A stretch of 64,000 nucleotides of DNA from Marsupella aquatica (taxonomy: Eukaryota > Plantae > Marchantiophyta). Positions 1-64,000 of this stretch are shown one piece after another (the stretch's first letter is position 1; every line of letters starts with the position of its first letter). Under the pieces are notes generated by a model, which did not search any database, was not told where the DNA came from, and was given only the letters and a program-made list of their open reading frames with translations. The position numbers and the translations under genes are program-made. The stretch is taken from positions 19,727,869 to 19,791,868 of the forward strand of contig OZ316892.1 of NCBI GenBank assembly GCA_973895155.1. The letters are read 5' to 3'.

Positions 1-1036
1 GACCACACTTCCTTGCTTCCACAAATTTCCCTTGCCTCACCTAAATGTTTTGTGTGTGAAGTATGGGTACCTGCAGAAACCTGGTCAGAATGGAGATAAA
101 GGATGAGCTTGACACCTTGGGACCATCTTGGAACCCAACCCAAAAGACGCCTCTGACTTGCAAAGAGATACAAAAGTTGAGAGAAGACCAAAAATATCGG
201 GACCAGGTACCAGGGTTTATAGAGCAAGTCAATGATTGACTGAGATATGTTCGAACTCTTGAGGTGCATGACATAGTGTGGCAGAAGTCAGAGTCCCCTG
301 TCACCAGTACTAACCCAGCTCAAGCTCAAAAAGCACAAAATAGAGATAAAACAAAATGGTCATTTTCAAAACTAATTTAATTACAAAAGAAACAAATGAT
401 CCTAAATTTCAATCAGCCGTCTTCTATTTTAATTGTGGTAAAATATGAGATGATGATTGAGAGTTTGATCTGACAGCTTTTTGAAAGTGTTGTATGTTCA
501 CTTGTCCATCAGAACTCATGCATCCAGGCTACACCCATTGAAATAATGAAAAGAACTGTAGTATCTCATTATACACCACCAACATGTACGTCTATGTTGA
601 GGACTGATCGATCACACATTTCAAAACCGCAGCTGTTTACTAAAACCCTCACAAGAGCTTTGAAGAAGTCCATCGAGGGAAATTAATCAGTCCAGACATT
701 GCTCAAGAGAATCTTATGCTACTTACTTTTAGCACACACACTAATTAAACTAAGGATGGATATCTTAAAAACTAGCTCAGTCCAGATATTGCTGAAGAGA
801 ATCTTATGCTACAAACTCTTAATATATTAGCACACGCACTAAGCTGAGGATGGAGATCTTAAAAACTTACGTAAGATCTAGGTCCTTATTGGGAACGATC
901 ATGTCATCTTCATATGATCACATTTGCATCCATCCTCCACAACCAAAATGTCATCTCTTAAACAGAAAAGGAAATTAAACTTACTAATTATATTGTTCAA
1001 CAGATTTTATTTCTTGAATCGGCTCCATGTTTTTAT

Positions 1037-2179
1037 TCAAAGCTCAATAGGACTCAGCAATTGTAGAGGATTAAAGTAATCTGACAATAAAGTACCATAT
1101 GCCGTAGGGCACCCTCTAATTGACCACACAACTGGTCTGTTGTTGCTACTGAATCCGCTGCTTTGAAGGATATACCATCCTTTGCTTCTGACAGCGTCTC
1201 GTCTCTTCCACCGCACCATTGCAAACAGTTCATTATTAACTGTTACAATTGAATATGGGTCAAGCTTGACCGAGTCTGTGGGGCCCAGTCCATCATATGC
1301 TATCGAACACCAATGATCCCATGATTTGTTGTCATTGTTGTAAACATGAAATCCATCGGAGTCGGCTGAATAGAACTTTCCTTGCATCATGAATACGCTT
1401 TCAATATTTGAAAATCTATCAACCAGATCCATCCTTGGTTCCACCACTCTCCACTCATCCTTGAGTGGATGATAAACCTGCCATGATGATGCCACTCCAC
1501 TTCGACAGGCCACAAAGAGTTCCTCGCCCATATGTGTAACTCGAAGGGGGAGTTGCTCATATACCATTGGCTTTATTGGGGACCAGGCATCCACTTTGGG
1601 ATCATAAAACTCTGATGCACAAGTATAGGACGTTGGATCCTCTGGGGAAGTACCACCGAATACATACAACTTTCCATCCTTGATACCACACTGGAAGGAG
1701 ATTCTTGGTTCTAGCAAAGCTGCACACTCCTTCCAGTGCATATCCCCAACTGCCACATCCAAAACATGCACTCTTTGGTAGCTCCGGTTATTTGTGCTCA
1801 TCCCTCCCAAAGCATATAAGTTACCCTCCAATGCAATGAACTTGGGGGACCGAAATACAGCCCCGAATACAGCATCTGGGACTTCAGGAATTTGGTAAAG
1901 ACTTTCTTCACTAGGGGAATAAAGATAAATCCCGTCGTGTCCTTGAGAAAAACTAGTGCCAATCCGAAGGACTATACAAGTTTCTAGTGAATGGCAGCAA
2001 ACTGTGGCATTATATACAAGTCGACTTTTAATCACTTGCTGCCAACTTCGACTCAATGAAGACAGTAGGGCAACGTCTCTCCTTGATAGTTTGGTGGCAA
2101 TCTCCATCAACACTACGTCATTGGGTATCCCTGGAAGAAGTTCTTCCAATAAAGATGGCATGATGTCTTGAGGGTCCAT
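1037..2179 (-). CDS. F-box/kelch-repeat protein
   Basis: 380-aa uninterrupted ORF. N-terminal F-box-like LLPGIPNDVVLMEIATKL...LSRSWQQVI, followed by kelch repeats (GNLYALGG, DGKLYVFGG, EFYDPKVDAWSPIKPM, QVYHPLKDEWR). Confidence 0.85.
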   Translation of the reverse strand: MDPQDIMPSLLEELLPGIPNDVVLMEIATKLSRRDVALLSSLSRSWQQVIKSRLVYNATVCCHSLETCIVLRIGTSFSQGHDGIYLYSPSEESLYQIPEVPDAVFGAVFRSPKFIALEGNLYALGGMSTNNRSYQRVHVLDVAVGDMHWKECAALLEPRISFQCGIKDGKLYVFGGTSPEDPTSYTCASEFYDPKVDAWSPIKPMVYEQLPLRVTHMGEELFVACRSGVASSWQVYHPLKDEWRVVEPRMDLVDRFSNIESVFMMQGKFYSADSDGFHVYNNDNKSWDHWCSIAYDGLGPTDSVKLDPYSIVTVNNELFAMVRWKRRDAVRSKGWYILQSSGFSSNNRPVVWSIRGCPTAYGTLLSDYFNPLQLLSPIEL

Positions 2180-3785
2180 AAGATTTATTCGACTTCGAGG
2201 TACCTGGAAGCACCAAGCACGAGAACGTACAGTCTCCGTATTAGTAGTCAGATCTATACCATCCTCTAGATCTCCTTATTTACCAAAAGCAGATGTCTTT
2301 CCTGAGATGAAATTTCTTCAACATGCAAAGATGTGTAGGTACTAATGGAGCCAGTCCTGTTCTACAAATTCAGACCGCTAAGTATTCTATCGAACAACTA
2401 TATTAAAACCGTCAAACTACATCTCACTTCACTGGCAGAAGAAATATATACTGATTCTATTAATTGATAATTCACAAGCTAGAAGTAAGAGGAATGTAGG
2501 TTTTCAGATGGGTTTGAAGAAGTACATACAGAGAGTTTGATCGATGAAGATCAAAGAAACCAACAAGAACCTTGTGGTGTGGTGTAGGACCAGAAGCTAC
2601 GCAGGAACTAGAACTACGAAGAGATCGAGATTGTCTATAACAGGACTGTAGAGGAGTCGTCCACCGAATGCAAGAGTGCCAAAACTCCTCCCGAATTAGA
2701 ATCACAAAGCTAGAGGCGGAGACTGTCTATAACAGTCAGGACTGTACTCCAAAAGCAAAAGTGGAACTGGAATGCGAGATAAAGTTTCTCAGGAGCACGC
2801 AATGAGCTCTCAAAGGCCAAACATGAATACGTACTCTGGATGACTTATTGCAATGGACACATAAGGTGAACATAGAGAGGCAGTGAGATAGAAGAATGAA
2901 GTAGAATGGAGGCAGAGTACGTGCTTCTTATAAGGTACCCTGGCAGCAGCTGAAGTGCATGAGATATTAATGATGAAAGGGATGTGGCATTGACAATAGA
3001 CAAGTTTCTAGTCTCCCCAAAAAAGTTTGACAGACCGAGGACTTGCTTGATGAAATAGTACTGACTAAAGACACGTTTCTCAGACTGAGCCAGAGTCCAA
3101 CGAACTGGTGCAACTTGGTGTCACTGACTAAGCACTTACCTGCAGCTTCAATTACTATTTCCCCACATAGTTTACAACCTACATTTGTTTGGGGAATAAA
3201 TCTAGTTTGCATAAGAGACAATTCTCAAGATTTTGACTGGACCACCAAAAGTTATAATATTAAGTCCTATCAAATTTGAAAACGCTTAGAGATTGCGTTG
3301 TGTTCGCTGTTTAATTAAGGCAGCAACAGGTTTCCCTGAGCCATTTGAGCCCCCTTTCCTGTAGCAGGAGTCTACAGAATTAGAAAGCTTAAAGCGGTGC
3401 TTTGCTCCAATTAATTAATTAATGTACAAGAAAATGGGAAAACAGCTGGGCATTCCAGTTTTAGAATTTTTGGAGTAAGGAGTATGCATGAATGATGTAA
3501 AGGTGGACTTTGCTCCGAGATGTTGAGTTTGTATTATCAATTTCCGATGCCTTGGCCTTCTTTTCATTGGAAGATGGGTTAAAAATGGTTGTGGTTTGTG
3601 TGACTTAGAATTGTAAGTTGCATTGTTTGACATGAGCACCAAATTAACATGTTGTTACTAGCTAGCTTCCAAAATTCAGAAGCTAGTCATTAGATGAGCT
3701 TGCTAAACATACCCTCATGTTATGACTTCAGCTATTCTTCCAGCGGATGCCTTTCTGAGACATTATATGATCGAGCAGGATTTAA

Positions 3786-4015
3786 GGCAACAGGTGCGAG
3801 CACAACAACACCTAGCTTCTTTGATACTTTTCTCTCTCAAAATGATATAGTGCGATTTTGCTTTTACTGCTGTTTTGTTTACGCTCTTTCTTAAACTGGG
3901 CAACAGGTGCGAGCACAACAACACCTAGCTTAATTCTTTGATACTTTTCTCTCTCGAAATGATATCCTGCGTTTTTGCTTTTACTGCTGTTTTGTTTACG
4001 CTCTTTCTTAAACTG
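3786..4015. repeat. Two-copy direct repeat, ~115 bp
   Basis: GGCAACAGGTGCGAGCACAACAACACCTAGCTT...CTCTTTCTTAAACTG occurs at ~3786 and again at ~3899. Confidence 0.7.
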
Positions 4016-6420
4016 TCTCAGAACATTGGGTCGATCCAGTGCTTTTTCCTCTCCCAGAATGTCTTTTGCCTTTGCTTTTGTTGCTATCATTGTTGCGCCC
4101 ATTCGATCTAAACCATGTCCCAGACTATTGAGTCGCAGTTCTGTGATTCGTTCTCTCGGGCAATTAGTTGGATTTTCCGCTTCTCTACGACATTTGGATG
4201 TGTGAGCTTGTTCCCCAAGCTTTGTGAAGTCCCCATTTTCAGGTCCCTAAGGCTCTGATATAATTTTTGCTGAATTTTAACGTGCTATATATCAGTAGGT
4301 TGGTGTGGCAAAAGTTGAGCACTAGACGAGATCGAAGGAGGATTCGGAGTTGACAATTCCCTCACCTACTTAATTTGAAGAGATGGTTTCGAAAATGTGA
4401 TGGTTGCACGTCGAAGCAATTACCCAGGAAGGCTTGAGTATAGTCGAGCTCTCTACTGCCGACCCGAATAACAGGTTTTACTCCCGAAACTATTTCAAGC
4501 AAATTTGGGGAGACACATATCTTTCTCTACCGCCAACCCGAACAAATAGTGTTGTAGTCGATCACGATAAAGTTAGCTAAGGCAAATATTTTCCCTAGCC
4601 TCACTTGTTTTCTTTATACATAATTAATCATTCTTGGCCCAATGCTCACGTGTAATTGTGGTGGCGTGTTCTCATACCAATAGTTTTGTCTTGTCAACTA
4701 AGGTTGGCATTGAAGAAGCGTTCTCACTGGTTGGGTTGTTGTGGAACTGGTTGTGGAAGTGTGTCAGTTTGTAAATGTACTTATGGTTGCAGTTGGGTGT
4801 TGTTGGGGAAGGTTGGCAGTAAACGTTTGTTGTAGTTGCATGCAGCTGGGTATTCTTAGACCGAGGTGACAATGACTAGAATGAATGCAAGTGGTGGAGG
4901 AAAATGGCAAGTGGTGAGGTGAATATGCACAATGACGAGATTGAATGCAATTGGCTGGGCGGGAACTATCATTAATTTGAAAAACATTAATTGTTTGGTT
5001 AGAGAAGTCAGCGCAAGTTTCTTTGTGCTTTTAATGCTCCAAAAAGACAATTAACACTCACTTAATTTGATAACATGATAAGCATAGCTAAGAATCATTT
5101 CTGTGCTATTTTCATTACATTAAATTAAAAATAACTAGCATATATTTGATACTAAAACACGGTGAATAAAGAACCTGCGGCTAAACCTGGGGATGATGAA
5201 ACGGGGCCAAACTCTCACTTCAAAGCTAGCGGAAAATATTAATACTCCTAGTGTACATTTAGTTGCTCATGATGGTGTTCCTTTTTCGATGCCACCATAT
5301 TGACACACTAGGACACTAGAAGTAATGCAACTTTCTTCTCAGTTTGCACAGATCGAAAATTTGAGAACATCAACTCTTTATGTACAGGTACTTCAGAGGT
5401 CTCAGAAAGAGATGGGTATCACCATTACTCGGCGAGGTAGACAAATCTATTTCTGAGTATTCATGGTCTGCTTAACTGAACAATGGTATACTGTATACCA
5501 TGTGGAAACGCTCCTATGTAATCACTCTCTAAAAAAGGAATACTAAACTATTGACATGTAGCAAGCACTAAATCATGTGATGAGAAGTGACATTTTTAAA
5601 TTGTTACCCCTTACTTCCTTGGTACTTCTAAGTCCTTCCCTACAATAAATAAAACCCCGCACATGATGTAAACATTTGTGGAAGTGACCCCGCAGGGCAA
5701 CAGAGGCAAAAGTTTTGTTGCTCACCTGTTCAATATCAGATTCGTCCACCTAAACTATCAGAACACCAATATCCTCTTCACAAATTTAGTGACAATCTGA
5801 TCATGTATGTATGAATGGAGACAAAACAAGTTTAAAAGACTCAAGAGTGGTGAAGACTTTCTTTCAGACTGAGTAAATATATTTCAGTTCTGAGCTATCT
5901 AGCTTTATTATATAGGTGATTGAAATAAATCCAATTGGACAATAAATCTAGAGTGGAAGGACTGCATGGGGCCAGCTTTTTCGTTTATTTCTGGGTTGAA
6001 TAATATATATATACATATTGTTAAGACAAATTTTTGTGCTGAATAAGTATCTGCACCCTCTAGCCCAGACGTTCATCTTTAGAGTGATGGGCTGAGAAGG
6101 TTAACCATGGTTTGAGAGCGTGATACCAGCAGGTATAAAGTAATTAATATCTCACACATAGACATAGCTCAGGAGCCCATTGCACTGTGAGCTGGTTGTT
6201 ACGGGTTTGACAGTAGTACTGAAACTCATACTTTGAACCCAAGCAGCTGGCCTAGTTTTGAGGCAGGATTGTAAAGTTTTAGGTGAGAATTACTCCTCCA
6301 AATACGATGGAAGATCAGTCTAGGTTTTGTTCTACTTTATCCAATCTGTTGAAAGCAGCCAGATCAAGGTGCACACGACACTATCAACTATCAAATCACT
6401 ACAGACTCGGTGTGTCCTTT

Positions 6421-7296
6421 GACCCCTGGGCCCTCAGCTTACAAAATAACAAAACATACATCCAATGAGTATTAAATATCAAATTTTTGAATAATATTAT
6501 AACACCGTTCTAACCAACAAGGTACTTATATACCTCCAATGTTGATTGAAATAAATGAAAGTTTCTTTTTTAATGTGTCCCAAAGTTGTTCAATTGAAGG
6601 GCCATGGAAATACCCAATGACTCGTGTCATCCATTGATTGGACCACGTGTCAACGTACCAAGTGGGATTAGGGTGTACGGGATTTGGGGGAATAGTGCCC
6701 AAAGATTGTCATGTTCCCCCTCACCCCTCCCTTTGTAAGAGCCGTCCGATGGAAGATACCCTAGATTGGACGACCAGGATTATGAATGGGTCCAAGGGGC
6801 TGGCAAGACCAGGGGGAGACAGTGCTGGAGACTGGGACTCAAGCAGGCACGACAGGAGGGGTCTCCCCAGAGGTTGCTAGCCGGGGCCCCACTTTCTCAA
6901 TTTCTTCTGGGCTTTCTTTGCGAGTTCTTCATCTTCTGCAGAGCTTGCTTGATCTTGGGCCAGGGTTTGGGCGAAAGTGTTTGACGTTGGGCCTTCTCAG
7001 CAATCTGGGCGGACTGCGAGCTGGGGCGGGAGCTCGGGTCAGGATTGCAAGCTGGGCGGGGAGTAATTTTTTTATAGCAAATGAAGGGTATTTTAAATTC
7101 CAACATATGTTTGATTATAATAACATAAGTAGATTTCATATGTTTGATTATAATAACATAGGTAGATTTTATATAGGACTGAAAATTTCTTTTTAGAACA
7201 AACAAGGTTAATTTTAATGTTCCTCCAAAATATACCCCTGGGGTTTTGGGTCACAAGTATGCTTCATTATATTTCCCTTAGTGAGGGACCTGGGTC
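6421..7296. mobile_element. MITE-like insertion present in only one duplicate copy
   Basis: Absent from the paralogous site near 9765. Ends GACCCCTGGGCCCTCA and TGAGGGACCTGGGTC are imperfect inverted repeats. Flanks TTT/TTC may be a 3-bp TSD. Confidence 0.45.
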
Positions 7297-7491
7297 TTCC
7301 ACCAAACCCAAAATTGTCTTTACGTCCCCAATTGAGCTTCAAAGTAATTAAGCAATTAATTATCAAGATGCACATGCACATCCATATCACCAAAAAAATC
7401 CTTATATAATAGCTAGTATCACTACATAGAAGTAGCAACAAAGTACCAAAATGCAGGGAAGCTGCCCATAAAGAATCTCAGTCCCAAAGTC

Positions 7492-7522
<31 letters not shown>

Positions 7523-7737
7523 CATCTAGCTGTGATCAATTGCTAGCTAGTGAGTTTGTGACATTCTGCGTAACACTAGAAATTTGAAAACACTGCTAGG
7601 CCAATGGGGTTCATTCCCAGAGCCCTTGGGAAACCAGAGAGAAGTAGAAAACCCTTGTGTTTACATACTGTTCACTCGATCTTTCCTCACCCTAAAATGG
7701 TGAAAGCAGTAGGCAAAGCTAAAGGCAGCCAATGCTA

Positions 7738-7941
7738 TCATGATGGGAAGAACCGTTGCTGCTTAGTAGCGTTTTCTGCCCCCACTTCGGGAGTGTAGTC
7801 ATGTACTTTCAAAAAAGTACTCGATCTTGATCTCTTCAACACTCTTGCCATTGATGAGGTCGGCAAATCTCTGGCACACCAAATCGAGCAGAGGCCTCAA
7901 ATTCATGTAGCTTCCTGCCTACAAGGAGCAACGAGAAATTT

Positions 7942-8002
<61 letters not shown>

Positions 8003-8438
8003 ATTCAGCAGCTCACTAATAAATACTGGGAGGTCGATCATACACAAATCCAGATCCTAGGGATTATATATGCCATGCACGGAATTGACCTAGATAATTG
8101 CTTAGAAGTTAGTGCCTGAATGAACAAATAAGCTACAGTAGCCTTACATGGATGAGACCCAAAAGGGTTGGATGATCAACCTCGACAAAAGCAGCATCCC
8201 AATGCTTTACTTCATCGTCGGTAGCAGAATTAGATTGCAGATGATATGTGCAATACTGGATCACCTTGATCAGTATCGTGCTGGGATCGAATTGACATTC
8301 GGCAAGCAAATGATGTACTCGTCAGTGATCTCCACTCTCGCCATGACTAGTTTTGCTTCTTGCAGCACCGCCAGGTCTACTTCAAGTTTAGCATGGTCAG
8401 ATGACTACAACTGCACCTTAATTTCTCTGGCTTGACAT
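7738..8438 (-). pseudogene. SKP1-like pseudogene, copy 1 (two exons)
   Basis: Paralog of 10246-10924. Early frameshift and stop in exon 1, an insertion near 8290, and a 4-nt insertion in exon 2 (AGSYMNLRPLLDLVCQRFADLINGKSVEEIK, then frameshift). Confidence 0.8.
7946..8000. repeat. (AG)n microsatellite in the SKP1 copy 1 intron
   Basis: Perfect AG run. The paralogous run is at 10404-10458. Confidence 0.95.
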
Positions 8439-10245
8439 CTTGGTTCGTCTGGTGGTTGCATGTGTCGAATGTGAGTTTTCTCTCACATGATGTTAACATT
8501 TGTGAAAGTGACCCCCCAGGGCAAGAGAGGCGCGCTAAAGTTTAGTTGCTCACATGTTCAATATCAGTTTCGTCCACCTAAACTATTAGAACACCAATAT
8601 CATCTCCACAAATTTGGTGACAATTTGATCATGCATGTATGTAGGAATGGAGACACAACAAGTTTAAAAGACTCAAGAGTGGTGAGACGTTCTTTCAGAC
8701 TGACTATATATGTTTCAGTTCTGAGCTATATATCTAGCTTTATTACATAGGTGATTGAAATGAATCCAATTGGACAATAAATCTAGAGTGGAAGGCGCTA
8801 GGACTGAATGGGGCCAGCTTGTGCACTCCCGAATTCAGACCCAGCTTTTCACTTCAGCTTAGTTCAATCAATCTAAATAGGGAGGAGTGGTCTGTGTTGA
8901 GCCGCGCCAGCTTTCCTACTCTTAGATGATTCAAACTCCTTTGTTGAGTTAGCTTAGTCCATAACTGCCCTCCGGATATAGTTAGATTGACGGTCAAATC
9001 CGGGGGTCAAATGAAACAGGCTCGGACCTAAGTTGAGTAGGCAAGCAGAATGTGGGCATCATTCTCATGAGTCGCGTTTGGATGGGATACATGCCGGCAA
9101 AATATGTAGGATATCGTTTGATTTTATGGAACGGGATTGATGAATATGACAAATCCTGCTTGCCGATCATTAATTTACTCTTGGTAACAAAAATGCTGGG
9201 TCGACATCACAAGAAATGCATGCCCAAAGAAATACTATGTCAAGACGGATTTAATGTACCTAAAGATTTTATGAGAAGCTTACACCAACAACAATACGGG
9301 GTGTCGCGCGATCAGATACATTGTGGCAATAATTTGGGAGCTAGGGTAGCTAGTTTGGGATAAAACTAGACAAGAGGGAGGCCAAATTAAAGAATAGGAA
9401 GATGAGTTAAAGGCAGAAGTGGCCAAACTACGGGAACAGGAGGAGGTAAATCTATAGCTCAAAAAGTAGATCCGCAGAGAAAAAAAGAATTCTTACTTTT
9501 TTCATTGGCTATATAGAAATAAATAGACGGAATATAATTGAGCGAGATGATGGAGCACAGAGGGAGGGCACCGTTCACTAGAGCAGGTCGACTGAAACGC
9601 GACCCAAAGGCTCATTTATAACACAAGGCAGATCTATTCCCTTCCCATGTGGGACATGATTTGTCTAGGTTTTGTTCTACTTTATCCAATCGCTCTGTTG
9701 AAAGTAGCCGGATCGAAGTGCACACAATACTAGCTATCAAATCACTAGAGACTGGGCGCGTCCTTCGACCAAACCGAAAATCTATTGTCTTTACGTACCC
9801 GATTGATCTTCAAATTAACTAAGCAATTAATTATCAAGATGCACATGCACAACCATATCACCATAAACATCCTTATATAATCGTATCATTACATAGAACC
9901 AAATTAAGTACCAAAATGCTGCAGGAAAGTTCCCCAGAAAGAATCTCAGTCCCAAAGTCTATATATATATTGCACATCTAGCTGTGATCAATTGCTAGTT
10001 AGCTAGTAAGTTTGTGACGTTCTATGTGACACTAGAAAATTGAAAACACTGCTAGGCCAATGGGGTTCATTAACAAAGCCCTTGGGAAACCCTTGTGTTT
10101 ACATACTGCTCACTCTATCGTTCCTGACCCTAAAATGGTGAAAAGCAGTACGCAAAGCTAAAGGCAGCCAATGCTATCATGATGGGAAGAACCACTGGGA
10201 AAACCATTGCTGCTTAGTAGCGTTTTCTGCCCTCTCTTTGGGAGT

Positions 10246-10399
10246 TTAGTCATGCGCTATCCCAAAAGTACTCTTGATCTCTTGAACACTGTTGCCATTG
10301 ATGAGGTCGGCAGCTCTCTGGCACACCAAATCGAGCAGAGGCCTCAAATTCATGTAGTTTCCTGCCTACAAGGAGCAACGAGGAATTTTAATTAGACAT

Positions 10400-10462
<63 letters not shown>

Positions 10463-10924
10463 CAAGCCAGATCGAAGAATGTGTTATTCAGCAGTCCACT
10501 AATAAAATACTGCAAGGTCGATCATACGCAAATCTAGATCCTAGGGATTATATATGCCATGCACGGAATTGACCTAGATAATTGTTTAAAAATTAGTGCC
10601 TGAATGAACAAATAAGCTACAGTAGCTAGAGGATGTCAAACTTACATGGATGAGACCCAAAAGGGTTGGATGATCAACCTCGACAAAAGCAGCATCCCAA
10701 TGCTTTATTTCATCGTCGGTAGCAGAACTAGATTGCAAATGATATGTGCAATACTGGATCACCTTGATCAGTATGGTGCTGGGAACATTCGGCAAGCAAA
10801 TGATGTACTCGTCAGTGATCTTCACTGTCTCCATGACTAGTTTTGCGTCTTGCAGCACCGCCAGGTCTACTTCAAATTTAACATGGTTAGATGACCACAG
10901 CTGCACCTTTCTCTGGCTTGACAT
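10246..10924 (-). CDS. SKP1-like protein, copy 2, C-terminally truncated (exons 10924-10646 and 10365-10246)
   Basis: Exon 1 reads MSSQRKVQLWSSNHVKFEVD...LPNVPSTILIKVIQYCTYH...WDAAFVEVDHPTLLGLIH. GT-AG intron at the usual SKP1 position. Exon 2 reads AGNYMNLRPLLDLVCQRAADLINGNSVQEIKSTFGIAHD*, with TAA where copy 1 has TAC. Confidence 0.8.
10404..10458. repeat. (AG)n microsatellite in the SKP1 copy 2 intron
   Basis: Perfect AG run. Confidence 0.95.
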
Positions 10925-13434
10925 CTTGGTTCGTCTGGTGGTTGTGTCTGTATGTGAGCTTTCTCTCCGATAGAGTTGAGTTACCTCTCTAGCCAGAATC
11001 TGTTTCGTGCTAGTCAGAAGAATTGCCAATGTAACGATACACTTTCCCTGTTGAAAGATTTTGTCAGGGATTTCCTGCAAATGTATGTTGTAGTGTTTGG
11101 CTAAACAGCTGCAACGTAGTACAGTTGTGAGCATAAGGTATACATATCAATCTTTACTTGAGATTCTGAGATGCATGTTCTACATGGCACGATATAAGGT
11201 CACAATACCTCAACTGATACGTCCAAAAACTAAAGAAAATAGAAAAACATCACATACTGAGTGCAGCACGGGGTAGAGAGGACACCTGATGACAAAGCGA
11301 AAAACCAACGAACTTAGCTTGATTCTCTTTAGGTGCCCGTTCTGTCGGTTACTTATAAGACTCTCAACAAACGATAATGTTCCCAACCTTTATATATAGG
11401 TTAAAACGAAGCTTTTGTAGTCTTTGGTCAGCTAGGTATAGATCTTTCTCATAAATGATTAAAGGCATTCAAGCTAGGTTGTTAGTCAGGTGCGTATTCA
11501 TCAATGGTCATAAGTGAACAGAAAGCCAGTTGGATCCGGGGATGGATCCTGGGATAGGCAACTCTAGCTTGTATGATAGAAACGGCCAGGGTCCAACCTC
11601 TTCAAGGAAATACGTACACCTAACCGGCTGTCTACTGTGACATCGTCCCTCAGTCTTAATTAGTTGTTACTGGACAGTCTATAGTCTTGTTACTGGACAG
11701 TCTGTGTTAATTAAGGCATTCTGGCTTTTACCTTCTGGTGAAGCACAAGCTCAGAACAAATTAGTTTGTCACGGCTAAGTAGTCCTAACCACTTTTCTCC
11801 AGAAGGAGATAATTATAAGCTATATATAATGTGCATACTGGCATGTTTGAAGTTGAAAAAATGAGGAAGAAACTTGATCAAAACCAAATTAAATGGCTTA
11901 TTTTTTACAAGTGTCCACAAACAAACCAGCCAGCATCATGAGATTTTTGTTAGATTTCTAAAAATATTCTTATAAAAATTATAGAAGTCTTTTTTAATCT
12001 TATGGGGCAGAAAACAAAACCAAACTTAATATACGACTCAAAAAACTCAAAAAATGGGAAACCCAAGCGTTTAAAACTTTCTCTTTCATTACAGTCTCTA
12101 GGCCCCCACTCTTAGGTAATAATTGTTCTACATGAGAATGATTCATTTAAGTGGTGGACCTTGTCACGCAGCACCCATGCCTGAGTGCCCCTGGTGCCCG
12201 AACGCCTCCACAAAATACCTTGAGCAAGCAACTTGATACCCCTTGCACAGCCTCCGGCCCCTCCCGTACGAAGCCGCACTTGCTCTCTGACACAATCGTT
12301 ACTCAATGGTCCTCATTGTCTGCACTGCACAAGCAACCAAGCGTCTTGGTAAGTAACCCCTTAGGATCTAGATCCCAAGTCTAACATCCTAACTCAAGCT
12401 CAACAGACATTGGTAAGTAAGTCAGCGATAGGTCCTCCCGATGCCATAAGCCAAAACCAGAACCGACACCCACTGTCCGTCTTGAACAACTTCTTCCTTG
12501 GGCGCAGCCCGCCGGGTTCCCCCTCATACCTATCCATCACCAACTGACCGCCCTGCCCCCAGACATGCTCATGTCCCAAGTAACTTGTCCTAAAGCTTGT
12601 CCCAACACGTCGGGACCATAATGGCCCCGACTATAGCAACCAACTCCCAGTTCTCGCCCAACTGATGATCTAGGGCCAAATTCTCTTGGAACTTAACCTT
12701 CATGCCTACTTGGCCTTGCCTCCCCAATGCAAGCTCCTTTGAGAGATTGAATGCGGCTTGGTTATTGTTTCGGCATGATTTGGCAAGCGGGCGAGATAGC
12801 CCCCCATAAACCCCTAGAACCTATGGCACCCACAGACCCAAATGATCTTAGGAGTATGTAGCTTTTGTTGAGAGATTTCCAATGCACCCAAGAAGTCCCT
12901 CAACGAACTTCTCATTGGGAAATTATCGCCGTTTTTGTTTGACTTTTTCCTTTTAATTAGTGTCGCGACCGCCGCGGCTCACGATTTTGGTTCGCCCTTA
13001 GCGATTTCACTCCCCTCATATATGCTTCTGGAGACCTGCCACCCCCGGACCAGCTTTGGTCCCCAAATTTTGGCCCCCAACCTGGGCCCCAACCCGCATG
13101 TATGGGCGCACCACCAACTGGCAATGCCCATAACTTTCTAGTTAGACGTCCGCAAGTGGAGTGCCTTAGCCCATTGGGATCAAACCGACCCAGTCCTTAT
13201 GCCTAGGCCCTCAAATCCCATTGTCGCTTGGGGCCCCCGATCGGCCAAACCCGGATTGGGCCACAACTTCCGTGCCCATGGAGTTAACTCCATTAGCCTT
13301 GGGCTCAAGAGGAGCTCTCACTCAAGCCCTCAAAATTCAAAGTCCATTTGGGGGTCTAGACGGTCGACCTTGAGCCCGACTAGCCCTCTGCTAGTCTAAA
13401 TCCTTAGTGTGTGTTACTAGCTTAGTGCCTTGAA

Positions 13435-14581
13435 CACAGTGACGGACCAAACAAGAAGTGTGACCACCCTTCTCGTTTTGCCCGATCGCAAAATTGCGGC
13501 TAAGTAAAGAAATCTCCGATACAAAATGCCCATGAGTGAGAATATCGGTTTTTTTTAGTCTTGAAAGTGAAGAGCGATACGCGGATCGCTCTTTGCATTG
13601 CGCAACCAAACAGTTTAAAAAAATCCACTTGAGAGGGTAAACTGCATAAACTGCGCGGTTGACTACGAAACTTAACCCATGGTTAATGTGATCCTGGAGG
13701 ACGATAAATACCGGTATTGTTATGTTTATTGGATTGGCATTCAAGGTTGTCGGGAGAAAAAGCTATACCGGTATCGCGGTCTGTATTGGAGTGGTGTTTA
13801 CAGGTGGTCAAGGAGGAAGAGAGATACCGGTATTGCGGTCTGTATTGGAGTGATGTTTACAGGTGGTCAAGGAGGAAGAGCGATACCAGTATTGCGGTCT
13901 GTATTGGAGTGGTGTTTATAGGTGGTCAAGGAGGAAGAGCGATACCAATATCGCGGACTGTATTTGAGTGAGGATTACAGGTGAACCGGGAGGAAGAGCG
14001 ACACCGGTTTGCTAGAGGAAGGACTAAGAAATGAGTCCGGAACAATTACAAATGGACATTGCCATTTGTATTCTTGTTTCAACATTGACAATGGAATTTT
14101 GCAAACTACGTGGTGAACTGCGAGGTAACTTCAGCTGACTGTGTGGTGAAATTTGATGTAAAAAAATATTAGAATGTGGTAAATATTTCAAAACCTCCGG
14201 TTTATGAAAGAAACGGCAAACAAATTTGAATGGAATTCGAGGAGCAATACCGGTATCGGAATAGTTTTGTTTTCTTGATCTGTTTTCCTTGTAACCAAAA
14301 GTTCTATTTTCAAAATCTAACCAAAATGGAAATATTTCTGGGTTCTATCATTTGTCGCAATGAAAATATTTGAAGTTAGTGAGGATATTGAAATTCACAA
14401 TTTGGGATGAAGCCATCATTCCTCGCAAAGTTGGGAACGATACGAATTAGTCGGTTTTGCAAAAATCATTGATTTTGTGAGAAATGTGTCGCGCACATTG
14501 TGAAAATTGGCGAAAATCGATCAAAATTGAAAACACCCTTCTCCATTAGGCGTCACATCTCTTGTTTGGTCCGTCACCGTG
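13435..14581. mobile_element. Non-autonomous TIR DNA transposon
   Basis: Left end CACAGTGACGGACCAAACAAGAAGTGTGAC. Reverse complement of the right end is CACGGTGACGGACCAAACAAGAGATGTGAC (~30-bp TIR). No convincing ORF inside. Confidence 0.75.
13705..14010. repeat. ~59-bp tandem minisatellite (about 5 copies) inside the TIR element
   Basis: Repeated ATACCGGTATTGCGGTCTGTATTGGAGTGGTGTTTACAGGTGGTCAAGGAGGAAGAGCG. Confidence 0.85.
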
Positions 14582-15384
14582 TTACTTGCCTTCGCCAGTG
14601 CCACACCTTATTGCCCACAAGTCTCCCAATGCTAAGTCCTCCCTAGATGGTCTATCCGGGCCTCGACCATAAGGGAGCTTGACGTCGGAGTCAGTGACGC
14701 CGGAGCTAAGTGTTAAGGTAATCGAGTTTTGCGACTATTTACAACTAAGCAACCTGCATCTTCTATTGTAAGTATGACATATAAGTAACGGGATAAGTAA
14801 TATACTCTATTGAGTAATCAGTTTGTGTTAGATTTTACAAAGGGGGCCCCAATAGGTAATGACACACATCATCATATTAGTGGGTCAGGTACATGTGTCA
14901 ACATGTAATGCATACATATGACACATACTATATCCACCTTTATATATGGAGTATTTGAACTTCAGTAATTATGGGTCTGTGGGTTTAGTTCAGGGTCCGG
15001 CTTTACCATAGGGTTTATTGGGAGGTTTGGGGTTTGAGCCATTGGGACTTTGCAAGTGGAAATACAATGGGGCCAAACTTTGGCCACTTGATCCAAGGGA
15101 GAGCACGTCTAGGCCCTACATTGATTGATCCATGGCCTGCAAGCAGGTGGTCTTCACCCTCAGGTGTGTTGCAAGGTGTTTTGGTTTGGGTTGAAGTCAG
15201 TTGTTGACCCAAAACCCCACCCAAACCGCTAGCTCGCGTTTTGCCCCCTCGTTTGGCTTCTGGTATTTTTGGTGTTGGCTCTTTGTCTGTCTTGCTTGGT
15301 CCTTGGGGTTCAACATTTCTCTCGCTATGGTGCACGTTCCAATGAAACATAATTAGACTAGCTCAATACCCGTGCTTTGCACAA

Positions 15385-15620
15385 AAGATGTTGTGTCGGC
15401 CAAGATTTGGTTGAGAAAAAAGATGTTGTGTCAGCCAAGTTAGAGGTCGTTCTCAAACAAGATGTCATGTCGGCCAAGTTAGAGAAAATGTTGCGTTCAG
15501 GCCTAGAAGTCTTTGAGAAAAAGATGTTCTGTTGGCCAAGATGGCATTGAGGAAAAAATGTCATGTCTGCCATGATATTGTTGAGAAATAAGGTGTCATG
15601 TTGGCCAAGATGTCATTGAG
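15385..15620. repeat. Degenerate short tandem repeats (~35-40 bp)
   Basis: Recurring AGATGTYRTGTCGGCCAAG...GAGAAAA. Confidence 0.6.
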
Positions 15621-18600
15621 AACATTCTGACTTGAAATAGTATTTCTTTAGGCATGCATTTCGGGCATTACTTAGCATTTTTGTTACCAAGAGCAAGAAA
15701 ACTATGTACTTGGGGATAGAAATGTGTATGCATGAATAGCAAAAATATTGTCCTCATTTCTAGGAAATTTTGAAACTACAAATGCTTCACTCAAAGTCCA
15801 TGTACTTGGTATGGCATGGACTAGAGGTTTTGGATATTAAAAAGGAGAACAAAATTTCCGAAGTGAATTTTGTAGTTGATTGAGTTAAACACTCATGTTT
15901 TTTTAAGCTCCCAGTAGTGTCATGGTTGGCATAAATTTGATAAGTTGCCAATGTTTTATATGCAAGTCCAATTATATCAAAATTAACAAACGAGAATACT
16001 CTTTCACCGAGGCTGGCCGGGACTAATACAAATCATGTTAGCCAGATAACTTTGGAGATTTCTAATTGAAATCTCTGACTAAGAGCTTTTCCACACCTGC
16101 TCACATTGCTTCTCGCAGGGGATACTGATCTCGTTCTGGGGAGGAACAAAATCATCCATTGCATTGTGCCTCGTCAACACCAAAGTCAACCTCGCCAATG
16201 AAATTAACACGAGTTCAATAGCATCTCACAATTTCTATCCATCATCAAAGTAGAAATCAGGGTTCTTTTGATTTGGCCGGGGCTTTCACTCCATAGACAG
16301 CAGTCGCAAATTACTGCCTCCATCGGCAACTAACTTATTCATTGGCACTTGTTGACTGGAAATCTTCATTTCTCTAGTGTTTTTCTTCGCATGACTTAAT
16401 ATTCCAAAGAAAGCAAGAAGATTAAAGTCACTGGCTGTATTGCTGGGAAAAGACACACGTCCCTTCTTAGGATAGCCCGCCTGATGAGGCCAACGCGAGA
16501 TGACAAAAGTAGCCCAAGGTTAAGGAATTTAGAACACTCTAAAGAGGCTATTACTGATTTGGAATAATTCCTTGTGTGCCGTTTCCAGTTGTGATATGCC
16601 GCGTCTGTTGCTCTCACTGTTGCTTCAGTGAATTGAATCAACCTTTGCCAGTCTGCGTTGCCTCTGCACATAAAGTCATACAGTTGTTTGGAACTCTGCA
16701 CATAAAGTCATACAGCTGTTTGGAACAGCTTGTTGCAGTCTAGCCATCTCAAACACATTAGTATTGGAACTAGTCAGAAGCTTTGTTCGGTCTTTTGCAT
16801 CCACAAAGACCTCCACAAGAATACTATGCCCTGCATGCGCATCAGATATTGAATACACAAAACATCAAGGATTTGTAGTAATTCGCGTTTGAAAAGAACA
16901 TGAAAATAGAGGACACTTTCGAACAAGGGGATATCAGCGTGATTTCAAGCACGCAATCTGCTCTCAAAAAGAATAGCGACGACTTGGATTCAGAAACAGA
17001 GTTTTTCTACAGTGGAATATGAATGGGGATGGAATCAGCCAAACATTTCCCACATCGATCCATTGTTGTTTTGCACCCTAATTAGCCAACTGCCGCAACC
17101 TGGTGGTGTGTGAGATTGTTCGCAGTGGTGTACTTCGTGCAAGGGTCTGCTACTTATGGACTGGATCTTGTCCGGGCTGGAGTTCTCCAGGCAGGTAATA
17201 AGAGTGAAAATTTGTGTTCTAGCCAGCCGTGTCCATGCCCTTCAATCCACAATTGGAGCCATGCATGATTTCATCCTTGTCAAGAAGTGTTCAAAGTTAG
17301 ATTGCTTGTCCATCCACAATAATGTAGACACTTCAGTTCACTCTTTTAGCACTGACAGCCACAACAATTCATTGAAGGTGAGAGCAGACCAGTGGTGGAG
17401 GGTAGTGAATTACAACTTTCACTGAAAGTTGTTTGATATTGGGCACCCGTGATCAGAGCAGTGCAAATCCTGATAATGGTATCTTCATATTTTCTTTTGT
17501 GGTGATTGATGATTTCAAAAGCCACTATAAGCTAAGCTTATCGGTTACGTTGGCACCATAATGTAGCAGACTTGGATGCAGAGTATTGATGAGGAACTGC
17601 AGCGGTCCCACAGCTCCAAGTGAAATTGTAAAACGATGACAAACAGACTGGCCAAGAATTCTGCGAGTACGTGAAGTGTAGGAGAAAATGGCCATCAGCA
17701 GACTGAGTCACCCACTCGCAGAACGACAAAGCAATCCTCCAACAACGCTGATGCTGTCTGCTCAAGTAGTCTCCAACTTTCATCGGGAGAATAGAGGCTG
17801 ACCGGAGCAAAACAATGCCTAGTCAAACATCTCAAACATGATAGTATTGGACCGTCAGGAGCTTTGATTGGTCTTTTGCATCCTCAAGACCTTCCATATG
17901 AAATTGAAACACGCAGCAAATCAAAAGGGTTGTTTCCAAGTAGAACCTGGGTGGTAGGAATTCACGCATGAAAACAACACCAAAACAGAGGACACTTTCA
18001 CACAAGTGTACATCAGCCTGGTTGCAAGGATGCAATCTCTAAACTTTTGCTGTCAATAAACAGGATCTGCACTGAATGAATTAGTACAATGAAATAGGAC
18101 AGGGGTGAAATCAGCCAAACATCAGGAATGGCTTGGTCTTGCTTTTATCAATTCCCAGGTTTATTTGCGATGGTGTGGTCCACGACTGTCCAAACTCTCA
18201 TCTGTACTTCATTTCAAGTTTCTACTTTCAATGACAAGACTTTGTCTCCTCTTGCCCAATGTAATTAACTCCCCTAATCTTGCTCTGGCTTAGACTCTAG
18301 AGGACTCTCCAATCTTTATAAATTGACTGTTTGGAAATCCTGGAGAAATGGACGGAAAGTACATTCTGGACGAGAGTTTCGCCCACATTAACATTCAGAT
18401 GTGAGGGAAACTAATCAAAATTTACCGCCTGCCACTTCATTCTTCATGGCTACGTATGAGATGGAATTTGATTGGCATTCATACATACCTGTGTACATTC
18501 AAGATTCGGTTGAGACCCAGGCATGCAAGTTGACGATTCTCCTAAGCTTCATAAGAATTAAGAGCAGCAGCGTCACCAGGCACCAGCTGTGCTTCGCAAT

Positions 18601-19935
18601 TGCAGCATAATTGTGTTCACGAAAGGACGTCATAGGACAAATCAAGGACAGCATCGCTATGCTTAAGCTGTGCTTAGCAACTGCAACACAAGCATATCCA
18701 CAAAATGTAAATCATCGGAGTTTGTGGCTGTGTGCAATCGTGGCAGACATTTATGAAAGATTGTAAGTAATTCAAAGGATTGAAGAACAGAATTTCTTTG
18801 AGAATGTTGAGCAAGTCTACTGTGTGCTCTTTGCAGCAGAATCAAGCCTGCTGTAGGCATTCCACCGTCAGCCTCGTGTATGGGTGAGAGAGTCCACAAG
18901 AGGACTGTCTTGGACGTTCACGAAGCCTGTGCTCTGACGTCGATCATGCTGACCAAAGCAGACATCATTGCCGCTACGCCCCAGAGGTCATCCGCCGCAT
19001 ATGAGTAATCTGTCCCCTTCCCATTCGTTCCTTCGATTTGATTTCTTCTGGTCCTTCGGTGTACCTTTTTCTCCAGATTTGCTGTTGTCATTTCTTTTTT
19101 TTTGCCCTGAAACCGAAAGTTGACCCATTCAACAGAGGATAGACGATAAGTGAGGAGCATGCACCACTATAGGGTAGCCCACAAGGGGGTCATACCCAGG
19201 ACGAGGGAGAGAGGCCGTGTTTTTTTTAGTGGCAAAAATTGGCTAAATTCCACCTCCCCAAAAATACTTGGCCACTTTTAACTGAAATTCGCTACTATTT
19301 TGCTGGCTCATTAGCCAATGTTTCACCTAATCCCAGGCCTTATCCAGAATCTAACGGGAGACCTTAAATCTAGGGAGATCTGACTGTTTGGAAAATAATT
19401 GAATAAGGATCTTTGGAGCATCTCTCCCTCACACACTTTACATTCCTCACTCTGGCTAAAAAGTGAAATCCTTAAAAAAAAAGGGCTGGAGAGAGGGTTG
19501 GACCAGAGCCCAAAGTGGACCAGCCAGGGCTGAGGAGAAACCAAATGAATACACACCCACACACGCTAGGGCTCGGTTCTAGGCTCGGGCCAACTGACCA
19601 CGGCAAGTTGGTTTGCGGCTCTCATTTCGTGAGGTCAGTCAGTCAGTGTGCTCTGGTCTTCGTGGGCCCACACAATCGTTCAAGATGGTCATGGAGGTTG
19701 CCACAAGTCAGCGCCTAAGAGGGAATAATATAGGTCCTGACGATGTCTTCTCTGGCCCCAGCGCAACCTGCCGAGAGATCGTTTCACCTGATTGACTGAT
19801 TATGGATATTGTTTTCAAGCCAAGCGACTAGTGATGGAGATCACATTCAATCGACAAAATTGCAGTTAGTGAGAGATCATCTCACATCAATTGCCAATAA
19901 GTTGTTGGTTTGCCATCTGACCGTCTTTGTTGTTG

Positions 19936-21927
19936 ATGGCCAGAGCGAGCGCTCCAGCGATGGAGAAGGCCCGCTTCATCTGGCTGCACTTGTCCATCTT
20001 TCTTGGTACTGTGTTCGCAGTGAAATGTGTTCTTACGGACATGACCATCGTGACCTGTCAACCCGTGTGTCCTGGTCAGGACGGGAGCAGCAGCATGGGG
20101 ACTGCCAGCGAGATCTTCACGGGGAGTGACGATTCCCACAACCTCTATGGCGCCGCTGGCACTCGCAAATGCACTTCCACAGAGCATTTAGAACCGGACA
20201 GTACTGAGGGAGTGAGCGAAATTTTGCGCAAGCTCAATAACAAAGCAGGCGGCGGTGTTGACAGACAGCCTCTCAAGGTAAGGGCGTCGCGCCGGGACTT
20301 CCACACTCCCAATGGGTTCATGTGTCCGGGTCAGACATATGACGCAAAATTGGCCAAGGGTCAGAACGACTATCTCAATTCCATCGATTCCTCGACTCAT
20401 TCTGTCACCCTGCTTCTGCATCGAATGAACTCCATTGTGGAAGTGGATCACGCGCGCCATCGATTGACAGTCGAGGCAGGCATGACTCTGCAGAACCTCG
20501 CGGACGCAGCCCTGAAGAACGGGATGTCGATCCCTGTGGGAGTCCTCCCCGTCTATGGCAACCTCACAGTAGGCGGCGTGCTCGCCACATCGGCCCATGG
20601 AACGGGGGCAGGGGTCGACAGCTCGCTGGGAGACATCGTCACCATGCTCAAGTGGGTGAACGCGCAGGGAAAGATCACCACGAGCGATATCACCGATGAG
20701 AAGGGGCGCTTAGAAATTCGGGGTCTGCTTGGGGGAATCGGATTGTTGGGGGTCCTGTGCGAGGTGACTTTCCGATTGCTGCCTGCGGGAGCGTTGGCCC
20801 AGGTGGAGATTTGGACCAAGGAAGACTCGACCATTGCCGCCGATGTCAAGCACCAATTGCAAGCGCAGACCCCTCACATCCTCTACTTCTGGAGACCTGA
20901 TTTGGGCTACTACCAAGCTCTTTTCTTCAAACCTCTCGAATCCGGCGATGTGCCGGTGCATCCCTACTATCCTCGGGGAAGGGCGGCCATGATGGTGTCG
21001 CCCCCCGAAAGCGTTGCGAAACAGTATTGGGAAAACTTGGCTGCCTTCCAAGCAGATATTGACGATTCCGGTCCGGGTGCGGACTTGGTCAATGCAGCGA
21101 TTTGTGAAATGTCGGAAGGGTTGAAGTACCTTCCCGTGTTTATGGATGGGGAGGGCGGAATTGTTTCAAACGCTACCATTCCAACCTCGTACGCGATGAT
21201 TTCAGGGGAGTGCGAGCCGACTTGCCTGTGGAGTACACAGTACTTTGGGGCTACCTCGGAGGACTGCGAGTGGGCGATCAGGCTCAGCGATCTGGATGAG
21301 TGGATAAAGGATGTGAAGGCGGTCGTCAAGGGGGAGGAAGAGGAGAGACAGAAGCAGCTGGACAGGAGGTATGGGAAAGGCAAAGTCCGAGCCTGTATGA
21401 CACCAGGACTCTTCTGGATTCGATTTGGGAAGCCCAACGACAATCTGCTGGCTGGCAGCACGGGTATGGATGAGCCTGTGGTGTACGCCATGATGTTGTT
21501 TTATGCATCGGTTCTGGTTCCCAATGCTCCTCCGAAGCACGATCACATCACGCAGGTCATCGAGCAGCTGAGTGTCTGCAAGTATGGAGCCAGAGCGCAT
21601 TATGGTAAGGGCTTTGATCGCCAGTTTACGAATGAGCACTGTCCATTGCTTGACAACTTCCCGAAGCAGAATCTCGTTGAGATGAGGAAGCTGCAAGACC
21701 AGCATGATCCTTTCAGGGTGTTCGAGTCTGAGCTGTTGGGTCGAATGCTCGAGAAGCGTGGTCCCATCTATGAAGACAAGTGTTCTCTGACACACAAATG
21801 CTACTGTAAAGAGGACTCCCATTGTGCCGACGGATTCAAGTGTCAGCCATCGGTGGTTTTCCCTGAGTACAACGCCTGTAAAGTGCAGTTTTCATACGAA
21901 GAGACCCGAGCGAAAGATGAACTGTGA
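19936..21927 (+). CDS. L-gulonolactone oxidase-like (plant GULLO-type) FAD-linked oxidase, probably secreted
   Basis: Intronless ORF, first ATG at 19936, hydrophobic N-terminus. FAD-binding motifs TVEAGMTL, NLTVGGVLATSAHGT and GGIGLLGVLCEVTF. ALO-like C-terminus (ARAHYGK, HDPFRVFES) and Cys-rich tail CSLTHKCYCKEDSHCADGFKC. Confidence 0.85.
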   Translation: MARASAPAMEKARFIWLHLSIFLGTVFAVKCVLTDMTIVTCQPVCPGQDGSSSMGTASEIFTGSDDSHNLYGAAGTRKCTSTEHLEPDSTEGVSEILRKLNNKAGGGVDRQPLKVRASRRDFHTPNGFMCPGQTYDAKLAKGQNDYLNSIDSSTHSVTLLLHRMNSIVEVDHARHRLTVEAGMTLQNLADAALKNGMSIPVGVLPVYGNLTVGGVLATSAHGTGAGVDSSLGDIVTMLKWVNAQGKITTSDITDEKGRLEIRGLLGGIGLLGVLCEVTFRLLPAGALAQVEIWTKEDSTIAADVKHQLQAQTPHILYFWRPDLGYYQALFFKPLESGDVPVHPYYPRGRAAMMVSPPESVAKQYWENLAAFQADIDDSGPGADLVNAAICEMSEGLKYLPVFMDGEGGIVSNATIPTSYAMISGECEPTCLWSTQYFGATSEDCEWAIRLSDLDEWIKDVKAVVKGEEEERQKQLDRRYGKGKVRACMTPGLFWIRFGKPNDNLLAGSTGMDEPVVYAMMLFYASVLVPNAPPKHDHITQVIEQLSVCKYGARAHYGKGFDRQFTNEHCPLLDNFPKQNLVEMRKLQDQHDPFRVFESELLGRMLEKRGPIYEDKCSLTHKCYCKEDSHCADGFKCQPSVVFPEYNACKVQFSYEETRAKDEL

Positions 21928-23007
21928 GCTCGCTGGTCCCAAATTGAACGAGGAGACACTGGCCATGATTTATTTGGTCTGGCACGATTTCATGTTTTTA
22001 ACCCCGGCCTACTTCTATCCCATTCAGTACATAACATCCTGGTATCGTTGAATGGGTGAATAACAGAGCACTGTTGAACAAGGATTCTTTCATGTGAGAA
22101 GGGTGTGTGTTATCGCCAAGAAGCAAATTTCATATCATCAACCATGGTGACAAAGTCCTGGCTGCTCTTCTTCTTGCACTAGTTTCTCCTGTGCGCAATG
22201 TCTTCAACCACTGAGTAGAAGATTCAATGGACAATGTCTTCGACCATTGAGTTCAAGAAGAATCAATTCCTAGTCCTGATGAACAACCTGTAGTCATCTT
22301 TTCTCTAGAAAAAACCTGTAGGTGAGAGCAATTGACGGGCACTAGTAATTCAACGTTTTCTTACTTTTGTGCCCACACTATTAGCAAGAGGTAATACTGT
22401 CACTGGACAAATTCACGCACAAAATATAAATGAGACAGGGGACCCTGAGAAACATTAACGCAAGTGAAACCTACAATCTCAGGAAGACATCTATGCAAAT
22501 TAGGATCCAAATATCTATTATATATATACACCCCTTGGCCATGGGCTAAAGAATGGCTAGAAAAGTTGGGACTCATAATCAGTGTGCCAAATGCCGTGAT
22601 GGAGATATCCCAAACATATATGTGTACATATATTGATGGAGATATCTCAAACATATGTATGTATGTCAGTGGAAAATGTTGGGTTGTGGAATGGATGCAG
22701 TTTGCATCAAAACATAGATTTTTGCTCACAGCTAATAAAATTAAAAGGGGAAACTTTCACCACAATACTTTTTGTTTTGTTTTTGTGGTGCTTGCTGTAG
22801 TGTCAGGCTCTATGGTGTGGATGCCAAAAATCCAGTTCATTCTGTTTCATTTTCAATCCTAGTTTTTTGCAATGCTTCTGGTCTACTCTTTTTATTAGGT
22901 CTTGATTTCTTTGCTATGATTTTTTTAGCGGGTTCATGAGGGGATATTGCCATAGATGGTTATTTAGGTGTTGTCGCACAGTCATTCACGTTGATCCATA
23001 GTCTTGA

Positions 23008-23301
23008 TGTTAGGAATTGACTCGAGTTCCCGACTTAGTTTATTTTGGCCTTACTAGGGTTAGTTAACCCTAGATTACATTAGGATAAGATCCGCTTTGT
23101 TTAGGCCCACTCATCTTGGCCCCCTTGGGGGGTATAGGCTGGAGGGAGACCACTTTCTCCCTCATTCTTCACATGTACTCTCATTTGCTATTGAGCCTTC
23201 AGGAGTTTCTCCACTCGGGGTGTCTCGTCGGTGTAGCGTCTGATTGAGTGTCTCTCATGTTTCCGCATTGCTGTCTAGTCCGGAGCTGACGGTTTCTTAC
23301 A
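23008..23301 (+). repeat. 5' LTR
   Basis: TGTTAGGAATTG...GGTTTCTTACA; identical by eye to 29020-29313. Confidence 0.95.
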
Positions 23302-23303
23302 AG

Positions 23304-23315
23304 TGGTATCAGAGC
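23304..23315 (+). other. Primer binding site (initiator tRNA-Met)
   Basis: TGGTATCAGAGC, 2 nt after the 5' LTR. Confidence 0.9.
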
Positions 23316-24934
23316 TTCGTGTTCGTGGTTTGGTGGCCTGGGCAGTGGTGAGAGCGTTTGTGTGCTGGATCGGGGTGAAAGATTGAATCGTCAACGACAG
23401 TTGCGTGATCGTTTCACTGGTCGTTTTTCGTTGGAGGTTTCGTGTTTGAAAGCGGTGACGGTTTCCCGATTGAAGCTTCATCGTGGAGTGTCTGACGTGT
23501 CTCTGTTCTTTGGAATACTATCAAGAGGACAGTCCAACGATTACTCGTGCGCATTGGCGAGCACTATATCTTGGCAAAATTTTCAAGATGTTTCGTCATT
23601 AGAGTGCAAAGTAATCTCAATTTGAGTTTGCTCTTTAGAGCTTAACACTCTTGGCTATGGCTTATGTCACATTTTTGTGGGTCCTGTGGGGTATGTGGGA
23701 TCGTTTAGCTTGTTGAATACTTGGATACAGGGAACCAGATTGTTGCCATTTTTCTCGTCGTTCTTCGTTGTGTGAGTTGCTGCACCGCACTAATTTGCGG
23801 CGGCGCGCACGCTCATCGTGCGCGTATATACACTAAAGTGCAGTACAGGAGGGGGCGACTACAAGTACGAGCTTGTGCATGAGTATTAGGGCAATACGAG
23901 GCCAGAGGGGGTATGAGAGGCCTTGATTAGGCCTGTACCCTATACGCAGGTACAAAGGTACGAGGGGACCCATCATTTCCCAAGTTGGAGGTACTGTGTG
24001 TAGTAGTTGCACATAACAGGTACAGTTGTACTTGCAAGTACAACAGTCCATAAAGGGGATAGGAAGCGTAGAGTTTCTTTCCCATGGAGTTTTCATTTGA
24101 CATCAGAAAAGAAGGTACTACAGGTGTGTAGGTGGTACAAAGTACAAAGCATCATTTTTTTTTTCCAAAGTGCTTGGAAGGCCCAAATGTGGGGAATTTT
24201 CATTTAAGGAAGGGCAGGTACGCTTGTACCTAAGGCCCAAGCTTGTGTGGCACTAAGGAAGGGCGGGGGAGCACACACGCTCTCTGCCCTTGGAAGCTGT
24301 ATTTTTGTACCTAGGCTGTGAAGGGCTAGACAAGGAGGGTCGGAGGGGCAAGGCAGGAAGTTTTTTCTAAAAGAAATTTTTGAGGTTGGGGGGCGGGGAC
24401 AAACGCTCGTCCTTAGTACTCATTGTCTTTTTTAATTTGTTCCTTTCCTTTTCTTTCCGCAATTTCTATTCCTTCCAAGGCGGACAGGTGTCAACTCCAC
24501 GTTCCTTCTGCTGTACATTTCGACTGTACTTTGATTCCCTATAAAAGATACTTTTCCAGAGAGCTGATTTTTGCCTGAAATTTTCAATTTTGGCGGTCGT
24601 CGAAGCAGAATTTTTCTGCGACACTTTGCAAGGGGATACTCAAGGGAGTTGAGCACGGGCTAGTGAAGTCAATTTGTGTGTTGCTGTTGCGGAATTTTTT
24701 CAGGACCTAAGATACCCGACGGGGGTCAAAACGGCCATTTTGACCCACCTCCGGTCTGGGTTGAATAAGTTTTTGCTGAAAAAGTTTTTCGTCAAATCGT
24801 TTTCAGATCTTGGCAGTGTACCTTGCAGGCTACGCGGCGGTGCATTCCATTTCCATTTTCGCCAACTTTCATTTTTTGGTGAATTTGGGTGGAGGTATTT
24901 TGGTTGTGTTTCCTGTGTTTTTGTAGCAGCATCA

Positions 24935-25810
24935 ATGACTTCAAGAAAGCTTGCGGCGCCGAAGTTTGAGGTGGAGAAGTTTGACGGGAAGGTCAGCTTC
25001 AGCCTCTGGACTCGAAAGGTGACCAATGTGTTGATCCAGCAAGGTCTTGAGAAGACCCTCACTGGAGTGAAACCCTCAAATCTAACAGATGAGAAGTGGG
25101 AGGACATGTCGGTGCAGGCGTGTAGCACAATTGAGTTGTTCTTGGCAAACAACATTCTCAAGAACGTTTTGGGGATGGATCGGAATGCCAAGAAGATTTG
25201 GGATATGCTTACTCAGCTATACCAGAGTACTTCGTTGACTACTCGCATTTATCACTTGGAGCGGCTGTTCAGGTTGAAGTTGAAGGATGGTGGCAACATG
25301 CGTGATCACCTTAGTCTCTTCGATGAGATTGTGCACGAGGTGACCACGGCGGGAGACAAGTTGACCGATGAGTATCTTGCAATGCATTTGTTGATGTCGC
25401 TTCCTCAGAGCTATTCGACGTTGGTGACGGTCATCACACATGACAAGTCTACGTTGAAGCTGGATGAGGTAAAGGCTACCATTCTTGCAGAATGGGGCAA
25501 GCGACAACTTTCTGGCCGTGACAATGACTCTGCTACCTTAGTGGTTAGAGGCAGATCGACGGAGCGTACTACGGATCAGTCTAGATCTAAATCACACAGT
25601 AGATCTAAATCTAAGTCCCGTAGTAAGAAAGTTCAGTGTTGGCATTGCCATGAGAAGGGCCACACCAAGTGGAATTGTCCTTCTCTGTCGAAGCAAAAGC
25701 GTCCTGCTTCCAATGGTGCATCCTCATCGTCAGCTGGTATTGTGATTGCTGACAATGAGGATGCTGCTGAAGTGCTATGTATTGGTGCTGTGAATTCAGT
25801 GTATTCATGA
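24935..25810 (+). CDS. gag: Copia Gag
   Basis: MTSRKLAAPKFEVEKFDG..., UBN2-like region (LLMSLPQSY), and CCHC knuckle CWHCHEKGHTKWNC. Confidence 0.9.
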   Translation: MTSRKLAAPKFEVEKFDGKVSFSLWTRKVTNVLIQQGLEKTLTGVKPSNLTDEKWEDMSVQACSTIELFLANNILKNVLGMDRNAKKIWDMLTQLYQSTSLTTRIYHLERLFRLKLKDGGNMRDHLSLFDEIVHEVTTAGDKLTDEYLAMHLLMSLPQSYSTLVTVITHDKSTLKLDEVKATILAEWGKRQLSGRDNDSATLVVRGRSTERTTDQSRSKSHSRSKSKSRSKKVQCWHCHEKGHTKWNCPSLSKQKRPASNGASSSSAGIVIADNEDAAEVLCIGAVNSVYS

Positions 25811-25820
25811 CAATAAATGG

Positions 25821-28800
25821 ATGTTGGATTCGGGTTCCTCTTATCATGTGTGTCCAACGCAATCGTATTTCTCCACTTACCAACCTTGTACCGGTATTGT
25901 GGAAATCACAAATGGAGTCCGATGTGCGATTGTTGGCATGGGGACTATCAAATTCCGGATGTTTGATGGTGTTGTGCGAGCATTGACGCAAGTCAGACAC
26001 ATACCAGACATCTCTAAGAATTTGATTTCTCTTGGTGCTTTGGAAGCTAGTGGATCTCATTTCACCGCACGTGATGGTGCGCTCTTTGTCGTCAAAGATG
26101 ATGTATCTTTGATTAAGGCACTACTGCAGAATAATTTGTACATCTTGGAAGGAGATGTCATTGCTCCTAGAGTGGAGCATGTGGATTTTGTGGTGGAAAT
26201 TTCGGATGCAACGACAACATCTGCTATAGAATCATCTACAGCTGCTTCAATTGAAGCACCCTCAACATCTGGTCGCACACGAGCCATAGATTTGTGGCAT
26301 GCACGGTTGGGGCACTTGAGTGGTAAAGGATTGGCAGCCTTGGCAAACAGAGAATTGCTGCAAGGCGCTCAATCTGGTAAACTCTCTTTCTGTGAAGATT
26401 GCATCTTCGACAAGCAGAGGAGAGTGAGTTTCAGTTCTAGTTCATACCATTCTCATGATCTTGAGTATGTACATTCGGATGTTTGGGGTCCAGCACCGGA
26501 GCCGTCGTTGGGTGGAGCCAGATATTTTGTGACGTTTGTAGATGATTACTCTCGAATGTGTTGGTTGTACTACATGAAGGAGAAGTCTCAAGTCTTTGAG
26601 ATTTTCAAGGAGTGGAAAGCCATGGTAGAGCTACAAACTGGGAAGGAGTTGAAGTGTGTTCGGTCCGATAACGATGGCGAGTATAAGTCCAATGAGTTTG
26701 ATCAATTTGGTCGGGACCTTGGCCTCAAGCGTCATTACACTGTACCGGAGACCCCGCAGCAGAATGGAGTTGCAGAACGGTTGAATCGGACATTACTGGA
26801 GAAAGCACGCAGCATGCTATGTAAGTCCAAGTTGCCCAACAACTTTTGGGCTGAAGCTGTCAACCATGCTACATACATCTACAATCTGTCACCGCATAGT
26901 AGTAAGTTGATGCAGACTCCATTTGAGTTGTGGTATAAGAGACCTGCTGATTACTCTAGACTCCGAGTTTTTGGTTGTGCTACCTATTTTCACATTGAGC
27001 AGACACATAGGTCTAAGTTGGATCCCAAGTCTAAGAAATGTATTTTTCTAGGCTTTAGTCCTGGGCAGAAGGGCTATAAATTGTGGGATCCTGTCGATTG
27101 CAAGGCAGTTGTGAGCAGAAATGTTGTTTTTGAAAAAGAATGGTTGTCAAGACCCCGGGATATTCAGGAGGAACAGGTGGAGGAACCCACTACGGTGGAG
27201 CTTGGTGGTGATGAGGAAGCTGCTGGTCCCTTTGGTAGAGGAGCAATTCCTCAATCAAGGCGCTCCACTAGGGCCAATTTTGGCCAACCCCCTGATAGAT
27301 TTGGTTTTGCAGATCCTCGTGTTCACGTTGTTGAACATGACGATGATCCCGATGTTGTTTTGCTTACTGAAGATGGAGACCCCTCTAGCTATGAAGAAGC
27401 TATGGCCTCTCCAGAGAAGGATAAGTGGTTGGAGGCGATGTTGAAGGAGATGAATTCTTTGAAGAAGAATTCAACTTGGCGCTTAACTGACATGCCTCGC
27501 GGGAAAACACTGGTTCCGTGTAGATGGTTGTACAAGAGGAAGCAGGATGGCACTTACAAGGCACGCCTTGTGGCCAAAGGGTACACCCAGAAGGAGGGCT
27601 TGGACTACACAGAGATTTTCTCACCAGTTGTCAAACTCGCTACTATCCGTGTTTTACTTGCGATTGTGGCATTCTATGATCTTGAGTTAGATCAGATGGA
27701 TGTAATTACTGCTTTCCTGCATGGATTGCTTGATGTGGAGATTTATATGACTCAGCCTCCAGGTTTTATTGATGAGAAGACCAGACACTTGGTGTGTAAG
27801 CTCTTGCGCTCGTTATACGGATTGAAGCAGAGTCCCAGACAGTGGAATAAGCATTTTGATTCCTTCATGTTATCCCAGGGGTTCACACGAAGTGAACATG
27901 ATTGTTGTATTTACATGAAGGAGGTGGAGAATTACTCACGTTTTGGTTACATTGTGCTGGCATTGTACGTGGATGACATGCTGATCCTAGCTGAGAATAA
28001 GTCTGATGTTGCCCATCTGAAAGCAATGCTGAGTAAGGAGTTTTCAATGAAGGACTTGGGTCAGGCCAAGAAGATACTAGGGATGGAGATTCATCGTGAC
28101 AGGGAGCAAAGGCAATTATGGTTGTCTCAGAGGCAGTATTTGGAGAAGGTACTTGCCAAGTATGGAATGGAGAATGCAAAACCAGTTGGTACTCCATTGG
28201 CCTCCCACTTTAAACTCTCAAAGAATGATTGCCCTTCTAGTGAGAGTGATAGACTAGCGATGAAACATGTTCCCTATGATAGTGTTGTGGGTAGTTTGAT
28301 GTATGCTATGACATGCACTAGACCTGACATTGCCCACGTTGTTAGCATTTTGAGCAGATTTATGGCAAATCCTGGTAAGCTTCACTGGGAAGCAGTGAAG
28401 TGGGTTTTGCGGTATCTGAAAGGTACCTTAGAGTGTGGGATCTTATTTGACGGTAAAGCAGACTCTACATTAGAGTTGGAAGGTTTTGTAGATTCAGATT
28501 ATGCTGGTAACTTGGATAACAGGAAGTCTACTACAGGCTATGTGTTTATGCTGGGTGGAGGTTGTATCAGCTGGAAGTCGGCAACTCAATCTTGTGTTGC
28601 GTTGTCTACTACTGAGGCTGAGTACATGGTTGCATGTGAGGCAACCAAGGAGCTGATCTGGCTACGGAGATTGGTGAGTGATTTGGGTCTTTCACCTGAA
28701 AGACCGGTGCTGCTGTGCGACAGTCAAAGTGCTTTGCATCTGGCTAAGAACCCTGTGTTCCATGCCAGGACAAAGCACATTGACATTCGTTATCACTTCA

Positions 28801-28952
28801 TCCGTGAGGTGATTGAGACGAAACAGATGTTTCTGGAGAAGGTGGCTTCAGCGGAGAATGCAGCAAACATGCTTACCAAAGTTTTACCTACCAGTAGCTT
28901 TAGTCATTGTGTGGATATTATTAATGTTAGGGCCAAACCGGAGACTATGTAG
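25821..28952 (+). CDS. pol: Copia Pol (protease, integrase, reverse transcriptase, RNase H)
   Basis: (W)MLDSGSS protease; WHARLGH and CEDC zinc finger; HSDVWG, SDN and QNGVAER integrase; KARLVAKG, LYGLKQ and YVDD RT; DSDYAG and TKHID RNase H. Different frame from gag. Confidence 0.93.
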   Translation: MLDSGSSYHVCPTQSYFSTYQPCTGIVEITNGVRCAIVGMGTIKFRMFDGVVRALTQVRHIPDISKNLISLGALEASGSHFTARDGALFVVKDDVSLIKALLQNNLYILEGDVIAPRVEHVDFVVEISDATTTSAIESSTAASIEAPSTSGRTRAIDLWHARLGHLSGKGLAALANRELLQGAQSGKLSFCEDCIFDKQRRVSFSSSSYHSHDLEYVHSDVWGPAPEPSLGGARYFVTFVDDYSRMCWLYYMKEKSQVFEIFKEWKAMVELQTGKELKCVRSDNDGEYKSNEFDQFGRDLGLKRHYTVPETPQQNGVAERLNRTLLEKARSMLCKSKLPNNFWAEAVNHATYIYNLSPHSSKLMQTPFELWYKRPADYSRLRVFGCATYFHIEQTHRSKLDPKSKKCIFLGFSPGQKGYKLWDPVDCKAVVSRNVVFEKEWLSRPRDIQEEQVEEPTTVELGGDEEAAGPFGRGAIPQSRRSTRANFGQPPDRFGFADPRVHVVEHDDDPDVVLLTEDGDPSSYEEAMASPEKDKWLEAMLKEMNSLKKNSTWRLTDMPRGKTLVPCRWLYKRKQDGTYKARLVAKGYTQKEGLDYTEIFSPVVKLATIRVLLAIVAFYDLELDQMDVITAFLHGLLDVEIYMTQPPGFIDEKTRHLVCKLLRSLYGLKQSPRQWNKHFDSFMLSQGFTRSEHDCCIYMKEVENYSRFGYIVLALYVDDMLILAENKSDVAHLKAMLSKEFSMKDLGQAKKILGMEIHRDREQRQLWLSQRQYLEKVLAKYGMENAKPVGTPLASHFKLSKNDCPSSESDRLAMKHVPYDSVVGSLMYAMTCTRPDIAHVVSILSRFMANPGKLHWEAVKWVLRYLKGTLECGILFDGKADSTLELEGFVDSDYAGNLDNRKSTTGYVFMLGGGCISWKSATQSCVALSTTEAEYMVACEATKELIWLRRLVSDLGLSPERPVLLCDSQSALHLAKNPVFHARTKHIDIRYHFIREVIETKQMFLEKVASAENAANMLTKVLPTSSFSHCVDIINVRAKPETM

Positions 28953-29008
28953 ATATGTTACTTAGTTACGTATTGTATATCACCTGACTCATTGTGTGAA
29001 CTGGAGTC

Positions 29009-29018
29009 AAGGTGGAGA
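29009..29018 (+). other. Polypurine tract
   Basis: AAGGTGGAGA immediately before the 3' LTR. Confidence 0.75.
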
Positions 29019-29019
29019 T

Positions 29020-29313
29020 TGTTAGGAATTGACTCGAGTTCCCGACTTAGTTTATTTTGGCCTTACTAGGGTTAGTTAACCCTAGATTACATTAGGATAA
29101 GATCCGCTTTGTTTAGGCCCACTCATCTTGGCCCCCTTGGGGGGTATAGGCTGGAGGGAGACCACTTTCTCCCTCATTCTTCACATGTACTCTCATTTGC
29201 TATTGAGCCTTCAGGAGTTTCTCCACTCGGGGTGTCTCGTCGGTGTAGCGTCTGATTGAGTGTCTCTCATGTTTCCGCATTGCTGTCTAGTCCGGAGCTG
29301 ACGGTTTCTTACA
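29020..29313 (+). repeat. 3' LTR
   Basis: Copy of 23008-23301, followed by TSD CTTGA. Confidence 0.95.
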
Positions 29314-29873
29314 CTTGACACTGGGCTTGACACTCCTTTCAGGTCATATGCCGTAATATACACTCGTTCAATTGTTGCCCACCCTCCATGCCTACCACTT
29401 ACCGGAAGTGCATGGTGAAGTACGTAGGAGCATCCCCTTGGGACTAAGACATGGCCCAGCCTCCCACGGGAGGCTGTAGTGGGGAATCTTGGACAATGGG
29501 GGAAAGCCTGATCCAGCGATATGGTGTGAGTGAAGAAGCCGGCTCCTTCTCTTCATCATTTTGATACGCATTCCTATAACCATTTGTAGATGCATAATTC
29601 CCAGTAATTCTAACGGGGAGCACCCACCACCGGAGAGGTGGGCGACCATGAACCTCTTTGCTTCTCTGCACAGAATAGTGGGAAAAGCAACTAAAAAATA
29701 CTATTTGTTAATTTTTGACTTTTTTTTGGGTTGCTTTCCCTCAATTATAAATACATCATAAAGAATCGAATCATATGGAATGGGGCCCTAGTACTATAAT
29801 ATGGATAACTTTAGTAATCGTAAGCATATTTCCATACGCCCTGAAACAAAGGGAACCTTATGTTTCTAGAGGT

Positions 29874-30570
29874 TGTTGAGCATAGACGACATTCGCAACG
29901 GCAAGCCCATGAACCATCCAACGCACAATAGTTGACATAGAGAGATACGTGGTTCATGGGCTTGCCGTTGCGAATGTCGTCTATGCTCAACAAGTGGTAT
30001 CAGAGCATGCCTGGGAGGTGATGAGGTTTTTTCATGACGGGTTTTCCAGCGTTCATTGTCGGTGGTACATTCGGAGTTTCGTCGCATGAAACTTGAATGT
30101 GTGTGGCTGAGCGGATAGGTTAGTGAGAGGGCTTTCTAACGGTGGTTAGAACTCGTTGATTGGTATCCGTGGTGCGGAGGAATCAAAGTTTGCATCGTTC
30201 AGGGTTTATTTGTGTTCGACATTATTTTGGGGGAGAGTCCAGAGTTTGCATTTTCAACGGTGTGAGTTGTGCGGTGATCGGGAGATCGTACATTATAGCT
30301 CAAGTTGAAGGTTGACGCGAGCTGGTCATTTCGGTAGCTGGATTGTTGTCAAGTTGTTACCGAGTGCGACGTGACGAGTGAAGGAGGCGTTCAGGTTTTT
30401 TCACAAGCTATGGAGCTTATTCCCGTCTGAACCGGGTTTCTCTTTGTGACGTCCAACTCGGTGGAAGAAATGCGAAGTGCTACGGCTCAGCGGTTTGATC
30501 GCGGCGAGGCGGTCGTTTTGAGCCCGGGATTGATCAGTGATTTCACTAATTCTGGAAATTCTTTTTTCCA
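29874..30570 (+). mobile_element. Truncated LTR retrotransposon 5' end: 119-bp hairpin LTR, PBS and leader
   Basis: TGTTG...CAACA (29874-29992) followed by AG-TGGTATCAGAGC (PBS 29995-30006). No second LTR seen; right boundary is approximate. Confidence 0.6.
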
Positions 30571-30866
30571 AAGTGGCTTGGTAAAATTTCCAAATTAAAT
30601 AAATACATTATCCAACAACCTTAAATGAAGTTTCCAAAACTTGGAACTGGAATTTCTAGAACACTCTTTCAAGTTTCCTAAACACCAGTTGAAATTTCCA
30701 AATCCATGTAAAATACATTTTTGGCATACGAATTTGGTGGAGAATAGTCACATGAGTAATGTCACATTTCAATTCATTGTCACCCACTAACAGGAACCAT
30801 ACAGAAGTCCATAACAATTGTTTACTTATAATAGGCCTCCCCTCAATATTACAAGTCTCCAAATTT

Positions 30867-31893
30867 TTAAATAATGATCATTGAATGTGTGTTGCTACAA
30901 AACATATTTGAGTAAGTAAGTCTACTTCCTGACTTATCAAACTTTCTATCTCGGTTGCAAGCGTCTTTAGGATACAAGTTTCTAAACTTAGAAGTAAGGT
31001 CCCTAGTTTTTAGGACTTCCCAAACAAATTGCCGCTTATTTTGCAAATATGGGCCGGAATAACCATCTCCAAGCAGACCTTTAGCAATTGAATTGATGTC
31101 ACGGTCACTCATATCCTGCACCGGTGGCAAACTTTGCACGGTATGCTTCACTTCCCAGGAAATCTTGTCTGCCGAGTGATCAAGGACAGTGAAATTATTG
31201 ACGATGCCAGCAACGCGGTGCCCCCAGGCTTGAGTGAGTCCTGCAAAGATATCACAATGCCTCCTTTGGGCTTCACCCTTATTGTAGGCGGACCATTTTG
31301 GGTAGTTAACAGTGGCTTACATGAAAGTGGAAGCAATATCTCCATCAAAAAAGTGTCGCCTCCCATGTTGTGAACAAATGGAACTGGAAACAACGTGTTA
31401 ACATTTGGATTCGCGAAACACTTTAGAGGAGAGTCATCGATGAGAACAGTATTTGTCGGACCATATCTATTGCCAAAACAATCCCAAACAGTTTGGATTT
31501 CCTTGAGAAGTATGTTTGCCTTCCCATCCGTAATATCTGACCTCAAAAAGCCAATGTCAAACGTTTCTTCTTGGGTGAATACAAACTTGAACTGCTTTCG
31601 TTCAGCATCGTTGAAAACAAGATCCATCATTTCATTTGTTCTCGGCCTTCCCGCACAAGTCCAAATCGCAACATCGTAATACCTGAAAATCACTTGTAAA
31701 AATTTGTGAAGTCCTGGACGCTCCACATACATAAATGTGTTCCCGCCCCGTCTTCCCTAGTGAATGCCGCTCACAGATGTGAGCCTCCGAAATGGTCCGG
31801 AGATTTTACTCTTTACAAAATCCAAACAAACCTTATTAAGGTAAAAAAATCAAGAGCTTTCGCTTGATCTCTGAGTGGAGTTTGGGAACAAAC
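30867..31893 (-). pseudogene. NIF/FCP1-like HAD phosphatase domain (outer element cargo), frameshifted
   Basis: KRKLLIF(fs)YLNK...YVERPGLHKFL...YDVAIWT...KEIQTVW...NTVLIDDSPLKCFANP. Contains a stop and two frameshifts. Confidence 0.75.
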
Positions 31894-32005
31894 TCTGCAA
31901 ACATAAAAATATTGAATCCGAATGGTTAGTCATTGGAACAGTCTTGACCAAAGACCATTTGAAGTCAACTAAGTCCTTGAAATCAAATACCCCGTCTGTC
32001 ACCCT

Positions 32006-33613
32006 CTACACGCGTCTCGTGCAAAAATCACTGTATTGCGGAGGAAAGCTCAATCTATTCCTGAATAGACTTAAAACGATTTCTCTCCTCTCCAAATCTA
32101 TGTCCTCTCCTGTGAAATCAAAAGGAAGGTCCAAACTACGGTAGTTCGCAAACTTCATAACGAACACACCACAATTATAGTAATCAGTTTGTCTTGGGAT
32201 GTCCTTGGGACTATGTTTTGGCCATAGAGTAGCTAAGACTTGCTTGTGACTTCTGCTTTGAATTTCATCCTCGACATATCTGGCTAAGTTTTCAAGAACC
32301 TCTGGCCTATTGTTATGCAGAGAATCAAGATATTCTAAATGCTTGTGTTCCATGTCAATCACAACTAACGCCCAATGATCGCCACCTTTGTGAATGGGGA
32401 CGAATATTCGATGACAATCAATTAAGAAATATTTCAGTCGTGAAGTCCAAGCCTCCACGGATCGGTAAGAGTAGCCATTCAACGTCAGTGCAGTATAGAA
32501 CCAAGTGTCAAACACATGGCACTTTAGAAGCTCCCTGTCGGAATGTTTATTCCTCTCCACTATGAGACTTAAGTAGGCATTTAGAATATCAGAACTTATC
32601 CAATTTCTAGGACTCAGGCACCTCATCTGTCCACGAGTTATTAGGCACCCATTAGTCATGACTAGAACCGCATCCTGATCCAACAGATCACTGAGGCAAT
32701 TGTCAATCCTCGTTTTGTTATCCATTGGATCCGGAGACGGGAGAGGACATTTGTTTATGTTTAGAAATTTATGACTTGAGACAAGAGAGAGGGAATTGGC
32801 ACATGCCTCATTGGTTGCCTCTGCACGATTGACTCGCCTCTCTGACACCTCAGGAAGATTCGCTGTGAGAGAAAATGAGTTATCATTCTCTCCTGTTACT
32901 TCAGCGCTACGAGAGTCAACATTGTCATCGCATTGAAATTCAATCGGAGTGTGATCTTTTTCCACAATCCCAACCTCCTCCACAACAATCTCTTTTAAGG
33001 GTCCACAATCCACCACCCCCTTCTCGACATCCTCGAGTGTAGTTTTTGCCTCACAATCATCAAAAACTGGGCCACTTCGAAGAACTAAAGCATCAACCAG
33101 AAGAGATTGCTCAACACCTCTGTTGCACTCTAACCCTGGAGGGTCAAACGAATTTTGAGGATCTACACGATACGTGTGTAGGGAGACATCATCCACAACA
33201 TCTTCCAAAGTTTTGTTGAACGCAATCAACCCCGTGCCCGCCTGTAAGTTTTCAGAATTATCTGCCAAACCATAACCTCCTTCAGCCATTAGAAGAGGAA
33301 ATCCTTCACGACTTGCAATTGGAACGACTGATGGACCAATTCTCATCTCCCCAATGGAACTTAGAAACTTTTCCTCCGCTTTCACCCCGACGTAATGTAA
33401 AACTGTACCGGCAATCTGATATTGCTGGCCCTCTTTTGCTCCACTAGCATTGGAGTTCTGAGTCGAACTCCCTTCAAGGCCAGGAGGTTTCCACAATGAT
33501 TTGGCGAATTGTGCAACTGGAACTAACAATTTAAGATTCTCTGCATAAGCCGTGAGGTCACAGACATCCTCACGGTCAGAGCAGAATGAAAAACACTCAC
33601 GCTCAAGCATCAA
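32006..33613 (-). CDS. Ulp1/C48 SUMO-protease domain preceded by an acidic linker (outer element cargo)
   Basis: WISSDILNAYL, FDTWFY, FVPIHKGGDHWALVVID, YLDSL, PRQTDYYNCGVF. Catalytic His, Asp, Gln and Cys are present. Confidence 0.9.
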   Translation of the reverse strand: MMLERECFSFCSDREDVCDLTAYAENLKLLVPVAQFAKSLWKPPGLEGSSTQNSNASGAKEGQQYQIAGTVLHYVGVKAEEKFLSSIGEMRIGPSVVPIASREGFPLLMAEGGYGLADNSENLQAGTGLIAFNKTLEDVVDDVSLHTYRVDPQNSFDPPGLECNRGVEQSLLVDALVLRSGPVFDDCEAKTTLEDVEKGVVDCGPLKEIVVEEVGIVEKDHTPIEFQCDDNVDSRSAEVTGENDNSFSLTANLPEVSERRVNRAEATNEACANSLSLVSSHKFLNINKCPLPSPDPMDNKTRIDNCLSDLLDQDAVLVMTNGCLITRGQMRCLSPRNWISSDILNAYLSLIVERNKHSDRELLKCHVFDTWFYTALTLNGYSYRSVEAWTSRLKYFLIDCHRIFVPIHKGGDHWALVVIDMEHKHLEYLDSLHNNRPEVLENLARYVEDEIQSRSHKQVLATLWPKHSPKDIPRQTDYYNCGVFVMKFANYRSLDLPFDFTGEDIDLERREIVLSLFRNRLSFPPQYSDFCTRRV

Positions 33614-34300
33614 TGCATTCTTTGGTACCTGCCCTCCTATGAAAAAATCCAGGACAATTTCCTCCCTCGAAGAAAATGCATGAATAAAACTCTACAGGAT
33701 GCGACTGGGCTTAATATTCAATGTGAATGGCCGTCCAGTTGTCAATTTGAAAGGAACAAGGCCTTCAAGTCGTGAGATCAATGTGTCCCTTTTTTTCTCC
33801 TGCATATCTTCCTTCAAAATATCAGAATAATCCTCTCGACTTGGCTTGATTGTCTCCTCCAGGTCGGACTCCTCCAACACAAAGTGACCGGTAAAATCCT
33901 TGAAATGCTTTTCCCAATCAGGAACCCGATCTTGGGAGACGCCAAGGAAAAGAACCATGTCCGCATTGCCTCTCATGTGTTGCAAAGGAGCATTAACCAA
34001 ATAACTCATGAACGAACCATATTCAAGGTGCGCATTATAGTTCTCCGGGAGATCTCGAATAGCTTCAATTATTCTTGCAAGAATAATACCAGGACAAACA
34101 AAAAAAACAGCTGTTACCAGATCATTTGTTGGGATATTCACGACGATCTTCAAGAAGTTCAAGATTTCGGACTGCGTCCAAACCGGTTTTCCAGTATGGG
34201 TCAAATCAACAATCGCTAGAGATGCCAATATTGACTCGCAACTAGCCGAATCAAAAGGAGGATCAGCAGATGCGAGCAGATTTCCAGTATAGAATATTCA
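33560..34300 (-). pseudogene. Degenerate beta-class N6/N4 DNA methyltransferase-like domain (outer element cargo)
   Basis: Reading through in-frame stops at 34298 and 33692 gives IFYTGNLL...SLAIVDLTH...KPSRIL*SFIHAFSSREEIVLDFFIGG...ALMLERECFSF, which resembles KP..L...I..FS..GD.VLDPF.G.G....A..LGR. Confidence 0.55.
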
Positions 34301-35044
34301 GTAAGGATCCATCCTTGCGCGGAGATGGACGCCAAACCTCTTTTGATGAATATTTCTCAACCTATTTTTCAGTGGCTCCGGCATCTCTGCTTTTAATGAC
34401 ACCTTCACAAGGCTCTTGAAATATCCAGTGTCCACCATTGCACAACAACGATCCAATTCCTCATCTGTGAAATTATATTGCTGAACTACATCACCCCAAG
34501 TTGATCCTTGCGAGAAAACCCCTTCGTACTTCTCCCGATAAAATTGAAGTATTGCCCCCTTAAGTTTGTCAGTATACTTTGCTTGTCTTGCCAATTCTGA
34601 CATGGCGGGAAGATCAGTCAAAGCATGTTTCTTTTTCATCAAAAGCGCCTCCCCCAAATTCAGTTTGTGGAGGATTTCCAAGATGTTGGATTCTACGGCA
34701 CCCTCAAAAACCCGGAATGTTGTCCCTGTCAACTGTTTTGCTTCTTTCAATTTTCCAATCATTTGTCCGGTTGAATCCAAAAGATTACCCTTGAGCCAAT
34801 TATTGCAAACCTCTCTCCATAAAGAGTAGAGCTTCTCGGGAGCAAACAAAATCCAATTGTACTCGCTGATGCTATTCACCTTTAACGTAACTTTCGCAAG
34901 TGTTTCATACTCCTGGGAGGAAAGACCAAACAACTCAAAGTTAGTCAGCTCAAAGTTTTGAATCCCAAAATACTGGAAAGGCTCTACACGACTCTCGCGT
35001 AGAAAGGAGAGAAGGACAAAGTGTCTGAATTTTGTTCACAACTC

Positions 35045-35600
35045 TCATGGAGAACCAACCTGAAATTCTGGAGATTTCCGACCCGATGGAAGTGGACGAG
35101 CTGGTCGCCCCATATCATTGTATTGCATTCTTGCATGTTTCACTTGGTCAATAAATGGAGATGAAAACCGATGTGCCTCCGCCTGAAGGTGGTTCGCGTG
35201 TGAAATTTCCACAAGAACTTTCACCGGAGTTGACCCTTTGAGAATTTGCGCTCGACGATATTTGAGCAAATTGGCTGTTTGCATGAGAGATGGTTGGGTC
35301 TTTGAACTCCGGATAATTTTCTTGGCGGCCATTGTGGAATGTTGACCACTGATGGCAAAGAACTTGAATTCCGCAAGCTTCTTGGTGTCAATATCCTTTC
35401 CCGCAAGGTCAATTAAACTCGGTACTCCGTCGATCATCTTGTAAGGAACCAAATCTGCAGGTAAAGGTTCTTGCCCTGCATTTGTCATCATCAGTTGCGC
35501 AAGATGGTTGACATGCTCCTCATTGAGGAGTCTCTCATTCATCTTTGCAGGAGGGGGATGGATGTTTTCAACCGGGACAATAAAAAAATTTGGATATCCC
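35045..35600 (-). pseudogene. ParB/sulfiredoxin-like domain (outer element cargo)
   Basis: ERLLNEEHVNHLAQLM...PADLVP...FFAISGQHSTMAAKKI...YRRAQIL matches the ParB/Srx pattern (R...V..L..S...I.DG.HR..A). Confidence 0.6.
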
Positions 35601-38568
35601 GAAACAATACCAAGACTTATTCAACTCCAATGTTTTTTCTGCAGTCTCCAGACGAGCACGGTCGACAACTAGCTTCGCGGAACTAGGGTTCTCGTCAATA
35701 TCCACATCTTCCTTATTTTTCTTTGCTTTCTTGGGCTTGCGAACGACAGCTTGAGAGGTGATGACAACCTTCTTCTCAACGTTTGGGGCCTTCTTCTCCA
35801 CGGCTCTGACCATGGGAGTTTTCACAACAATTTCAGCCGACTCTGTGGTCATCCCTTTCGCTTAGGAGGCTTTGCCCTTGATTCCACAACTACTGATTCA
35901 ACATCAAATTTTGCTTTTTTCTTTCCCTTTGGTGAAGGATCTTTTACAACTCCCTTTCGCTTCAGCGTCCTGATCTCCGGTTCGACCTTTTCAACTTTCT
36001 TCTTGACCGACGCAGATTTCTGTCCAACCCAAGACTTTTGAGACGGTTTCTCCTCCTGAGGTTTTGCTGGTGAAGCGACTTTCTTTGCATTGCTTGATTT
36101 TTGTATTCTGTCCTCGATCCCTTGCACTTCCTCGACAACTTGAATTCTCTTTTGAGAAGATGTTGCCTTTTCTTGTTTATCAACCGGAGATACATTTTTT
36201 CCACCTTTCACTTGAGGCACGACTTCGCGCTGGTTAGAAACAAGAACTCTCTTTCGAGATGGTTTCTTGTCTTCTTTTTGTTCTTCCCGTTGAACCTTCT
36301 TGCGGCCTGTTTTTGCCGCAGGCGGCTCATCTGCTTGATCAACAACTTTCACTCTCTTCCGAGGTAGTTTAGCTTCTTCTTTTATTTTCTCAAAATCAAC
36401 CTTCTTCCGGCCTAGTTTCCCTGATGGTGATTTTTCGTCCATTGCTTTTTTCTTCCCACTGGGTGTGGATGACTCTGACACAACACCAGCTTTCCCCTTC
36501 CTGGGCGAAACTCCCTTTGAAGTCTTTGCGTATCGCTTCTCTGTTGGAGGCTTTGCTGGGGGGATGACCTCATTTTGTTGAATTTCCCCACTCTTGACAT
36601 CATCGTTAATTGGTTCAACTCCACCTTCTAAACTTGTTGACTCTGACTCATTCTCTGACCCCGCCCGATTCTGAAAAGTCTTCTTGCTCTCTTCTTGGAC
36701 ACTTCCCTCCTCTCCGTCATCCTCATTTTTGGACTCATAGACTGATATCGTTTCATGGGACTTGCTCTCTCCAGAGGCGGACGAGTCATCGTTGGAGGAG
36801 TCATCCTCGTCCTTTCCCTCCCCATCATCATTGTCAATCTCTTTTCCACCAACATCTTTCTTCTTTGGGCGTACCAAGTCTTGGATTATTGGATGCCCTC
36901 GAATCCATTCCTCCACCTTTGTCTCACTGAAGTGTTTCATGAACACAACATTTGGAGAAATAGTCATCTTTCTCCTCCAGTCATCGTCTGGGATCTTCAT
37001 CCGCATTATTTGATCCACCTCTCGTGTCCGAGAGATAAAATATTCCGACTGCTTCATGACATAGGAGACCCGTCCAAGCCCCATAATTATTTCATCAGCC
37101 GTAAAGACCCGATCAGGTGAGAGCCATCTATCCGCCAAAGGATCAAAGAAACCGCATGAGACAACATTTGTGTCCTGGTTGTAAGGTTCAAGACAATGTG
37201 CTGAGCAAAACCCATGAAGTGGAGCAACCATCTGCTTGAAATTCCAAGCACTCTCAGACTCCAATGTCAGCAAAAGAGATGGGTTGTCCTTTGGGGACGC
37301 AAATCTTGTACAGTCTGCAAGAGTGCCAAAACTCACAAAGTTTCTTCGTCCATTTTCTGTTTTAACTCCCCTCACAATCAAACGGTAGTTGCCTTTGACT
37401 GGTTGCAATTCAAAAGACCATGAATTCACAGTCGCCAAAATATTCTCAAGTTTTGCGACCGTTGGAGTTTCAATCCGAAGCCTGTCAAAACGGAAATAAA
37501 CAGAGCAAACTCCTAGAAGACAAGGAGAAATATGTCAAACATCTGCACGACACTCGCGTAGAAAATAAAGTGAGCTGACAAACTGTTGCTTCATTATAAA
37601 CAAAATGATGTGAAAACATCCTTTACAAAATGGCCTCTTTGGCGTGTAAATGGTCCGGCAAAAAATGACTATCAGAACTTTGGAGATAGTCTTATGAGCC
37701 ATTTGAGCTCATCATGATTCGGAGTCAAAACAATGTCTAGATTTAAGAAACAATCCAATCCTCTGGAAACATAAGAGTTCCCTAACTCAAAGTATGCGCA
37801 CACATGTGGCCATGAAGGCAACAATTTTTCTTTTCCAATTCAATCCATCGCACTTTGGTATCCAATTGTCTTTCCCTCTCTTGGCCATCAGCCAGCTCCT
37901 GTCGCAAGTCATGAACTTGACGATCTTGAAACTTCTCCATCTCAAGAGAAGCTTTCATGGACTTTGCCGCTACGTCGCAAGTAATCAAATGCTGGATCTG
38001 TGCCCATCGATACTTTGCAAACATCTGCTCCCGTTTGTATTCCATTGCTTCCTTTTCATCCTCCAACGCTTTTTGGAGAATGGAATTCTCCATCAAACTC
38101 ATATCAAATGCATAAATACTTTTTTGTAACAATCCCTCAATCTTCTCAAAATTGTCCTTGCGATGAGCGCCTTCCTCTAGAAAAGTTGAACGAACAAAGT
38201 TACATGAACAATGTTTTGATTCCATATGGTACATATGAACGAGGATTCTACACGACAGTCGCATAGAAAACATGAGTTTCTACACGACAGTCGCGTCGAA
38301 ATCCATTATCTCCAAGATTGGAGAATCGGTTCTACGCGAGACTCGCGTAGAACTAAACAGGAAATTCTAAATTTTGACATAACGGCTCTCAAATAGAGAC
38401 TATGGGTCGATGAAAGAGACCCATTCTACACGACTCTCGTGTAGAGTAGACTCAAGTTTACCACAATCCATTGAAAATAGAGAAATTTAGGTCAGAATTA
38501 CCTTTGAGCTTCCTCAATGCAGCGAGAGCAAGTAATCCGGCGTCATTTTCTGCCAAAGAAGTCGTCAT
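35568..38568 (-). pseudogene. N-terminal exons of the outer cargo gene (coiled coil, globular region, long K/E/D low-complexity linker)
   Basis: Putative ATG at 38568. The GT-AG intron from ~38501 to ~38178 joins in frame to the coiled-coil ORF 37782-38273. An acceptor near 37481 leads into the 529-aa ORF. Frameshift near 35850. Confidence 0.5.
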
Positions 38569-39390
38569 TCCCTTCGCACGTGCGAACTCCTCCATGATAA
38601 TGTCAAGGACCGACTAGTTGAGCGAAAACAAATAGAAAACACAAATGATCCAAGGTCCGAGGTCCTTTTATACTCCAAGACGAGCATGAAAGAGCGTATC
38701 GTCCGAGGGGAGCGTGAAAGAGCATATCGTCCGAAGCGAGCGTGAAATGGCGTGAAACAATCTGAGGGCCAAGCGTGAGAGAGAGAGAGCGTGAGAGAAA
38801 GAGAGAGCAAGAGAGAAAGAGAGAGAGCAAGAGAGAAAGAGAGAGCAAGAGAGAAAGAGAGAGAGAGCGTGATTGAGAGAGTTAGACAATGAGAGTGACA
38901 GCGAGCTGGTCGGAAAGCAACATATATCGGCCCCTTCCGCGTGGAATACTGTCAAACAATGATTGCGGTTGCTACCCGGCCGCCAAACCTGATACTCGGG
39001 ACGTGTCACTAACATGGCGAACCACCACCCACCGCCAAACCAATCTGCATTTATGGAAATGACTGCTCACCACACACCACGCCGCCACAAAAAAGTACTA
39101 CACGACAATCTGGTAGAGTTGAATGTCTGAAATTCTTGCACCCCCACTCACTATATAACATGACAGACCACTTTGTGCAAGTCATTTTTTGAGACCTGAC
39201 TCATTTGTGCCTTCAGTCCGAGGTGGGACTGTCGTTAAAGCGTGCTCAGTTGTTTCAGGTACTGCATTGGTACAGTTTCTCGTACAGTTTTTCTCCTGTC
39301 ATTTTCAATTTTGTTTTAGTGATTGTGTCAGTATGTGAATGCATGTGCTTGAGTCTTTCCCATTGGGATGTGGTTTAACTGTATATTTAG

Positions 39391-40095
39391 TAGTAATCTC
39401 TATTGAATTTTGGACTTTTGATTTGCTACACGAGTCTAGTGTTGTTCCCCTGGTCTATCTAAATACAACATTCAATACAAAGTTCCTCAGATAACAAGAA
39501 TACTCATTTCAGAATATCCATCTCTCTATAGAAGTTTTAAGAGCCTACGAGTGTGTATTCAGTAGTAATCTCTATTGAATTTTGGACTTTTGATTGTCTA
39601 CACGAGCCTCGTGTTGTTCCCTTCGTCTATGCAAATACAACGTTCAATAGGAAGTTCCTATAAGAAGAATACTCATTTCAAAATATTCATCTCTATATAG
39701 AAGGTTTAAGAGCCTACTAGTTTGGATTCAGTCGTAAACTGTATTGAATATAGGACTTTGGATTGTCTACACGAGCCTCGTGTACGTTGTTCCCCTCGTC
39801 TATCCAAATACAACGTTCAATAGAAAGTTCCTCTAAGAAGAATACTCATTTCAAAATATGCATATCTGTATAGAAGGTTTAAGAGCCTACTAGTGTGGAT
39901 TCAGTCGTAATCTCTATTGAATATTGGAGTTTTGGTTGTCTACACAAGTCTCATGTTGTTCCCCTCGTCTAAGATACAATAGAATTTTCTATTTAATGAA
40001 AGAACCTTCAACTTTGTCGATGATTGTCTCCATTGCTTGTTCTGTGATATTTGCTTAGATTAGAGTTAGAGATTTTCACATGAGCCTCGTGTAGG
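39391..40095. repeat. ~172-bp tandem repeat (about 3.5 copies), each unit carrying the outer-element palindrome
   Basis: Units start at ~39391, 39564, 39733 and 39905 (TAGTAATCTCTATTGAATTTTGGACTTTTG...CTACACGAGCCTCGTGT). Confidence 0.85.
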
Positions 40096-40143
40096 CTGTT
40101 TTAAAAGATGTTTTTGTTGCAAATATTTTTCCTCAGATCCAAA

Positions 40144-41160
40144 ATGGCTTCAAGAACGCAGCTTCTACCTGGAGAAGTCGTTCACCTGCTTATCAATGAA
40201 CAACCAGTTGCTGGTGGAAAGGTTTTTTGTGTTCTACCTTCCGACACCTGCCACTCTGTGTTGCTTGGAGCAAAACGGATAAGTGTGGCGGTGGACAATG
40301 CTTTCTTTCACCTTGAACAGCTGCCGTATCCACATGCTGGAGCTGATCTAGTAGGAGAGTCGGTGAACTCCATTGTTTTGTGGGATCGGCAAGATGTCCG
40401 CCATGCAAATGACATGAATCTTGGAGGTCAAATAGAGTCAGCTTATGTCATTGATGACCCAGTTGACAATATTCAAGGTAATTCTGAATCAGCCATCGGA
40501 CTGGAGGGGACATAGGTTTTTGCGGAGGATTTGAAAGATCGTAGCACATGGTTCAAGAAGTTTGCCCTTCTCTATGCGGACGACGGAGAAACCTTGCTCG
40601 CAAGAGGTTGCATCATAAACCCACATCCTCTCGCGTCCATTAACAACGAGCGAGTTGGGGAAGATCATGTTGGTGTGAATATTTTGAGTCTAGCTATTGA
40701 AGCTGGCTTGGGAAAAGTTCTGTTCCCTCAATTTGTTGACAGATCACCATGCACAGTTTGATGGCCAATCAACAAAACTAGGATTGAGCCTAGAATGGAA
40801 TGTCTGAGTGATCTTTTAGATTGGAATGATGGTAACGATGAGGGAGTTAGAATTCTCTCATATATCAAGCCAAAAAGGGGCTATAACAATCAACGAAGAA
40901 ATCCTCAATCTTGATTCAAACAAGAAGGAGAGAAAACAACTCGAGAAAAGACGCAATCAAAAGATGTCTCGAGTGTCCATAGATACTCTTTATCGGGTTG
41001 ATTGTTGCTCACAGAGTTGTTGTCGACGACAACTCCGTGAGACCGTCACTGACATTAGGGCCCGCATTAGGGAAGAGTACTATGGTCTATCTCATGTTGA
41101 GCAACATACTTACATGCTCAATCATCTTCACTGTCGTGACGATGAAACCATCGCCTCAGG
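40144..41160 (+). pseudogene. 5' part of the outer transposase (two Tnp1/DUF8039-like repeats, then a Cys cluster)
   Basis: MASRTQLLPGEVVHLLINEQPVAGGKV...LPYP...IVLWD, a second similar repeat, then DCCSQSCC...EEYYGLSHVEQHTYML. In-frame stops at 40513 and 40759, plus a frameshift. Cut at the TSD. Confidence 0.65.
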
Positions 41161-41642
41161 GGGTATAACCACCGTGCTAGCAAATAGTAAATAGATATTC
41201 TCATACGAGCCAATTTTGCCTCGTACAAGAAATTTTTTGTCTCGTACGAGTAAACAAGTTCCTCGTATGAGCATATCTATTTACTCGTACGAGTTTCTGT
41301 TTTCTTGTATGAGTTTCTATTTTCTTGTATGAGTATTTTTTTTTCTTGTATGCATTTTAGTTTCTTCTCTTCACGGTATGTAGCGTCCATATATGCAATA
41401 ATTGTGTGGACAATATTATGGTGGGTCCCACCATTGTACAACATTAGAGGAAATTTCTCAACGATTTCACACAAGGACTCCAATATATTGCCACAAAATA
41501 TGAAGTCGAAACAAAGTCATACAATACTAGCGCCCGACGCTAGTATAGTATTATACAAAAAAACAACACTTTAAGAACTCACACTTCTGCCCATTAGAAA
41601 AGACAAACTACAATTGTAGCTGTTCAACGATCAAGCAACAGT

Positions 41643-44600
41643 CTACGTTCTCGTTCCCAACTGCCTATCAAGTATGTAACGGACTTCTCCCAACGTTAGA
41701 ATTGGCTGGCTACATAATGTTGATTCGAGCACATCCAGTTTGAACACATTCTTGAACACCCAATACACATGTTTGCAAGGCATGTAAGGCTTCCGATAAG
41801 TATGTCGACGGTAGAAATCCTCGCAAGAGCAACATGGGAAACAACATATATGAACCCAATAAGAGGCGACTGATCTCTCATGTTCATGGGTCCGGATACA
41901 AAATTGTTTCCCTGACGCATTTCCACTCGTGATCACTCTCTCTCCAATGACGCTCATCACTTCTTTTTCAGAGGCTTCAATTCTCTTCAAATGTGTTTGG
42001 GTAAGATGCACTCTTTGCAAGCATTTTTTCCCGTTCCTTGAAGCGTACCTCACAGATGGGTCAGTTAGGTTTATCCTCTCCAGGAAAAGATTGACATCAA
42101 TCTGTAACGCAGAAGGCAACGGTGCTTCGATTTCATCTCCACAGCCTTCGGAGAGAATAAGTCCTTGTTCTTTCAAAAATTGAATCTCTGCTCCAAAAAG
42201 ATTGGTCCCTTTGGCAATTGGGAGATGTGAAGGAACATTGGGAATGTTCGAGACTCCTCTCCTTGTTGTGCTTCGGTGACAGTGGTTGTTGGGGCAAAAC
42301 CATATCTGATCGTTATAAGGTTGCCCCTAAACATTCTACATCCTCTCACGGAAATTGCAACAACACCATCTGGATTCGGAAGACCAACCTTCTTTACTCG
42401 ATTTTGACATTCATCACGACTACCTCCCCGTCCAAGGGTTCTGTTACACACTGGACCCGCACCCCGTTTTGAGGTCCGACGCAACTGCCAGGCACCGGGA
42501 GGTACTTCACTTTCCATTGGGGAAACTGAATGACAATATGCAGTCTCGACAGGTGTTGCAGGCGTCACTGGTGGGACAGAGGATCTCGTTGCTCGACGCG
42601 TAGGTGTGTCAATGACCACAACTTCCTCAGAAGCATCGCTTTCTGACAAATTATGGACCGCATCAATTCCACCGGCTGAAGGCGTAGAAGGCATTTTCTC
42701 AAAATCAGTGGAATGCAGGTTTCTCCTTTTCAAACCTTTTGTATTTGGTGAAGTAACAAGGATGGTATCATGCCTGTGCGAGTCTTCTGCCGAGACGTTC
42801 CCAGTTGCATGTCCTTTTCGTTTCACCGATTGAGTTACAACATCACCATTCAATGGAACGCTTCTTTCCAAATCAAACTCAGCAGCGTTCGACAGGAGGA
42901 GATTGGTGGCTTCCTCAAAGAGACGCGGTGACCCCGCCAGGTCCGCCGATCTGAAGGCAAGCTCAAAAATAGTTGGGCCAGTTCCTTTGCTCAATCCCCT
43001 TTTGTATGCAGTATAAGCAGCAATTTGAGCAACCGCTCTATTTTGGTCCGTTTTACATCCTTCAAATAGACCAACCTTTTTTTTTCTGTTGCCATGCTTT
43101 CATTCCAGCATGCCTAGATTCCGAACCAGTACAATTAGGAATCATCCCAGCCTCTTCGGCACTCTTGCTTTGAAACGTTGCACGCAAGGGTTTAGTACAT
43201 GTAAGAAATTGCACACAAAAGTGGCAACACAATGGAAATAACAGTAGCGCCAGACGCTAATAAACTGATGATGATATTTCCATGTAAAGAACCGTTTAAC
43301 ACAGAATAAAGGTAGTCCTTACATCACTCATAGTCCAAATGGATTATTAGCGCTCGGCGCTACTATTGCAGATAAGGAACCCTTCTATCTCACACATGCT
43401 TCACTAGCGCCGAGCGCTATTAATGGGAACATGCATCCTATAGAAGTGTATAACTCACCAGTCTTATGAAGTTCCCCCATTGTCTCCATCGGACAACCCA
43501 CCAAGACAGCCACCCTTGCAGCATCCGAAGTTTGCCTGAGTGACAATTGCCAGACCTCCACCAGTCATCGATTTCCCTAGAGATTCGATATGCTTTCAAG
43601 AAAGTTGGCGCGTTCTGAAGACGATCCCACATCTCCTTGTGCTCTCCGTGCTTTCCATCTTTTACACCTTCTCGGGAATGACAATGAAAAGATTGGAAAA
43701 AATGAAAGGCATCTGATCTTTCTCGCTCTGGGTCGGGTACACCGTCAAAGAACACGTTTTGAACAGCATTCCAACCAGCCTGAGCATTGTCCGCCATGAA
43801 TCCCCAAATTGTAACATCCTGTAAACCATTTTCATCGGCAACCTCTAACATCAAACGCCAGGCTCTCTCCAGAGATTTTGCATCTTTGGCCTTTAGCTCA
43901 CAAGTGAATATGGTGCAAAGTGCCCGGTAATGATGATCATATACATGGGCACTGAAAGTAAGCCAATCTGCCGTGCTTCGATGCATCACGTCAAAACTTA
44001 CCCATGAACCCTCTAACGACCCACCAGGTTTCATTCTTTGGAGCAGGTCCAGACCACTACCGTCATCTTTTACGGTCATTTTAAAGATATGAGCACTCTC
44101 ATCCCGATAGCCTTGACCAGGGAGCAAGAACCTATGAAGAAAAGGTAGTCGGATACACTTTTGCATCCTCACAAGAAATTCCAGTTCCCCTTTCCCCTTC
44201 TGATCTTGACGGACACTCCTTAACACGGATGCAAACTTCTGAGGAGATGCGACGACCATCAGGGACTCCCAGATTTCCTTCTCTTCTTCAAGAGAGATTT
44301 CTTCAACAGAGGCCTCGCAAAATGTATTCGTCAGTGTCTCAGTCGTAGAGTTTTTAATCCCTGCTTGGGATGCCATGGGGTTTGCAGTGAATCCCTTCTC
44401 CAGATGAGACTTTGCAACCTTTTCTGCCTCCCTCAAAAAGACCCGTCGACTGGGATGATTGTGAAATCCCATAAGAACAGCTAGTCGCGACATGTGGGCC
44501 AAAGACTTAACGTCAACTTTTGCAGATGGATACATGTAGAACATTAGAGCAGGGCAGGCCTCAACGCACATCAGAGGTTCGGAGCAATGGTGACAAACAA

Positions 44601-45498
44601 CTCCACCTTCGAAGATCAATTCCCCAACTCGGAATGGGCCCGAAAGTTTTGGGGTTCTTGCCCACATCTCATTATTTCGAAAGTTGTTGTCTTTCCACCA
44701 CGGACAAGCATTATTTTGACACTGCAGCGATCCCGTACACTGGACTTTCCCGAAATCCCACATTTTCTTCGGAAGAACATTTGAAGACGTTTTCACAATC
44801 CGAGTCCAATAATAACAATCCTTACCACGATCCATATCTTTCAAACGTTCACCTTTTGCGTTCACACAGTCTACCGGGGGTAACTCAAAAACCACATTCC
44901 CATTGTAAGATGTGGGAAGACTAGGCACTACGTGATGAACAAAATCACTCCCCCTTATAAACCGAGACAATTCACTATGACCTTTGGATTTCAAGATTGT
45001 ATCCATTGCACTCTGCCGGTACACAGTCAAAGGCACAATCATTTCTCGATCCGCATTAGACTCCTTTTTAACCTCGGATGGGTAAACTGGAATCTTCTCT
45101 CCGAGAGTAGTTGTCGCTTGCTTATCATCTCCAGAACTTTCCGAGAGTTTGATGACATCGAGTTCAGCCACTGTGGGAGGACGAGTATAGGAGGCCCCAG
45201 AATCTCTCAAAACAAAAACCTCATATTCTTTCTGAGCCTCCAGAGTCCAATATCTTAGACCATGAACAACATCGTAGAAAAGTGGAGTCTCCCCCAAACA
45301 AACCGACACTAACGGCGAGATCGCTAAAATAGACTCCTTGGCGACATCAAATCTCACTCCCAAATATTCCTCTAAAACACGCTTTGATTCAGATGATTCG
45401 AGGACGGGAATTGTGATTACATCCAGAGTGTCCTTCCTTGTGACAACGATATTTTGAGCCATGGCTTCAAAAGAGGGATATGCATTTGCCCCACGCAA
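41643..45498 (-). pseudogene. MULE-type transposase: GCM/WRKY-like Zn domain, DDE core, C-terminal SWIM finger; spliced and frameshifted
   Basis: CTGSLQCQNNACP...CHHC...GFHNHP; WVSFDVMH (D1), FMADNAQ (D2), DAFH at the CxxH position. After an intron (~43455-43175) comes CTGSESRHA (E). SWIM: CSCEDF...PCKHVYWV. Confidence 0.8.
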
Positions 45499-46184
45499 AA
45501 TGAAATATGTTTATCATGAGATTCGAGTACGAGAAGTAAACGTTCCATTCTCATTATAGAGTCGTTATAGATTGGACGCACTCCATCAATGACGTTTTGT
45601 CGTCTTACCAACGGCAGGATTCGGGTTCATAGTTACTAGCACCTGGCGCTACCTCTATGTGTAAAACACCCTTGGATGAGGACTACGAATGCCAATAATA
45701 ATAGCGTCTGGCGCTACCTCTGGGTGCAAACATTCTTGGGTGAGGAGTACGAAGGCAATAAATAATAGCGCCTGGCGCTACCTATTTCAATGGACTTGAA
45801 AACATTCAATGGAAGGATAAGTACGACAACGCAATACAGTACGAGTCATTAAGTTGGCACGCTTTAAGATCTCCACTGGATCTTCGCGAATCCGATCCGT
45901 CCGGGTCCAAATGTGCCAGAGAGGAAGCGTCCACGAAAGTTATATCAGAGGGTCCTCTTCGAAGTGGGCAGCCAGGACCAAGTGCAAACTCTCCTTATAT
46001 CTAGTCGTTCTCCTCCGATGTCCTCATTGTCAAGCCATTCTTTACTGAGTCGCAGTTGTGGCTCATCTTTCGGGCGCGTGGTTCCCGTTCTCGCATTCGG
46101 GCCCAGTTGTTCTTTTTGGCTTTCGTGCGCGTTCTTGTTCTCCTTCTCGTCCTCGTTTCTCATTCTCGTCCTAGTTCACTTTCA

Positions 46185-49100
46185 ATGGCACCTCCACAGG
46201 GAAAGGCAAAGGAGGAGGCACTTGTCCCGAGTGACACCGACCGGGAGACCCCCGCATCAAATAGCTTACCGCCTCGGGACGAGAGGATGACGGTTCCAAT
46301 CTCGAAGAAGGGGAAACTCATCTCAAAGACGAAGAATGCCCCAACTATGGGACGCAGCAAAGGATCCAGTCGGCCAAATGCGAGCGGCCCAACTTCTGTT
46401 CCCGCTAGGGATATCGCCCATGCTTCAGTCGGCCGTCCAAGAGCCGACACTATCTGCACGGGAGTCTCCGTATCTTCTTCATCCACTGAGAGTGATCGTT
46501 CTTCGAGCGGGGACTCATCACCGAGCAGGCAAGGATTTGCGTGGTATGGATCGAGCGACTCGAATGACGACTCTGATGCGTACAAGCCAAGTTGGTGGGA
46601 AGACTGATTTCCCGGTGTCAGAGCGTCTCGTTTGAGTGCTGGAGAGACTTGGAGGATCCATCGAGGTTGATAGGATCTAATTCCACTCGTTTTTTTCCGT
46701 TACAAAACACATACCGTTCCTTCCTCGTATGTCGGATTTCTAGTGTATTGTAACATTTTGTATATGAACGGCACAGCCGTTCATTTTTACCCCGGTGTCA
46801 ATGCTTTTGAATTCAGAAGACCAAGCTTTAATTTTGGGTTCTACTCCCGTGTTTGCATTGTATTTCTGAATGCGAAACTGATCTATTTCTTTGAAATGGC
46901 CATAAACACTCGTTTGCTGTCAATGTTTTTACTAGCGTTTGGCGCTATTATGACAAACAAAGTGTCCATAACACTGTCGTGACATTTCTTATCTCTAAAG
47001 TGTTTTTGATAGCGTTGGGCGCTACTAATGAAAGGAATCACAAGTCAGACCCGTTTGGAGTTATTTTTACTTTTATTTCAACAAAGTCTGTTCAATTGAT
47101 GTGCATTTTAATAGCGCCAGGCGCTATTGTAATTCATTGGAATATTCGTTGAATGAATGGGTTCATGTGGTCATGTTTGTTGTCATTGGACTCCTATTTC
47201 ATCATTTATTTGGATACTAGCGCCAAGCGCTACTAAAGTTGGCTTGTTGACTCCTGCACAAAATTGGAAAATTTATAGACACTTGTGTTGATAGTACTGT
47301 CCGAAGCTACATTAAGACGGTTTTTCAGATACATTTGAAAGTATGTTGTATAATAGCGCCTGGCGCTATCCACAACTATCGACATTGATGTGGTTCCAAC
47401 GGTCACTTTCCAACGGTAATATTATAGTAGATTGAGGTTCACGGAACCCTTTTTGCTTTTGTCTGGGATGAAAGTCCAATCGGAGAATGCCATCTGTACT
47501 TGGGATTGTTGTAATCGAATGGCTGGTTCCAATGTATCGGTGTCTTAATACGAGGTGGAGATCGCTCGTTTGGGATAATTTAGTCCGTCTACGCGCTCAG
47601 ACCTTGGACTATATGAGTTTGTCAAGTGCATATGTGCGTCCTTTATTGGTCCCGTACATTTTGAGACGTGATCGTGACAAGAACTGCACGGCGCGTCCGG
47701 CAGTGCCTTTGGTCGAGTCGCTCTCCATGGCAACTTTTGGCTGGGTGATACGAGAATGGGGGAGGCTGATGGTGGTCATTTTGAGTCCTCTCAGTCTTCG
47801 TTCGCTGGTTCAGTATACACCCGTCGTGTCACTCGATCGACTGCATCCCTGTCGACTTCCGAAGCTGAATCTGCACAGCCCTTCCCGAGGTCGAGGAGAG
47901 GGAGAATGGACCCTAAGGACGTCTCCATGGGTGAAGTCAGTGACATAGGCTTATCGATAGACGAGGTAATATCAAAGCACGCATTGTCGTTCGGGAAGGA
48001 TTTTTGAGGATTCGATAAGGAGCCACCTCGAATTCCTCTTTGTAGATTGCTCCCCATGGAGGTTGTTCGAACCTTACAGAAAGAAAGTGCATCGATCGAG
48101 AAGTTGAAAGAATCATTCCGTGTCACCGGGTACAACTCGCGCATTGGGATGCCTTTCTACGTTCAGCCTGCGAATGCCGATGGGGTTTCTCAGATATGCA
48201 CCAGCAAGATCCGGGACTCTTGGGATCCAATTTGGGTCGTAGAAAATGACAAGTTTGAGGAAGAGTGTGATGCGGACCCAACATTCCATATTCTAAAAGA
48301 TAAAATGTTTTGTGTGTTTGACAGAAATCATCGATTGTACTCATGGTCAATCCTCACGAGGGAGAATCCGAACAACTTGAAGTATCATCCTCGTGTGATT
48401 TGCGTCATTTTCAATGGTGACAGAGGTTCGCTAGTTGAGCTCGAGGCGGCAATGCACACCATGAACCAATAAGTTCTATTTGTTAACTGTTGTTACCCCT
48501 GTCATTCATTTTGGACCAAACATGCTTTGCGAAAGTGTTCATTCCCCAATTTTTGCTAGCGCCGAGTGCTACTAATTCCTTTTCATTGCATCCAGGCTTG
48601 GACAAGCAGTCGTCGAGCCTTCCTGGATTCTTGACGCGGACAGAATTTCCCGAATTTTGTCGCGTGATCTTGATCACTATAAGCCACTCATCGACAGCGT
48701 GAACATGGCAAAGTTTGAGGCGATCCGAAAGAAGACGAGAAAGGGGTCTTGGTTTACACATAAAATGCCACAGGATGCTCTCATCTACATTCTGTGTGTG
48801 GACAAAATCAAGTCTTACTCAAATCAATTTAAGTCTGATATGGCTTTAGCCAAAGCTCAAGGGGCTTCTTGGTCAGAAAAGGAGACCACAAAGAGGCATG
48901 AGGCAATGATGAAGGAGGCGACCAAAGATTGGTCGATCAAAGTGACGAAGATCACCCCTTTACTTCATCCGGATTTTGGAGATTATTTGGGAACCTATGC
49001 TGAGATGTATCCCGTAACTGAGAAGAACAAACAGGAGAAGAAGCCAGACACAGTTGTATGCACAATGGATCGAGCCAGGTTGTTTACTGCTGTTTCATAC

Positions 49101-51497
49101 CTGGATCCAAAATTGAGGTGCACCCTTCTAGTAGCCCACTGCACTCCCGAGATTTGGAAACAGTTTTTCCATCCTGCAAGTGTCAACGACGAGCCTGTGA
49201 AGCAGTGGTGCCATACATGGCATACTTGGAATTCTGTGGAGGGAATTGCAACTGGAATGCTTCACACTTCTTTCAAACAGATTTCTGACCGGATGCCGGC
49301 TGACCGTCTCACAAAGTCTGGGTGTGAGTCAATGGAGGCCATGCTTAAGATCATTCTAGATGAATTCAGAAACTTTGGGGATCTTGTCAAGGCAAAATTC
49401 TTCAACAACTTGTGGCCTTCCAAATATGCGGACAAGGAAGATTACACAGAGCGGAACCGGAAGAGAGCCAAACGATATCTATACCGGTTTTACATGTGGA
49501 TGGAGCTTAGATCTCCTGACACTCTGTGGGCATACCCGGCTGCATTTCAGAAATGGGTGTCTATCGAAGAGGGAGACGCTCTTGCCGACCTGTATTCGAT
49601 GTACCCAGCGGAGGGAAAGTTTCCACCACGTTCATTGTCGGAGTGGGAGAGACTTTGTTGTCCGTGGTACCTCGACACAGACAAATGGGATTTACCGTTT
49701 GACGAAGCTGAGAAGGATGCCTTCATGAAGTTGCAGAAGTCCCAGATCCCTGCCAACTATGTGTCTGCAATGAAGCAAGGTCTCCAGTCTGATGTTGACG
49801 AATCTGCATCTGAGTTACAGAAGAATTGTGAGTCTCTTGTCATGCACGTTGACCGAAGCCGTAAGCCAAGAGCAAAGGCGAAGAATGAGTCGGCTGCACC
49901 AAGTGACTCCACAAGGTCCTTCAAGAAAAGTGAGTAGTCTAAGCGCTTTTTGGTTACTTGTTGGCGTTGCTTATGCAGGAGTTTCATTTGGAAATTCCTT
50001 TGATTAATAGCGCCTGGCGCTAGTCTGAAAGGTTGGACTCATTCAAGTTTCTGTGCCTAACAGGAGGTCCCGGCTGCCGAAGGGAAGAATGATGCAACTC
50101 CTCAGGCATCGGAGGCAAACACTGGAGCTCAAGAAACCCCGGATCAAGGGACCCCGGATGGTGCTGGCAAATCCATTGTCCCTCTTGACGCAACTAGCAC
50201 GAAGAAAAATAAAAAGAGAGGCGCCGGTGAGGATAGAGCAGCATCATCTACTCGAGACGTTATTTCCTGTGGACTCCAGAGAGATGTCGGGAATTTTAAG
50301 CGAAGGTGTTCTAGACACTGTTTTGTGGAGTCCAATTTAAACGAATTTTACGATTCGGTATTTAACAAGGGGATGAAGCCCATGTGGGTTACTAAAGTTG
50401 AGGCCTGGGGAAAGGAATTGGTAAAGTCAGGAGACAGAGAGAAGGGAGTAATGCATGGCGGAAAAGAGAGGGGCTTTGGTGTGGATGCTGGTTTCATCTA
50501 CATTCCCACTGGATTAAAACCAACACTTCTTGATCGGAAGATTCCCAAGTGGAACCTTCAGGATTACACTATTCCCAGCTCTTTCTTCCGAGCCATGGAG
50601 CCGTTCCTTGCAGACGATGGCCTACTTGCAATTTTACACAGAGGAGACTATGATCAGGTATCTGAAGTGATTGCGGCTTGCCAGGATTCTAAGTGTTTCC
50701 AGTGTATTTCAACCCACCATGTGGTCATGACTACACCAATGTATAGGCCCCGATCTGATACTCAGGTAACAATTCCTCTTGCACATACTAGCGCCCGGCG
50801 CTACTATCAGCATTCGCAATATCTACAATTCACTTATCTTTCGTAAGGATGAATGGTTGACTAGCGCCAAGCGCTAATATATGTGTATGTTTTCGTATAC
50901 TGCCTTCATTGGGAAACTGTGTTGCAGATATTCACACTTACTCTTAATATATTTTGCCGCATTTTGACAAAGGGAAGGGTCCCGAAAGACCCCAAGTTCC
51001 GGCCACTATCGAATGAAGAAGACCCTTCCGTCACTAACATTATTGGGTTTTCGTTGCCGCAACATGACCCGACTCCTGAGCTCCAATTTGCAGGAAATTC
51101 ACGATTGCCTGTGGGTTTCATGCAAACTATTTTGGAATTGGTGACTCTTCCTGGAGATATCGTTATGGACTGGACAGTAGGTTCCGGTAGTACGTTTGTG
51201 GCTGGAGATTATTCTGGTCGCTTTGTTGTTGGGCTGGAAAATCGGCCAGAGTTTGTTGATACTTCCGGTAAGGTCTTCCTTGATCTTTTACAGAACAAAG
51301 AAGTGGTTGCACCAACTCCTCCTAAGAAGATTCCTGGAAGTAAGAAGCAGGACAGGCTCCGTGCTATTCTAAATTTTGATTCGGAAGACGAGAATGAGGG
51401 TGGCAATGCTTCTCAGCAATCTAAAGATGATGAGGTGTCGAAGAATGTGGTGGACCTTGGATCTGGAGATGAGGACAGTGAAGAGTCAGAAGAGTAA
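46185..51497 (+). pseudogene. Spliced ParB/Srx-like plus beta-class N6/N4 DNA methyltransferase fusion gene (MULE cargo)
   Basis: ParB-like IPLCRLLPMEVVR...IEKLKESF...CVFDRNHRLYSW (48020-48470). MTase-like VDAGFIYIPTG...FLADDGLLAILH, then LPVGFMQTILELVTLPGDIVMDWTVGSGSTFVAGDYSGRFVVGLE. Introns at ~46670-47430, ~48470-48594, ~49931-50062 and 50766-50927. Stops at 46605 and 48005. Confidence 0.75.
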
Positions 51498-52271
51498 TTT
51501 TCTTTAGCTTTCTTTCTCTCATTGTATACTTTTTTCCAAAAAACTCCTCTACTCCCTTTTGTCTAGAAAATTCGCCCGATTTCCCGACTTCGACTAAAGA
51601 ACTCCAGTTCAAATTCTCAGGTCAGAGTAGAATCTTTGGAGGCGTTTTCAACTTTGAAGGAACGTCTCTAGGAACGTTGTACAGACCCCGGAGAAGCCAT
51701 TTGTTCTCCCCTCTTATGCTGAAAAGGCGGCACGACGGGCAGATTCAGTCAGGACGCTTACTTGGGAGAGTAAGGGTCTTAGACTCAGGAGAGGCTCAGA
51801 TAGAAAGTTTGTGCAGAATCACTTCATAGATGATATTGCAAAATCCAAGTATGTGGACGACGAAGCAGAGTCCACTGATAGATCAGAAAGTAGCGGTTCT
51901 GAATCGGGCTCAGAGTCGAGTGGTGGTTGTGGATCTGGTCTTTAGTTTTCCTTGTTTTATTTACCCGTTTATGGAGAACGACAACACTCAATAAGAACGT
52001 CGTGACGTGTCGGATTGGAGTAGCGCCCGACGCTATTACTGTAGCCGGTAGTTCAAAGAGGTTTTTATTTGGTTGTTTTCCTTATAGCGCCCGGCACTAG
52101 TATAAATGTACTCAATGGCCGCTTCACATCCAATATATGTGACAATATTTTCATACCCTTTGGTGTCTTTTTTGGGTGCACATTTGCTGGTATGAGTTTT
52201 GCTGTTTGCTGTTTACTGTTTGTTGTTTGTTGTTTGCTATTTGCTGTCACGGAGAGATCCCCCGCCTCAGG

Positions 52272-54576
52272 CATGATTGTATTCAAGGGAAGCAAGATCT
52301 GCAAGGAAGCTTTCTGGAATATTAATGGATTTTCTCTAGGAACATTTTACACAATGTATTCACGATACATGGAGGGGGCAAAAGTTGGTGTTCATGGGAA
52401 TGAAGGGACCATCAAGACCAAAGACTACGTTGTGTTGTTCACAGAATCAATTCAAAGTATCCTGCATAAATGTGCAGAACCAATGCCACATCTTCACAAA
52501 ATTGGTGTTTCAGGCAAGCAGGAAGTTGTTTTCAGGGTTCCAATAAGTTTCGGGAGAAAAGATGTTTTTGAAGAGGCTTGCAAGCTTAACAAAAACCTGG
52601 GTATTCACTCGACCTCTCTCCCAACCTTCTACAAGCTTTTGGATAAATATTTCCCCAATTTCCAATTCCAAGATCGGAGCAACTTTGCAAAATGCGATCT
52701 CTACACGACCATTAAAGAAACACTTCGGGGGGAGAAACGGGTGGATAAGATTTTAGAAATCAAGGCAAAGTGCGAACGGCATATGTTGGAACAACAATCA
52801 CGCAGGAGTATGTACTATGCAGCAAAAATTGCGGCGGACCAAGAGCCCAAAAAATATTTGTCTATGATTCACGATAAAATGGATCAGGCCAAGACCGGAA
52901 TCCCTAAAATGACTTCTACACTCAAGAGCCAAGGAGGCAAATCAATCCCGCTACCAATGACGCTGACGGGGATGTTAACGCATGGATGGGAGCCTGGAAT
53001 TTATGCACATTTTGCCCTTTCTGGTTTGTGGGCAAGCGATCCTGATTTTACAATCTCTTCGCTTGCAAAGTTATTTCGTGATCTCAAATCATTTGTGGGA
53101 GATAAGACCGACGATCTAGCTCTCAACACCTCTGACGTCATAGATCCAATCTTTGTATCCCTCTTGGATCGGCGTGCCTTTGAGGTAGGATACCTCGAAA
53201 CCAAAAAGATCTCTCTCGCTCACTTCGTAGGGCTTGGTGACTCACACGAGAGTCCCGTAGAGCCTTGAACATTGCTACCCTTCAAGGCGCTTCCTCGAAA
53301 CCTCCACCTTCAACTTGATAACTCGGGAAAGGATTACAAGAACCAGACATTTCTGGCTTTCTGTAGCGAGCTTGTTCTAAGAGGAGTGTTTGAGTCAGTA
53401 ACTCTTTCCTTTTTGATGGTGGGGCACACTCATGAGGATGTGGATGCCTTCTTCTCTAGAGTCGGGATAAGGATCTACAATTGAGAGCTTACCACATTTT
53501 TTGGTTTGATGGCGGAGGTTTGGGAGTGCGAGAAGAAACATCCGGTTCCAAGGTTCATCCGCGAAGTTGCATCTTACAAAGCTTATGTAGGACCATTTGT
53601 CAAAAGGATCCAGGGTCAATCAGCACCTGTTCAATTCTTGTTATCAATGAAGGAGAATGTCCCAGTCTACCAATATCGAGAGAAAATTGATACGCCTTGG
53701 CTACCGAAAAAGGGTCAAACAATTTGGTTGTTTGACTTAGAGAGAAACCAATACAAATTTCCAATTGGAAGTCCTTATTCCAAGCGGATGGAGTCTTCTC
53801 ACAAGCGAGCGAATCACATTTTGGAATACTTGATCCATTATATCTCATGGCTGAAGACTGCATGGAAGGATGTTACATCGGAGGGATATCGTCTCCGAAG
53901 TCCAGAGATTCAATACTGGGAAAACATTGTTTTTGTGTTTCAGGACACACTTTGCTCTCCTTCGCTAGCAGGGGTAGATTATCCATTACTTGATGGATTC
54001 TGGCCTCGAACGAACCATGGAACTGGGTATCGTCAGGATGGTCAGAACGTGGATACCAACCCAAGCGAAGACAATGGGGTGATGCATAATCTGGAAAGAG
54101 AGCTTCAAGAAGATGAAGAAGAGAGGCAAACAATCTTTGTCTGACACCCTTCTGAGCGTGAGAGGTCAAGATTTAGTCCTCTAGAAGATATTAAAAAGAA
54201 TACATTTGTTATTATTCGACCCACCGATGAATTTGAAACCAGAATTCTGCAACGATTTTGGCTTGCAAAAGCAATCGATTGTGTCGTAAGAGATCCCGAC
54301 GATTCGCATGTTGGAGAGTTCCAAGTTGAATGGTGGCGCCCTCTTAATCGCAAGAGTTTGGCAACCGAATCAGAAAGATATTGGGACTACTTTAATTCAA
54401 AGCAAACGTGGGAAAGGGATCCCAATTACCTCATTCCCCCAGTCACAAATGATTGGATCCTAGCAACTTCAACCATCACCGGATGGACATCAAAAGCAAA
54501 AGCAAAGGTAAAAGTTCCAGCAAGAGTTTTGGAAAGTGTGAAGGTTTACATTACAGAAACGATTGAAGAGAACTAA
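52272..54576 (+). pseudogene. 3' part of the outer transposase (Sola1/DUF7869-like RNase H-fold DDD core and C-terminal beta domain)
   Basis: ICKEAFWNING...HGNEG...FAKCD...MIHDKMDQAKTGIP...LHLQLDNSGKDYKN...SFLMVGHTHEDVDAFFS. In-frame stops at 53266 and 54142; frameshift near 53480. Confidence 0.75.
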
Positions 54577-54620
54577 AATCCTTTCTCGACGCAAGACTCG
54601 CGTGGAAGACACTTGGTGAT

Positions 54621-55350
54621 GCACGGCACGTCCTAATTATGTCGGGTTCAGGATTGTGGGAGAACAATAGGCGAGGTTTGAGCTGGTGTCACTTTCCGCA
54701 TGAGGCTCGTGTAGGCCGGATTACTTAGCTCGAGGATCATTTTTTGGAAAGTGAAAGGTGTGTACTTGTACTCAATGTCATATTCACTACAATGGCGCGC
54801 ATGTCAACCTTTGGCTCGTGTCCATTGTGGCCACAATGATGGTTTGGTGCCGGATCACAAGATTTGGGTGGGATGAGCTCAATTTCCTCCGTTATTGAGG
54901 TTAAATTGACAGGTGCTTTTTTATCATAATTGTGCTACACGAGGCTCGCGTAGGATGTCATAATCAACTTATGACTTGCAAAACCCGGATCTTATCACAG
55001 ACACCCATATCACACGGCATGTACTAATTGTCGGGTTGAGGACTGTGGGAGAACAATAGGCGAGGTTGGAGTTGGTTGGTTCCATTCACTTTCCGCACGA
55101 GGCTCGTGTAGGCCAAACTACTCAGCTCTAGGATCATTATGACCTTCGGAAAGTGAAAGGTGTGTACTTGTACTGAATGTCACTTTCACTGCAATGATGC
55201 GCATGTCGACCTATGGCTCGGGTCCATTGTGGCCACAATGATGGTGTGGTGTCGGGTCACGGGTTTTAGTATCATAATTGTACCATACGTGGCTGGCGTA
55301 GGATGTCATAATGAACTTATGACTTGCAAATCCCGGATCTCATCACACAT
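54621..55350. repeat. Two-copy tandem duplication (~390 and ~340 bp) near the presumed right end of the outer element
   Basis: CACGGCAYGT.CTAATT..GTCGGGTT...CCCGGATCT.ATCACA starts at ~54621 and ~55012. Each copy holds two palindromes. Confidence 0.8.
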
Positions 55351-57144
55351 ACCTTTATTCGAGAGGCTTGTTTCTCTCCTTCAAGTTATGCTTTGTGATG
55401 AACTTCTGGCTCAGTCTCCAACATCTCTCTGATCAAATCTCCTTCTGATCAAATCTTCCTTTTCCAAATTGAGCGTTTGACAACCATTTTGGATCGTGGT
55501 GATTTTCCTTAACTTTCATAATGGCACCTGGGAGACAATTGAGGAGTTCTTTGGCATTACATACGGAGGAGAGTTCTAGAGCATTACACGCAGAGAATGC
55601 GAATGAGGAGCGGTCCAACTTCTCTGTGTGCCCGGAGCCATCCGATAGTTTCGACTCTAGAGTTGCTGCAAGAACAGAAACCATTCCTCCTCTTGGCAAC
55701 CAAACTGTGGTTAGTCATGACAAGACGAACGACCAGGCACCTGTTGCACATGAGGTGGAGGAGGAACAGAAAGAGCAAGAGAAGAAGCCGACAAAGGCCG
55801 TGGAGGAGGAACAAACGAGGATCCGTCGGGAGGAATGCATGTCGAAAGATGAGGCGTCGTTGGAAGAGGGAGCATTTGGCTAAGTATTACGGACCTTTGA
55901 AGAAGAAACGAAGCTCCGAGAGAAGTCTGAAGGAATGGGCAAGGGAAGAATTTCTAGATAGCGATAATGCGTACTCCGACAAGTGGATGCCATCATCCTA
56001 GAATGATTGAATGAGGCATTCTGGAGTCAGCTCTCGGGAGGTGTTTTGGAGCTGTTTTTTGTGCGGATGCGATCATCGCGTAGGAATTTGTTAGTTGATC
56101 GTGCATTGTGTTTAGGTCACTAGAAGAAAACCTGTGTTTTACTACTACAGGCCCTGCAACTACTTTGCCTAAATAACTCATACGTGGTGCCAACCACTAT
56201 TTTTTTAATGGGTTGTAATAATCTGCATTTTATTACTCTACTTAGAACTATGTTACCTTAATCACTGATTACAACTCTCTTTTTTGCCACTAAAACTTAA
56301 ATCACTTGAATTAGAGTTGTATATTACACAAATTTACAAATCACTACAATCCACCGTTCACTCCACCGTCGATGTTTACAACTCTATTTTCAACTAAGAT
56401 TTTACTACTGACCGAAACCACTACAAATACAAGTACCACCAATATTTGAATGGTAAAGGTGCTTTTTCAATCAACTCCCAATCAAGTGAAGCTTTTCCAA
56501 GTGATCTTAATTACTTGAAATAATGTCATTTGTGAGCACACCTTTTGTTACTGTAAATATCACCAATAGTGGAGTCACAAAAGAATTTTGGCAAAATTAT
56601 TTAAAATATTTTAGTGACAAGGAAATTCTTACAAACAACTTAAGATTGAGTGAATTAATTCTCAATGTACAAAATTTCTTTACATAAAGTCATTATTATC
56701 ACAAATTGTCTGACTACAAATATCACTAATATTAGAGTCCAATAAATATTATTTGATGCAACTTCAAACCAAGTGCCACATCCTCCTTAGTCCAAAATCA
56801 CTCTAAAGAATGTCATTCTCTTCGCACATTTTAGTGACTCCAAATACCACTAAGAGTAGAGTGTCAATGCAGGACCTTGCAAATGACTTGAAATAAAGTA
56901 GATCATTTTCCATTCTTAGAAATCACTATGAGTAATGTCATTCTTTAAATACATTTTGCCACTGCAAATGCCACCAACATTAGAGTGTCAAAACAGTTTT
57001 GATAAATGACTAAAAATTAAACAGATTATTTTGTGATGTCCAAAACCTCTCCCCATGGTGTCATTATCAACACACATTTTCAGTCACTATATGCATGCCG
57101 CCGGAATTATAGCGACAAATAATTTATTTTTTTTACAAATTGTA

Positions 57145-60050
57145 CCCAACCCACTACACAACAGGTGCTTTGAGGGTTTTGGGCACCTGTCACTTGAAAT
57201 ACCACCATGTTTTGACTTAGGAAAGTTATGTGTTTGAACTTCCAATCAAGTGCATTGGTAAATACGAGCCCAAACCACTTAACATAAGGTCCTTTCGGGC
57301 TTTCATCTTCTTGCCACTACAAATTGCACCCATATTTGAGTGATGAGGCACACATTGGTGCGACCACTTGCCATGAAACTAGTGCTAAAAGGAGTGAATT
57401 GTGTGGATGCATCACATAAGCCCCATATTTGTAATTCCGTAGAGTCTTGGAGTGATTTGTGTGGAGTTCATGATGTTGCAACACTTGGGTGCCTCAAATC
57501 TCTCCACCTTGGCAATTTATGCGTCACAACTTCATTTTCGTTGCTATAACTAGTTGGCACACGTGATGGGGGTGTCCCATGGCTTCACCATGGGGGGGCT
57601 AACACGGAGGAATTGTGGTGGAGGCGGGCCCAACCCTCCTCCTTTAATCTTGGCCCTCCGAGAATTGCCGCAAGGTGGATCCACTTCTCATTATCCATTG
57701 TAAGTTTGTTACTCCCCAAATCACTAAAAACCATGTTCTTCAAAGCCCTCATTTCTAGCGCGACTAACACTATCACTCAAGATGGGGCGGTACATAACGC
57801 ATCCCTCTAAACCACTTCTCATGAAGTGGTAGTCCTAGAGTGATTGGGGGGCAAACCACTACAAATGATGTGGTTTTAGGGTTTAGGGCAAATGCAACTT
57901 AAGATACCACCTTTATTTGAGTTGAGAAGTTGGGGGTGAACACTTGCAATGAAGTGTATTTATATGTACACGGCCAATTGACTCGGAAAAAGGTCCTTTC
58001 AGGCCCTCGCCTTTTGGCGACTACAAATTGCACCTGTATTTGAGTGATGCAGCACACTTTAGTGTGACCACTTGCCATGAACTAGTGCTAAAAGGAGTGA
58101 ATTGTGTGGATGCATCACATAAGCCCCATATTTGTAATTCCGTAGAGTCTTGGAGTGATTTGTGTGGAGTTCACGATGTTCCATCACTTGGGTGCCTCAA
58201 ATCTCTCCACCTTGGCAATTTATGCGTCACAACCTCATTGTCGTTGCTATAACTAGTTGGCACACGTGATGGGGGTGTCCCATGGCTTCACCATGGGGGG
58301 GCTAACATGGAGGAATTGTTATGGCGGTGGGCCCAACCCTCCTCCTTTAATCCTGGCCCTTCGAGAATTGCGGCAAGGTGGATCCACTTCTCATTATCCA
58401 TTGTAAGTTTGTCACTCCCCAATCACTAAAAACTATGTTCTTCAAAGCCCGCATTTCTAGCAACTAACAGTGTCACTCAGGTTGGGGTGGTACATCATGT
58501 ATCCCTCAAAACAACTTCTCATGAAGTGGTAGTCTGAGAGTGATTGTTGTTCCCAAACCACTACAAATGAGGTGGTTTTAGTGTTTAGGGGAAATGCGAC
58601 TCAAGATACCACCGTTATTTGAGTTGAGAAGTAAATTGGGTATGAAAACTTGCAATGAAGTGCATTTGTCAGTACTAGCCCAAACCACTTGACATAAGGT
58701 AGTTTTGGGCCCTTGCCTTCTGGCGACTTCAAATTGCACCCGTATTTGAGTCATGCAACACACATTGGTGCCACCACTTGCCATGAACTAGTGCTAAAAG
58801 GAGTGAATTGTGTAGACGCATCACATAAGCTCCATATTTATAATTTTGTAGAGTCTTGGAGTGATTTGTGTGGAGTTCATGATGTTGCATCACTTGTGTA
58901 CCTCAAATCTCTCCACCTTGGCATTTTATGCGTCACAACCTCATTGTCATTGCTATAACTAGTTGGCACACGTGATGGGGGTGTCACATGGCCTCACCAT
59001 TGGGGGGCTAACATGGAGGAATTGTTATGGCATCGGCCGAACCCTCCTCCTTTAATCGCGGCCCTATGACAATTGCCGCGAGGTGGATCCACTTCTCATT
59101 ATCCCTTGTAAGTTTGTCACTCGCCAAATCACTGAAAACTCTGTTCTTCAAAGCCCGCATTTCTAGCGACTAACATTGTTACTCAGGTTGGGGTGGTACA
59201 TCATCCATTCTCAAAACAACTTCTCATGAAGTGGTAGTTTGAGGGTGATTGTTGTTCCCAAACCACTACAAATGAGGTGGTTTTAGGGTTTAGGGGAAAT
59301 GCGACTCAAGATACCACCGTTATTTGAGTTGAGAAGTAAATTGGGTATGAACACTTGCAATGAAGTGCATTTGTAAGTACCAGCCCAAACCACTTGACAT
59401 AAGGTAGTTTCGGCCCCTCGCCTTCTGGCAACTTCAAATTGCACCCGTATTTGAGTCATGCAACACACATTGGTGCCACCACTTGCCATGAACTAGTGCT
59501 AAAAGGAGTGAATTGTGTGGATGCATCACATAAGCCCCATATTTGTAATTCCGTAGAATCTTGGAGTGATTTGTGTGGAGTTCACGATGTTGCATCACTT
59601 GGGTGCCTCAAATCTCTCCACCTTGGCAATTTATGCGTCACGACCTCATTGTCGTTGCTATAACTGGTTGGCGCACATGATGGGGGTGTCCCACGGCTTC
59701 ACCATGGGGGGGCTAACACGGAGGAATTGTTATGGTGGCGGGCCCAACCCTCCTCCTTTAATGATGGCCCTCCGAGACTTGCCTAAAGCTAGATGGCCTA
59801 CATATTCTCTTTGTAAGGTTGTCACCCCCAAACCATTCAAAATAATGTGCTTCACAGCCCTCATTTTTTGTGACTAAAACTTTCACTCAAACTTATGTGG
59901 TACATGACACAGTCCTCCAAAGAACTTCTGATATAGTGGTAGTCGTAGGGTGGCCATAATTCCCAAACCACTGCAAAAGAGGTAGTTTGAGGGTGTAGGG
60001 AAATTCCACTTAGAATATCACCGTTATTTTAGTGGAGAAGTAAGTGGAAT
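57145..60050. repeat. ~705-bp tandem array (about 4 copies)
   Basis: TTGCCATGAACTAGTGCTAAAAGGAGTGAATTGTGT at ~57369, 58072, 58778 and 59483. Confidence 0.9.
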
Positions 60051-63000
60051 GGGGTAAATTGTGTGTAAACACTTTCAATAACAATGTGGTTCCAAACTCT
60101 CACATGTATTCTAGTGCTAGTACCATCACCTAGTCTTGAGTGATAAATGACATAAATGTTGTAATTTACAAATAACTGACAATCAAGTAAGGGACAGAGA
60201 TCTTGTAAATACCACTACAGATCATGTCATACCGGATTCTCACCAAAGTGCAGTAACAATGTCACCAACATTTTAGTGATAGACTGCTGAAACCACTGGC
60301 AAAGAGGTAGTGGGTTTTTGAGGGCTGGCAAAAGCACTTTGAATGTGGTGGTTTGGTTCCCCATTTTTGTGATACAATAATTATAGTTTCTTTTTAACTA
60401 CTTGCAATCAAGTAAGTAGTGGGGTGTTTTTTAGGATTGGCCAAAACCACTTTGGATGTGATGGTTCCCAAGGATTATACCTGCAAGACTACATATATAC
60501 CACTTAACATTGACAAAAAACATAGTGATTGAAGGTCGGAGTGGATAATTAAATTACCAGAGAAGTTAAGTGAATGGTGCCAAGGGATAATAATATATCC
60601 AGAGAATATGATAGCAATTTAAATGAAGTACAGGGTTTAGGGCACGTAGAAGCGAGGGGTTTTCGGATGGTTTATGTAACTCTCAACTGAGTGTCATAGA
60701 AAAAGTATTGTTTGGTGGCCTGGCACCACCTACATTTCTTCTCAAGCTTTGTGTGATTTACACACTTTAAAGGAGTACTAGGGTATTAAAATTGGTAATA
60801 GGCAAAAAGTGATAGCTCATTGGGTACTCTATAAAATAAAATGTGGGTTTAGGACAAATGTTTGAATTGGCATTAGTCAGACTCGTATTAGATCATTTCA
60901 TTAATGACACAAAAAAGTCCATATGGATGATGTCATTTTTCACACAAAGAAAGTCTAGTGCATGCGACAATACTTACTAGTACCTAATTATACCACCTAA
61001 TATTGTTGGTGGCAAATTGGAAATTATTGGTTTTTTGCTATACATTGAGAGGGCAGAGTTGTCATGACTTAGCACTTATTTTGTGGGGTTACACAATGCT
61101 TGGCTGGAGTGTAATTTAGACACTTGAAGTAGAGGGATTGGGGGCCTTGGCTTAACATCAAATTCAGCCTCATTGATGGTTGAGATCACTCAAGGCAGTC
61201 TCATTTCATCCGGACGGCTGAGATCACTCTAGGGGCCGGCTGACATGTCAGTTAGGTTCGCGCCAAATGGCTCTTTGCACCCTTTGCACCCGCGGGCTTG
61301 TGAGTCAAGTTTTATTTTTCCCACAAACTATCGAGACTCAACGTTGAATGTTGCGTTTGTGTCTGCCACAAAGCGTTTAGGGCGAGGGAGTCGAGGGGTT
61401 TAGCCCCGGGTTTAGCCCCGGGTTTAGCAAAGTTGCACTTTTGTTTTGCCCAGAGAGTTTGCAATCAGCTCAAGGCTCGTGGAGCTGCGGGAGTGTTGTG
61501 CAGTGTGCTGCGGGAGGGCTGTGCAGGAGTGTTGTGCTGTGCGGAGCTGTGCGTCCAAGCTAGCTCACTGTTATCCGATTGAGCTGGGGTCGGTTATCAT
61601 TCTTCTCGGCAGTGGGTCACGGAGATTTGCGCAGGCCAGGAGTGTTGTGTTGTGCAGTGTGCTGCGGGAGTGCTTTGCGGAGCGCTGCGGGAGGGCTACG
61701 CAGGAGTGTTGTGTTGCAGTAGCGTTGTTGTGCGGAGCTACAAGCTATTGAGCGAGCTACGGGCTTTGATAGAGTTCTCAATCATTGCAAGCTGCGATTT
61801 AGGGTCTGCCGACTGTGAGCTGGTACTTCATTGAGTTGAGCTTCAACCTGGGTAACACTTTTTCCAAACGGGAGTTGGATCTGCAGGCAGTCTAGGTCTG
61901 AATGTGGTCTGTTGCCTTGTGAGAATGTGAGACTGTGAGCTCACCGCTGCAGAATTCTTTCTTTTGCTGATGAACTCATTGGGCTTCGCCTCTCCAATCG
62001 CTGCCCTAGCTGCACGAGGTCATGGCTGCGGGATCCATCGGGCTTCGGCTCCTCCAATCGCTGCCCAACTGTACTTGATGTCATTGAGCGAGCGGCAGCC
62101 AGCCCCAACTTGGGTTCATTTTGTGAAGACTTACGGTAACTCCTCTCACTTCCGTTGATTGCAAAAACCTTCGATCCTTAGCTATATTAGGGAGCTTCTT
62201 GCATATTCTCTCACTGAGGAGGTTGTGCAAGGGTTATCAATTGCAACTGAGCCTGGGATGTGCGCATGCTGTTGTTGCATCTGATTGAGCTGGTAAGTTG
62301 CTGTCTTCGATTGAGCTGGTAAGTTGCTGTCTCCGATTGAGTTTGACTGTTTGGGCTGCGCTGACATTGCTGCTTTGGGCATCTGAGATGCGACTTGCAG
62401 TTTGAGGAGCCGCAACAACATTAGTTGTAGGAGGCTCAGACGACTTGACATGCGACTTGCAGTTTTAGGAGGTGCAGCAAGATCAGTTTCAGGAAGTGAC
62501 TTGAGATGTGACTTGCTGCTGCTGATCAAGTTTGAGTAACAGTGAGTTAAAATTCTGTTGCAACCTTTGATTTGGGCTACACTTGTAATGCTGCAAGATT
62601 TGAGGTGAACTCAATTGACGCCTGCCAACTGTTACGACGGTAAGTTCACTTGCGCTGCAAGTTGCTGTGAGTTTTATTAGCTAGAACTTCATTAAAATTT
62701 GTTATATAGGTGTTTGAGTGATCAGCGATCGACTTGCTAGGTTTGAGAGCTGGGATTGAGGTGCAAATTTGAGAGTTGGGAGTGAGGTACGAGTTTGAGG
62801 GCCACTGCAAGTTTGAGAGGCAAGACTCAGCTACAACTTTGAGAGCCAGGATTCGATCAGCTGCAAGTTAGTGGCGGTCAAGAGCAAGGTTTAGGTTGCT
62901 AGCTACTCCGCTTTGTTGCTTGGGCTTCAGAATCTCATCCTCTGTACCTATAGGCTATTTTGGATTCCCATCATCCGTGTCATTGCCTTCTTCTCTGCAG

Positions 63001-63084
63001 TTTTGCTCATTGTATGGACTACCCCTATCCCTCGTTGGTGGATGGCCGTGTTCACCAGAATTCCTGTCAAAATCCTCTCTTTAA

Positions 63085-63180
63085 GGTCACATATTGCTGG
63101 TCTGTAAGGCTTATAGAAGCATACTGGTCACACATTGCTGGTCTGTAAGGCTTACAGAAGCATACTGGTCACATATTGCT
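63085..63180. repeat. ~41-bp tandem repeat (about 2.3 copies)
   Basis: GGTCACAYATTGCTGGTCTGTAAGGCTTAYAGAAGCATACT. Confidence 0.75.
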
Positions 63181-63192
63181 TGTTGTGCTATA

Positions 63193-64000
63193 GGGTATAA
63201 CCAGGTGCCGTGCTAGCAAATAGTAAATAGATATTCTCATACAAGCCAATTTTGCCTCGTACAAGCAAAATTTTGTCTCGTATGAGTAAACAAGTTTCTC
63301 GTATGAGCATATCTATTTACTCGTACGAGTTTCTGTTTTCTTGTATGAGTTTCTGTTTTCTTGTATGAGTATTTTTTTTTCTTGTATGCATTTTAGTTTC
63401 TTCTCTTCACGGTCCATATATGCAATAAATGTGCGGACAATATTATGGCGGGTCCCATCATTGTACAACATCAGAGGAAATTTCTTGACGATTTCACACA
63501 AGGACTCCAATATATTGCCACAAAATATGAAGTCGAAACAAAGTCATACAATACTAGCGCCCGACGCTAGTATAGTATTATACAAAAAAACAACACTTTA
63601 AGAACTCACACTTCTGCCCATTAGAAAAGACAAACTACAATTGTAGCTGTTCAACGATCAAGCAACAGTCTACGTTCTCGTTCCCAACTGCCTATCAAGT
63701 ATGTAACGGACTTCTCCCAACGTTAGAATTGGTTGGCTACATAATGTCGATTCGAGCACATCCAGTTTGAACACATTCTTGAACACCCAATACACATGTT
63801 TGCAAGGCATGTAAGGCTTCCGATAAGTATGCCGACGGTAGAAATCCTCGCAAGAGCAACATGGGAAACAACATATCTGAACCCAATAAGAGGCGACTGA
63901 TCTCTCATGTTCATGGGTCCGGATACAAAACTGTTTCCCCGACGCATTTCCACTCGTGATCTCTCTCTCTCTCCAATGACGCTCATCACTTCTTTTTCAG
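63193..64000. mobile_element. Left end of a second copy of the Mutator-like element, cut off by the window
   Basis: Highly similar to 41161-~41970, including the TIR, subterminal repeats, the palindrome at 63555 and SWIM-coding sequence. Confidence 0.93.

What the first reader, a model, noticed from the sequence alone, without database searches (positions are those of the whole stretch)
30600..55350. Two unrelated nested DNA transposons each pair a ParB-methyltransferase fusion gene with their own dispersed palindrome: candidate parS/ParB-like self-marking or anti-silencing system
Seen: a MULE and a Sola/DUF7869-like element share one layout, with a transposase divergent from a spliced ParB/Srx + beta-class amino-MTase gene and ~17-18 copies of an element-specific palindrome. 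I found the inner motif only inside the TSD-defined MULE (and its second copy) and the outer motif only outside it. Known: bacterial ParB is a CTP-dependent clamp that loads at palindromic parS sites and spreads. Arabidopsis VANDAL MULEs encode VANC, which binds motifs in the element's non-coding DNA to reverse silencing, and they also carry a Ulp1 gene. Prokaryote-derived 4mC methyltransferases exist in Marchantia and bdelloid rotifers. Inferred: a portable module (protein plus cognate site) loads on its own element, spreads, and deposits 4mC/6mA or shields DNA from host 5mC silencing, and it has moved between transposon superfamilies.
Basis: partly seen in the sequence, partly recalled or inferred. 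Interest (0 to 1): 0.92.

Follow-up and report, generated by a model that had tools for sequence, protein, structure and literature searches.

The report
Plant transposons with private docking palindromes
Two nested jumping genes, likely from a seedless plant, each carry 17-18 copies of their own mirror-symmetric DNA word and a gene for a predicted ParB-type protein fused to a methyltransferase-like domain that lacks the usual catalytic motif, so each protein likely docks on its own element at that word rather than methylating it.

Summary
An 11,102-bp element with a 9-bp target duplication and an empty site in public runs lies inside a DUF7869 transposase gene. It carries 18 copies of TAGCGCC-N-GGCGCTA, none in exons. 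The outer element carries 17 copies of CTACACGA-N3-TCGTGTAG, none inside the inner one. Both have a spliced ParB-like, helical, methyltransferase-like cargo gene. The outer protein's ParB and beta-class folds are confirmed on predicted models; the inner protein rests on motifs. The marking idea fails: no outer-family homologue keeps DPPY (0 of 24), the inner gene has none, and the outer ParB lacks the Box II arginine (0 of 59). Two related metagenome genes share a third palindrome in the same intron, and the inner element has a separate terminal word that suits its transposase. Best reading: a non-catalytic self-recognition protein docking on private sites, probably to keep the element expressed. 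Binding and function are untested, and both copies here are broken. ParB-methyltransferase cargo and the self-binding idea are already in print for algae, and this scan noted similar elements on other DNA. New here: land plants, defined sites, lost catalytic motif, site-protein co-variation.

The parts
41161..52262 (.). Inner element, likely a Mutator-type (MULE) DNA transposon, 11,102 bp, with short degenerate terminal inverted repeats
   Evidence: 9-bp duplication and end alignment; empty site in 3 of 4 runs
41152..41160 (+). Left target-site duplication CGCCTCAGG (right copy 52263-52271)
41200..41333 (.). Seven copies of a separate subterminal word CT(C/T)RTAYRAG at 20-22 bp spacing, one more at 52187; candidate transposase sites
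   Evidence: role inferred
41646..45463 (-). Inner transposase gene with one intron (about 43110-43449, 3 palindromes) and a C-terminal CxC..CxH SWIM-like finger
   Evidence: ORFs; intron; no library hit; MULE motifs recalled
45637..47368 (.). Eight inner palindromes in the region between the divergent genes (45637, 45702, 45766, 46933, 47010, 47112, 47218, 47354), flanking an unassigned Ser/Arg-rich ORF at 46174-46607
47756..48466 (+). Inner cargo exon 1 (start tentative): ParB-like domain, family motif VFDGNHRL; this copy has a stop at 48005, a Gly-to-Arg change in the motif and a broken splice donor
48467..48595 (+). Inner cargo intron 1 with palindrome 48557; same intron position in loci L001-L004
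   Evidence: loose contig ends at 48593-48594
48596..49929 (+). Inner cargo exon 2, unassigned middle region (homologous stretch in L003)
49930..50063 (+). Inner cargo intron 2 with palindrome 50008
   Evidence: loose end at 50063
50064..51497 (+). Inner cargo exons 3-4 (intron 50766-50927 with palindromes 50789, 50862): amino-methyltransferase-like domain, SAM loop DWTVGSG kept, no DPPY-type motif
   Evidence: Pfam N6_N4_Mtase E 5e-8 on the last exon
41528..41542 (.). Inner palindrome downstream of the transposase; two more (52021, 52085) downstream of the cargo gene
30600..55350 (.). Outer element (ends approximate, not found), DUF7869 transposase, Sola-like by recalled motifs
40144..54576 (+). 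Outer transposase gene, split by the inner element; in-frame stops in the 3' part
   Evidence: DUF7869 E 3.6e-37 on the X read-through; empty-site contigs
35060..38595 (-). 5' exons of the outer left-arm gene(s): intron 1 with 4 palindromes (38248-38426), intron 2 with 37543, Lys/Glu-rich region, then the ParB domain (about 35600-35062); frameshifted
34913..35059 (-). Intron after the outer ParB domain, with palindrome 34984
   Evidence: homologues resume at this acceptor
33452..34912 (-). Outer cargo helical middle region and beta-class methyltransferase fold; core strand LAIVD followed by LTH, not PPY; two in-frame stops
32006..33451 (-). Linker (coding palindrome 33163) and in-frame Ulp1/C48 protease domain; palindrome 32006 overlaps the ORF end
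   Evidence: Pfam E 4.7e-29
31148..31756 (-). NIF/FCP1-like phosphatase domain, last part of the outer left arm
   Evidence: Pfam E 9.2e-13
39098..40094 (.). Six outer palindromes between the divergent outer genes, four of them in a ~172-bp tandem unit
54696..55111 (.). Three outer palindromes downstream of the outer transposase, two from a ~400-bp duplication
63193..64000 (+). Left end of a second copy of the inner element, cut by the window end, with palindrome 63555

Best explanation
Each transposon carries 17-18 copies of its own palindrome almost only in non-coding DNA and encodes a predicted ParB-fold protein whose methyltransferase-like half lacks the catalytic DPPY motif, and that protein likely binds its own element's palindrome as a dimer without methylating DNA, probably to keep the element transcribed against host silencing. 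Shown: the sites, their exclusivity and placement, the nesting, the outer protein's two folds (on predicted models), the missing catalytic motif. Inferred: dimeric binding (from site symmetry and ParB ancestry), recognition through the helical middle region and/or the methyltransferase fold, and a VANC-like activating role (from sites clustered between the divergent genes and in introns). The inner family keeps the nucleotide-binding arginine and may still load and slide as a clamp; the outer family has lost it and more likely stays on its sites. The copies in this window are dead and show decay typical of CG/CHG methylation.
For: Sites: 18 and 17 copies against 0.00-0.07 expected, mutually exclusive across a nesting boundary; 0 of 18 and 1 of 17 in modelled exons that cover 65% and 76% of the elements (binomial P 6e-9 and 2e-9); inner copies have unrelated flanks (best pairwise identity 38-56%), so they were not made by recent tandem duplication. 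Co-variation: L002 and L003 (59% identical to each other, 41-42% to the window's inner ParB) share a different palindrome, CTCGGCGA-N3-TCGCCGAG type, in the same first intron: 15 of 19 letters, 1 of 5000 shuffles; that word is absent from the window at 3 mismatches. A separate terminal word is available for the transposase. Folds: outer ParB model pLDDT 90.4, Z 10.9, rmsd 2.0, 95 aligned to M. xanthus ParB; outer C-half pLDDT 84.8, Z 15.1, rmsd 3.9, 211 aligned to CcrM. Catalytic motif: D(F/L)xR-type in place of DPPY, 0 of 24 homologues with PP-aromatic; inner exon 3 is at least 3 substitutions from any such motif while the deepest listed contig over 50383-50725 differs by 2 letters. Precedent: VANC binds short motifs in introns and intergenic regions of its own VANDAL (PMC5735166, passages).
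Against: No binding, expression or methylation data. Co-variation rests on 2 informative loci of 4; L004 shows no palindrome in its three introns and L001 is cut 60 bp into the intron. No HTH match was found for the middle region. The inner protein was not folded, has no profile hit to solved ParB structures, and its motif IV position could not be aligned. CpG observed/expected is lower near the sites (0.67, 0.55) than in distant non-coding DNA (1.05, 0.83), so no local protection is seen. 20 of 25 C-to-T differences among the 40 listed variants are at CG or CHG against 32% background, so this copy was methylated. Outer exon models were partly drawn knowing the site positions. A transposase alone can activate its cognate elements (bioRxiv 2026.08.24.746577, section 7).
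Confidence: 0.52

Rival explanations
1. The cargo binds its palindromes but acts as a repressor or architectural factor (KorB/Noc-like): it limits the element's own expression or bridges the element for transposition, not anti-silencing.
For: The ParB model matches KorB and Noc about as well as chromosomal ParB (Z 8.7-10.0); KorB and VirB use this fold for gene regulation (PMC12704722, passages); no local CpG protection.
Against: Sites sit in introns and between the divergent genes as VANC sites do; the outer protein is fused to a SUMO-protease-type domain and lies next to a CTD-phosphatase-like domain, which points to chromatin or transcription machinery (inference).
Confidence: 0.18
2. The transposase, not the cargo, binds the dispersed palindromes.
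For: Each word is equally tied to its transposase in this window; AtMu1 transposase binds and activates cognate copies.
Against: AtMu1 binding was at the terminal repeats; the inner element has a distinct subterminal word; two transposases with no shared family hit go with palindromes of similar odd-spacer design in cargo introns. The transposases of L002 and L003 are not on their short contigs, so this rival is not excluded.
Confidence: 0.12
3. The cargo is an active methyltransferase that loads at the palindromes and marks its element with 4mC or 6mA (first reader; also proposed for the Ectocarpus gene).
For: Beta-class fold with an Asp kept at the strand end (24 of 25 rows; one Glu) and a partly kept SAM loop; the inner SAM loop keeps GSG and matches PvuII and M1.HpyAVI best.
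Against: No PP-aromatic after the Asp in any outer row; none in the inner gene; the window's DPPF lies before the core strand and is not conserved.
Confidence: 0.1
4. The words are sites for a host transcription factor, or RNA hairpins that help splicing, and the cargo is a bystander.
For: Seven of 18 inner copies are intronic; stems of 7-8 bp could form in RNA (not folded here).
Against: Three related or co-resident elements use three different words; neither word occurs in the 38 kb of flanking DNA; many copies lie outside introns.
Confidence: 0.08

Closest known systems
ParB-like plus N4/N6 methyltransferase accessory gene of Sola1-1_Ec32, Ectocarpus (PMC12477816; passages)
   Same: [quoted passage not shown]
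   Different: No target site named ('palindrom' 0 hits in the main text); the methyltransferase was predicted active. Here: land plants, defined sites, catalytic motif absent. Sequence relationship not tested; supplements not read.
PAG3 of red-algal Plavaka, Mutator and Zisupton elements (bioRxiv 10.1101/2025.02.11.637652; section 8 and passages)
   Same: ParB-like N-terminus in a transposon accessory gene, inverted repeats proposed as its sites, gene found in several transposon superfamilies.
   Different: PAG3 is fused to a 2OG oxygenase and its repeats are tandem arrays beside the gene; here a methyltransferase fold and single sites spread over the element.
VANDAL/VANC anti-silencing system of Arabidopsis (PMC5735166; passages)
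   Same: Mutator-type element, accessory protein, family-specific motifs in introns, intergenic and terminal non-coding DNA, partly built by tandem duplication.
   Different: VANC motifs are 8-9 bp and not palindromic; no VANC domain hit here; VANC function is shown, this one is not.
Phage ParB-N6N4 methyltransferase fusions (PMC12704722 section 7; PMC4738411 passages)
   Same: Same domain order; a phage protein annotated ParB/Sulfiredoxin is rank 3 in the viral structure search (E 4e-5, rmsd 25). Likely source of the cargo (inference).
   Different: The plant genes are spliced, lack DPPY and carry extra eukaryotic domains; no close prokaryotic relative found.
ParB-parS, Noc-NBS, KorB-OB (PMC12704722 passages)
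   Same: N-terminal fold; 15-21 bp palindromic sites.
   Different: No ParA partner; HTH not demonstrated; Box II arginine absent in the outer family.
Active eukaryotic 4mC enzymes: Marchantia DN4MT1 (bioRxiv 2021.02.12.428880, passages) and rotifer N4CMT (structure hit)
   Same: Beta-class fold of prokaryotic origin.
   Different: DN4MT1 has TSPPY and no ParB mention in the paper; the cargo has no such motif.

Membership tests
Beta-class amino (N6A/N4C) DNA methyltransferases | Circularly permuted fold, catalytic strand before SAM loop | tested here: met
   Outer model: Z 15.1 to CcrM, top 11 rows all beta-class; profile hit to M.RsrI E 1e-6. Inner: C-terminal part only, Pfam E 5e-8.
Beta-class amino (N6A/N4C) DNA methyltransferases | Catalytic motif IV [DNS]PP[YFW] | tested here: not met
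   0 of 24 outer homologues with letters there (26 rows, one the window's, one gapped); inner exon 3 at least 3 substitutions away.
Beta-class amino (N6A/N4C) DNA methyltransferases | SAM-binding motif I (DxFxGxG) | tested here: inconclusive
   Outer family DFFSGG, inner DWTVGSG: partly kept.
Beta-class amino (N6A/N4C) DNA methyltransferases | Methyl transfer to DNA | not testable with these tools
   Needs an assay.
ParB-CTPase clamp proteins | ParB/Srx fold (outer cargo) | tested here: met
   Z 10.9, rmsd 2.0, 95 aligned; Foldseek top rows all ParB/Noc/Srx, best E 1.2e-3.
ParB-CTPase clamp proteins | ParB/Srx fold (inner cargo) | tested here: inconclusive
   Not folded; motif DGNHR, collinear with the outer profile at P 0.029; weak DUF1015 and DndB hits in 1 of 10 members each; no PDB profile hit.
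ParB-CTPase clamp proteins | Box II GxxR arginine (inner family) | tested here: met
   Arg in 10 of 10, GNHR in 9 of 10.
ParB-CTPase clamp proteins | Box II GxxR arginine (outer family) | tested here: not met
   Arg in 0 of 59; GQHS in 49 of 59.
ParB-CTPase clamp proteins | Central HTH that reads the palindrome | tested here: inconclusive
   Middle region is all-helical with an HTH-like pattern by eye, but it was not folded alone and no HTH family matched.
ParB-CTPase clamp proteins | CTP binding, loading at the site, spreading | not testable with these tools
   Nucleotide choice is not predictable from sequence (PMC12704722).
VANDAL/VANC | Accessory protein homologous to VANC | tested here: not met
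   No Pfam family other than N6_N4_Mtase, C48 and NIF on the cargo ORFs; folds are ParB and methyltransferase.
VANDAL/VANC | Family-specific motifs in non-coding DNA of the element | tested here: met
VANDAL/VANC | Sequence-specific loss of 5mC and activation in trans | not testable with these tools
   CpG content near sites shows no protection, a weak proxy.
Mutator (MULE) transposons, inner element | 9-bp target duplication, short or degenerate terminal repeats | tested here: met
Mutator (MULE) transposons, inner element | MULE-family transposase domain | tested here: inconclusive
   No hit in Pfam, PHROGs, NCBIfam or PDB; DDE and SWIM-like motifs recognised from memory only.
Sola transposons, outer element | Sola-type transposase | tested here: inconclusive
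   DUF7869 E 3.6e-37; the link from DUF7869 to Sola is recalled, not from a call.
Sola transposons, outer element | Terminal inverted repeats and 4-bp target duplication | tested here: inconclusive
   None convincing in the ranges searched.

The most novel reading that the evidence does not exclude
Seedless land plants host a widespread class of transposon self-recognition systems built from phage ParB-methyltransferases: the enzyme has been turned into a non-catalytic reader that docks on a family-private palindrome, in some families slides along the element as a nucleotide-gated clamp, and switches off host silencing, with site and protein diverging together so that nested elements do not cross-talk.
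Probability: 0.3. Interest if true: 0.9.

Novelty: new variant of a known kind. Interest (0 to 1): 0.68.

Why it matters
VANDAL is described as the only transposon known to bind and modify its own sequence. ParB-type cargo genes in algal transposons were proposed to do the same, but without defined sites. This locus supplies two exact, mutually exclusive candidate sites with their candidate proteins, and a third from relatives, so a cognate versus non-cognate binding test is now straightforward. It also predicts that the methyltransferase half is a pseudo-enzyme, against the published guess. If the inner family slides on DNA, it would be a ParB-type clamp at work on eukaryotic chromatin, and orthogonal protein-site pairs of 15-21 bp could serve as tools to target or protect transgenes.

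Tried and rejected
No whole genome is held, so no genome-wide family survey. Word-based protein searches with the outer read-through and inner exon 2 found nothing; the full HMMER search did (133 hits). Scans for related loci were empty in viral contigs, prokaryote genomes and the first metagenome scan; only the inner-family alignment gave 4 loci, and no outer-family locus was obtained. The 135-row alignment A1 was misaligned and dropped. The DPPF in the outer protein was first taken as motif IV and rejected: it lies before the core strand and is not conserved. A free local alignment of the L002 and L003 introns was only marginal (49 of 2000 shuffles); the test with the word fixed from L002 alone gave 1 of 5000. 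Searches for the outer ends failed. No RNA holder was listed, which says nothing about expression. Atlas rows for inner exon 3 were all under 0.9, leads only. No HTH structure appeared in the whole-model search, which barely tests that region. No complex prediction was run. Literature searches for a land-plant description listed none; subscription papers, including Iyer 2011 cited by PMC12477816, and all supplements were not seen.
Full report
Setting. The window is eukaryotic, repeat-rich DNA with a copia element, F-box and oxidase genes. Named homologues of the outer cargo come from the liverworts Riccia sorocarpa and Calypogeia fissa and the fern Adiantum nelumboides: 9 of the 20 proteins looked up carry such names, the other 11 are unnamed assemblies. 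A seedless land plant is inferred; the organism was not determined and no genome is held.

Nesting. The inner element spans 41161-52262 between two copies of CGCCTCAGG. Contigs from 3 of 4 public runs, both studies, join 41151 to 52263 with a 9-letter overlap, so the uninterrupted outer transposase exists. Summed contig depth is roughly 2.5- to 6-fold higher over the inner element (my reading of table 2; not a copy number), and a second left end starts at 63193. The inner ends align as a short degenerate inverted repeat, and a separate word, CT(C/T)RTAYRAG, occurs 7 times within 175 bp of the left end and once near the right end. The inner transposase hits no library; MULE is inferred from the 9-bp duplication and recalled motifs. 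The outer transposase is DUF7869 (E 3.6e-37); Sola is a recalled label, and its ends were not found.

Palindromes. TAGCGCCNGGCGCTA occurs 18 times in the inner element and CTACACGANNNTCGTGTAG 17 times in the outer one, with none crossing over and none in 38 kb of flanking DNA; expectation is 0.00-0.07 per region. Inner copies: 8 between the divergent genes, 7 in introns, 3 downstream of genes, 0 of 18 in exons. Outer copies: 1 of 17 is clearly coding (33163) and 32006 overlaps an ORF end; the outer exon models were drawn partly knowing the sites, so that P value is optimistic. Inner flanks are unrelated (38-56%), whereas 6 of 17 outer copies are tandem duplicates. All 16 of 16 inner mismatches are C-to-T or G-to-A, and at 52096 other copies restore the perfect word.

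Cargo proteins. The outer gene reads ParB domain, intron, helical region, methyltransferase fold, linker, Ulp1 protease in one frame, then a NIF phosphatase domain. HMMER found 133 relatives. The ParB model (pLDDT 90.4) aligns to M. xanthus ParB at Z 10.9, rmsd 2.0 over 95 residues, then Noc, PadC, KorB. The C-half model (pLDDT 84.8) aligns to CcrM at Z 15.1, rmsd 3.9 over 211 residues. The inner gene has four exons; its ParB-like exon has 9 homologues with invariant NHRL and its last exon hits N6_N4_Mtase at E 5e-8. It was not folded. The two cargos show no significant similarity (BLASTP E 0.21; outer HMMs miss the inner gene; profile P 0.029 and 0.25), so ancient divergence or separate capture fit equally, and transfer between these two superfamilies is not shown.

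Catalysis. In the outer model the first core strand ends at Asp237, the place of the DPPY aspartate (inferred from the fold). Of 26 aligned rows, one is gapped, one is the window's (DLTH) and 24 homologues read DFSR, DFAR, DLAR and similar; none has PP-aromatic anywhere in the region. The inner exon 3 needs at least 3 substitutions for any such motif, and the deepest listed contig over 50383-50725 differs by 2 letters; divergent inner-family members were not available for this exon. Both are therefore likely pseudo-enzymes, more surely the outer. Box II of ParB keeps Arg in 10 of 10 inner rows and 0 of 59 outer rows; this arginine is needed for nucleotide binding in tested ParB folds (PMC12704722, passages).

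Co-variation. The inner alignment fetched 4 metagenome loci, all with the first intron at the same position as the window. None of the 4 holds either window word. L002 carries two copies of CTCGGCTGGGGTCGCCGAG-like palindromes in that intron, within a 48-bp duplicated unit; L003, 59% identical in protein, matches it at 15 of 19 letters in its 105-bp intron (1 of 5000 shuffles), with no other alignable intron sequence. L001 is cut early in the intron and L004 shows no palindrome. So 2 of 4 loci support a third site tied to a protein subfamily; their transposases are not on the contigs.

State of these copies. Both are broken by stops, a frameshift and a lost splice donor. Among the 40 best-supported differences listed (of 1164), 25 are C-to-T in the window copy and 20 of these lie at CG or CHG, against 32% of cytosines in the region. 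CpG content is higher in the two elements (0.68-0.73 coding) than in the first 19 kb (0.54), but lower beside the sites than away from them; this neither shows nor excludes protection.

Mechanism. Most likely the cargo dimer binds its family's palindrome and works without methyl transfer, as an activator or anti-silencer in the manner of VANC, whose motifs lie in introns, intergenic and terminal DNA (PMC5735166, passages): 0.52. A repressing or architectural role of the same complex gets 0.18, transposase binding 0.12 (bioRxiv 2026.08.24.746577, abstract and section 7), active methylation 0.10, host factor or RNA hairpin 0.08.

What is known. PMC12477816 (passages) reports a ParB plus N4/N6 methyltransferase gene opposite a Sola1 transposase in Ectocarpus, cites similar algal proteins and proposes self-binding and marking. 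The Bostrychia preprint (section 8 and passages) reports ParB-oxygenase PAG3 with adjacent inverted-repeat arrays and movement among superfamilies. PMC4738411 (passages) and PMC12704722 (abstract, passages, section 7) describe phage ParB-methyltransferase fusions. The Marchantia 4mC preprint (passages) and the Starship preprint (passages) were also consulted. Searches listed no land-plant description; supplements and subscription papers were not seen. Earlier notes of this scan describe similar elements in other eukaryotes and in phages; they led me to the two algal papers and are not counted as support.

Verdict. A real and clean feature, a new variant of a recently proposed kind. Interest 0.68.

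Noticed in passing
window 35063-35620 (-): ESM Atlas neighbours of the outer ParB domain include a fungal cluster with DUF3723 on 31% of members (score 0.93). DUF3723 is conserved cargo of fungal Starship transposons (no ParB mention there), so it may be a ParB-fold cargo too.
   Followed up: partly
window 31148-33691 (-); P0124, P0147: The outer cargo is followed by Ulp1 protease and NIF phosphatase domains; two Adiantum relatives also carry a NIF domain.
   Followed up: partly
window 30565-30702: TTTCCAAA occurs four times at 22-64 bp spacing and may be a subterminal array marking the outer element's left end.
   Followed up: partly
window 29873-30006: A perfect 44-bp inverted repeat with a 33-nt loop ends just before TGGTATCAGAGC, which resembles an LTR primer-binding site (recalled); the outer element may sit inside another retroelement.
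   Followed up: no
window 23008-29313: Copia element with identical 294-bp LTRs and open gag and pol frames, a recent insertion.
   Followed up: no
window 57147-60041: Tandem array of ~705-bp units with an internal repeated CAAACCACT word and low CpG content.
   Followed up: no
window 46174-46607 (+): Ser/Arg-rich ORF between two palindrome clusters of the inner element; no Pfam hit; third gene or extra exon unknown.
   Followed up: partly
window 61390-61430: Short run of GGGTTTAG-type repeats resembling plant telomeric sequence (recalled).
   Followed up: no
L004 480-1620: A 36% relative of the inner ParB gene with extra AT-rich introns and no palindrome; may be a domesticated gene or a different host.
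   Followed up: no
window 7825-11146: Duplicated ~2.5-kb unit with SKP1-like fragments.
   Followed up: no

Follow-up and report, generated by a model that had tools for sequence, protein, structure and literature searches.

A predicted accessory gene of a large liverwort DNA transposon, with ParB-like, methylase-fold, SUMO protease and NIF domains

Introduction

To our knowledge, few proteins are known to shield the transposons that encode them from silencing, namely VANC and a small number from CACTA or MULE elements. VANC21 binds a motif located in non-coding DNA (introns, intergenic and terminal regions), frequently as tandem repeats (PMC5735166), and KIU (KAONASHI) is described as a VANC protein that has captured an Ulp1 domain, the role of which is stated as unknown (PMC13317346, a review). 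The locus described here, from the liverwort Marsupella aquatica, shares with these VANDAL elements an Ulp1 domain and motifs that are specific to the family and occur in introns, between genes and in tandem repeats, and differs from them in that VANC motifs are 8-9 bp long and non-palindromic and VANDALs are MULEs of flowering plants (PMC5735166; PMC13317346). Compared by description, the likeness to VANC/KIU is probably convergent; nothing suggests homology of the DNA-binding cores, and no Pfam family named VANC matched any frame. The remark in a preliminary description of this DNA that Ulp1 is a known cargo of plant transposons does have a published counterpart, on an anti-silencing protein, in KIU/VANC (PMC13317346, a review).

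The other closely related systems are algal, namely transposons that carry ParB and methylase cargo together with arrays of inverted repeats (PMC12477816; bioRxiv 2025.02.11.637652), for which self-binding by the ParB proteins is put forward as a proposal in the available text (PMC12477816). In Ectocarpus, the gene for the Sola1-1_Ec32 accessory protein lies opposite the transposase on a giant DNA transposon and encodes a ParB-like domain followed by an amino-methylase, as in M. aquatica; by description, however, this protein has 1104 aa, with no Ulp1 in the text available (PMC12477816), whereas the land plant protein would have about 2275 aa, an Ulp1 domain, probably a NIF domain and a degenerate motif IV. 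Plavaka PAG2/PAG3 of Bostrychia and other red algae likewise combine methylase (PF01555) and ParB-like modules, on unrelated transposon superfamilies, with inverted-repeat arrays and fusions to chromatin enzymes. Their ParB and methylase modules belong to two separate genes and have a 2OG oxygenase and a SET domain as fusion partners (bioRxiv 2025.02.11.637652), whereas in M. aquatica they would be joined to a SUMO protease and a HAD domain on a single predicted polypeptide, and the introns harbour the palindromes. Of the combination of ParB, methylase, Ulp1 and NIF, which the preliminary description did not recognise, ParB plus methylase on transposons is published, and no report of the Ulp1/NIF extension of such cargo was found in the literature.

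A decayed accessory gene in the outer of two nested elements

The window, that is, the whole 64,000-nucleotide stretch that was analysed, holds two nested elements. The left end of the outer one maps to 30533..30560, where flanks differ among other contigs, and its transposase (40820..54576, plus strand; motifs HDKMDQ, LQLDNS and GHTHEDVD), which is divergent from the cargo gene and has three stops, is split by the inner element. This transposase appears to be DUF7869-like (E 0.092, below cut-off). The right end was not found, the best candidate being a 10-bp match at 56260-56269 without target duplication. Sola1 transposons have a Sola-type transposase, terminal inverted repeats and a 4-bp target duplication. 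The inner, Mutator-like element (41161..52262) is devoid of long inverted repeats and has the 9-bp target duplication CGCCTCAGG on both sides, at which the outer transposase frame closes across the insertion. Inside it, at about 47900-51497 on the plus strand, lies another ParB-methylase-like gene, distant from the first and without significant similarity to it.

As judged from their sequence, the minus-strand frames between 30867 and 38595 are a single decayed accessory (cargo) gene of the outer element, a large multi-copy DNA transposon. The predicted model has five exons separated by GT-AG introns and encodes 2275 aa, unbroken except for three stops, in which ParB-like, helical, beta-class amino-methyltransferase fold, Ulp1 and NIF domains follow each other in this order. 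A putative TATA-like box (38666..38672, minus strand, like the features that follow) lies 77 bp 5' of the first ATG, which is at 38595 rather than at 38568, the limit of the region described originally. Exon 1 (38502..38595), with a strong donor at 38501, is covered by none of the relatives, and exon 2 (37804..38176) encodes a charged helical segment and has a weak donor, which makes its junction with exon 3 the least certain in the model. Exon 3 (35060..37481) starts with a domain of about 200 aa without Pfam or Atlas match, followed by a long low-complexity linker, acidic then basic, and by the ParB-like domain. Exon 4 (32032..34912) encodes the helical domain, methylase fold, acidic linker and Ulp1, and carries two stops; its acceptor was set at 34913, in preference to 34973, by colinearity with the relative P0077, which aligns with aa 763-1432 of the model across the ParB intron (E 4e-80). 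Intron 4 (31895..32031; 137 bp), which separates Ulp1 from NIF, includes one element palindrome overlapping a TAG at 32006-32008, and exon 5 (30867..31894) encodes the NIF/HAD domain plus a tail. In relatives, too, ParB-like and methylase parts occur on one polypeptide. From these data, the stretch that runs from the ParB-like to the Ulp1 domain is very probably spliced as one gene, NIF is probably spliced onto it via the predicted intron, and the inclusion of exons 1 and 2 is somewhat favoured.

The in-frame stops of this copy are at 34298-34300, 33692-33694 and 31757-31759, and its frame breaks are at 35850/1, 35581 and 31844, with a net loss of 31 bp at 31311-31325. When compared with other genomic copies, as the preliminary description had suggested, the codon at 34300 is a sense codon in all four runs covering the site, that at 33694 in all three, and the four frame breaks are missing from the main contigs of the covering runs, so that all six of the breaks that the comparison covers, out of seven, are private to this copy. 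The stop at 31757-31759, the third and one absent from the original description, lies within NIF. A 75-bp intron that would remove it fits in phase and by its GT-AG borders, but would excise the strand after YLNK, and the stop is therefore taken as a probable lesion. No intact copy was seen among the contigs compared, because none of them spans the gene and the other copies carry lesions or deletions of their own.

The proposal that the minus-strand frames form one gene is therefore well supported from the ParB-like domain to Ulp1 and likely for the NIF link, given the private lesions, GT-AG introns and colinearity with P0077; the frames, stops, frameshifts, acceptor at 31895 and YLNK motif on which it was built were all found in place. 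Word-based searches for long fused relatives gave no match for the Ulp1 region (983-2805 aa), the helical-methylase part (861-2455 aa) or alignment A3 (1578-4505 aa), which is weak evidence, and no locus was found in two metagenome scans. Fourteen sites compared with a divergent copy (4/14 changes synonymous; 5/14 for this copy's own changes), too small a sample to use, gave no sign of purifying selection.

The SUMO protease and the ParB-like domain

The presence of the Ulp1/SENP-type SUMO protease domain (32054..32710) is borne out by Pfam Peptidase_C48 (PF02902; E 4.7e-29, 102.2 bits versus a cut-off of 20.7), and the best solved relatives of the domain are SENP2 (E 4e-36), SENP1 and yeast Ulp1. 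Its GDHW, YLDS, PRQ and NCG motifs align with VHW, YLDS, PQQ and DCG of SENP2, in which the His, Asp, Cys and oxyanion Gln are what we take to be the catalytic set. By this alignment, the catalytic His, Asp, Gln and Cys are intact, and we infer that Ulp1 is the sole active enzyme of the predicted protein.

The domain at 35084..35584, which has an ISGQHS motif, is 38% identical to P0077 (E 1e-30) and was originally described as ParB. Its assignment as ParB-like draws weak support from a score of 0.92 to an Atlas cluster in which 35% of members have PF02195 (132 shared features only) and from a PHROG ParB-like profile (E 0.034), whereas Pfam, PDB-profile and phage searches gave no match. The usual ParB/Srx N-terminal signature is an arginine-rich GxxRxxA, which is replaced by [IV]SG[QA]HS in all four sequences that hold the motif.

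Element-specific palindromes and a putative anti-silencing function

Each of the two nested elements has its own palindrome. Palindrome A (TCTACRCGA-nnn-TCGYGTAGA, 21 bp) is present, with up to four mismatches allowed, in 19 copies within 32005..55112, some of which sit in a 171-bp tandem array at 39380-39971; all are in the 14.5 kb of the outer element, none in the inner element or in 37.6 kb of other DNA, and 17 are in non-coding DNA. Palindrome B (TAGCGCC-n-RGCGCTA) has 18 copies in the inner element, and none in the outer element or elsewhere. By comparison, 20 resamples gave 0.1 and 0.3 expected matches per window for the two. Within the cargo gene, palindrome A occurs seven times in 931 bp of intron, in all four introns, versus once in 6828 bp of exon, an enrichment that is partly circular because consensus and exon limits were defined in the same analysis.

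The reading that we favour, at a probability of roughly 50%, is that the protein encoded by this decayed accessory gene likely binds the palindromes of its element, where it would deSUMOylate silencing proteins. The ParB-helical-pseudo-methylase core would be a putative sequence reader, with the palindrome as its candidate site, and Ulp1 would remove SUMO from silencing proteins on element DNA tagged in this way, the purpose being, by analogy with VANC/KIU, anti-silencing in trans. A counter-silencing role was already put forward in the preliminary description, and the idea gains a further argument from the presence of element-specific palindromes in non-coding DNA.

A doubtful alternative is that the same gene serves transposition, with the palindromes as transposase or transpososome sites, which the cargo protein would bridge or load like TnpA of CACTA elements, while Ulp1 would deSUMOylate the transposase. 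The palindromes, which also lie near the transposase as well as in introns, would suit a dimeric binder, and since transposases and palindromes alike are unrelated between the two nested elements, the transposase itself could be the reader; a preprint reports sequence-specific activation by a MULE transposase (10.64898/2026.08.24.746577). However, the same type of helper accompanies unrelated transposases, both here and in algae. Moreover, transposase sites are usually subterminal, whereas the motifs are found deep inside the element, including in the cargo introns, and come no closer than 1.5 kb to the left end as mapped.

The NIF domain and its link to Ulp1

That a NIF domain is present, as proposed, is clear from Pfam (PF03031; E 9.2e-13, 48.6 bits versus a cut-off of 21.8). 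NIF/FCP1-SCP phosphatases of the HAD type have the catalytic motif DxDx(T/V), in place of which YLNK (31832-31843) is found in this copy, with both catalytic aspartates gone. For this domain, UBLCP1 is a better match than FCP1, with E values of 8.5e-8 for HAD-IIID, 3.8e-6 for UBLCP1 and 0.013 for FCP1_euk, all below NCBIfam cut-offs, and the Fcp1 structure matches at E 0.86. The Pol II CTD dephosphorylation that was envisaged as a second route of counter-silencing, next to SUMO removal, thus receives no specific support.

It is unlikely, though worth weighing, that the transcript stops at TAG 32006, which would make NIF a separate captured gene or fragment and the helper a ParB-methylase-Ulp1 protein alone. 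The Ulp1 frame indeed has this stop of its own, an ATG lies in frame immediately 5' of the NIF exon, stops elsewhere (54586 and 41528) are likewise followed by palindromes, and the intron 4 donor (ACA/GTGATT) is mediocre, two of the five GTs before the stop fitting the phase anyway. Yet there is no room for a promoter in the approximately 100 bp between stop and NIF, the acceptor is strong, and the palindrome in which the stop is embedded is of the type present in all other introns, other copies conforming to it better (32024). In addition, R1sor_016354 of Riccia sorocarpa (KAL3690045.1; P0074) joins the same methylase family (DLTH, DFFSGG), an acidic linker and a NIF domain (29% identity to the present one) in one annotated protein, as predicted here, although this automatic gene model is without Ulp1 and ParB. 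The suggested join at acceptor 31895 is made likely by the acceptor and the Riccia fusion, while the splicing stays predicted and the donor mediocre. Seven other relatives finish in an unnamed conserved tail instead of NIF, and the C-terminal module therefore seems exchangeable.

The methylase fold

The segment originally termed MTase-like (33515..34318) does have a beta-class N6A/N4C methyltransferase fold, as is confirmed by fold searches and by a model computed from an alignment of 76 rows (pLDDT 84; a single-sequence model with pLDDT 34 was discarded as unusable). The top 11 hits among 48,161 chains were all beta-class amino-methyltransferases (Z 12.3-15.6), including CcrM (Z 15.6, rmsd 3.7, 209 aligned) and bdelloid N4CMT (Z 13.8), and a profile search matched M.RsrI (E 7.8e-9). 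The fold, which is complete and permuted (motif IV precedes motif I), is common to CcrM, M.RsrI, M.MboII and bdelloid N4CMT, but identity is 12-16% and the catalytic motif IV is replaced. As described earlier, it runs in frame into Ulp1, its C-terminal half sharing the single open frame 32009-33691.

An active methylase with a non-standard motif could in principle write a 4mC or 6mA self mark on element copies, with Ulp1 and NIF secondary, as proposed for algal relatives in the available text (PMC12477816). Besides the complete fold, this finds an argument in the conservation of the motif IV aspartate (33 of 36 rows) and of DFFSGG (13/23, liverwort and fern relatives). Amino-methylases, however, use two prolines and an aromatic residue of motif IV, and [DNS]PP[YFW] occurs in none of the 36 aligned rows; the strand at 252-256, placed by secondary structure rather than residue-level superposition, ends instead in DLTH (34196-34207), and motif I (DFFIGG) does not have the usual FxGxG spacing. 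The DPPF found at 34264 was discarded as a candidate for motif IV, since it sits in a loop and is present in only one of 78 proteins examined. The fold is thus likely catalytically dead, as far as its motifs tell, and the self-mark explanation quite improbable. 'Multi-enzyme', the term used at first for this gene, is an overstatement, Ulp1 alone having kept its catalytic residues, and in the anti-silencing reading the methylase fold and NIF would likely be binding modules (for DNA or SAM, and for a phosphopeptide) rather than catalysts.

Highly improbable, finally, is a neutral, Pack-type accretion of Ulp1 and NIF as recently captured passengers without role, which would fit the absence of Ulp1 from 75 relatives (just 16 of them longer than 450 aa), the 14 sites without selection signal and a minor joint in two runs that omits 32032-32627, almost all of Ulp1 (one side just 30 letters), but not an Ulp1 that is whole, in frame, catalytically intact and common to copies in runs that carry the labels of three organisms, nor a NIF that recurs with the same methylase family in Riccia.

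Implications

More tentatively, liverworts and ferns may have a second anti-silencing system, evolved separately from VANC, in which a ParB-pseudo-methylase of bacterial origin would read a family palindrome in the introns of its own element, like ParB on parS, and its effectors, in this case a SUMO protease and a pseudo-phosphatase, would be exchangeable; the nested elements would then each have a reader-palindrome pair orthogonal to that of the other, and Ulp1 capture would be an independent repeat of the KIU step. With two candidate reader-motif pairs and mutually exclusive palindromes, the helper idea proposed for algae becomes directly testable. Should two unrelated anti-silencing proteins each have captured Ulp1, SUMO would mark a general vulnerability in the silencing of plant transposons, and a sequence-specific anti-silencer, if real, would be of practical use in studies of bryophyte epigenomes.

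A probable single gene, dead in this copy

The cargo gene of the outer transposon (minus strand, 30867-38595) is a real gene that is dead in the window copy. Its predicted model has five exons and four GT-AG introns and encodes 2275 aa, with X at the breaks. Contigs of five public sequencing runs (X1 to X5), four of which contain 0.47-0.49 of the words, were aligned to it and compared site by site, no contig spanning the whole gene. For frame breaks, in X1, X2, X4 and X5 and among the differences listed (12 of 65 indels and 40 of 830 substitutions), the main contigs have one extra base at 35850/35851 (three of four runs), one base fewer at 35581 (all four) and at 31844 (all three covering runs), and a 44-letter stretch where the window copy has 13 letters, at 31311-31325 (three of four, with thin cover in X5), and all four differences rejoin adjacent reading frames. 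Two stops, compared over all 37 rows from X1 to X4, read CAG (33692-33694; three of three covering runs) and CGA (34298-34300; four of four) elsewhere, and are C-to-T changes, as expected from methylcytosine decay. A seventh break, the TAG at 31757-31759 inside NIF, is not among the rows listed for other copies. The preliminary description, which had joined these minus-strand ORFs into one gene, is supported by the absence of these four frame breaks and two stops from other copies; no intact copy was seen, and the other copies carry frameshifts and deletions of their own. A weak minor joint in X1 and X4 (30 letters on one side, short CAG homologies) skips 32032-32627, nearly exactly the Ulp1 domain, and further joints are internal deletion derivatives.

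The host element and its neighbours

The window is plant nuclear DNA, with frames resembling F-box/Kelch, Skp1 and L-gulonolactone oxidase genes. The outer element starts at 30533, where a high-depth repeat stops, the main contigs start and the flanks of other contigs differ; its right end was not found within the window. That repeat (30300-30532), which the left end cuts, has a contig depth several hundred times that of the element and no continuation elsewhere within the window. The outer transposase (plus strand, 40820-54576; its DUF7869 match, at E 0.092, is weak and misses the cut-off) is interrupted at 41161-52262 by a complete-looking, 11.1-kb Mutator-like element flanked by two copies of CGCCTCAGG, and its frame is restored over 881 codons, with three stops, once this 9-bp target duplication is counted a single time. 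It is unlikely that the cargo gene, which shares the element with this transposase and is oriented away from it, serves transposition. Two short frames (40105-40515 and 55503-55998), with no Pfam match, are possibly further decayed accessory genes.

The inner element lacks long inverted repeats and encodes a minus-strand transposase with a SWIM-like tail, together with a second methylase-like gene (Pfam E 5.2e-8; IYIPTG at the motif IV position, DWTVGSGST as motif I) that we would label ParB-like from its DRNHR motif; compared with the outer gene, it has no significant similarity. The left end of another inner-element copy lies at 63193-64000 (95.6% identical over 817 bp, different flank). Nearby, a Copia LTR retrotransposon (23008-29313) is a very recent insertion, since its 294-bp repeats are 100% identical and its gag and pol frames are open; the DNA between it and the outer transposon contains a 44-bp inverted repeat, free of mismatches, around a 33-bp spacer (29873-29993). 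To the right, a CACTA-like terminus starting near 56100 and a tandem array of a 705-bp unit (57140-60043) probably belong to another element (56100-60043).

Joints between domains

The earlier claim that the methylase-like segment runs in frame into Ulp1 holds, a single open frame joining them in the window, and the Pfam methylase match runs across a stop into the Ulp1 frame. Across the ParB-like/methylase intron, the database relative P0077 (1009 aa) aligns unbroken to model aa 763-1432 (E 4e-80), and P0053, P0015 and P0067 likewise cross this position. Ulp1 and NIF are linked by a predicted 137-bp intron, whose acceptor, placed near 31895 by the preliminary description, is indeed strong, but whose donor is mediocre; the phase fits, as it would with two of the five possible donors anyway. 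An ATG precedes the NIF exon, and NIF might be a separate gene, which we consider rather improbable. Splicing of Ulp1 to NIF is favoured, with fair confidence, because the Ulp1-frame stop sits inside a palindrome also present in the other three introns and because Riccia R1sor_016354 combines the same methylase family and NIF (29% identical, E 5e-17) in one annotated protein. Exons 1-2, with a TATA-like box, a strong first intron and a weak second donor, are covered by no relative. Exon 3 begins with a domain of about 200 aa (minus strand, 36870-37480) with several Cys and His and no Pfam, NCBIfam, PHROG or Atlas match.

A conserved core with a variable C-terminal module

Searching the middle region among 1.84 billion representatives (E up to 0.001) returned 73 relatives. 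The five named relatives of the cargo protein come from the liverworts Riccia sorocarpa and Calypogeia fissa and the fern Ceratopteris richardii, which makes a spore-bearing land plant the probable host. Its structure model (pLDDT 84) matches beta-class amino-methylases, which fill the top 11 rows, CcrM being best (Z 15.6; 209 residues aligned at rmsd 3.7). DLTH closes the motif IV strand; of 36 aligned rows, 33 retain the aspartate and none of the 36 shows [DNS]PP[YFW]. At motif I, 13 of 23 rows read DFFSGG. This domain is a conserved methylase fold, probably without activity; that it is an active, non-standard enzyme is quite improbable.

The ParB assignment draws on two matches, one to an Atlas cluster (score 0.92) in which 35% of the proteins carry PF02195 and one to a PHROG entry (E 0.034); Pfam, PDB-profile and phage searches gave nothing. 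SENP2, SENP1 and yeast Ulp1 are the closest matches of the Ulp1 domain, which aligns with them at the catalytic residues (His, Asp, Gln and Cys). NIF is above the Pfam cut-off and, as first described, reads YLNK where the catalytic motif DxDx(T/V) is expected, and it is nearer UBLCP1/HAD-IIID than the CTD phosphatase FCP1. Among 75 relatives scanned (E up to 0.01; only 16 exceed 450 aa), 15 match the methylase family, one NIF and none Ulp1. The core is common to relatives and the C-terminal module varies: seven (P0002, P0003, P0014, P0035, P0038, P0059 and P0077) finish in another conserved tail of about 100 aa with GP..KG and EYGSF-like motifs and no Pfam match, which in many relatives occupies the place of Ulp1 and NIF.

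Two palindrome sets and a possible mechanism

The 21-bp outer palindrome (TCTACRCGA-nnn-TCGYGTAGA), first noticed by reading the cargo introns, occurs, with up to four mismatches, 19 times in the outer element and never in the inner element or the other DNA (37.6 kb). The inner palindrome (TAGCGCC-n-RGCGCTA) is found 18 times in the inner element, including introns of its ParB-methylase-like gene, once more in the partial copy at the window's end, and never in the outer element. Chance expectations from 20 resampled windows are 0.1 and 0.3 matches, respectively. By the coding limits drawn here, non-coding DNA holds 17 of 19 outer (binomial p ~1e-6) and 18 of 18 inner matches (p ~6e-8), p values that are optimistic, the consensus and these limits coming from the same DNA.

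The structure, lesions, fold and motifs are observed. Reasoning by analogy with VANC and KIU (below), we put at roughly 0.5 the probability that a palindrome-guided core recruits Ulp1 for SUMO removal: (i) the ParB-helical-pseudo-methylase core would bind the palindrome as a dimer, (ii) it would bring Ulp1 to every copy of the element family, (iii) Ulp1 would deSUMOylate silencing or chromatin proteins at those copies and (iv) NIF may contribute extra binding surface. That Ulp1 and NIF are passengers seems very improbable.

VANC21 binds a short motif that lies in introns and in intergenic and terminal non-coding DNA, frequently within tandem repeats, and it brings about demethylation of its family (PMC5735166). 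Some VANCs, named KIU, have captured an Ulp1 domain, the role of which is described as unknown (PMC13317346, a review). The placing of motifs in introns and other non-coding DNA is shared with the former, and an Ulp1 domain on a predicted accessory protein with the latter. In red algae, transposons of the Plavaka, Mutator and Zisupton types have genes for methylase-SET and ParB-oxygenase proteins next to arrays of inverted repeats (bioRxiv 2025.02.11.637652). The cargo methylase family is not described in the parts consulted of the 2015 survey of eukaryotic adenine methylases (PMC4738411), and those consulted of PMC4455052 list Sola1-3 and go no further. A literature search, mainly of open papers, found no description of a ParB-methylase with Ulp1/NIF, nor of ParB-methylase helper genes on land-plant elements, though Repbase and the supplementary data on the Bostrychia and Ectocarpus elements could include them. 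The cargo gene appears to be a variant of an already known transposon-helper type with an apparently new Ulp1/NIF extension, and it is this extension, together with the two orthogonal palindrome sets, that exceeds an ordinary ParB-methylase relic.

Follow-up and report, generated by a model that had tools for sequence, protein, structure and literature searches.

A dispersed 19-bp palindrome in a decayed liverwort transposon as a putative private site of a ParB-like, methyltransferase-fold cargo protein

Transposons whose accessory genes pair ParB-like domains with DNA methyltransferases have been described in algae. Sola1-1_Ec32 of Ectocarpus is a giant 21.5-kb Sola-type DNA transposon with a 282-bp terminal inverted repeat (TIR) and a 4-bp target site duplication (TSD); its opposite-strand accessory gene encodes a ParB-like domain and an N4C/N6A methyltransferase, and binding and modification of the element itself has been proposed as its role (PMC12477816). 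The available text of that report makes no mention of palindromic sites ('palindrom', 0 occurrences). Terminal inverted repeats and a 4-bp (AWWT) target duplication are given as Sola1 hallmarks in the accessible part of PMC3845634. In Bostrychia and further red algae, the PAG2/PAG3 cassette of Plavaka (EnSpm) encodes a ParB-like accessory protein, for which inverted repeats are the proposed sites, and the cassette includes an N6-MTase accessory gene and moves between superfamilies, Mutator included (bioRxiv 10.1101/2025.02.11.637652, available portion). The design discussed here is already published, as far as these sources extend, for brown and red algae (PMC12477816, bioRxiv 2025.02.11.637652) and resembles Arabidopsis VANDAL/VANC (PMC5735166); no land-plant report of it was found in the literature.

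The window analyzed here, a stretch of 64,000 nucleotides from the liverwort Marsupella aquatica, contains a 19-bp palindrome whose host is a decayed, multi-copy DNA transposon with DUF8039 and DUF7869 domains, which we take to be Sola-like and which starts near 30535 (Table 1). On balance, we favor the reading that the palindrome is a private dispersed mark and putative binding site of the element's own ParB-like/methyltransferase-fold protein, which would keep promoter and introns open against silencing. Like Sola1-1_Ec32, the locus has an opposite-strand accessory gene with a beta-class N4C/N6A methyltransferase domain and a probable ParB-like domain, but that element belongs to a brown alga and its TIR and TSD have no counterpart found here; the available account of it reports no Ulp1 domain, whereas the cargo here has lost its catalytic motif and the cassette is found in a nested MULE as well. 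In Plavaka PAG2/PAG3, as described in the accessible text, the hosts are red algae, ParB is fused to a 2OG oxygenase, the MTase lies on a separate SET protein, and the repeats stand in tandem beside the gene, whereas here they are dispersed through introns. VANDAL/VANC shares family-specific, partly tandem non-coding motifs that differ between related elements, together with an accessory protein, but in the available portion of PMC5735166 the VANC motifs are 8–9 bp long and non-palindromic, and VANC binding is proven, whereas binding here is only predicted. Moreover, the outer transposase is of the DUF7869 type and not a MULE, only the nested element being one; the cargo fold is different, and no VANC-type domain was matched by Pfam in the 27 window ORFs.

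Ulp1 cargo occurs in VANDAL-type MULEs, and dispersed two-turn palindromes are typical of parS biology. ParB/parS of bacteria and phage fusions of ParB with a methyltransferase (PMC4738411, accessible part) share the beta-class MTase fold with the cargo and have the ParB-like N-terminal domain that the cargo probably also contains, but here the arginine of the CTP box (GxxRxxA) is not intact in the outer family (SG(Q/A)HS in 4/4, against DRNHR in the inner cargo, in a poorly modelled region) and no HTH was identified. A tblastn search against phages gave no match, and the exact palindrome gave 21 single matches in bacterial genomes, where the 2-kb flanks contained no cluster, against 0 matches in viral contigs. 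The Marchantia MpDN4MT1 and rotifer N4CMT (bioRxiv 2021.02.12.428880; PDB 8s9n) are likewise eukaryotic proteins of beta-class amino-methyltransferase fold, one of them from a liverwort, but as presented in the available parts of these sources they are active host enzymes with TSPPY/SPPY, whereas the protein here is transposon cargo that has lost the motif.

Table 1. Features of the outer element and the nested MULE, in window positions
Feature	Position	Strand	Remarks
Probable left end of outer element	30535..30860		subterminal repeats of TTTCCAAA/TTGGAAA type, which differ from the 19-bp palindrome
NIF/FCP1-like phosphatase-fold gene, broken	30867..31900	-	PF03031 E=9e-13; start approximate
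Outer cargo gene (inferred single ORF, ~1800 aa)	32006..37480	-	this copy with two frameshifts and two in-frame stops
Cargo intron, 147 nt, GT-AG	34913..35059	-	in-frame splice KSPEFQ/EYETLAK, agreeing with intron-less homologs; holds copy 34984
Small two-exon coiled-coil gene (inferred)	37782..38595	-	from translation and splice sites; intron ~38182-38500 with four palindrome copies
Outer transposase gene (DUF8039 repeats, DUF7869 DDD core; presumably Sola-like)	40144..54576	+	interrupted by the MULE at 41160/52272; one frameshift, several stops
Nested non-TIR MULE, 11,102 bp	41161..52262		flanked at 41152-41160 and 52263-52271 by the 9-bp target duplication CGCCTCAGG
Inner cargo gene	46185..51497	+	ParB-like exon at 48008-48470, then a helical region and a C-terminus of N6/N4-methyltransferase fold
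Small broken ORF, kind unassigned	55521..56001	+	probably within outer element
Palindrome copy	32006..32024		overlaps cargo stop codon; other family copies have G at 32024, nearer consensus
Palindrome copy	33163..33181		coding linker before Ulp1
Palindrome copy	34984..35002		inside cargo-gene intron
Palindrome copy	37543..37561		just upstream of first cargo exon, intron or spacer
Four-copy cluster	38248..38444		copies 38248, 38280, 38332, 38426; other family copies have A at 38297, nearer consensus
Divergent promoter / transposase 5' intron	39098..40094		copies 39098, 39426, 39598, 39767, 39940, 40076
Weak palindrome copy	53242..53260		variable loop of transposase
Transposase 3' flank	54587..55301		copies 54587, 54696, 54935, 55093, 55283

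All 18 coordinates at which an earlier note had placed the palindrome do carry it: two copies are exact, 16/18 lie within three mismatches, and those at 39098 and 55283 have four. At three mismatches or fewer, the window yields 17 matches against a shuffle mean of 0.02 (largest 1; 0/100 shuffles reach 17), far above chance. Two further copies, at 33163 (three mismatches) and 53242 (four), fall in coding linkers; a candidate at 56065 is doubtful (five mismatches and 9.2 bits, within the shuffle range of 8–15 bits). Because positions 9 and 11 are mixed G/C (28 G and 8 C of 38), CTACRCGASNSTCGYGTAG is the better-fitting consensus. Under a symmetric weight matrix, trained on 19 of the 20 copies it scores, these copies reach 14.6–29.9 bits. 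The best score within the MULE is 8.0 bits, in keeping with the claim that the palindrome skips it, and the maxima elsewhere, 6.5 bits (1–30500) and 13.7 bits (beyond 56200), also fall below the copies. Avoidance of the MULE is by itself weakly informative because any later insertion would give the same result; the informative point is the presence in each element of a high-density motif of its own, the two palindromes being mutually exclusive. That of the MULE, TAGCGCCNGGCGCTA, a 15–21-bp palindrome, occurs in 18 copies between 41528 and 52085. The two had been said to share one design, which holds for the dyad, the 1-nt center, the CG-rich composition and the span of about two helical turns; the ends differ, being CTA..TAG in the outer motif and TAG..CTA in the inner.

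The mostly non-coding placement of the copies was likewise upheld: 17 of 20 outer copies are non-coding in an element that is 28% non-coding (p=2e-7), as are 12 of 15 independent contexts (p=5e-5) and 18/18 MULE copies (p=5e-9), statistics that rest on exon models inferred in the analysis. In both elements, the copies are densest in the divergent promoter. The 20 outer copies represent 15 contexts and are partly dependent, since 8/20 sit inside two local duplications, namely a ~171-bp tandem array holding copies 39426, 39598, 39767 and 39940, and a ~390-bp duplication in the 3' flank comprising the pairs 54696/55093 and 54935/55283. These duplications, and a motif not visibly better preserved than its flanks in the 3' one, are what might be seen if the copies were a neutral side effect of local duplication or of the insertion of tiny elements. 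We consider such an origin very improbable, as the 15 contexts have mostly unrelated flanks (median identity 30%), extend over 23 kb and avoid exons, and the MULE shows the same pattern independently.

Hairpins formed by RNA or a single strand, with a role in splicing or processing, could be suspected from the many intronic copies and from a slight sense-strand excess of G.U over A.C (12 vs 8; 8 vs 6). This explanation is hardly credible, given that a 1-nt center is unable to close a loop, that the promoter and 3' flank hold copies too, and that the arms do not covary. Departures from the consensus are 32 one-sided vs 6 two-sided in the outer copies and 16 vs 0 in the inner, and pairing in the outer copies is 101 vs 99 when permuted (P=0.26). 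Independently varying arms fit the sites of a dimeric DNA-binding protein. Were this a host transcription factor, with its sites captured for germline expression of the element, the non-coding, promoter-dense placement would suit it, as would the CACGAG half-sites, which presumably resemble known plant factor cores. Against this, the palindrome differs from one element family to the next, and the weight matrix detects none in the remaining ~49 kb of window DNA, host genes and other repeats included, making a host factor improbable.

The nesting itself was confirmed by the 9-bp duplication and by the reading frame of the outer transposase, which is unbroken once the MULE is removed. The MULE lacks a long TIR; its MULE/SWIM identity comes from motif inspection, Pfam giving no match. 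A second MULE copy lies at 63193 and has the same starting base.

Both elements carry cargo of the same ParB-like and methyltransferase-fold architecture, judged by domain, fold and Atlas matches, and in both it lies on the strand opposite the transposase and is divergently transcribed. The outer cargo comprises, in order, an N-terminal domain of unassigned kind, a Lys-rich linker, the ParB-like domain, a helical domain, the methyltransferase fold, an acidic linker and an Ulp1 SUMO protease domain, the last in frame behind the methyltransferase fold and with His/Asp/Gln/Cys motifs present. Other family copies show 1-base indels relative to the window at 35581 and 35850-1; the stops at 34298 and 33692 are absent from the variants listed (40 of 1064). 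PF01555 matches three homologs of the outer cargo as well as the inner cargo (E=5e-8), and the model of homolog P0057 resembles beta-class amino-MTases (Foldseek E=2e-5), with CcrM aligning at Z=15.8 and rmsd 4.4 over 213 aligned residues. At the catalytic strand, assigned from the aligned ranges of the structural comparison and the CcrM numbering, (D/N/S/T)PP(Y/F/W) is found in 0/52 homolog sequences, many of them partial; the catalytic-strand pattern picks 12 homologs, with DF[AST] in 12/12. A lone DPPF in the window's cargo lies 15 residues before the expected strand, and in the inner cargo the motif is absent in every frame. The outer family possesses a methyltransferase fold without the catalytic motif.

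Identification of the ParB-like domain is of moderate strength. The inner cargo falls in ESM Atlas ParB_N/DUF3723/DUF6551 clusters (0.92–0.95); Atlas feature scores are 0.91–0.96, a minority of the cluster members carrying ParB families, and the PHROG match is sub-threshold (E=0.034). Neither Pfam nor PDB gave a match to the domain, PDB and NCBIfam matches above E=0.03 being disregarded as chance. The missing ParB fold match is uninformative because the ParB region is low-confidence or unmodelled in the predicted structure; the single-sequence model of P0044 has a pLDDT of 34. The ParB exon, used in word-based searches for homologs, returned 0 and 1 protein, and direct comparison of the outer and inner cargo proteins revealed no significant sequence similarity.

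A real though unlikely possibility is that the transposase itself binds the palindromes through its N-terminal DUF8039 repeats, in the manner of Spm TnpA and AtMu1 transposase activating their own copies; self-activating transposases are reported in the available part of bioRxiv 2026.08.24.746577. Repeated palindromes, family-specific and differing from that of the outer element, lie directly upstream of the transposase at 5/11 related loci (L003, L004, L005, L006 and L014), the 11 being those among the 17 closest for which upstream DNA is available, and no cargo was detected at these five. Cargo matches were found at 0/60 related transposase loci, most of them short contigs, and at L014 none occurs in 9 kb upstream; at L002 and L012 the same family motifs occur once or twice, not above shuffles. 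One homolog also weakly matches the TNP1/EN/SPM domain (E=0.097). However, the relatives' palindromes have even spacers and stand in arrays, unlike the dispersed odd-centered sites here, and the MULE, despite a quite different transposase, has a dispersed palindrome of this kind too. In the accessible text of bioRxiv 2026.08.24.746577, the sites of TnpA are terminal and not palindromes. In the window, other short repeats fill the left subterminal region, where subterminal repeat 7-mers of the outer element are concentrated, and the MULE's left end.

Two unrelated transposase types share the cargo architecture, and a private protein–site pair in each element is the best reading of this together with the element-specific motifs. 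If the palindrome is the cargo's site, the protein would bind as a dimer spanning two helical turns, as the dyad symmetry and independently varying arms suggest, and binding specificity may have diverged between element families. Because (D/N/S/T)PP(Y/F/W) is lost, the methyltransferase fold would act as a reader or shield of CG sites rather than as a writer, and the Ulp1 domain might strip SUMO off silencing factors locally; the nested MULE would operate a parallel system with its own palindrome. Cargo and transposase probably form one mobile unit, judging from this single locus plus the shared motif. A bolder version, which we think quite unlikely to be right as a whole, is a portable parS/ParB-like cassette in land-plant transposons: ParB would load at the palindrome and spread along the element, with the dead methyltransferase as reader and the SUMO protease as effector, lifting host silencing of its own family only, and the cassette would have been swapped between Sola-like elements and MULEs with its specificity re-tuned. 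The nested pair, with clean, mutually exclusive palindromes, provides a ready-made specificity test. If the private protein–site pairing holds, land plants would have, next to VANC/TnpA, a second and independent anti-silencing system with sequence specificity, assembled from parts of prokaryotic type, which might also serve as a source of programmable epigenetic targeting.

The outer transposase has seven homologs at 39–59%, one of which (P0001) matches PF25273 with E=3e-40; the transposase profile aligns, in order, with eight segments of the window, and the DUF7869 region holds HDKMDQ, QLDN and GHTHEDVD. Comparison of 29000–32100 with 54500–64000 found no terminal inverted repeat longer than 12 bp, and the right end lies at or beyond ~56100. 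A 10-bp inverted match between 30533–30542 and 56260–56269, with AT on both sides, may be fortuitous, given that a CACTA-type terminus starts at 56118. GAGCCCGGG at 30520 was rejected as the outer element's end. The coiled-coil gene had no match in the Pfam search. On the left, one family contig has its first letter at 30533 and extends to 31653, and at 31311–31325, contigs from three sequencing runs have 44 letters where the window has 13.

The palindrome system is real and element-specific, and it resides in a decayed giant transposon. A window search for the outer motif with up to three mismatches returned 17 matches against 0.02 expected, and none of 100 shuffles came near that number. All 18 positions claimed in the earlier note carry the motif, 16 with at most three mismatches (two exact) and two with four, and additional copies were identified at 33163 and 53242. 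Under a symmetric weight matrix, these 20 copies scored 14.6–29.9 bits; the claimed absence from the nested MULE also held, with scores there of at most 8.0 bits, and maxima elsewhere were 6.5 bits left of 30500 and 13.7 bits right of 56200. De novo palindrome searches recovered the motif from outer DNA (score 63 vs shuffles ≤15) and TAGCGCCNGGCGCTA from inner DNA (100 vs ≤13). Eight outer copies belong to two local duplications, so that the independent contexts number 15, and the flanks of the copies show a median identity of 30%; that the palindromes are a neutral duplication product is very improbable.

The mostly non-coding placement proposed earlier was confirmed on exon models inferred in this analysis: 17/20 outer copies are non-coding, as against 28% of the element (p=2e-7), as are 12 of the 15 independent contexts (p=5e-5) and all 18 inner copies (p=5e-9). 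Of the outer copies in coding DNA, two fall within variable linkers and one more overlaps a stop. Departures from the consensus are one-sided, and the arms do not co-vary, which fits a protein-dimer site rather than an RNA stem; RNA hairpins are the least probable explanation. Among the 40 variants listed of 1064, other family copies are nearer the consensus than the window at 32024 and 38297.

The frame interrupted by the inner element encodes a transposase that combines DUF8039 repeats with a DUF7869 core. It has seven homologs at 39–59% identity, the best of which contains PF25273 (E=3e-40), and the homolog profile matches eight segments of the window, collinearly, between 40105 and 54573. 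Stops and a frameshift indicate that the window copy is dead. Across 28000-38700, each of the 30 bins is covered by contigs from three runs. Within a single run, contigs that are near-identical overlap others that diverge by ~10-15%, indicating several family copies. One family contig begins at 30533 and continues through the broken NIF/FCP1-like gene, which puts the left end close to 30535; short TTTCCAAA-type repeats are concentrated there.

The outer cargo is a single long minus-strand gene transcribed away from the transposase. Its middle exon has 44 relatives, which extend into an N6/N4-methyltransferase-like end. Those relatives of the cargo that have a named source come from liverworts (Riccia sorocarpa, Calypogeia fissa), which points to a seed-free land plant. 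The 147-nt intron holding copy 34984 is spliced out in frame at precisely the point where homologs lacking the intron read through, two frameshifts correspond to 1-base indels when compared with other copies, and a Ulp1 protease with catalytic motifs follows in frame past one stop. Foldseek matched the model of homolog P0057 to beta-class amino-methyltransferases (E=2e-5), and comparison with CcrM gave Z=15.8; apart from some dips, pLDDT of this model is mostly >80 over 224-755. The catalytic (D/N/S/T)PP(Y/F/W) motif occurs in none of 52 stored homolog sequences, and 12/12 homologs showing the catalytic strand read DF[AST]. A ParB-like part, in the same frame in homologs P0044 and P0057, is assigned with moderate confidence from a PHROG match (E=0.034); Pfam and PDB searches gave no match to it.

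Removing the inner element restores a continuous host frame. Its cargo contains PF01555 (E=5e-8), and the Atlas neighbours of a cargo exon belong to the same ParB_N/DUF3723-type clusters as the outer family. The MULE cargo gene shares the predicted plan of the outer cargo, and sequence comparison of the two shows no detectable similarity. We lean towards a mechanism in which each cargo protein would bind its own element's palindrome as a dimer, occupying the promoter and introns and holding off silencing; the methyltransferase fold, predicted to be dead, may read or shield CG sites, and the Ulp1 domain of the outer element would remove SUMO. Binding by the transposase N-terminus is rather unlikely, yet it draws support from the absence of any cargo match in 60 related transposase loci. 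Of the 11 such loci that have upstream DNA, five carry a repeated upstream palindrome beyond all 100 shuffles, in three different sequences; the other six, most of them short, show none at that level. Binding by a host factor is improbable.

In Ectocarpus, the 21.5 kb Sola1-1 carries an opposite-strand ParB plus N4C/N6A methyltransferase gene, and self-binding of this accessory protein is proposed (PMC12477816). Red-algal ParB accessory genes are described as adjoining inverted-repeat arrays and moving between superfamilies, Mutator included (bioRxiv 2025.02.11.637652). VANC motifs are reported as tandem and non-coding (PMC5735166); in function the palindrome system described here would resemble VANDAL/VANC, to which it does not belong. 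TnpA/transposase activation is described in bioRxiv 2026.08.24.746577; background literature also includes PMC4738411, bioRxiv 2021.02.12.428880, bioRxiv 2026.05.21.726589 and PMC3845634. A full-text literature search, with most subscription journals and Repbase outside its reach, found no land-plant report of such elements or palindromes. The window pair is a new land-plant variant of the design proposed in algae, and its nested elements with mutually exclusive motifs make the proposed self-recognition directly testable.

The small LTR-type element left of the outer transposon is very abundant, as 81-162 contigs in each run end loosely at 29874; the transposon apparently truncated it.

Features of the window and of related transposase loci
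Feature	Position	Remarks
Inner element	41161-52262	9-bp duplication CGCCTCAGG on both sides
Second copy of MULE left end	63193-64000	95.6% identical; one inner palindrome at 63555
Third, 10-bp palindrome CTCGTACGAG	41200-41333	Seven copies, ~20-bp spacing, MULE left end only; candidate transposase sites
Other family-specific upstream palindromes: TTGGCCATATGGCCAA; GCTCAAAC..GTTTGAGC; AATCTAGC..GCTAGATT	L006:527-1833; L002-L005; L012, L014	Upstream of related transposases
Conserved 16-bp palindrome GGTGTTTATAAACACC	L003:4429; L006:5170; L007:4029; L008:3620 and 3664; L010:2128	Shortly past transposase stop, 5/60 related loci; absent from window
Small LTR-type element	29874-30532	119-bp unit, perfect 44-bp inverted arms, then Met-tRNA-type primer site and ~540 bp internal sequence
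Probable CACTA element	56118-~60600	CACTAGAAGAAAA terminus, CCACTA-rich repeats, four ~705-bp tandem units (57140-60043); second end not found
Copia-type LTR retrotransposon	23008-29313	Identical 294-bp LTRs, hence recent insertion
~59-bp tandem array	13574-14260	Palindrome GCGATAC.NN.GTATCGC; inside stretch bounded by 32-bp inverted repeats (13433/14583)
Host-type gene: intronless FAD/gulonolactone-oxidase-like ORF	19921-21927	
Host-type gene: kelch F-box	1037-2275	
Host-type gene: Skp1-like fragment	10586-11146

Follow-up and report, generated by a model that had tools for sequence, protein, structure and literature searches.

The accessory gene of the Ectocarpus transposon Sola1-1_Ec32, a Sola-superfamily element of a brown alga, encodes a ParB-like domain together with an N4/N6-methyltransferase and has been proposed to bind and modify its own element; the text examined from that report gives no binding motif (PMC12477816). 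Red-algal Plavaka (EnSpm/CACTA) and Chondrus Mutator elements carry PAG3/PAG2 cargo, and the sections consulted describe the Plavaka PAG proteins as ParB fused to a 2OG-oxygenase, with the methylase in a separate SET fusion and tandem repeat arrays adjoining PAG3 (10.1101/2025.02.11.637652). Among better understood systems, the VANC proteins of VANDAL elements counteract silencing in Arabidopsis, a function that has been proven (PMC5735166, PMC10398659), and the ParB-family anti-silencer VirB loads at a site (virS) and then slides (PMC10770331). Up to now, transposons with ParB cargo are known solely as predictions from algae, with no site put to the test. When we searched nonsubscription journals for a land-plant description of such transposons, only algal papers were relevant.

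The window (the whole 64-kb stretch of DNA analyzed here) contains a Mutator-like element inserted in the transposase gene of a CACTA-like host element. Its features are as follows.

Mutator-like element and its family:
41161..52262, Mutator-like element of 11,102 bp, a defective copy from a family with multiple subfamilies
41200..41333, left-subterminal array of seven CTCGTAYRAG-like 10-mers at 20-22 bp spacing
41528..41542, motif 1 copy 1, left non-coding region 3' of the transposase; register kept in a diverged subfamily
41646..45462, minus strand, Mutator-like transposase, two inferred exons, frameshifted in the window copy
43245..43419, motif 1 copies 2-4 (starts 43245, 43348, 43405), inferred transposase intron at ~43190-43460
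45637..45780, motif 1 copies 5-7 (starts 45637, 45702, 45766), between the divergent genes, with a ~65-bp tandem duplication
46186..51497, plus strand, cargo gene, about 5 inferred exons, broken in the window copy
46933..47368, motif 1 copies 8-12 (starts 46933, 47010, 47112, 47218, 47354), inferred cargo intron 1
~48008-48469, plus strand, predicted ParB-like domain of the cargo, followed by the middle domain
48557..48571, motif 1 copy 13, inferred cargo intron 2 (48470-48595)
50008..50022, motif 1 copy 14, inferred cargo intron 3 (49930-50063)
~50480-51300, plus strand, N6/N4-methyltransferase-like domain of the cargo, motif IV Y[IL]PT, motif I region present
50789..50876, motif 1 copies 15-16 (starts 50789, 50862), inferred cargo intron 4 (50766-50929)
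52021..52099, motif 1 copies 17-18 (starts 52021, 52085), 3' of the cargo near the right end
63193..64000, another member of the family (95.6% identity), left end, carrying motif 1 at 63555

Host element:
31148..37534, minus strand, cargo region of the CACTA-like host element
35048-35620, minus strand, predicted ParB-like domain of the host cargo
40960..54576, plus strand, DUF7869 (CACTA/CMC-like) transposase, split by the insertion into 40960-41160 and 52270-54576
32006..55301, second palindrome CTACACGAGNCTCGTGTAG (motif 2), 17 copies at up to 4 mismatches

Given its predicted ParB-like assignment, the cargo of the Mutator-like element shares with the algal cargos the pairing of a ParB-like with a DNA-modifying domain in an accessory gene. 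Like the Sola1-1_Ec32 protein as described in the text examined, it lies on the strand opposite to the transposase, joins a ParB-like N terminus to an amino-methyltransferase, and is about 1100-1200 aa long. The window differs in having Mutator-like and CACTA-like elements, a land-plant-type genome, explicit palindromes at dispersed positions, and a catalytic motif that departs from the canonical form. With the PAG3/PAG2 systems, in the sections consulted, it has in common ParB-like cargo that moves between transposon superfamilies, inverted repeats as proposed sites, and PF01555 cargo (10.1101/2025.02.11.637652). Unlike the Plavaka PAG arrays described there, its sites are single dyads whose flanks are unrelated, and they occupy each inferred intron and spacer. 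As far as the VANDAL reports were consulted, those elements are likewise Mutator-like, with degenerate terminal inverted repeats, a cargo protein, and a short non-coding motif that is family specific (for motif 1, within the 64-kb window); the VANDAL motif also sits in introns, intergenic DNA, and terminal non-coding DNA. However, VANC is a DUF1985/MAIN-like protein, and we found no DUF1985 Pfam match in the exons of our cargo or in 45 longer relatives. The VANDAL motifs described are also 9-bp tandem repeats in the same orientation, whereas motif 1 is a 15-21-bp dyad with one tandem duplication only. The cargo resembles bacterial ParB and VirB, in the parts of those reports consulted, in a GxxR Box II within what is predicted to be a ParB-like fold (10.1101/2025.10.10.680097; PMC10770331), but it comes without ParA or an identified helix-turn-helix (HTH) and would act on eukaryotic chromatin.

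Assignment of the inserted element to the Mutator-like class rests on a 9-bp target site duplication (TSD; class range, 9-11 bp), CGCCTCAGG, at 41152-41160 and 52263-52271, and on a short (about 30 bp), imperfect, G-starting terminal inverted repeat of the degenerate kind. An empty site joining 41151 to 52263, with 9 shared letters, was present in contigs from two of four public runs. The transposase had no MULE or SWIM Pfam match and no informative PDB match; by eye, it shows a Cys/His-rich N terminus, putative DDE-like residues, and a putative SWIM-like C terminus. Its frameshifts are indels relative to the family.

Motif 1 is the 15-bp palindrome TAGCGCCNGGCGCTA. All 18 positions given for it in a sequence-only reading, plus the one at 63555, matched at up to two mismatches. 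No further site was found at that threshold in 64 kb, and one more appeared at three mismatches. A degenerate form, TAGCGYYNRRCGCTA, gave 19 matches at up to one mismatch against 0.03 expected, a count reached in 0 of 100 shuffles, and 200 shuffles of the element sequence yielded no copy of motif 1. The dyad extends beyond the core, to about TAH-core-DTA, and the Mutator-like element contains no orphan 7-bp half-sites. One half-site is perfect in every copy, and only three copies carry two deviations. Motif spacings showed no significant helical phasing (P = 0.06 and 0.24), no Rfam family overlapped the copies, and no viral contig carried the paired-motif pattern. Two loci in one bacterial genome that did show the pattern proved to be an unrelated 61-bp repeat.

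Placement of the copies was as one-sided as the earlier reading had described. All eight non-coding segments of the element hold motif 1, with one to five copies each, and none of the 18 copies falls in the ~7.57 kb of inferred coding DNA within the 11.1-kb element (P ~ 1e-9). The same reading placed the dyad in AT-rich introns far from the termini. Cargo introns 2-4 are indeed mildly AT-rich (GC, 0.40-0.43 versus 0.454 for the whole element), but not all copies are far from the termini, because three lie 163-367 bp from the element ends. The gene models draw on several comparisons: cargo exons 2-5 are co-linear with one Riccia protein, the position of cargo intron 2 is conserved in all three metagenome homologs, and for cargo intron 4 the support comes from subfamilies whose alignment is restricted to exons. 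Of the proposed introns, the first one in the cargo is the least secure. The right flank of the copy in cargo intron 2 resembles a branch point.

Family comparisons indicate that the dyad outlasts its surroundings. In a diverged subfamily, a perfect 18-mer is kept in exact register, and its flanks match at 17 of 33 and 10 of 18 positions by eye, or ~50%. Another subfamily retains at least the left half-site inside an otherwise unalignable intron 4. This pattern argues for the earlier suggestion that motif 1 is a candidate dimer-type site under selection. Deviations from motif 1, described earlier as nearly all C>T or G>A, were in fact of these deamination types in 16 of 16 cases, and the outer CpG was intact in 33 of 36 half-sites. 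The G>A at 52096 is a minority state in the family. Motif 1 was absent from the loci of three metagenome homologs, each covering 1.2 kb at 40-51% identity, and only one of them (L003) had a related dyad. Observed/expected CpG in non-coding DNA was 0.84-0.86 in both elements, compared with 0.53 at 1-19.8 kb and 0.61 in a young Copia; this is a weak signal, and the excess may stem from age or origin.

The ParB-like assignment of the N-terminal cargo domain is a prediction from a motif and sub-cutoff profile matches. The sequence (D/E)GNHR occurs in 117 of 165 aligned relatives, of which 14 span the site incompletely. Among the 151 with full coverage, the Box II-like G, H, and R are found in 145, 141, and 126, respectively; the window copy reads DRNHR. 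Weak matches below cutoff were topped by ParB-type models, with TIGR03187 in 8 of 12 homologs, phrog_1033 in 3 of 9, and DUF1015 in 2 of 9. In the atlas, the cargo fell at 0.95 to a ParB_N-bearing cluster (ParB_N in 11% of members). Profile searches with the middle exon (453 aa) returned no family and no HTH, and the scanned open reading frames of the element included no ATPase family or ParA partner. AlphaFold models were both of low confidence (pLDDT, 41-45), Foldseek and VIA searches with the host-cargo model returned only generic helical matches, and PDB sequence searches gave nothing useful. The cargo is under purifying selection: in exon 4, 24 of 31 listed family variants are synonymous, against an expectation of 22%. 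Full-length relatives occur in Riccia and Adiantum, and cargo relatives from Riccia sorocarpa and Adiantum include KAL3677308.1, KAL3686416.1, and KAI5065344.1. A deep alignment comprised 482 clusters. A long-protein search with exon 3 gave no match, although relatives at 25-27% were recovered by another search; metagenome searches with exon 3 and scans of prokaryote genomes and viral contigs also found none. Size had prompted an earlier comparison of motif 1 with parS, and the predicted ParB-like nature of the cargo strengthens that comparison. Motif 1 differs in sequence from the parS consensus.

The strongest argument comes from the interrupted host element, which has a predicted ParB-like cargo of its own and a different palindrome. 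Its cargo region also includes a methylase-like stretch with DPPF and a weak motif I, a Ulp1 protease, and a NIF phosphatase. The two palindromes are mutually exclusive, with 18 copies of motif 1 in the Mutator-like element and none in the host, and 17 copies of motif 2 in the host (at 32006-40094 and 54696-55111) and none in the Mutator-like element; because we did not find the termini of the host element, the confinement of motif 2 is partly due to our own delimitation. Several motif 2 copies lie inside 172-bp and 400-bp duplications. The two cargos have a similar predicted architecture. They could not be aligned (hhalign probability, 0.2%; second-round profile iE, 3.3). Both match the same DUF3723 cluster.

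We favor, at somewhat better than an even chance, the explanation that motif 1 is a family-specific operator of the element's own cargo, which would probably keep the element permissive against host silencing. A cargo dimer, with its predicted ParB-like domain, would load at palindromes in the inferred non-coding segments. Binding of motif 1 by a cargo dimer seems quite likely. An anti-silencing outcome, by analogy with VANC acting for VANDAL, falls slightly short of an even chance, and an NTP-gated load-and-slide step like that of ParB, KorB, or VirB is plausible but somewhat doubtful. In this family, the methyltransferase-like domain likely serves as a non-catalytic or non-canonical DNA/SAM-binding module (SAM, S-adenosylmethionine).

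Alternatively, the cargo may bind motif 1 but, rather than counter silencing, mark the element's DNA as self (4mC or 6mA) or repress the element that encodes it. A match in the cargo to PF01555 positions 163-219 (E = 5e-8) covers the region of SAM-binding motif I, the host cargo has DPPF, self-modification is proposed in the algal papers as far as consulted (PMC12477816; 10.1101/2025.02.11.637652), and the consulted part of another study describes long-range expression control by KorB-type ParBs (10.1101/2025.10.10.680097). However, throughout the cargo family, including the diverged subfamily, motif IV is Y[IL]PT and not the canonical (S/D/N)PP(Y/F/W), and it is D[LM]P[TS] in both Riccia proteins that align there; these forms lack the aromatic residue carried by SPPY/DPPY (PMC8885841). 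The divergent motif IV also weakens the idea that CCNGG and GCGC within motif 1 are methylation targets, as does the tolerance of the CCNGG positions, where 13 of the 16 deviations fall. We consider a self mark or self-repression unlikely.

A further candidate for reading motif 1 is the N-terminal zinc domain of the transposase, for synapsis or autoregulation. Sites of En/Spm TnpA are a model for repeats read by a transposase. Transposases are established to bind repeated short sites and to act as dimers, and the three copies near the element ends would suit them. Yet the separate subterminal 10-mer array, which likely comprises transposase sites, already suits that role, and most motif 1 copies lie 2-6 kb inside the element, in introns. 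Moreover, the same layout accompanies two unrelated transposases, with cargo type as the common factor. This alternative appears decidedly unlikely. We judge it improbable that motif 1 is a captured site of a host dimeric transcription factor driving the element in the germ line. Homotypic clustering outside coding sequence would suit enhancers, but the 52,091 bp of the window outside the two family copies contain no motif 1, so that the density expected of a general genomic site was absent; the two neighboring elements use different dyads, and even inferred introns of only 126-134 bp hold one copy.

Least probable is that the copies are a neutral relic, in the form of footprints of tiny MITEs, products of slippage, or an RNA or single-stranded DNA hairpin tied to splicing, a view that draws on the tandem duplication that produced 45637-45780, the duplicated motif 2 copies, and the branch-point-like flank but is largely refuted by conservation of the dyad in subfamilies whose flanks diverge and is further opposed by flanks that are unrelated as first reported (median, 24 of 80 matches, except for the tandemly duplicated 45702/45766), by flanking repeats that never exceed 3 bp under five boundary choices and thus show no MITE-like TSD, by variable distances to the right-hand intron boundary (24-201 bp) and the location of 6 of 18 copies outside introns, and by a pair-breaking G>A at 50798 that is the family majority.

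An operator of the element's own cargo would not establish a new category. The class has already been proposed for algal transposons (Ectocarpus Sola1-1 and red-algal Plavaka), and this locus is therefore a land-plant variant. Its sites are dispersed, and two elements with two motifs give it an internal control on specificity. With two candidate protein-site pairs adjacent and their motifs mutually exclusive, one cross-binding experiment could test the whole idea, and the annotated relatives in Riccia and Adiantum bring the system within reach of plant genetics. More tentatively, and with the balance leaning against it, NTP-gated ParB sliding clamps in seed-free land plants may be exchangeable cargo of unrelated DNA transposons, each directed to a parS-like palindrome of its own and spreading across the element from intronic sites to evict silencing. 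If so, an anti-silencing system would have evolved a second time, independently of VANC, and the two nested elements would display an orthogonal protein-site code. Transposons would then recognize themselves on eukaryotic chromatin through a bacterial loading-and-sliding switch, VANC would no longer be the sole anti-silencer that targets its own element, and orthogonal chromatin tools addressed to specific sites would become possible.

A scan of the 64-kb window confirmed every position that the sequence-only reading had given for the 15-bp palindrome (motif 1): 18 copies in the Mutator-like element (MULE), numbered from copy 1 at 41528, and another at 63555 in a second copy of the family. Among these 19 copies, 5 are perfect, 11 carry one mismatch, and 3 carry two; the remainder of the window holds a single site at three mismatches. 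Chance origin is excluded, because the motif was absent from 200 dinucleotide shuffles of the MULE and from the 52,091 bp of the window outside the two family copies, and its degenerate form was observed 19 times versus 0.03 expected. In a symmetrised profile, T-A-G is invariant at either end, positions 4-5 and 11-12 are near-invariant, changes at positions 6-7 and 9-10 are tolerated, and the centre is free; a TA-rich extension brings the total to ~21 bp. Deviations, said to be nearly all C>T or G>A, proved to be so in 16 of 16 cases. Lone exact 7-bp half-sites were not found in the MULE. The features discussed below are as follows.

41161-52262: MULE, 11,102 bp
46186-51497, plus strand: MULE cargo gene
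41200-41333, also 63236-63369: seven CTCGTAYRAG-like 10-mers at 20-22 bp spacing, left end only
31148-37534, minus strand: cargo region of the CACTA-like host element that the MULE interrupts
32006-40094 and 54587-55301: motif 2, CTACACGAGNCTCGTGTAG, confined to the host element

The MULE is bounded by 9-bp direct repeats and has short, imperfect inverted ends that start with G. Its empty site was recovered in two of four public sequencing runs, with an exact join and nine letters shared. Since many related pieces, 80-100% alike, occur in all four runs, the MULE is a family of multiple subfamilies; the copy in the window carries frameshifts and stops. Its minus-strand transposase, without a Pfam match, is classed as Mutator-like by TSD, ends, and motifs recognized by eye, and the cargo gene lies head-to-head with it on the plus strand. 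Under the inferred gene model, motif 1 is absent from exons (0 of 18 copies in ~7.57 kb of coding sequence; P about 1e-9) and present in all eight non-coding segments, as had been proposed for every intron. As for that model, cargo intron 2 occupies the same position in all three metagenome homologs, and the exon after it is 30% identical in the one homolog compared. Around cargo intron 4, subfamilies are alignable on either side and unalignable inside. In one Riccia protein, alignments to exons 3, 4, and 5 follow one another in the same order, and the exon-2 domain is present in the representative of that protein's cluster. Host genes in the window match plant-type families.

The motif 1 copies are real and selected. 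Regarding a relic origin, no TSDs were found at the copies, and their flanks are indeed unrelated, one 65-bp tandem duplication excepted. In a diverged subfamily from run X2, represented by two joints of equal depth that we infer to be one contig, a perfect 18-bp dyad stands where copy 1 sits; spacer lengths are identical to those of the window (33 and 18), with only 17/33 and 10/18 letters matching by eye. The register was thus retained while the flanks diverged, which upholds the earlier claim of selection. Another subfamily retains at least the left half-site, 22 bases into the otherwise unalignable intron 4. The outer CpG, ordinarily the most mutable site, is kept in 33 of 36 half-sites. 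At inner position 50798, each of the four runs has the G>A form as the majority letter of the family; inner changes are therefore not decay alone, but are tolerated and passed on. At 52096, the window copy departs from the family's perfect letter. For transposase sites, the left-end 10-mer array is a better candidate than motif 1; the right end has one degenerate copy, at 52187.

Among the 31 cargo exon 4 variants listed, a count that excludes 26 more rows for the stretch, 24 are synonymous (22% expected). The exon-2 domain family comprises 482 clusters, and 10 long or top matches whose sources were looked up include 5 from Riccia sorocarpa and 4 from Adiantum. The string (D/E)GNHR, which 117 of the 165 aligned proteins carry (G in 145, H in 141, and R in 126 of the 151 covering the site), matches the GxxR described for ParB Box II (10.1101/2025.10.10.680097). 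Weak profile matches point jointly to ParB-type models: 8 of 12 homologs match TIGR03187 (E 0.01-0.1), 3 of 9 a ParB-like PHROG, and DUF1015 is matched by 2 of 9 and, in another set, by 1 of 40, all below cut-off. In an atlas comparison, a cluster in which 11% of members bear ParB_N scored 0.95. The fold is predicted only, because every HMM match was sub-cut-off and both structure models failed. The C-terminal part matches PF01555 (E 5e-8); its motif IV, Y[IL]PT in the MULE cargo family and D[LM]P[TS] in Riccia, is unlike the SPPY and DPPY given in PMC8885841. Two fern relatives of the cargo domain, P0105 (KAI5065344.1) and P0160, are annotated with NIF phosphatase or retrotransposon gag, which may reflect either genuine fusions or joined annotations.

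The MULE splits the DUF7869 (CACTA-like) transposase of the host element, whose cargo domain matches the same atlas DUF3723 cluster and ParB-like PHROG as the MULE cargo. The host cargo region also has a methylase-like stretch with DPPF (PF01555 E 0.21), Ulp1, and NIF. Motif 2 occurs 17 times in the host element at up to 4 mismatches and was absent from shuffles, the MULE, and everything else in the window; the host element in turn has no copy of motif 1. With up to 5 mismatches allowed, the count rises to 21 copies, 16 in non-coding DNA and 5 within ORF-like sequence; several were multiplied through local duplications. With its own cargo and a different dyad, the host element would be a natural control for motif-cargo pairing. 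However, the two cargoes do not align and a search for the host element's ends did not find them, both of which count against this argument.

Motif 1 is absent from the three short metagenome homolog loci. One of them, L003, has a dyad with 10-bp arms (311-336) in its homolog of cargo intron 2. The outer TAGCG arm of this dyad is that of motif 1 and its inner part differs; we regard it as a lead only. A similar dyad in a 61-bp repeat of one bacterial (Ilumatobacteraceae) genome (L005 and L006 3001-3076) bears no further likeness to the window and was set aside.

Elsewhere in the window, a Copia retrotransposon (23008-29313) inserted very recently, as its 294-bp LTRs are 100% identical. Adjoining it is a short bacterial-type SSU rRNA fragment (29388-29520; above the Rfam threshold), which may derive from a plastid or a bacterium. 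A perfect inverted repeat of 44 bp around a 33-bp spacer (29873-29993), directly followed by a primer-binding-site-like sequence, may be a tiny LTR or a hairpin. Within 56118-60110, a CACTA-type start, CACTAGAAGAAAA, precedes a ~705-bp tandem array strongly depleted in CpG (0.41) and CWG (0.26).

Non-coding CpG observed/expected is 0.84-0.86 in both elements, higher than over the first 19.8 kb (0.53) or in the Copia with identical LTRs (0.61), a weak fit to reduced methylation. VANC shows that the cargo of a MULE can recognize, in introns and spacers, a motif private to its family and demethylate the whole element (PMC5735166, PMC10398659), and VirB that a clamp of the ParB family can load at a site, slide, and counter silencing (PMC10770331). 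Motif 1 copies are most likely cargo-binding sites, a prediction from sequence; binding by the cargo, NTP use, and the direction of effect are all three inferred. ParB-like cargoes have been proposed, untested there, in Ectocarpus Sola1-1, where the cargo is ParB-like plus methyltransferase and lies opposite the transposase (PMC12477816), and in red-algal Plavaka, beside tandem inverted repeats and moving between TE families (10.1101/2025.02.11.637652). In the literature searched, we found no land-plant report of such cargo. Cargo-addressed transposon palindromes are a kind already predicted and unproven, of which the present case is a variant. In the simplest account, each element would encode a dimeric reader of its own dyad and would keep dyad sites wherever coding constraint permits.

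Follow-up and report, generated by a model that had tools for sequence, protein, structure and literature searches.

The window analysed here, a stretch of 64,000 nucleotides from the liverwort Marsupella aquatica (contig OZ316892.1, positions 19,727,869 to 19,791,868), harbors a Mutator-like element nested within another element. The features of the inner element are as follows:

41152..41160, + strand: left target-site duplication, CGCCTCAGG, 9 bp
41161..52262: inner Mutator-like element, 11,102 bp, without long terminal inverted repeats
41161..41188, + strand: left short degenerate terminal inverted repeat, pairing with 52236-52262 (20 of 28 columns identical)
41528..52099, no strand: palindrome TAGCGC-N3-GCGCTA, 18 copies, all outside the coding spans used
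41643..45510, - strand: ORFs forming several exons of a putative Mutator-type transposase, its C-terminus carrying a SWIM-like Cys/His motif
46185..46607, + strand: short low-complexity ORF, matching no family
52263..52271, + strand: right target-site duplication, CGCCTCAGG, 9 bp

The 9-bp duplication lies within the 8-11 bp criterion for Mutator-like elements, and in silico excision of the element together with one copy of the duplication restored the empty-site frame, reopening the DUF7869 reading frame of the outer element. No MULE or SWIM match was found for the ORFs at 41643..45510 in Pfam and NCBIfam; we take them to be a candidate Mutator-type transposase from motif resemblance together with the observed duplication. 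The gene considered below had been regarded in a preliminary description of this DNA as a resident eukaryotic gene, and this view was rejected, given that the gene sits inside the 11.1-kb element as transposon cargo. It is organized as follows:

47756..48468, + strand: exon 1, with a putative start codon, encoding the ParB-like N-terminal domain
48005..48007, + strand: in-frame TGA directly 5′ of the ParB-like domain
48320..48334, + strand: ParB box II motif, DRNHR in the window copy, DGNHR in the family
48469..48595, + strand: intron 1, donor AT in the window copy and GT in the family; palindrome at 48557
48596..49929, + strand: exon 2, encoding the middle of the protein (about 445 aa), its end matching Riccia proteins fused to a methyltransferase-like domain
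49930..50082, + strand: intron 2, candidate acceptors at 50063 (out of phase) and 50082 (in phase, weak); palindrome at 50008
50064..50765, + strand: exon 3, linker and N-terminal half of the beta-class domain (motifs III-VII)
50499..50510, + strand: motif IV position, YIPT; family consensus x-L-P-T
50766..50927, + strand: intron 3, GT-AG; palindromes at 50789 and 50862
50928..51497, + strand: exon 4, motifs X, I and II and an acidic tail; motif I DWTVGSG at 51168-51188, motif II GLE at 51231-51239

The predicted protein is about 1,100 aa long. That the gene has spliceosomal introns, as previously described, was borne out by intron 3, which appears as a 54-residue insert upon alignment to spliced homologues and whose position is common to Calypogeia proteins and to a metagenome locus (L002). 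For intron 2, the best donor and the best acceptor do not agree in phase, and no frameshift was seen at the exon 2-3 junction in the majority contigs. From the Riccia relatives we infer a single protein spanning both exons; the end of exon 2 matched P0117 (E 8e-5, among the proteins compared here). Exon 2 had no match in Pfam or NCBIfam, and no DNA-binding domain was identified in it.

The window copy of this gene is decayed, as evidenced by DRNHR, the in-frame TGA and the AT donor. Public contigs of the family were available from two runs, X1 and X2, and in comparison with the majority in each, the window carried G>A or C>T at 22/29 (X1) and 19/25 (X2) differences. The intron-1 donor position 48469 is G in the public contigs, and position 48323 is G at full depth in one contig of each run, restoring DGNHR; a single G>A change thus explains DRNHR, as had been proposed. 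At the TGA, no differing row was present among the family contigs, the cover there not being shown. YIPT itself was unchanged in the main contigs of both runs (X1 record 8, X2 record 16), with one other letter each, at 50455.

The N-terminal domain is likely of the ParB type, as first described, judging from similarity in the Atlas search (exon 1 scores of 0.95-0.96, the second cluster with 11% ParB_N) and from the GxxR motif of box II of the ParB-CTPase fold, present in the family majority as DGNHR. Exon 1 gave no ParB match in Pfam, PHROG, NCBIfam or PDB, and a literature search for DUF3723/ParB returned only general ParB papers. Some phage ParB partners were reported not to need CTP and to lack a DNA-binding domain (PMC13229309).

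The beta-class motif X/I first noticed in the last exon was confirmed by a Pfam N6_N4_Mtase match of exon 4 above the cut-off (E 5e-8); PGDIVMDWTVGSGST begins at 51150. Structural modeling indicated that the family has a beta-class amino-methyltransferase fold, the model being that of a Calypogeia homologue (P0003, 36% identical) rather than of the window copy. Its AF2 model reached a pLDDT of at least 90 for 229 residues and superimposed on CcrM with Z 19.0 and an rmsd of 3.5 Å over 227 residues, with Foldseek E 1.6e-13 against CcrM-type beta-class enzymes; rotifer N4CMT ranked under the bacterial enzymes (Z 17.0, 9% identity), and BFVD structure matches were phage and giant-virus N4/N6 methyltransferases. 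Exon 3 folded from its single sequence had a pLDDT of 31. The SAM site, its motif described earlier as clear, is only partly intact as read from the alignment. Motif I retains its Asp in 47/51 rows and its Gly residues in 39/51 and (the last) 45/51, and the motif II acidic residue is kept in 44/47; the His before motif X, which in N4CMT binds the SAM ribose (PMC10406627), has become Gly in 38/46 rows, and the motif III Asp is replaced, as judged by eye.

Motif IV is where the family departs from the canonical enzymes. It was confirmed that YIPT occupies the motif IV position, since the family profile places 'DliFialPt' on the 'DLIFADPPY' of CcrM (a sub-threshold stretch) and hhalign gave the identical register with 98.2% probability (E 3.5e-14, 206 columns). 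After four gapped rows were dropped from the 42 aligned, position 1 in the 38 readable close relatives was Y in 11, A in 11, F in 7, S in 4, C in 3, R in 1 and T in 1, with no D or N; position 4 was T in 27 and N in 5, with Y, F or W in none; and Pro3 was conserved in 35. In ten proteins from Riccia and Ceratodon the motif is D-[LMPA]-P-[STE], with the Asp kept and the aromatic lacking in all ten, so that the aromatic is absent from 48/48 readable family sequences. The Asp-less clade had a support of 92/71 in a tree built without DN4MT1, in which long branches join at the root. The first residue of motif IV is the catalytic base and the last the stacking residue (PMC7544214), and rotifer N4CMT was killed by the change of SPPY to APPA (PMC8885841). 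The consensus sought earlier is therefore x-L-P-T and not DPPY-like, and the family domain is very probably a pseudo-methyltransferase, as far as alignments can tell. Base flipping, also suggested for it, becomes doubtful because the aromatic that stacks on the flipped base is lost in all 48 sequences. Decay and pseudo-enzyme had been offered as alternatives; both hold, the window copy being decayed and the family non-canonical, and only the choice between them falls away.

Most of the relatives are exon fragments, whose flanking transposon context lies outside the sequences read. Word-index homologue searches with exons 3 and 2 (both 'longer' only) gave no match, which means little because the HMMER scan did find relatives; leads from the exon 3 Atlas search all scored below 0.9. 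Metagenome scans gave no match with the window protein and three loci with the alignment, one of which, L002, is a family member too short for a check of the palindrome array.

The outer element carries a ParB-like fusion gene and a palindrome of its own:

32006..35620, - strand: outer element gene with in-frame stops, encoding a ParB-like region (GQHS), a very degenerate methyltransferase-like region (DLTH; DFFIGGQ) and a Ulp1 protease
32007..55110, no strand: outer palindrome TACACGA-N3-TCGTGTA, 15 copies, none within the inner element

The Ulp1 match was strong (Pfam, E 5e-29), the ParB-like match was found in PHROG (E 0.034), and the methyltransferase profile matched weakly, over motifs X-I only (E 0.003, probability 9.6%); a word-index homologue search with the methyltransferase-like piece gave no match. 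The second Gly of motif I is also gone. A DPPF lies 19 residues upstream of DLTH; after the motif-III-like Gly, DLTH follows at 26 residues, DPPF at 7 and most canonical matches at 20, the register being set by eye, and by this spacing DLTH, given earlier as the outer motif IV, seems the likelier reading. The two cargo genes were not accepted as one close family (best blastp E 0.3, family profile probability 0.8%).

The palindrome array is a new observation of the present analysis. TAGCGC-N3-GCGCTA occurs 18 times against 0.37 expected per window, and all 18 copies are non-coding in an element of which 35% is non-coding. All three introns of the cargo gene hold copies, the sites are dispersed over 10.5 kb rather than placed at the element ends, each palindrome carries two CG per strand, and C>T and G>A account for all departures within the six-base arms. 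The outer palindrome occurs 15 times against 0.03 expected, 13 of the 15 outside the ORF spans used. Thus, in the two nested elements of this one window, each ParB-like fusion gene is accompanied by its own distinct palindrome, with no overlap. The sites are alike in design (TA-started arms, 3-base spacer) and the transposase-like genes are unrelated. Rather than methylating DNA, the protein in its intact form likely recognizes these palindromes along its own transposon.

The escape of transposons from silencing has been worked out mainly for the Arabidopsis VANC proteins and for TnpA of Spm. Within its own Mutator element, VANC binds short motifs that lie in introns and between genes (PMC5735166), and VANDAL elements resemble the inner element in being of Mutator type, with short degenerate ends, a 9-bp duplication, an accessory gene and, as reported there, short intronic and intergenic motifs particular to the family. 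VANC, however, contains DUF1985/DUF287, for which no Pfam match was found in any cargo-gene exon, and recognizes non-palindromic 8-9-mers in tandem repeats, whereas the bryophyte protein combines a ParB-like domain with a pseudo-methyltransferase and is paired with dispersed 15-bp palindromes. Anti-silencing is established for VANC and is proposed by analogy for the bryophyte protein, known here from its sequence.

Fusions of ParB and methyltransferase are frequent in phages, and sulfiredoxin alone was named as a common eukaryotic ParB fold in the portion available of that study (10.1101/2025.10.10.680097). Phage and prophage ParB-N6_N4 methyltransferase fusions likewise place the ParB-like domain N-terminal to the beta-class domain; unlike them, the bryophyte gene has spliceosomal introns, a long product (about 1,100 aa, the middle region taking up 445), a lost motif IV and a plant DNA transposon as carrier. 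CcrM and other beta-class enzymes share its fold and motif order IV-TRD-X-I, but the bryophyte family lacks (D/N/S)PP(Y/F/W), has an eroded HPxxKP stretch and is only 9-17% identical to them. Marchantia DN4MT1 and rotifer N4CMT are also eukaryotic beta-class domains of prokaryotic origin, yet both are described as active host genes with SPPY, and DN4MT1 (TSPPY) as free of extra domains, whereas the multi-domain window gene reads YIPT. A relation to DN4MT1 beyond the shared fold, suggested previously, was not supported by this comparison of motifs and domains, made outside the tree, and we infer an independent origin, likely from phage. METTL14/MTA9 and the methyltransferase domains of DIRS1 retrotransposons offer precedents for inactive amino-methyltransferase domains, one of them on a transposon; they belong to other clades (MT-A70 and PCIF1-like group 2, respectively), lack ParB, and no palindrome array is reported for them in the sections available.

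Taken together, the locus is best explained as a disabled copy of an accessory gene of the transposon, with a likely ParB-type domain and a predicted beta-class fold devoid of its catalytic motif, whose intact protein would bind the palindrome of its own element and regulate or shield it without DNA methylation, a reading to which we give an even chance. A phage-type ParB-methyltransferase fusion may have entered bryophyte DNA transposons, losing first the stacking aromatic and afterwards the Asp, while the fold and some of the SAM pocket stayed on as a scaffold for DNA binding or dimerization. The two-fold site would be read by a dimer in the way ParB reads parS, the protein would occupy the element from intron and intergenic sites, and this occupancy would counter silencing by host 5mC, in the manner of VANC on VANDAL. 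A bolder version, which we consider unlikely, holds that unrelated bryophyte DNA transposons adopted a phage-derived ParB/parS-like system, in which a nucleotide-gated clamp would load at element-specific palindromes and spread over the element, the dead methyltransferase fold shielding it from host methylation.

The pseudo-enzyme domain could also be accepted with the palindromes assigned to the transposase or another element protein, the ParB fusion being a scaffold or chromatin partner. This is possible, if somewhat unlikely: the AtMu1 transposase alone activates cognate copies, showing that transposases can be sequence-specific regulators (10.64898/2026.08.24.746577), both elements also have a transposase-like gene, so that palindrome exclusivity suits either binder, and exon 2 yielded no DNA-binding domain, but the sites are intronic and dispersed rather than terminal, and elements with unrelated transposase-like genes nevertheless share site design and a ParB-like fusion gene.

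It seems improbable that the protein is a working methyltransferase that exploits the retained SAM pocket for unusual chemistry or for a different substrate (RNA, protein). The conserved motifs I and II, the intact fold of the homologue model, the canonical Ser at position 1 in 4/38 and the Asp of the Riccia and moss members would favor this, but the residues among which position 1 varies (Y, A, F, S, C) have no chemistry in common, position 4 lacks the aromatic, Gly aligns with the SAM-ribose His, and in the outer gene the second Gly of motif I is missing too. It is very improbable, in turn, that the protein recognises the substrate on behalf of an active beta-class enzyme while being inactive itself (cf. 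METTL14, MTA9), so that a host enzyme such as the 4mC methyltransferase of liverwort sperm would be recruited or blocked at the element: beta-class enzymes work as dimers with a division of labour, METTL14 has an eroded motif IV (PMC7544214), and the active beta-class 4mC enzyme of liverworts targets CG, found twice per strand in the palindrome, but the element has no active partner gene and the family is found in a moss as well. Simple decay of a once-canonical methyltransferase without present function, which fits the lesions and the mostly G>A or C>T differences of the window copy, is scarcely tenable and, for the whole family, largely refuted by the alignments, with x-L-P-T recurring across three or more bryophyte genera, in sequences whose identity to the window is 25-64%, and with Pro3, motif I and intron position conserved.

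No description of the family was found in the literature searched, which took in few subscription journals. The label 'DNA methylase N-4/N-6' is borne by many bryophyte proteins without the catalytic motif, and counts of 4mC or 6mA writers should leave these out. The family offers a candidate anti-silencing system from liverworts and mosses, built of bacterial or phage parts and with a predicted binding site; if the ParB/parS-like reading is true, parS-like loading would operate inside a eukaryotic nucleus, and sequence-specific anti-silencing would have a second, independent route.

The unusual motif IV of the cargo gene, the ParB-like and methyltransferase-like gene of the inner element, is a family state: over 50499-50510 YIPT is kept by the main contigs, whose sole departure from the window was found at 50455. 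Scanning 1.84 billion representatives with HMMER retrieved 114 proteins, the nearest named relatives being those of the liverwort Calypogeia fissa (36-41% identity), which makes a liverwort the probable host of the window. In an alignment of the 41 proteins covering exon 3 plus the window copy, the motif was readable in 38 of 42 rows. Position 1 was Y (11 rows), A (11), F (7), S (4), C (3), R (1) or T (1), position 2 was L in 30 rows, Pro3 was present in 35, and position 4 was T in 27 and N in 5 and never Y, F or W, a consensus that is not DPPY-like. The register was set by the family profile against CcrM and also against seven canonical hits (hhalign 98.2%). Asp was kept and the aromatic gone in more distant homologues, namely eight from Riccia sorocarpa, which read DLPS, DMPS, DMPT or DPPT, and two from Ceratodon, which read DAPE, a count that leaves aside P0099, whose motif was unreadable. 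A tree of 48 rows was built from the N-half with ten comparison rows called prokaryotic by architecture alone, and in it the family formed a single clade (support 100/99). The Asp-keeping rows branched outside the Asp-less group at a support that is not firm (92/71), long branches meeting in the tree, and this branching suggests that the aromatic was lost first and Asp second.

Among the retrieved proteins, P0064, P0073, P0079, P0095 and P0101 presented two or three tandem beta-class domains with mixed SPPY, DPPF and DLPY motifs, one of them fused to a long N-terminal region. The Riccia members P0075, P0080, P0102 and P0117 carry the UniRef label 'Trimethylguanosine synthase', probably an automatic mislabel.

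The cargo gene comprises roughly 1,100 codons in four exons:

Exons of the cargo gene (window positions)
47756-48468, exon 1
48596-49929, exon 2
~50064-50765, exon 3
50928-51497, exon 4

The placement of intron 3 is secure, since it corresponds to a 54-residue insert relative to the spliced Calypogeia proteins and lies at the same place in the metagenome locus L002. The boundaries of intron 2 are not secure: the strong donor at 49930 does not agree in phase with the acceptor at 50063, and the one acceptor that does agree, at 50082, is weak. Exon 2 and the methyltransferase-like domain would belong to one protein, judging from Riccia P0117, which carries the exon 2 end before the domain (E 8e-5 in a small protein set; P0102 and P0080 matched more weakly).

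The window copy itself is dead: it contains a TGA at 48005, its donor at 48469 reads AT, and its ParB motif reads DRNHR. When it was compared with contigs of two sequencing runs (X1 and X2) aligned at 95% identity, 48323 and 48469 were G at full depth in both, so that DGNHR and a GT donor are the family state and the G>A change previously proposed for DRNHR is borne out. Of the differences, 22/29 in X1 and 19/25 in X2 were changes to A from G or to T from C on the window side, the expected outcome of methylated-cytosine deamination. No contig row differed at the TGA, at an uncertain contig cover, and by the evidence of loose contig ends the window copy is also without ~21 bases near 50063-50069. 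Thus, of the two options of the preliminary description, a decayed copy or a pseudo-enzyme, decay holds for these defects but not for YIPT.

The fold was addressed with the Calypogeia homologue P0003, modelled from an 80-row alignment (pLDDT of at least 90 at 229 residues). Its first matches were beta-class enzymes, among them CcrM (Z 19.0, rmsd 3.5 A over 227 residues) and rotifer N4CMT (Z 17.0), so that the Rossmann methyltransferase fold on which the preliminary description depended is present in the prediction. Of the SAM site only a part is kept: motifs I and II are conserved, but the HPxxKP stretch has Gly at the His position in 38/46 family rows (a contrast that is partly circular, the 18 comparison rows having been chosen by eye, partly on that motif), and the motif III Asp position, located by eye, is Ser in 14/23 rows and Asp in none. 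In N4CMT, the counterparts of this His and Asp touch the cofactor; Ser and Tyr of motif IV hold the target base in position and stack it (PMC10406627; PMC7544214). Since such cofactor- and base-contacting residues are replaced, catalysis and canonical base flipping by the family are unlikely, the latter against the flipping option raised earlier, and SAM binding is uncertain.

Nor is kinship to liverwort 4mC methyltransferases supported beyond the fold: DN4MT1, which has TSPPY and no extra domains (10.1101/2021.02.12.428880; PMC8885841), is otherwise unlike the family, a comparison made by description and outside the tree. By language-model features, exon 1 scored 0.95-0.96 against clusters that comprise ParB_N, at 11% of members, as well as DUF3723 and a cnidarian cluster without a name, and no ParB match was found in profile libraries or the PDB; these scores and the restored GxxR box make a ParB-type domain probable, not proven. 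Phage ancestry is plausible, because ParB-N6_N4 fusions are stated to be common in phages (10.1101/2025.10.10.680097). A survey of eukaryotic adenine methyltransferases reports ParB-linked clades in algae, inactive DIRS1 domains and few members in land plants (PMC4738411).

The window is eukaryotic and repeat-rich, as illustrated by its copia element and F-box kelch gene:

Other features of the window
1037-2275, F-box kelch protein, host-like single-ORF gene
19921-21927, gulonolactone-oxidase-like FAD protein, host-like single-ORF gene
23008-29313, retrotransposon of the copia type whose two 294-bp LTRs are identical, hence a recent insertion
30867-56001, outer element (approximate span)
31151-31756, minus strand, NIF-family phosphatase ORF of the outer element (Pfam E 9e-13)
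40105-41160 and 52272-54576, DUF7869 transposase-like gene, split by the inner element

At 29873-29993, a loop of 33 nt separates the arms of a perfect 44-bp inverted repeat, which is followed by TGGTATCAGAGC, a sequence that resembles a retrotransposon primer-binding site. A tandem unit of 703-705 bp is present ~4 times in 57140-60043.

The inner element (41161-52262) is bordered at both ends by the 9-bp duplication CGCCTCAGG, its removal reopens the DUF7869 frame, and its ends are identical to each other in 20/28 columns. The duplication fits the 8-11 bp given for Mutator elements (PMC6446971), yet the transposase had no Pfam match, so that the label 'MULE' is likely without being proven. 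The left end is present a second time, at 95.6% identity, in 63193-64000, where the window edge cuts it, and the cargo gene was covered by 366-1220 contigs per run in 4/4 runs (similarity from >99% to <90%), which indicates a multi-copy family. The outer element gene joins a ParB-like part (PHROG E 0.034) to an Ulp1 protease; its methyltransferase-like part is far more eroded than that of the inner cargo, and the two cargo proteins had no detectable similarity.

Each element has its own palindrome, both patterns having been first spotted by eye in the window and then counted. TAGCGC-N3-GCGCTA (≤2 mismatches) occurs 19 times against 0.37 expected, 18 of these sites lying in the inner element and the other in the second copy of that element, and TACACGA-N3-TCGTGTA occurs 15 times in the outer element and 0 inside the inner one (0.03 expected). 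All 18 inner sites fall outside coding spans as drawn, non-coding DNA being 35% of the element (p ~6e-9 if independent, although some sites are local duplicates); each cargo gene intron holds one or two, and the majority of the family has a perfect palindrome at 48557. The left subterminal region of the inner element (41186-41345) also contains an imperfect hairpin of 100 bp together with repeats of words like CTCGTA[CT]GAG, which represent a second type of short palindrome. Several outer-element palindromes lie within its 170-bp and 400-bp tandem units (39380-39971 and 54622-55353), as VANC motifs lie in tandem repeats.

The VANC protein of VANDAL elements binds motifs particular to its family that lie in introns and intergenic DNA (PMC5735166) and strips methylation across the whole element (PMC5735166; PMC10398659), and the inner palindromes are likewise in introns and non-coding DNA. 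Both kinds of domain, ParB and beta-class, form dimers in known cases, and a two-fold palindrome would suit an intact cargo protein acting as a dimer. From this arrangement, the fit of a two-fold site to a dimer and the dimeric domains, there is about an even chance that the cargo protein acts as an accessory DNA-binding regulator of its own element. The main rival holds that the palindromes are bound by the transposase instead (10.64898/2026.08.24.746577). An active enzyme of an unusual kind would agree with the kept motifs I and II and not with the replaced contacts, and is improbable; a role as the inactive partner to an enzyme of the host is a little less probable still. Plain decay describes the window copy, and for a family sharing its motif IV state it is very improbable.

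The literature search found no description of the cargo family, and the part of PMC12344493 available contains nothing on it. A bryophyte transposon family of pseudo-methyltransferases is real and apparently undescribed, and, with the cargo protein read as a regulator of its element, it offers a testable candidate target site.
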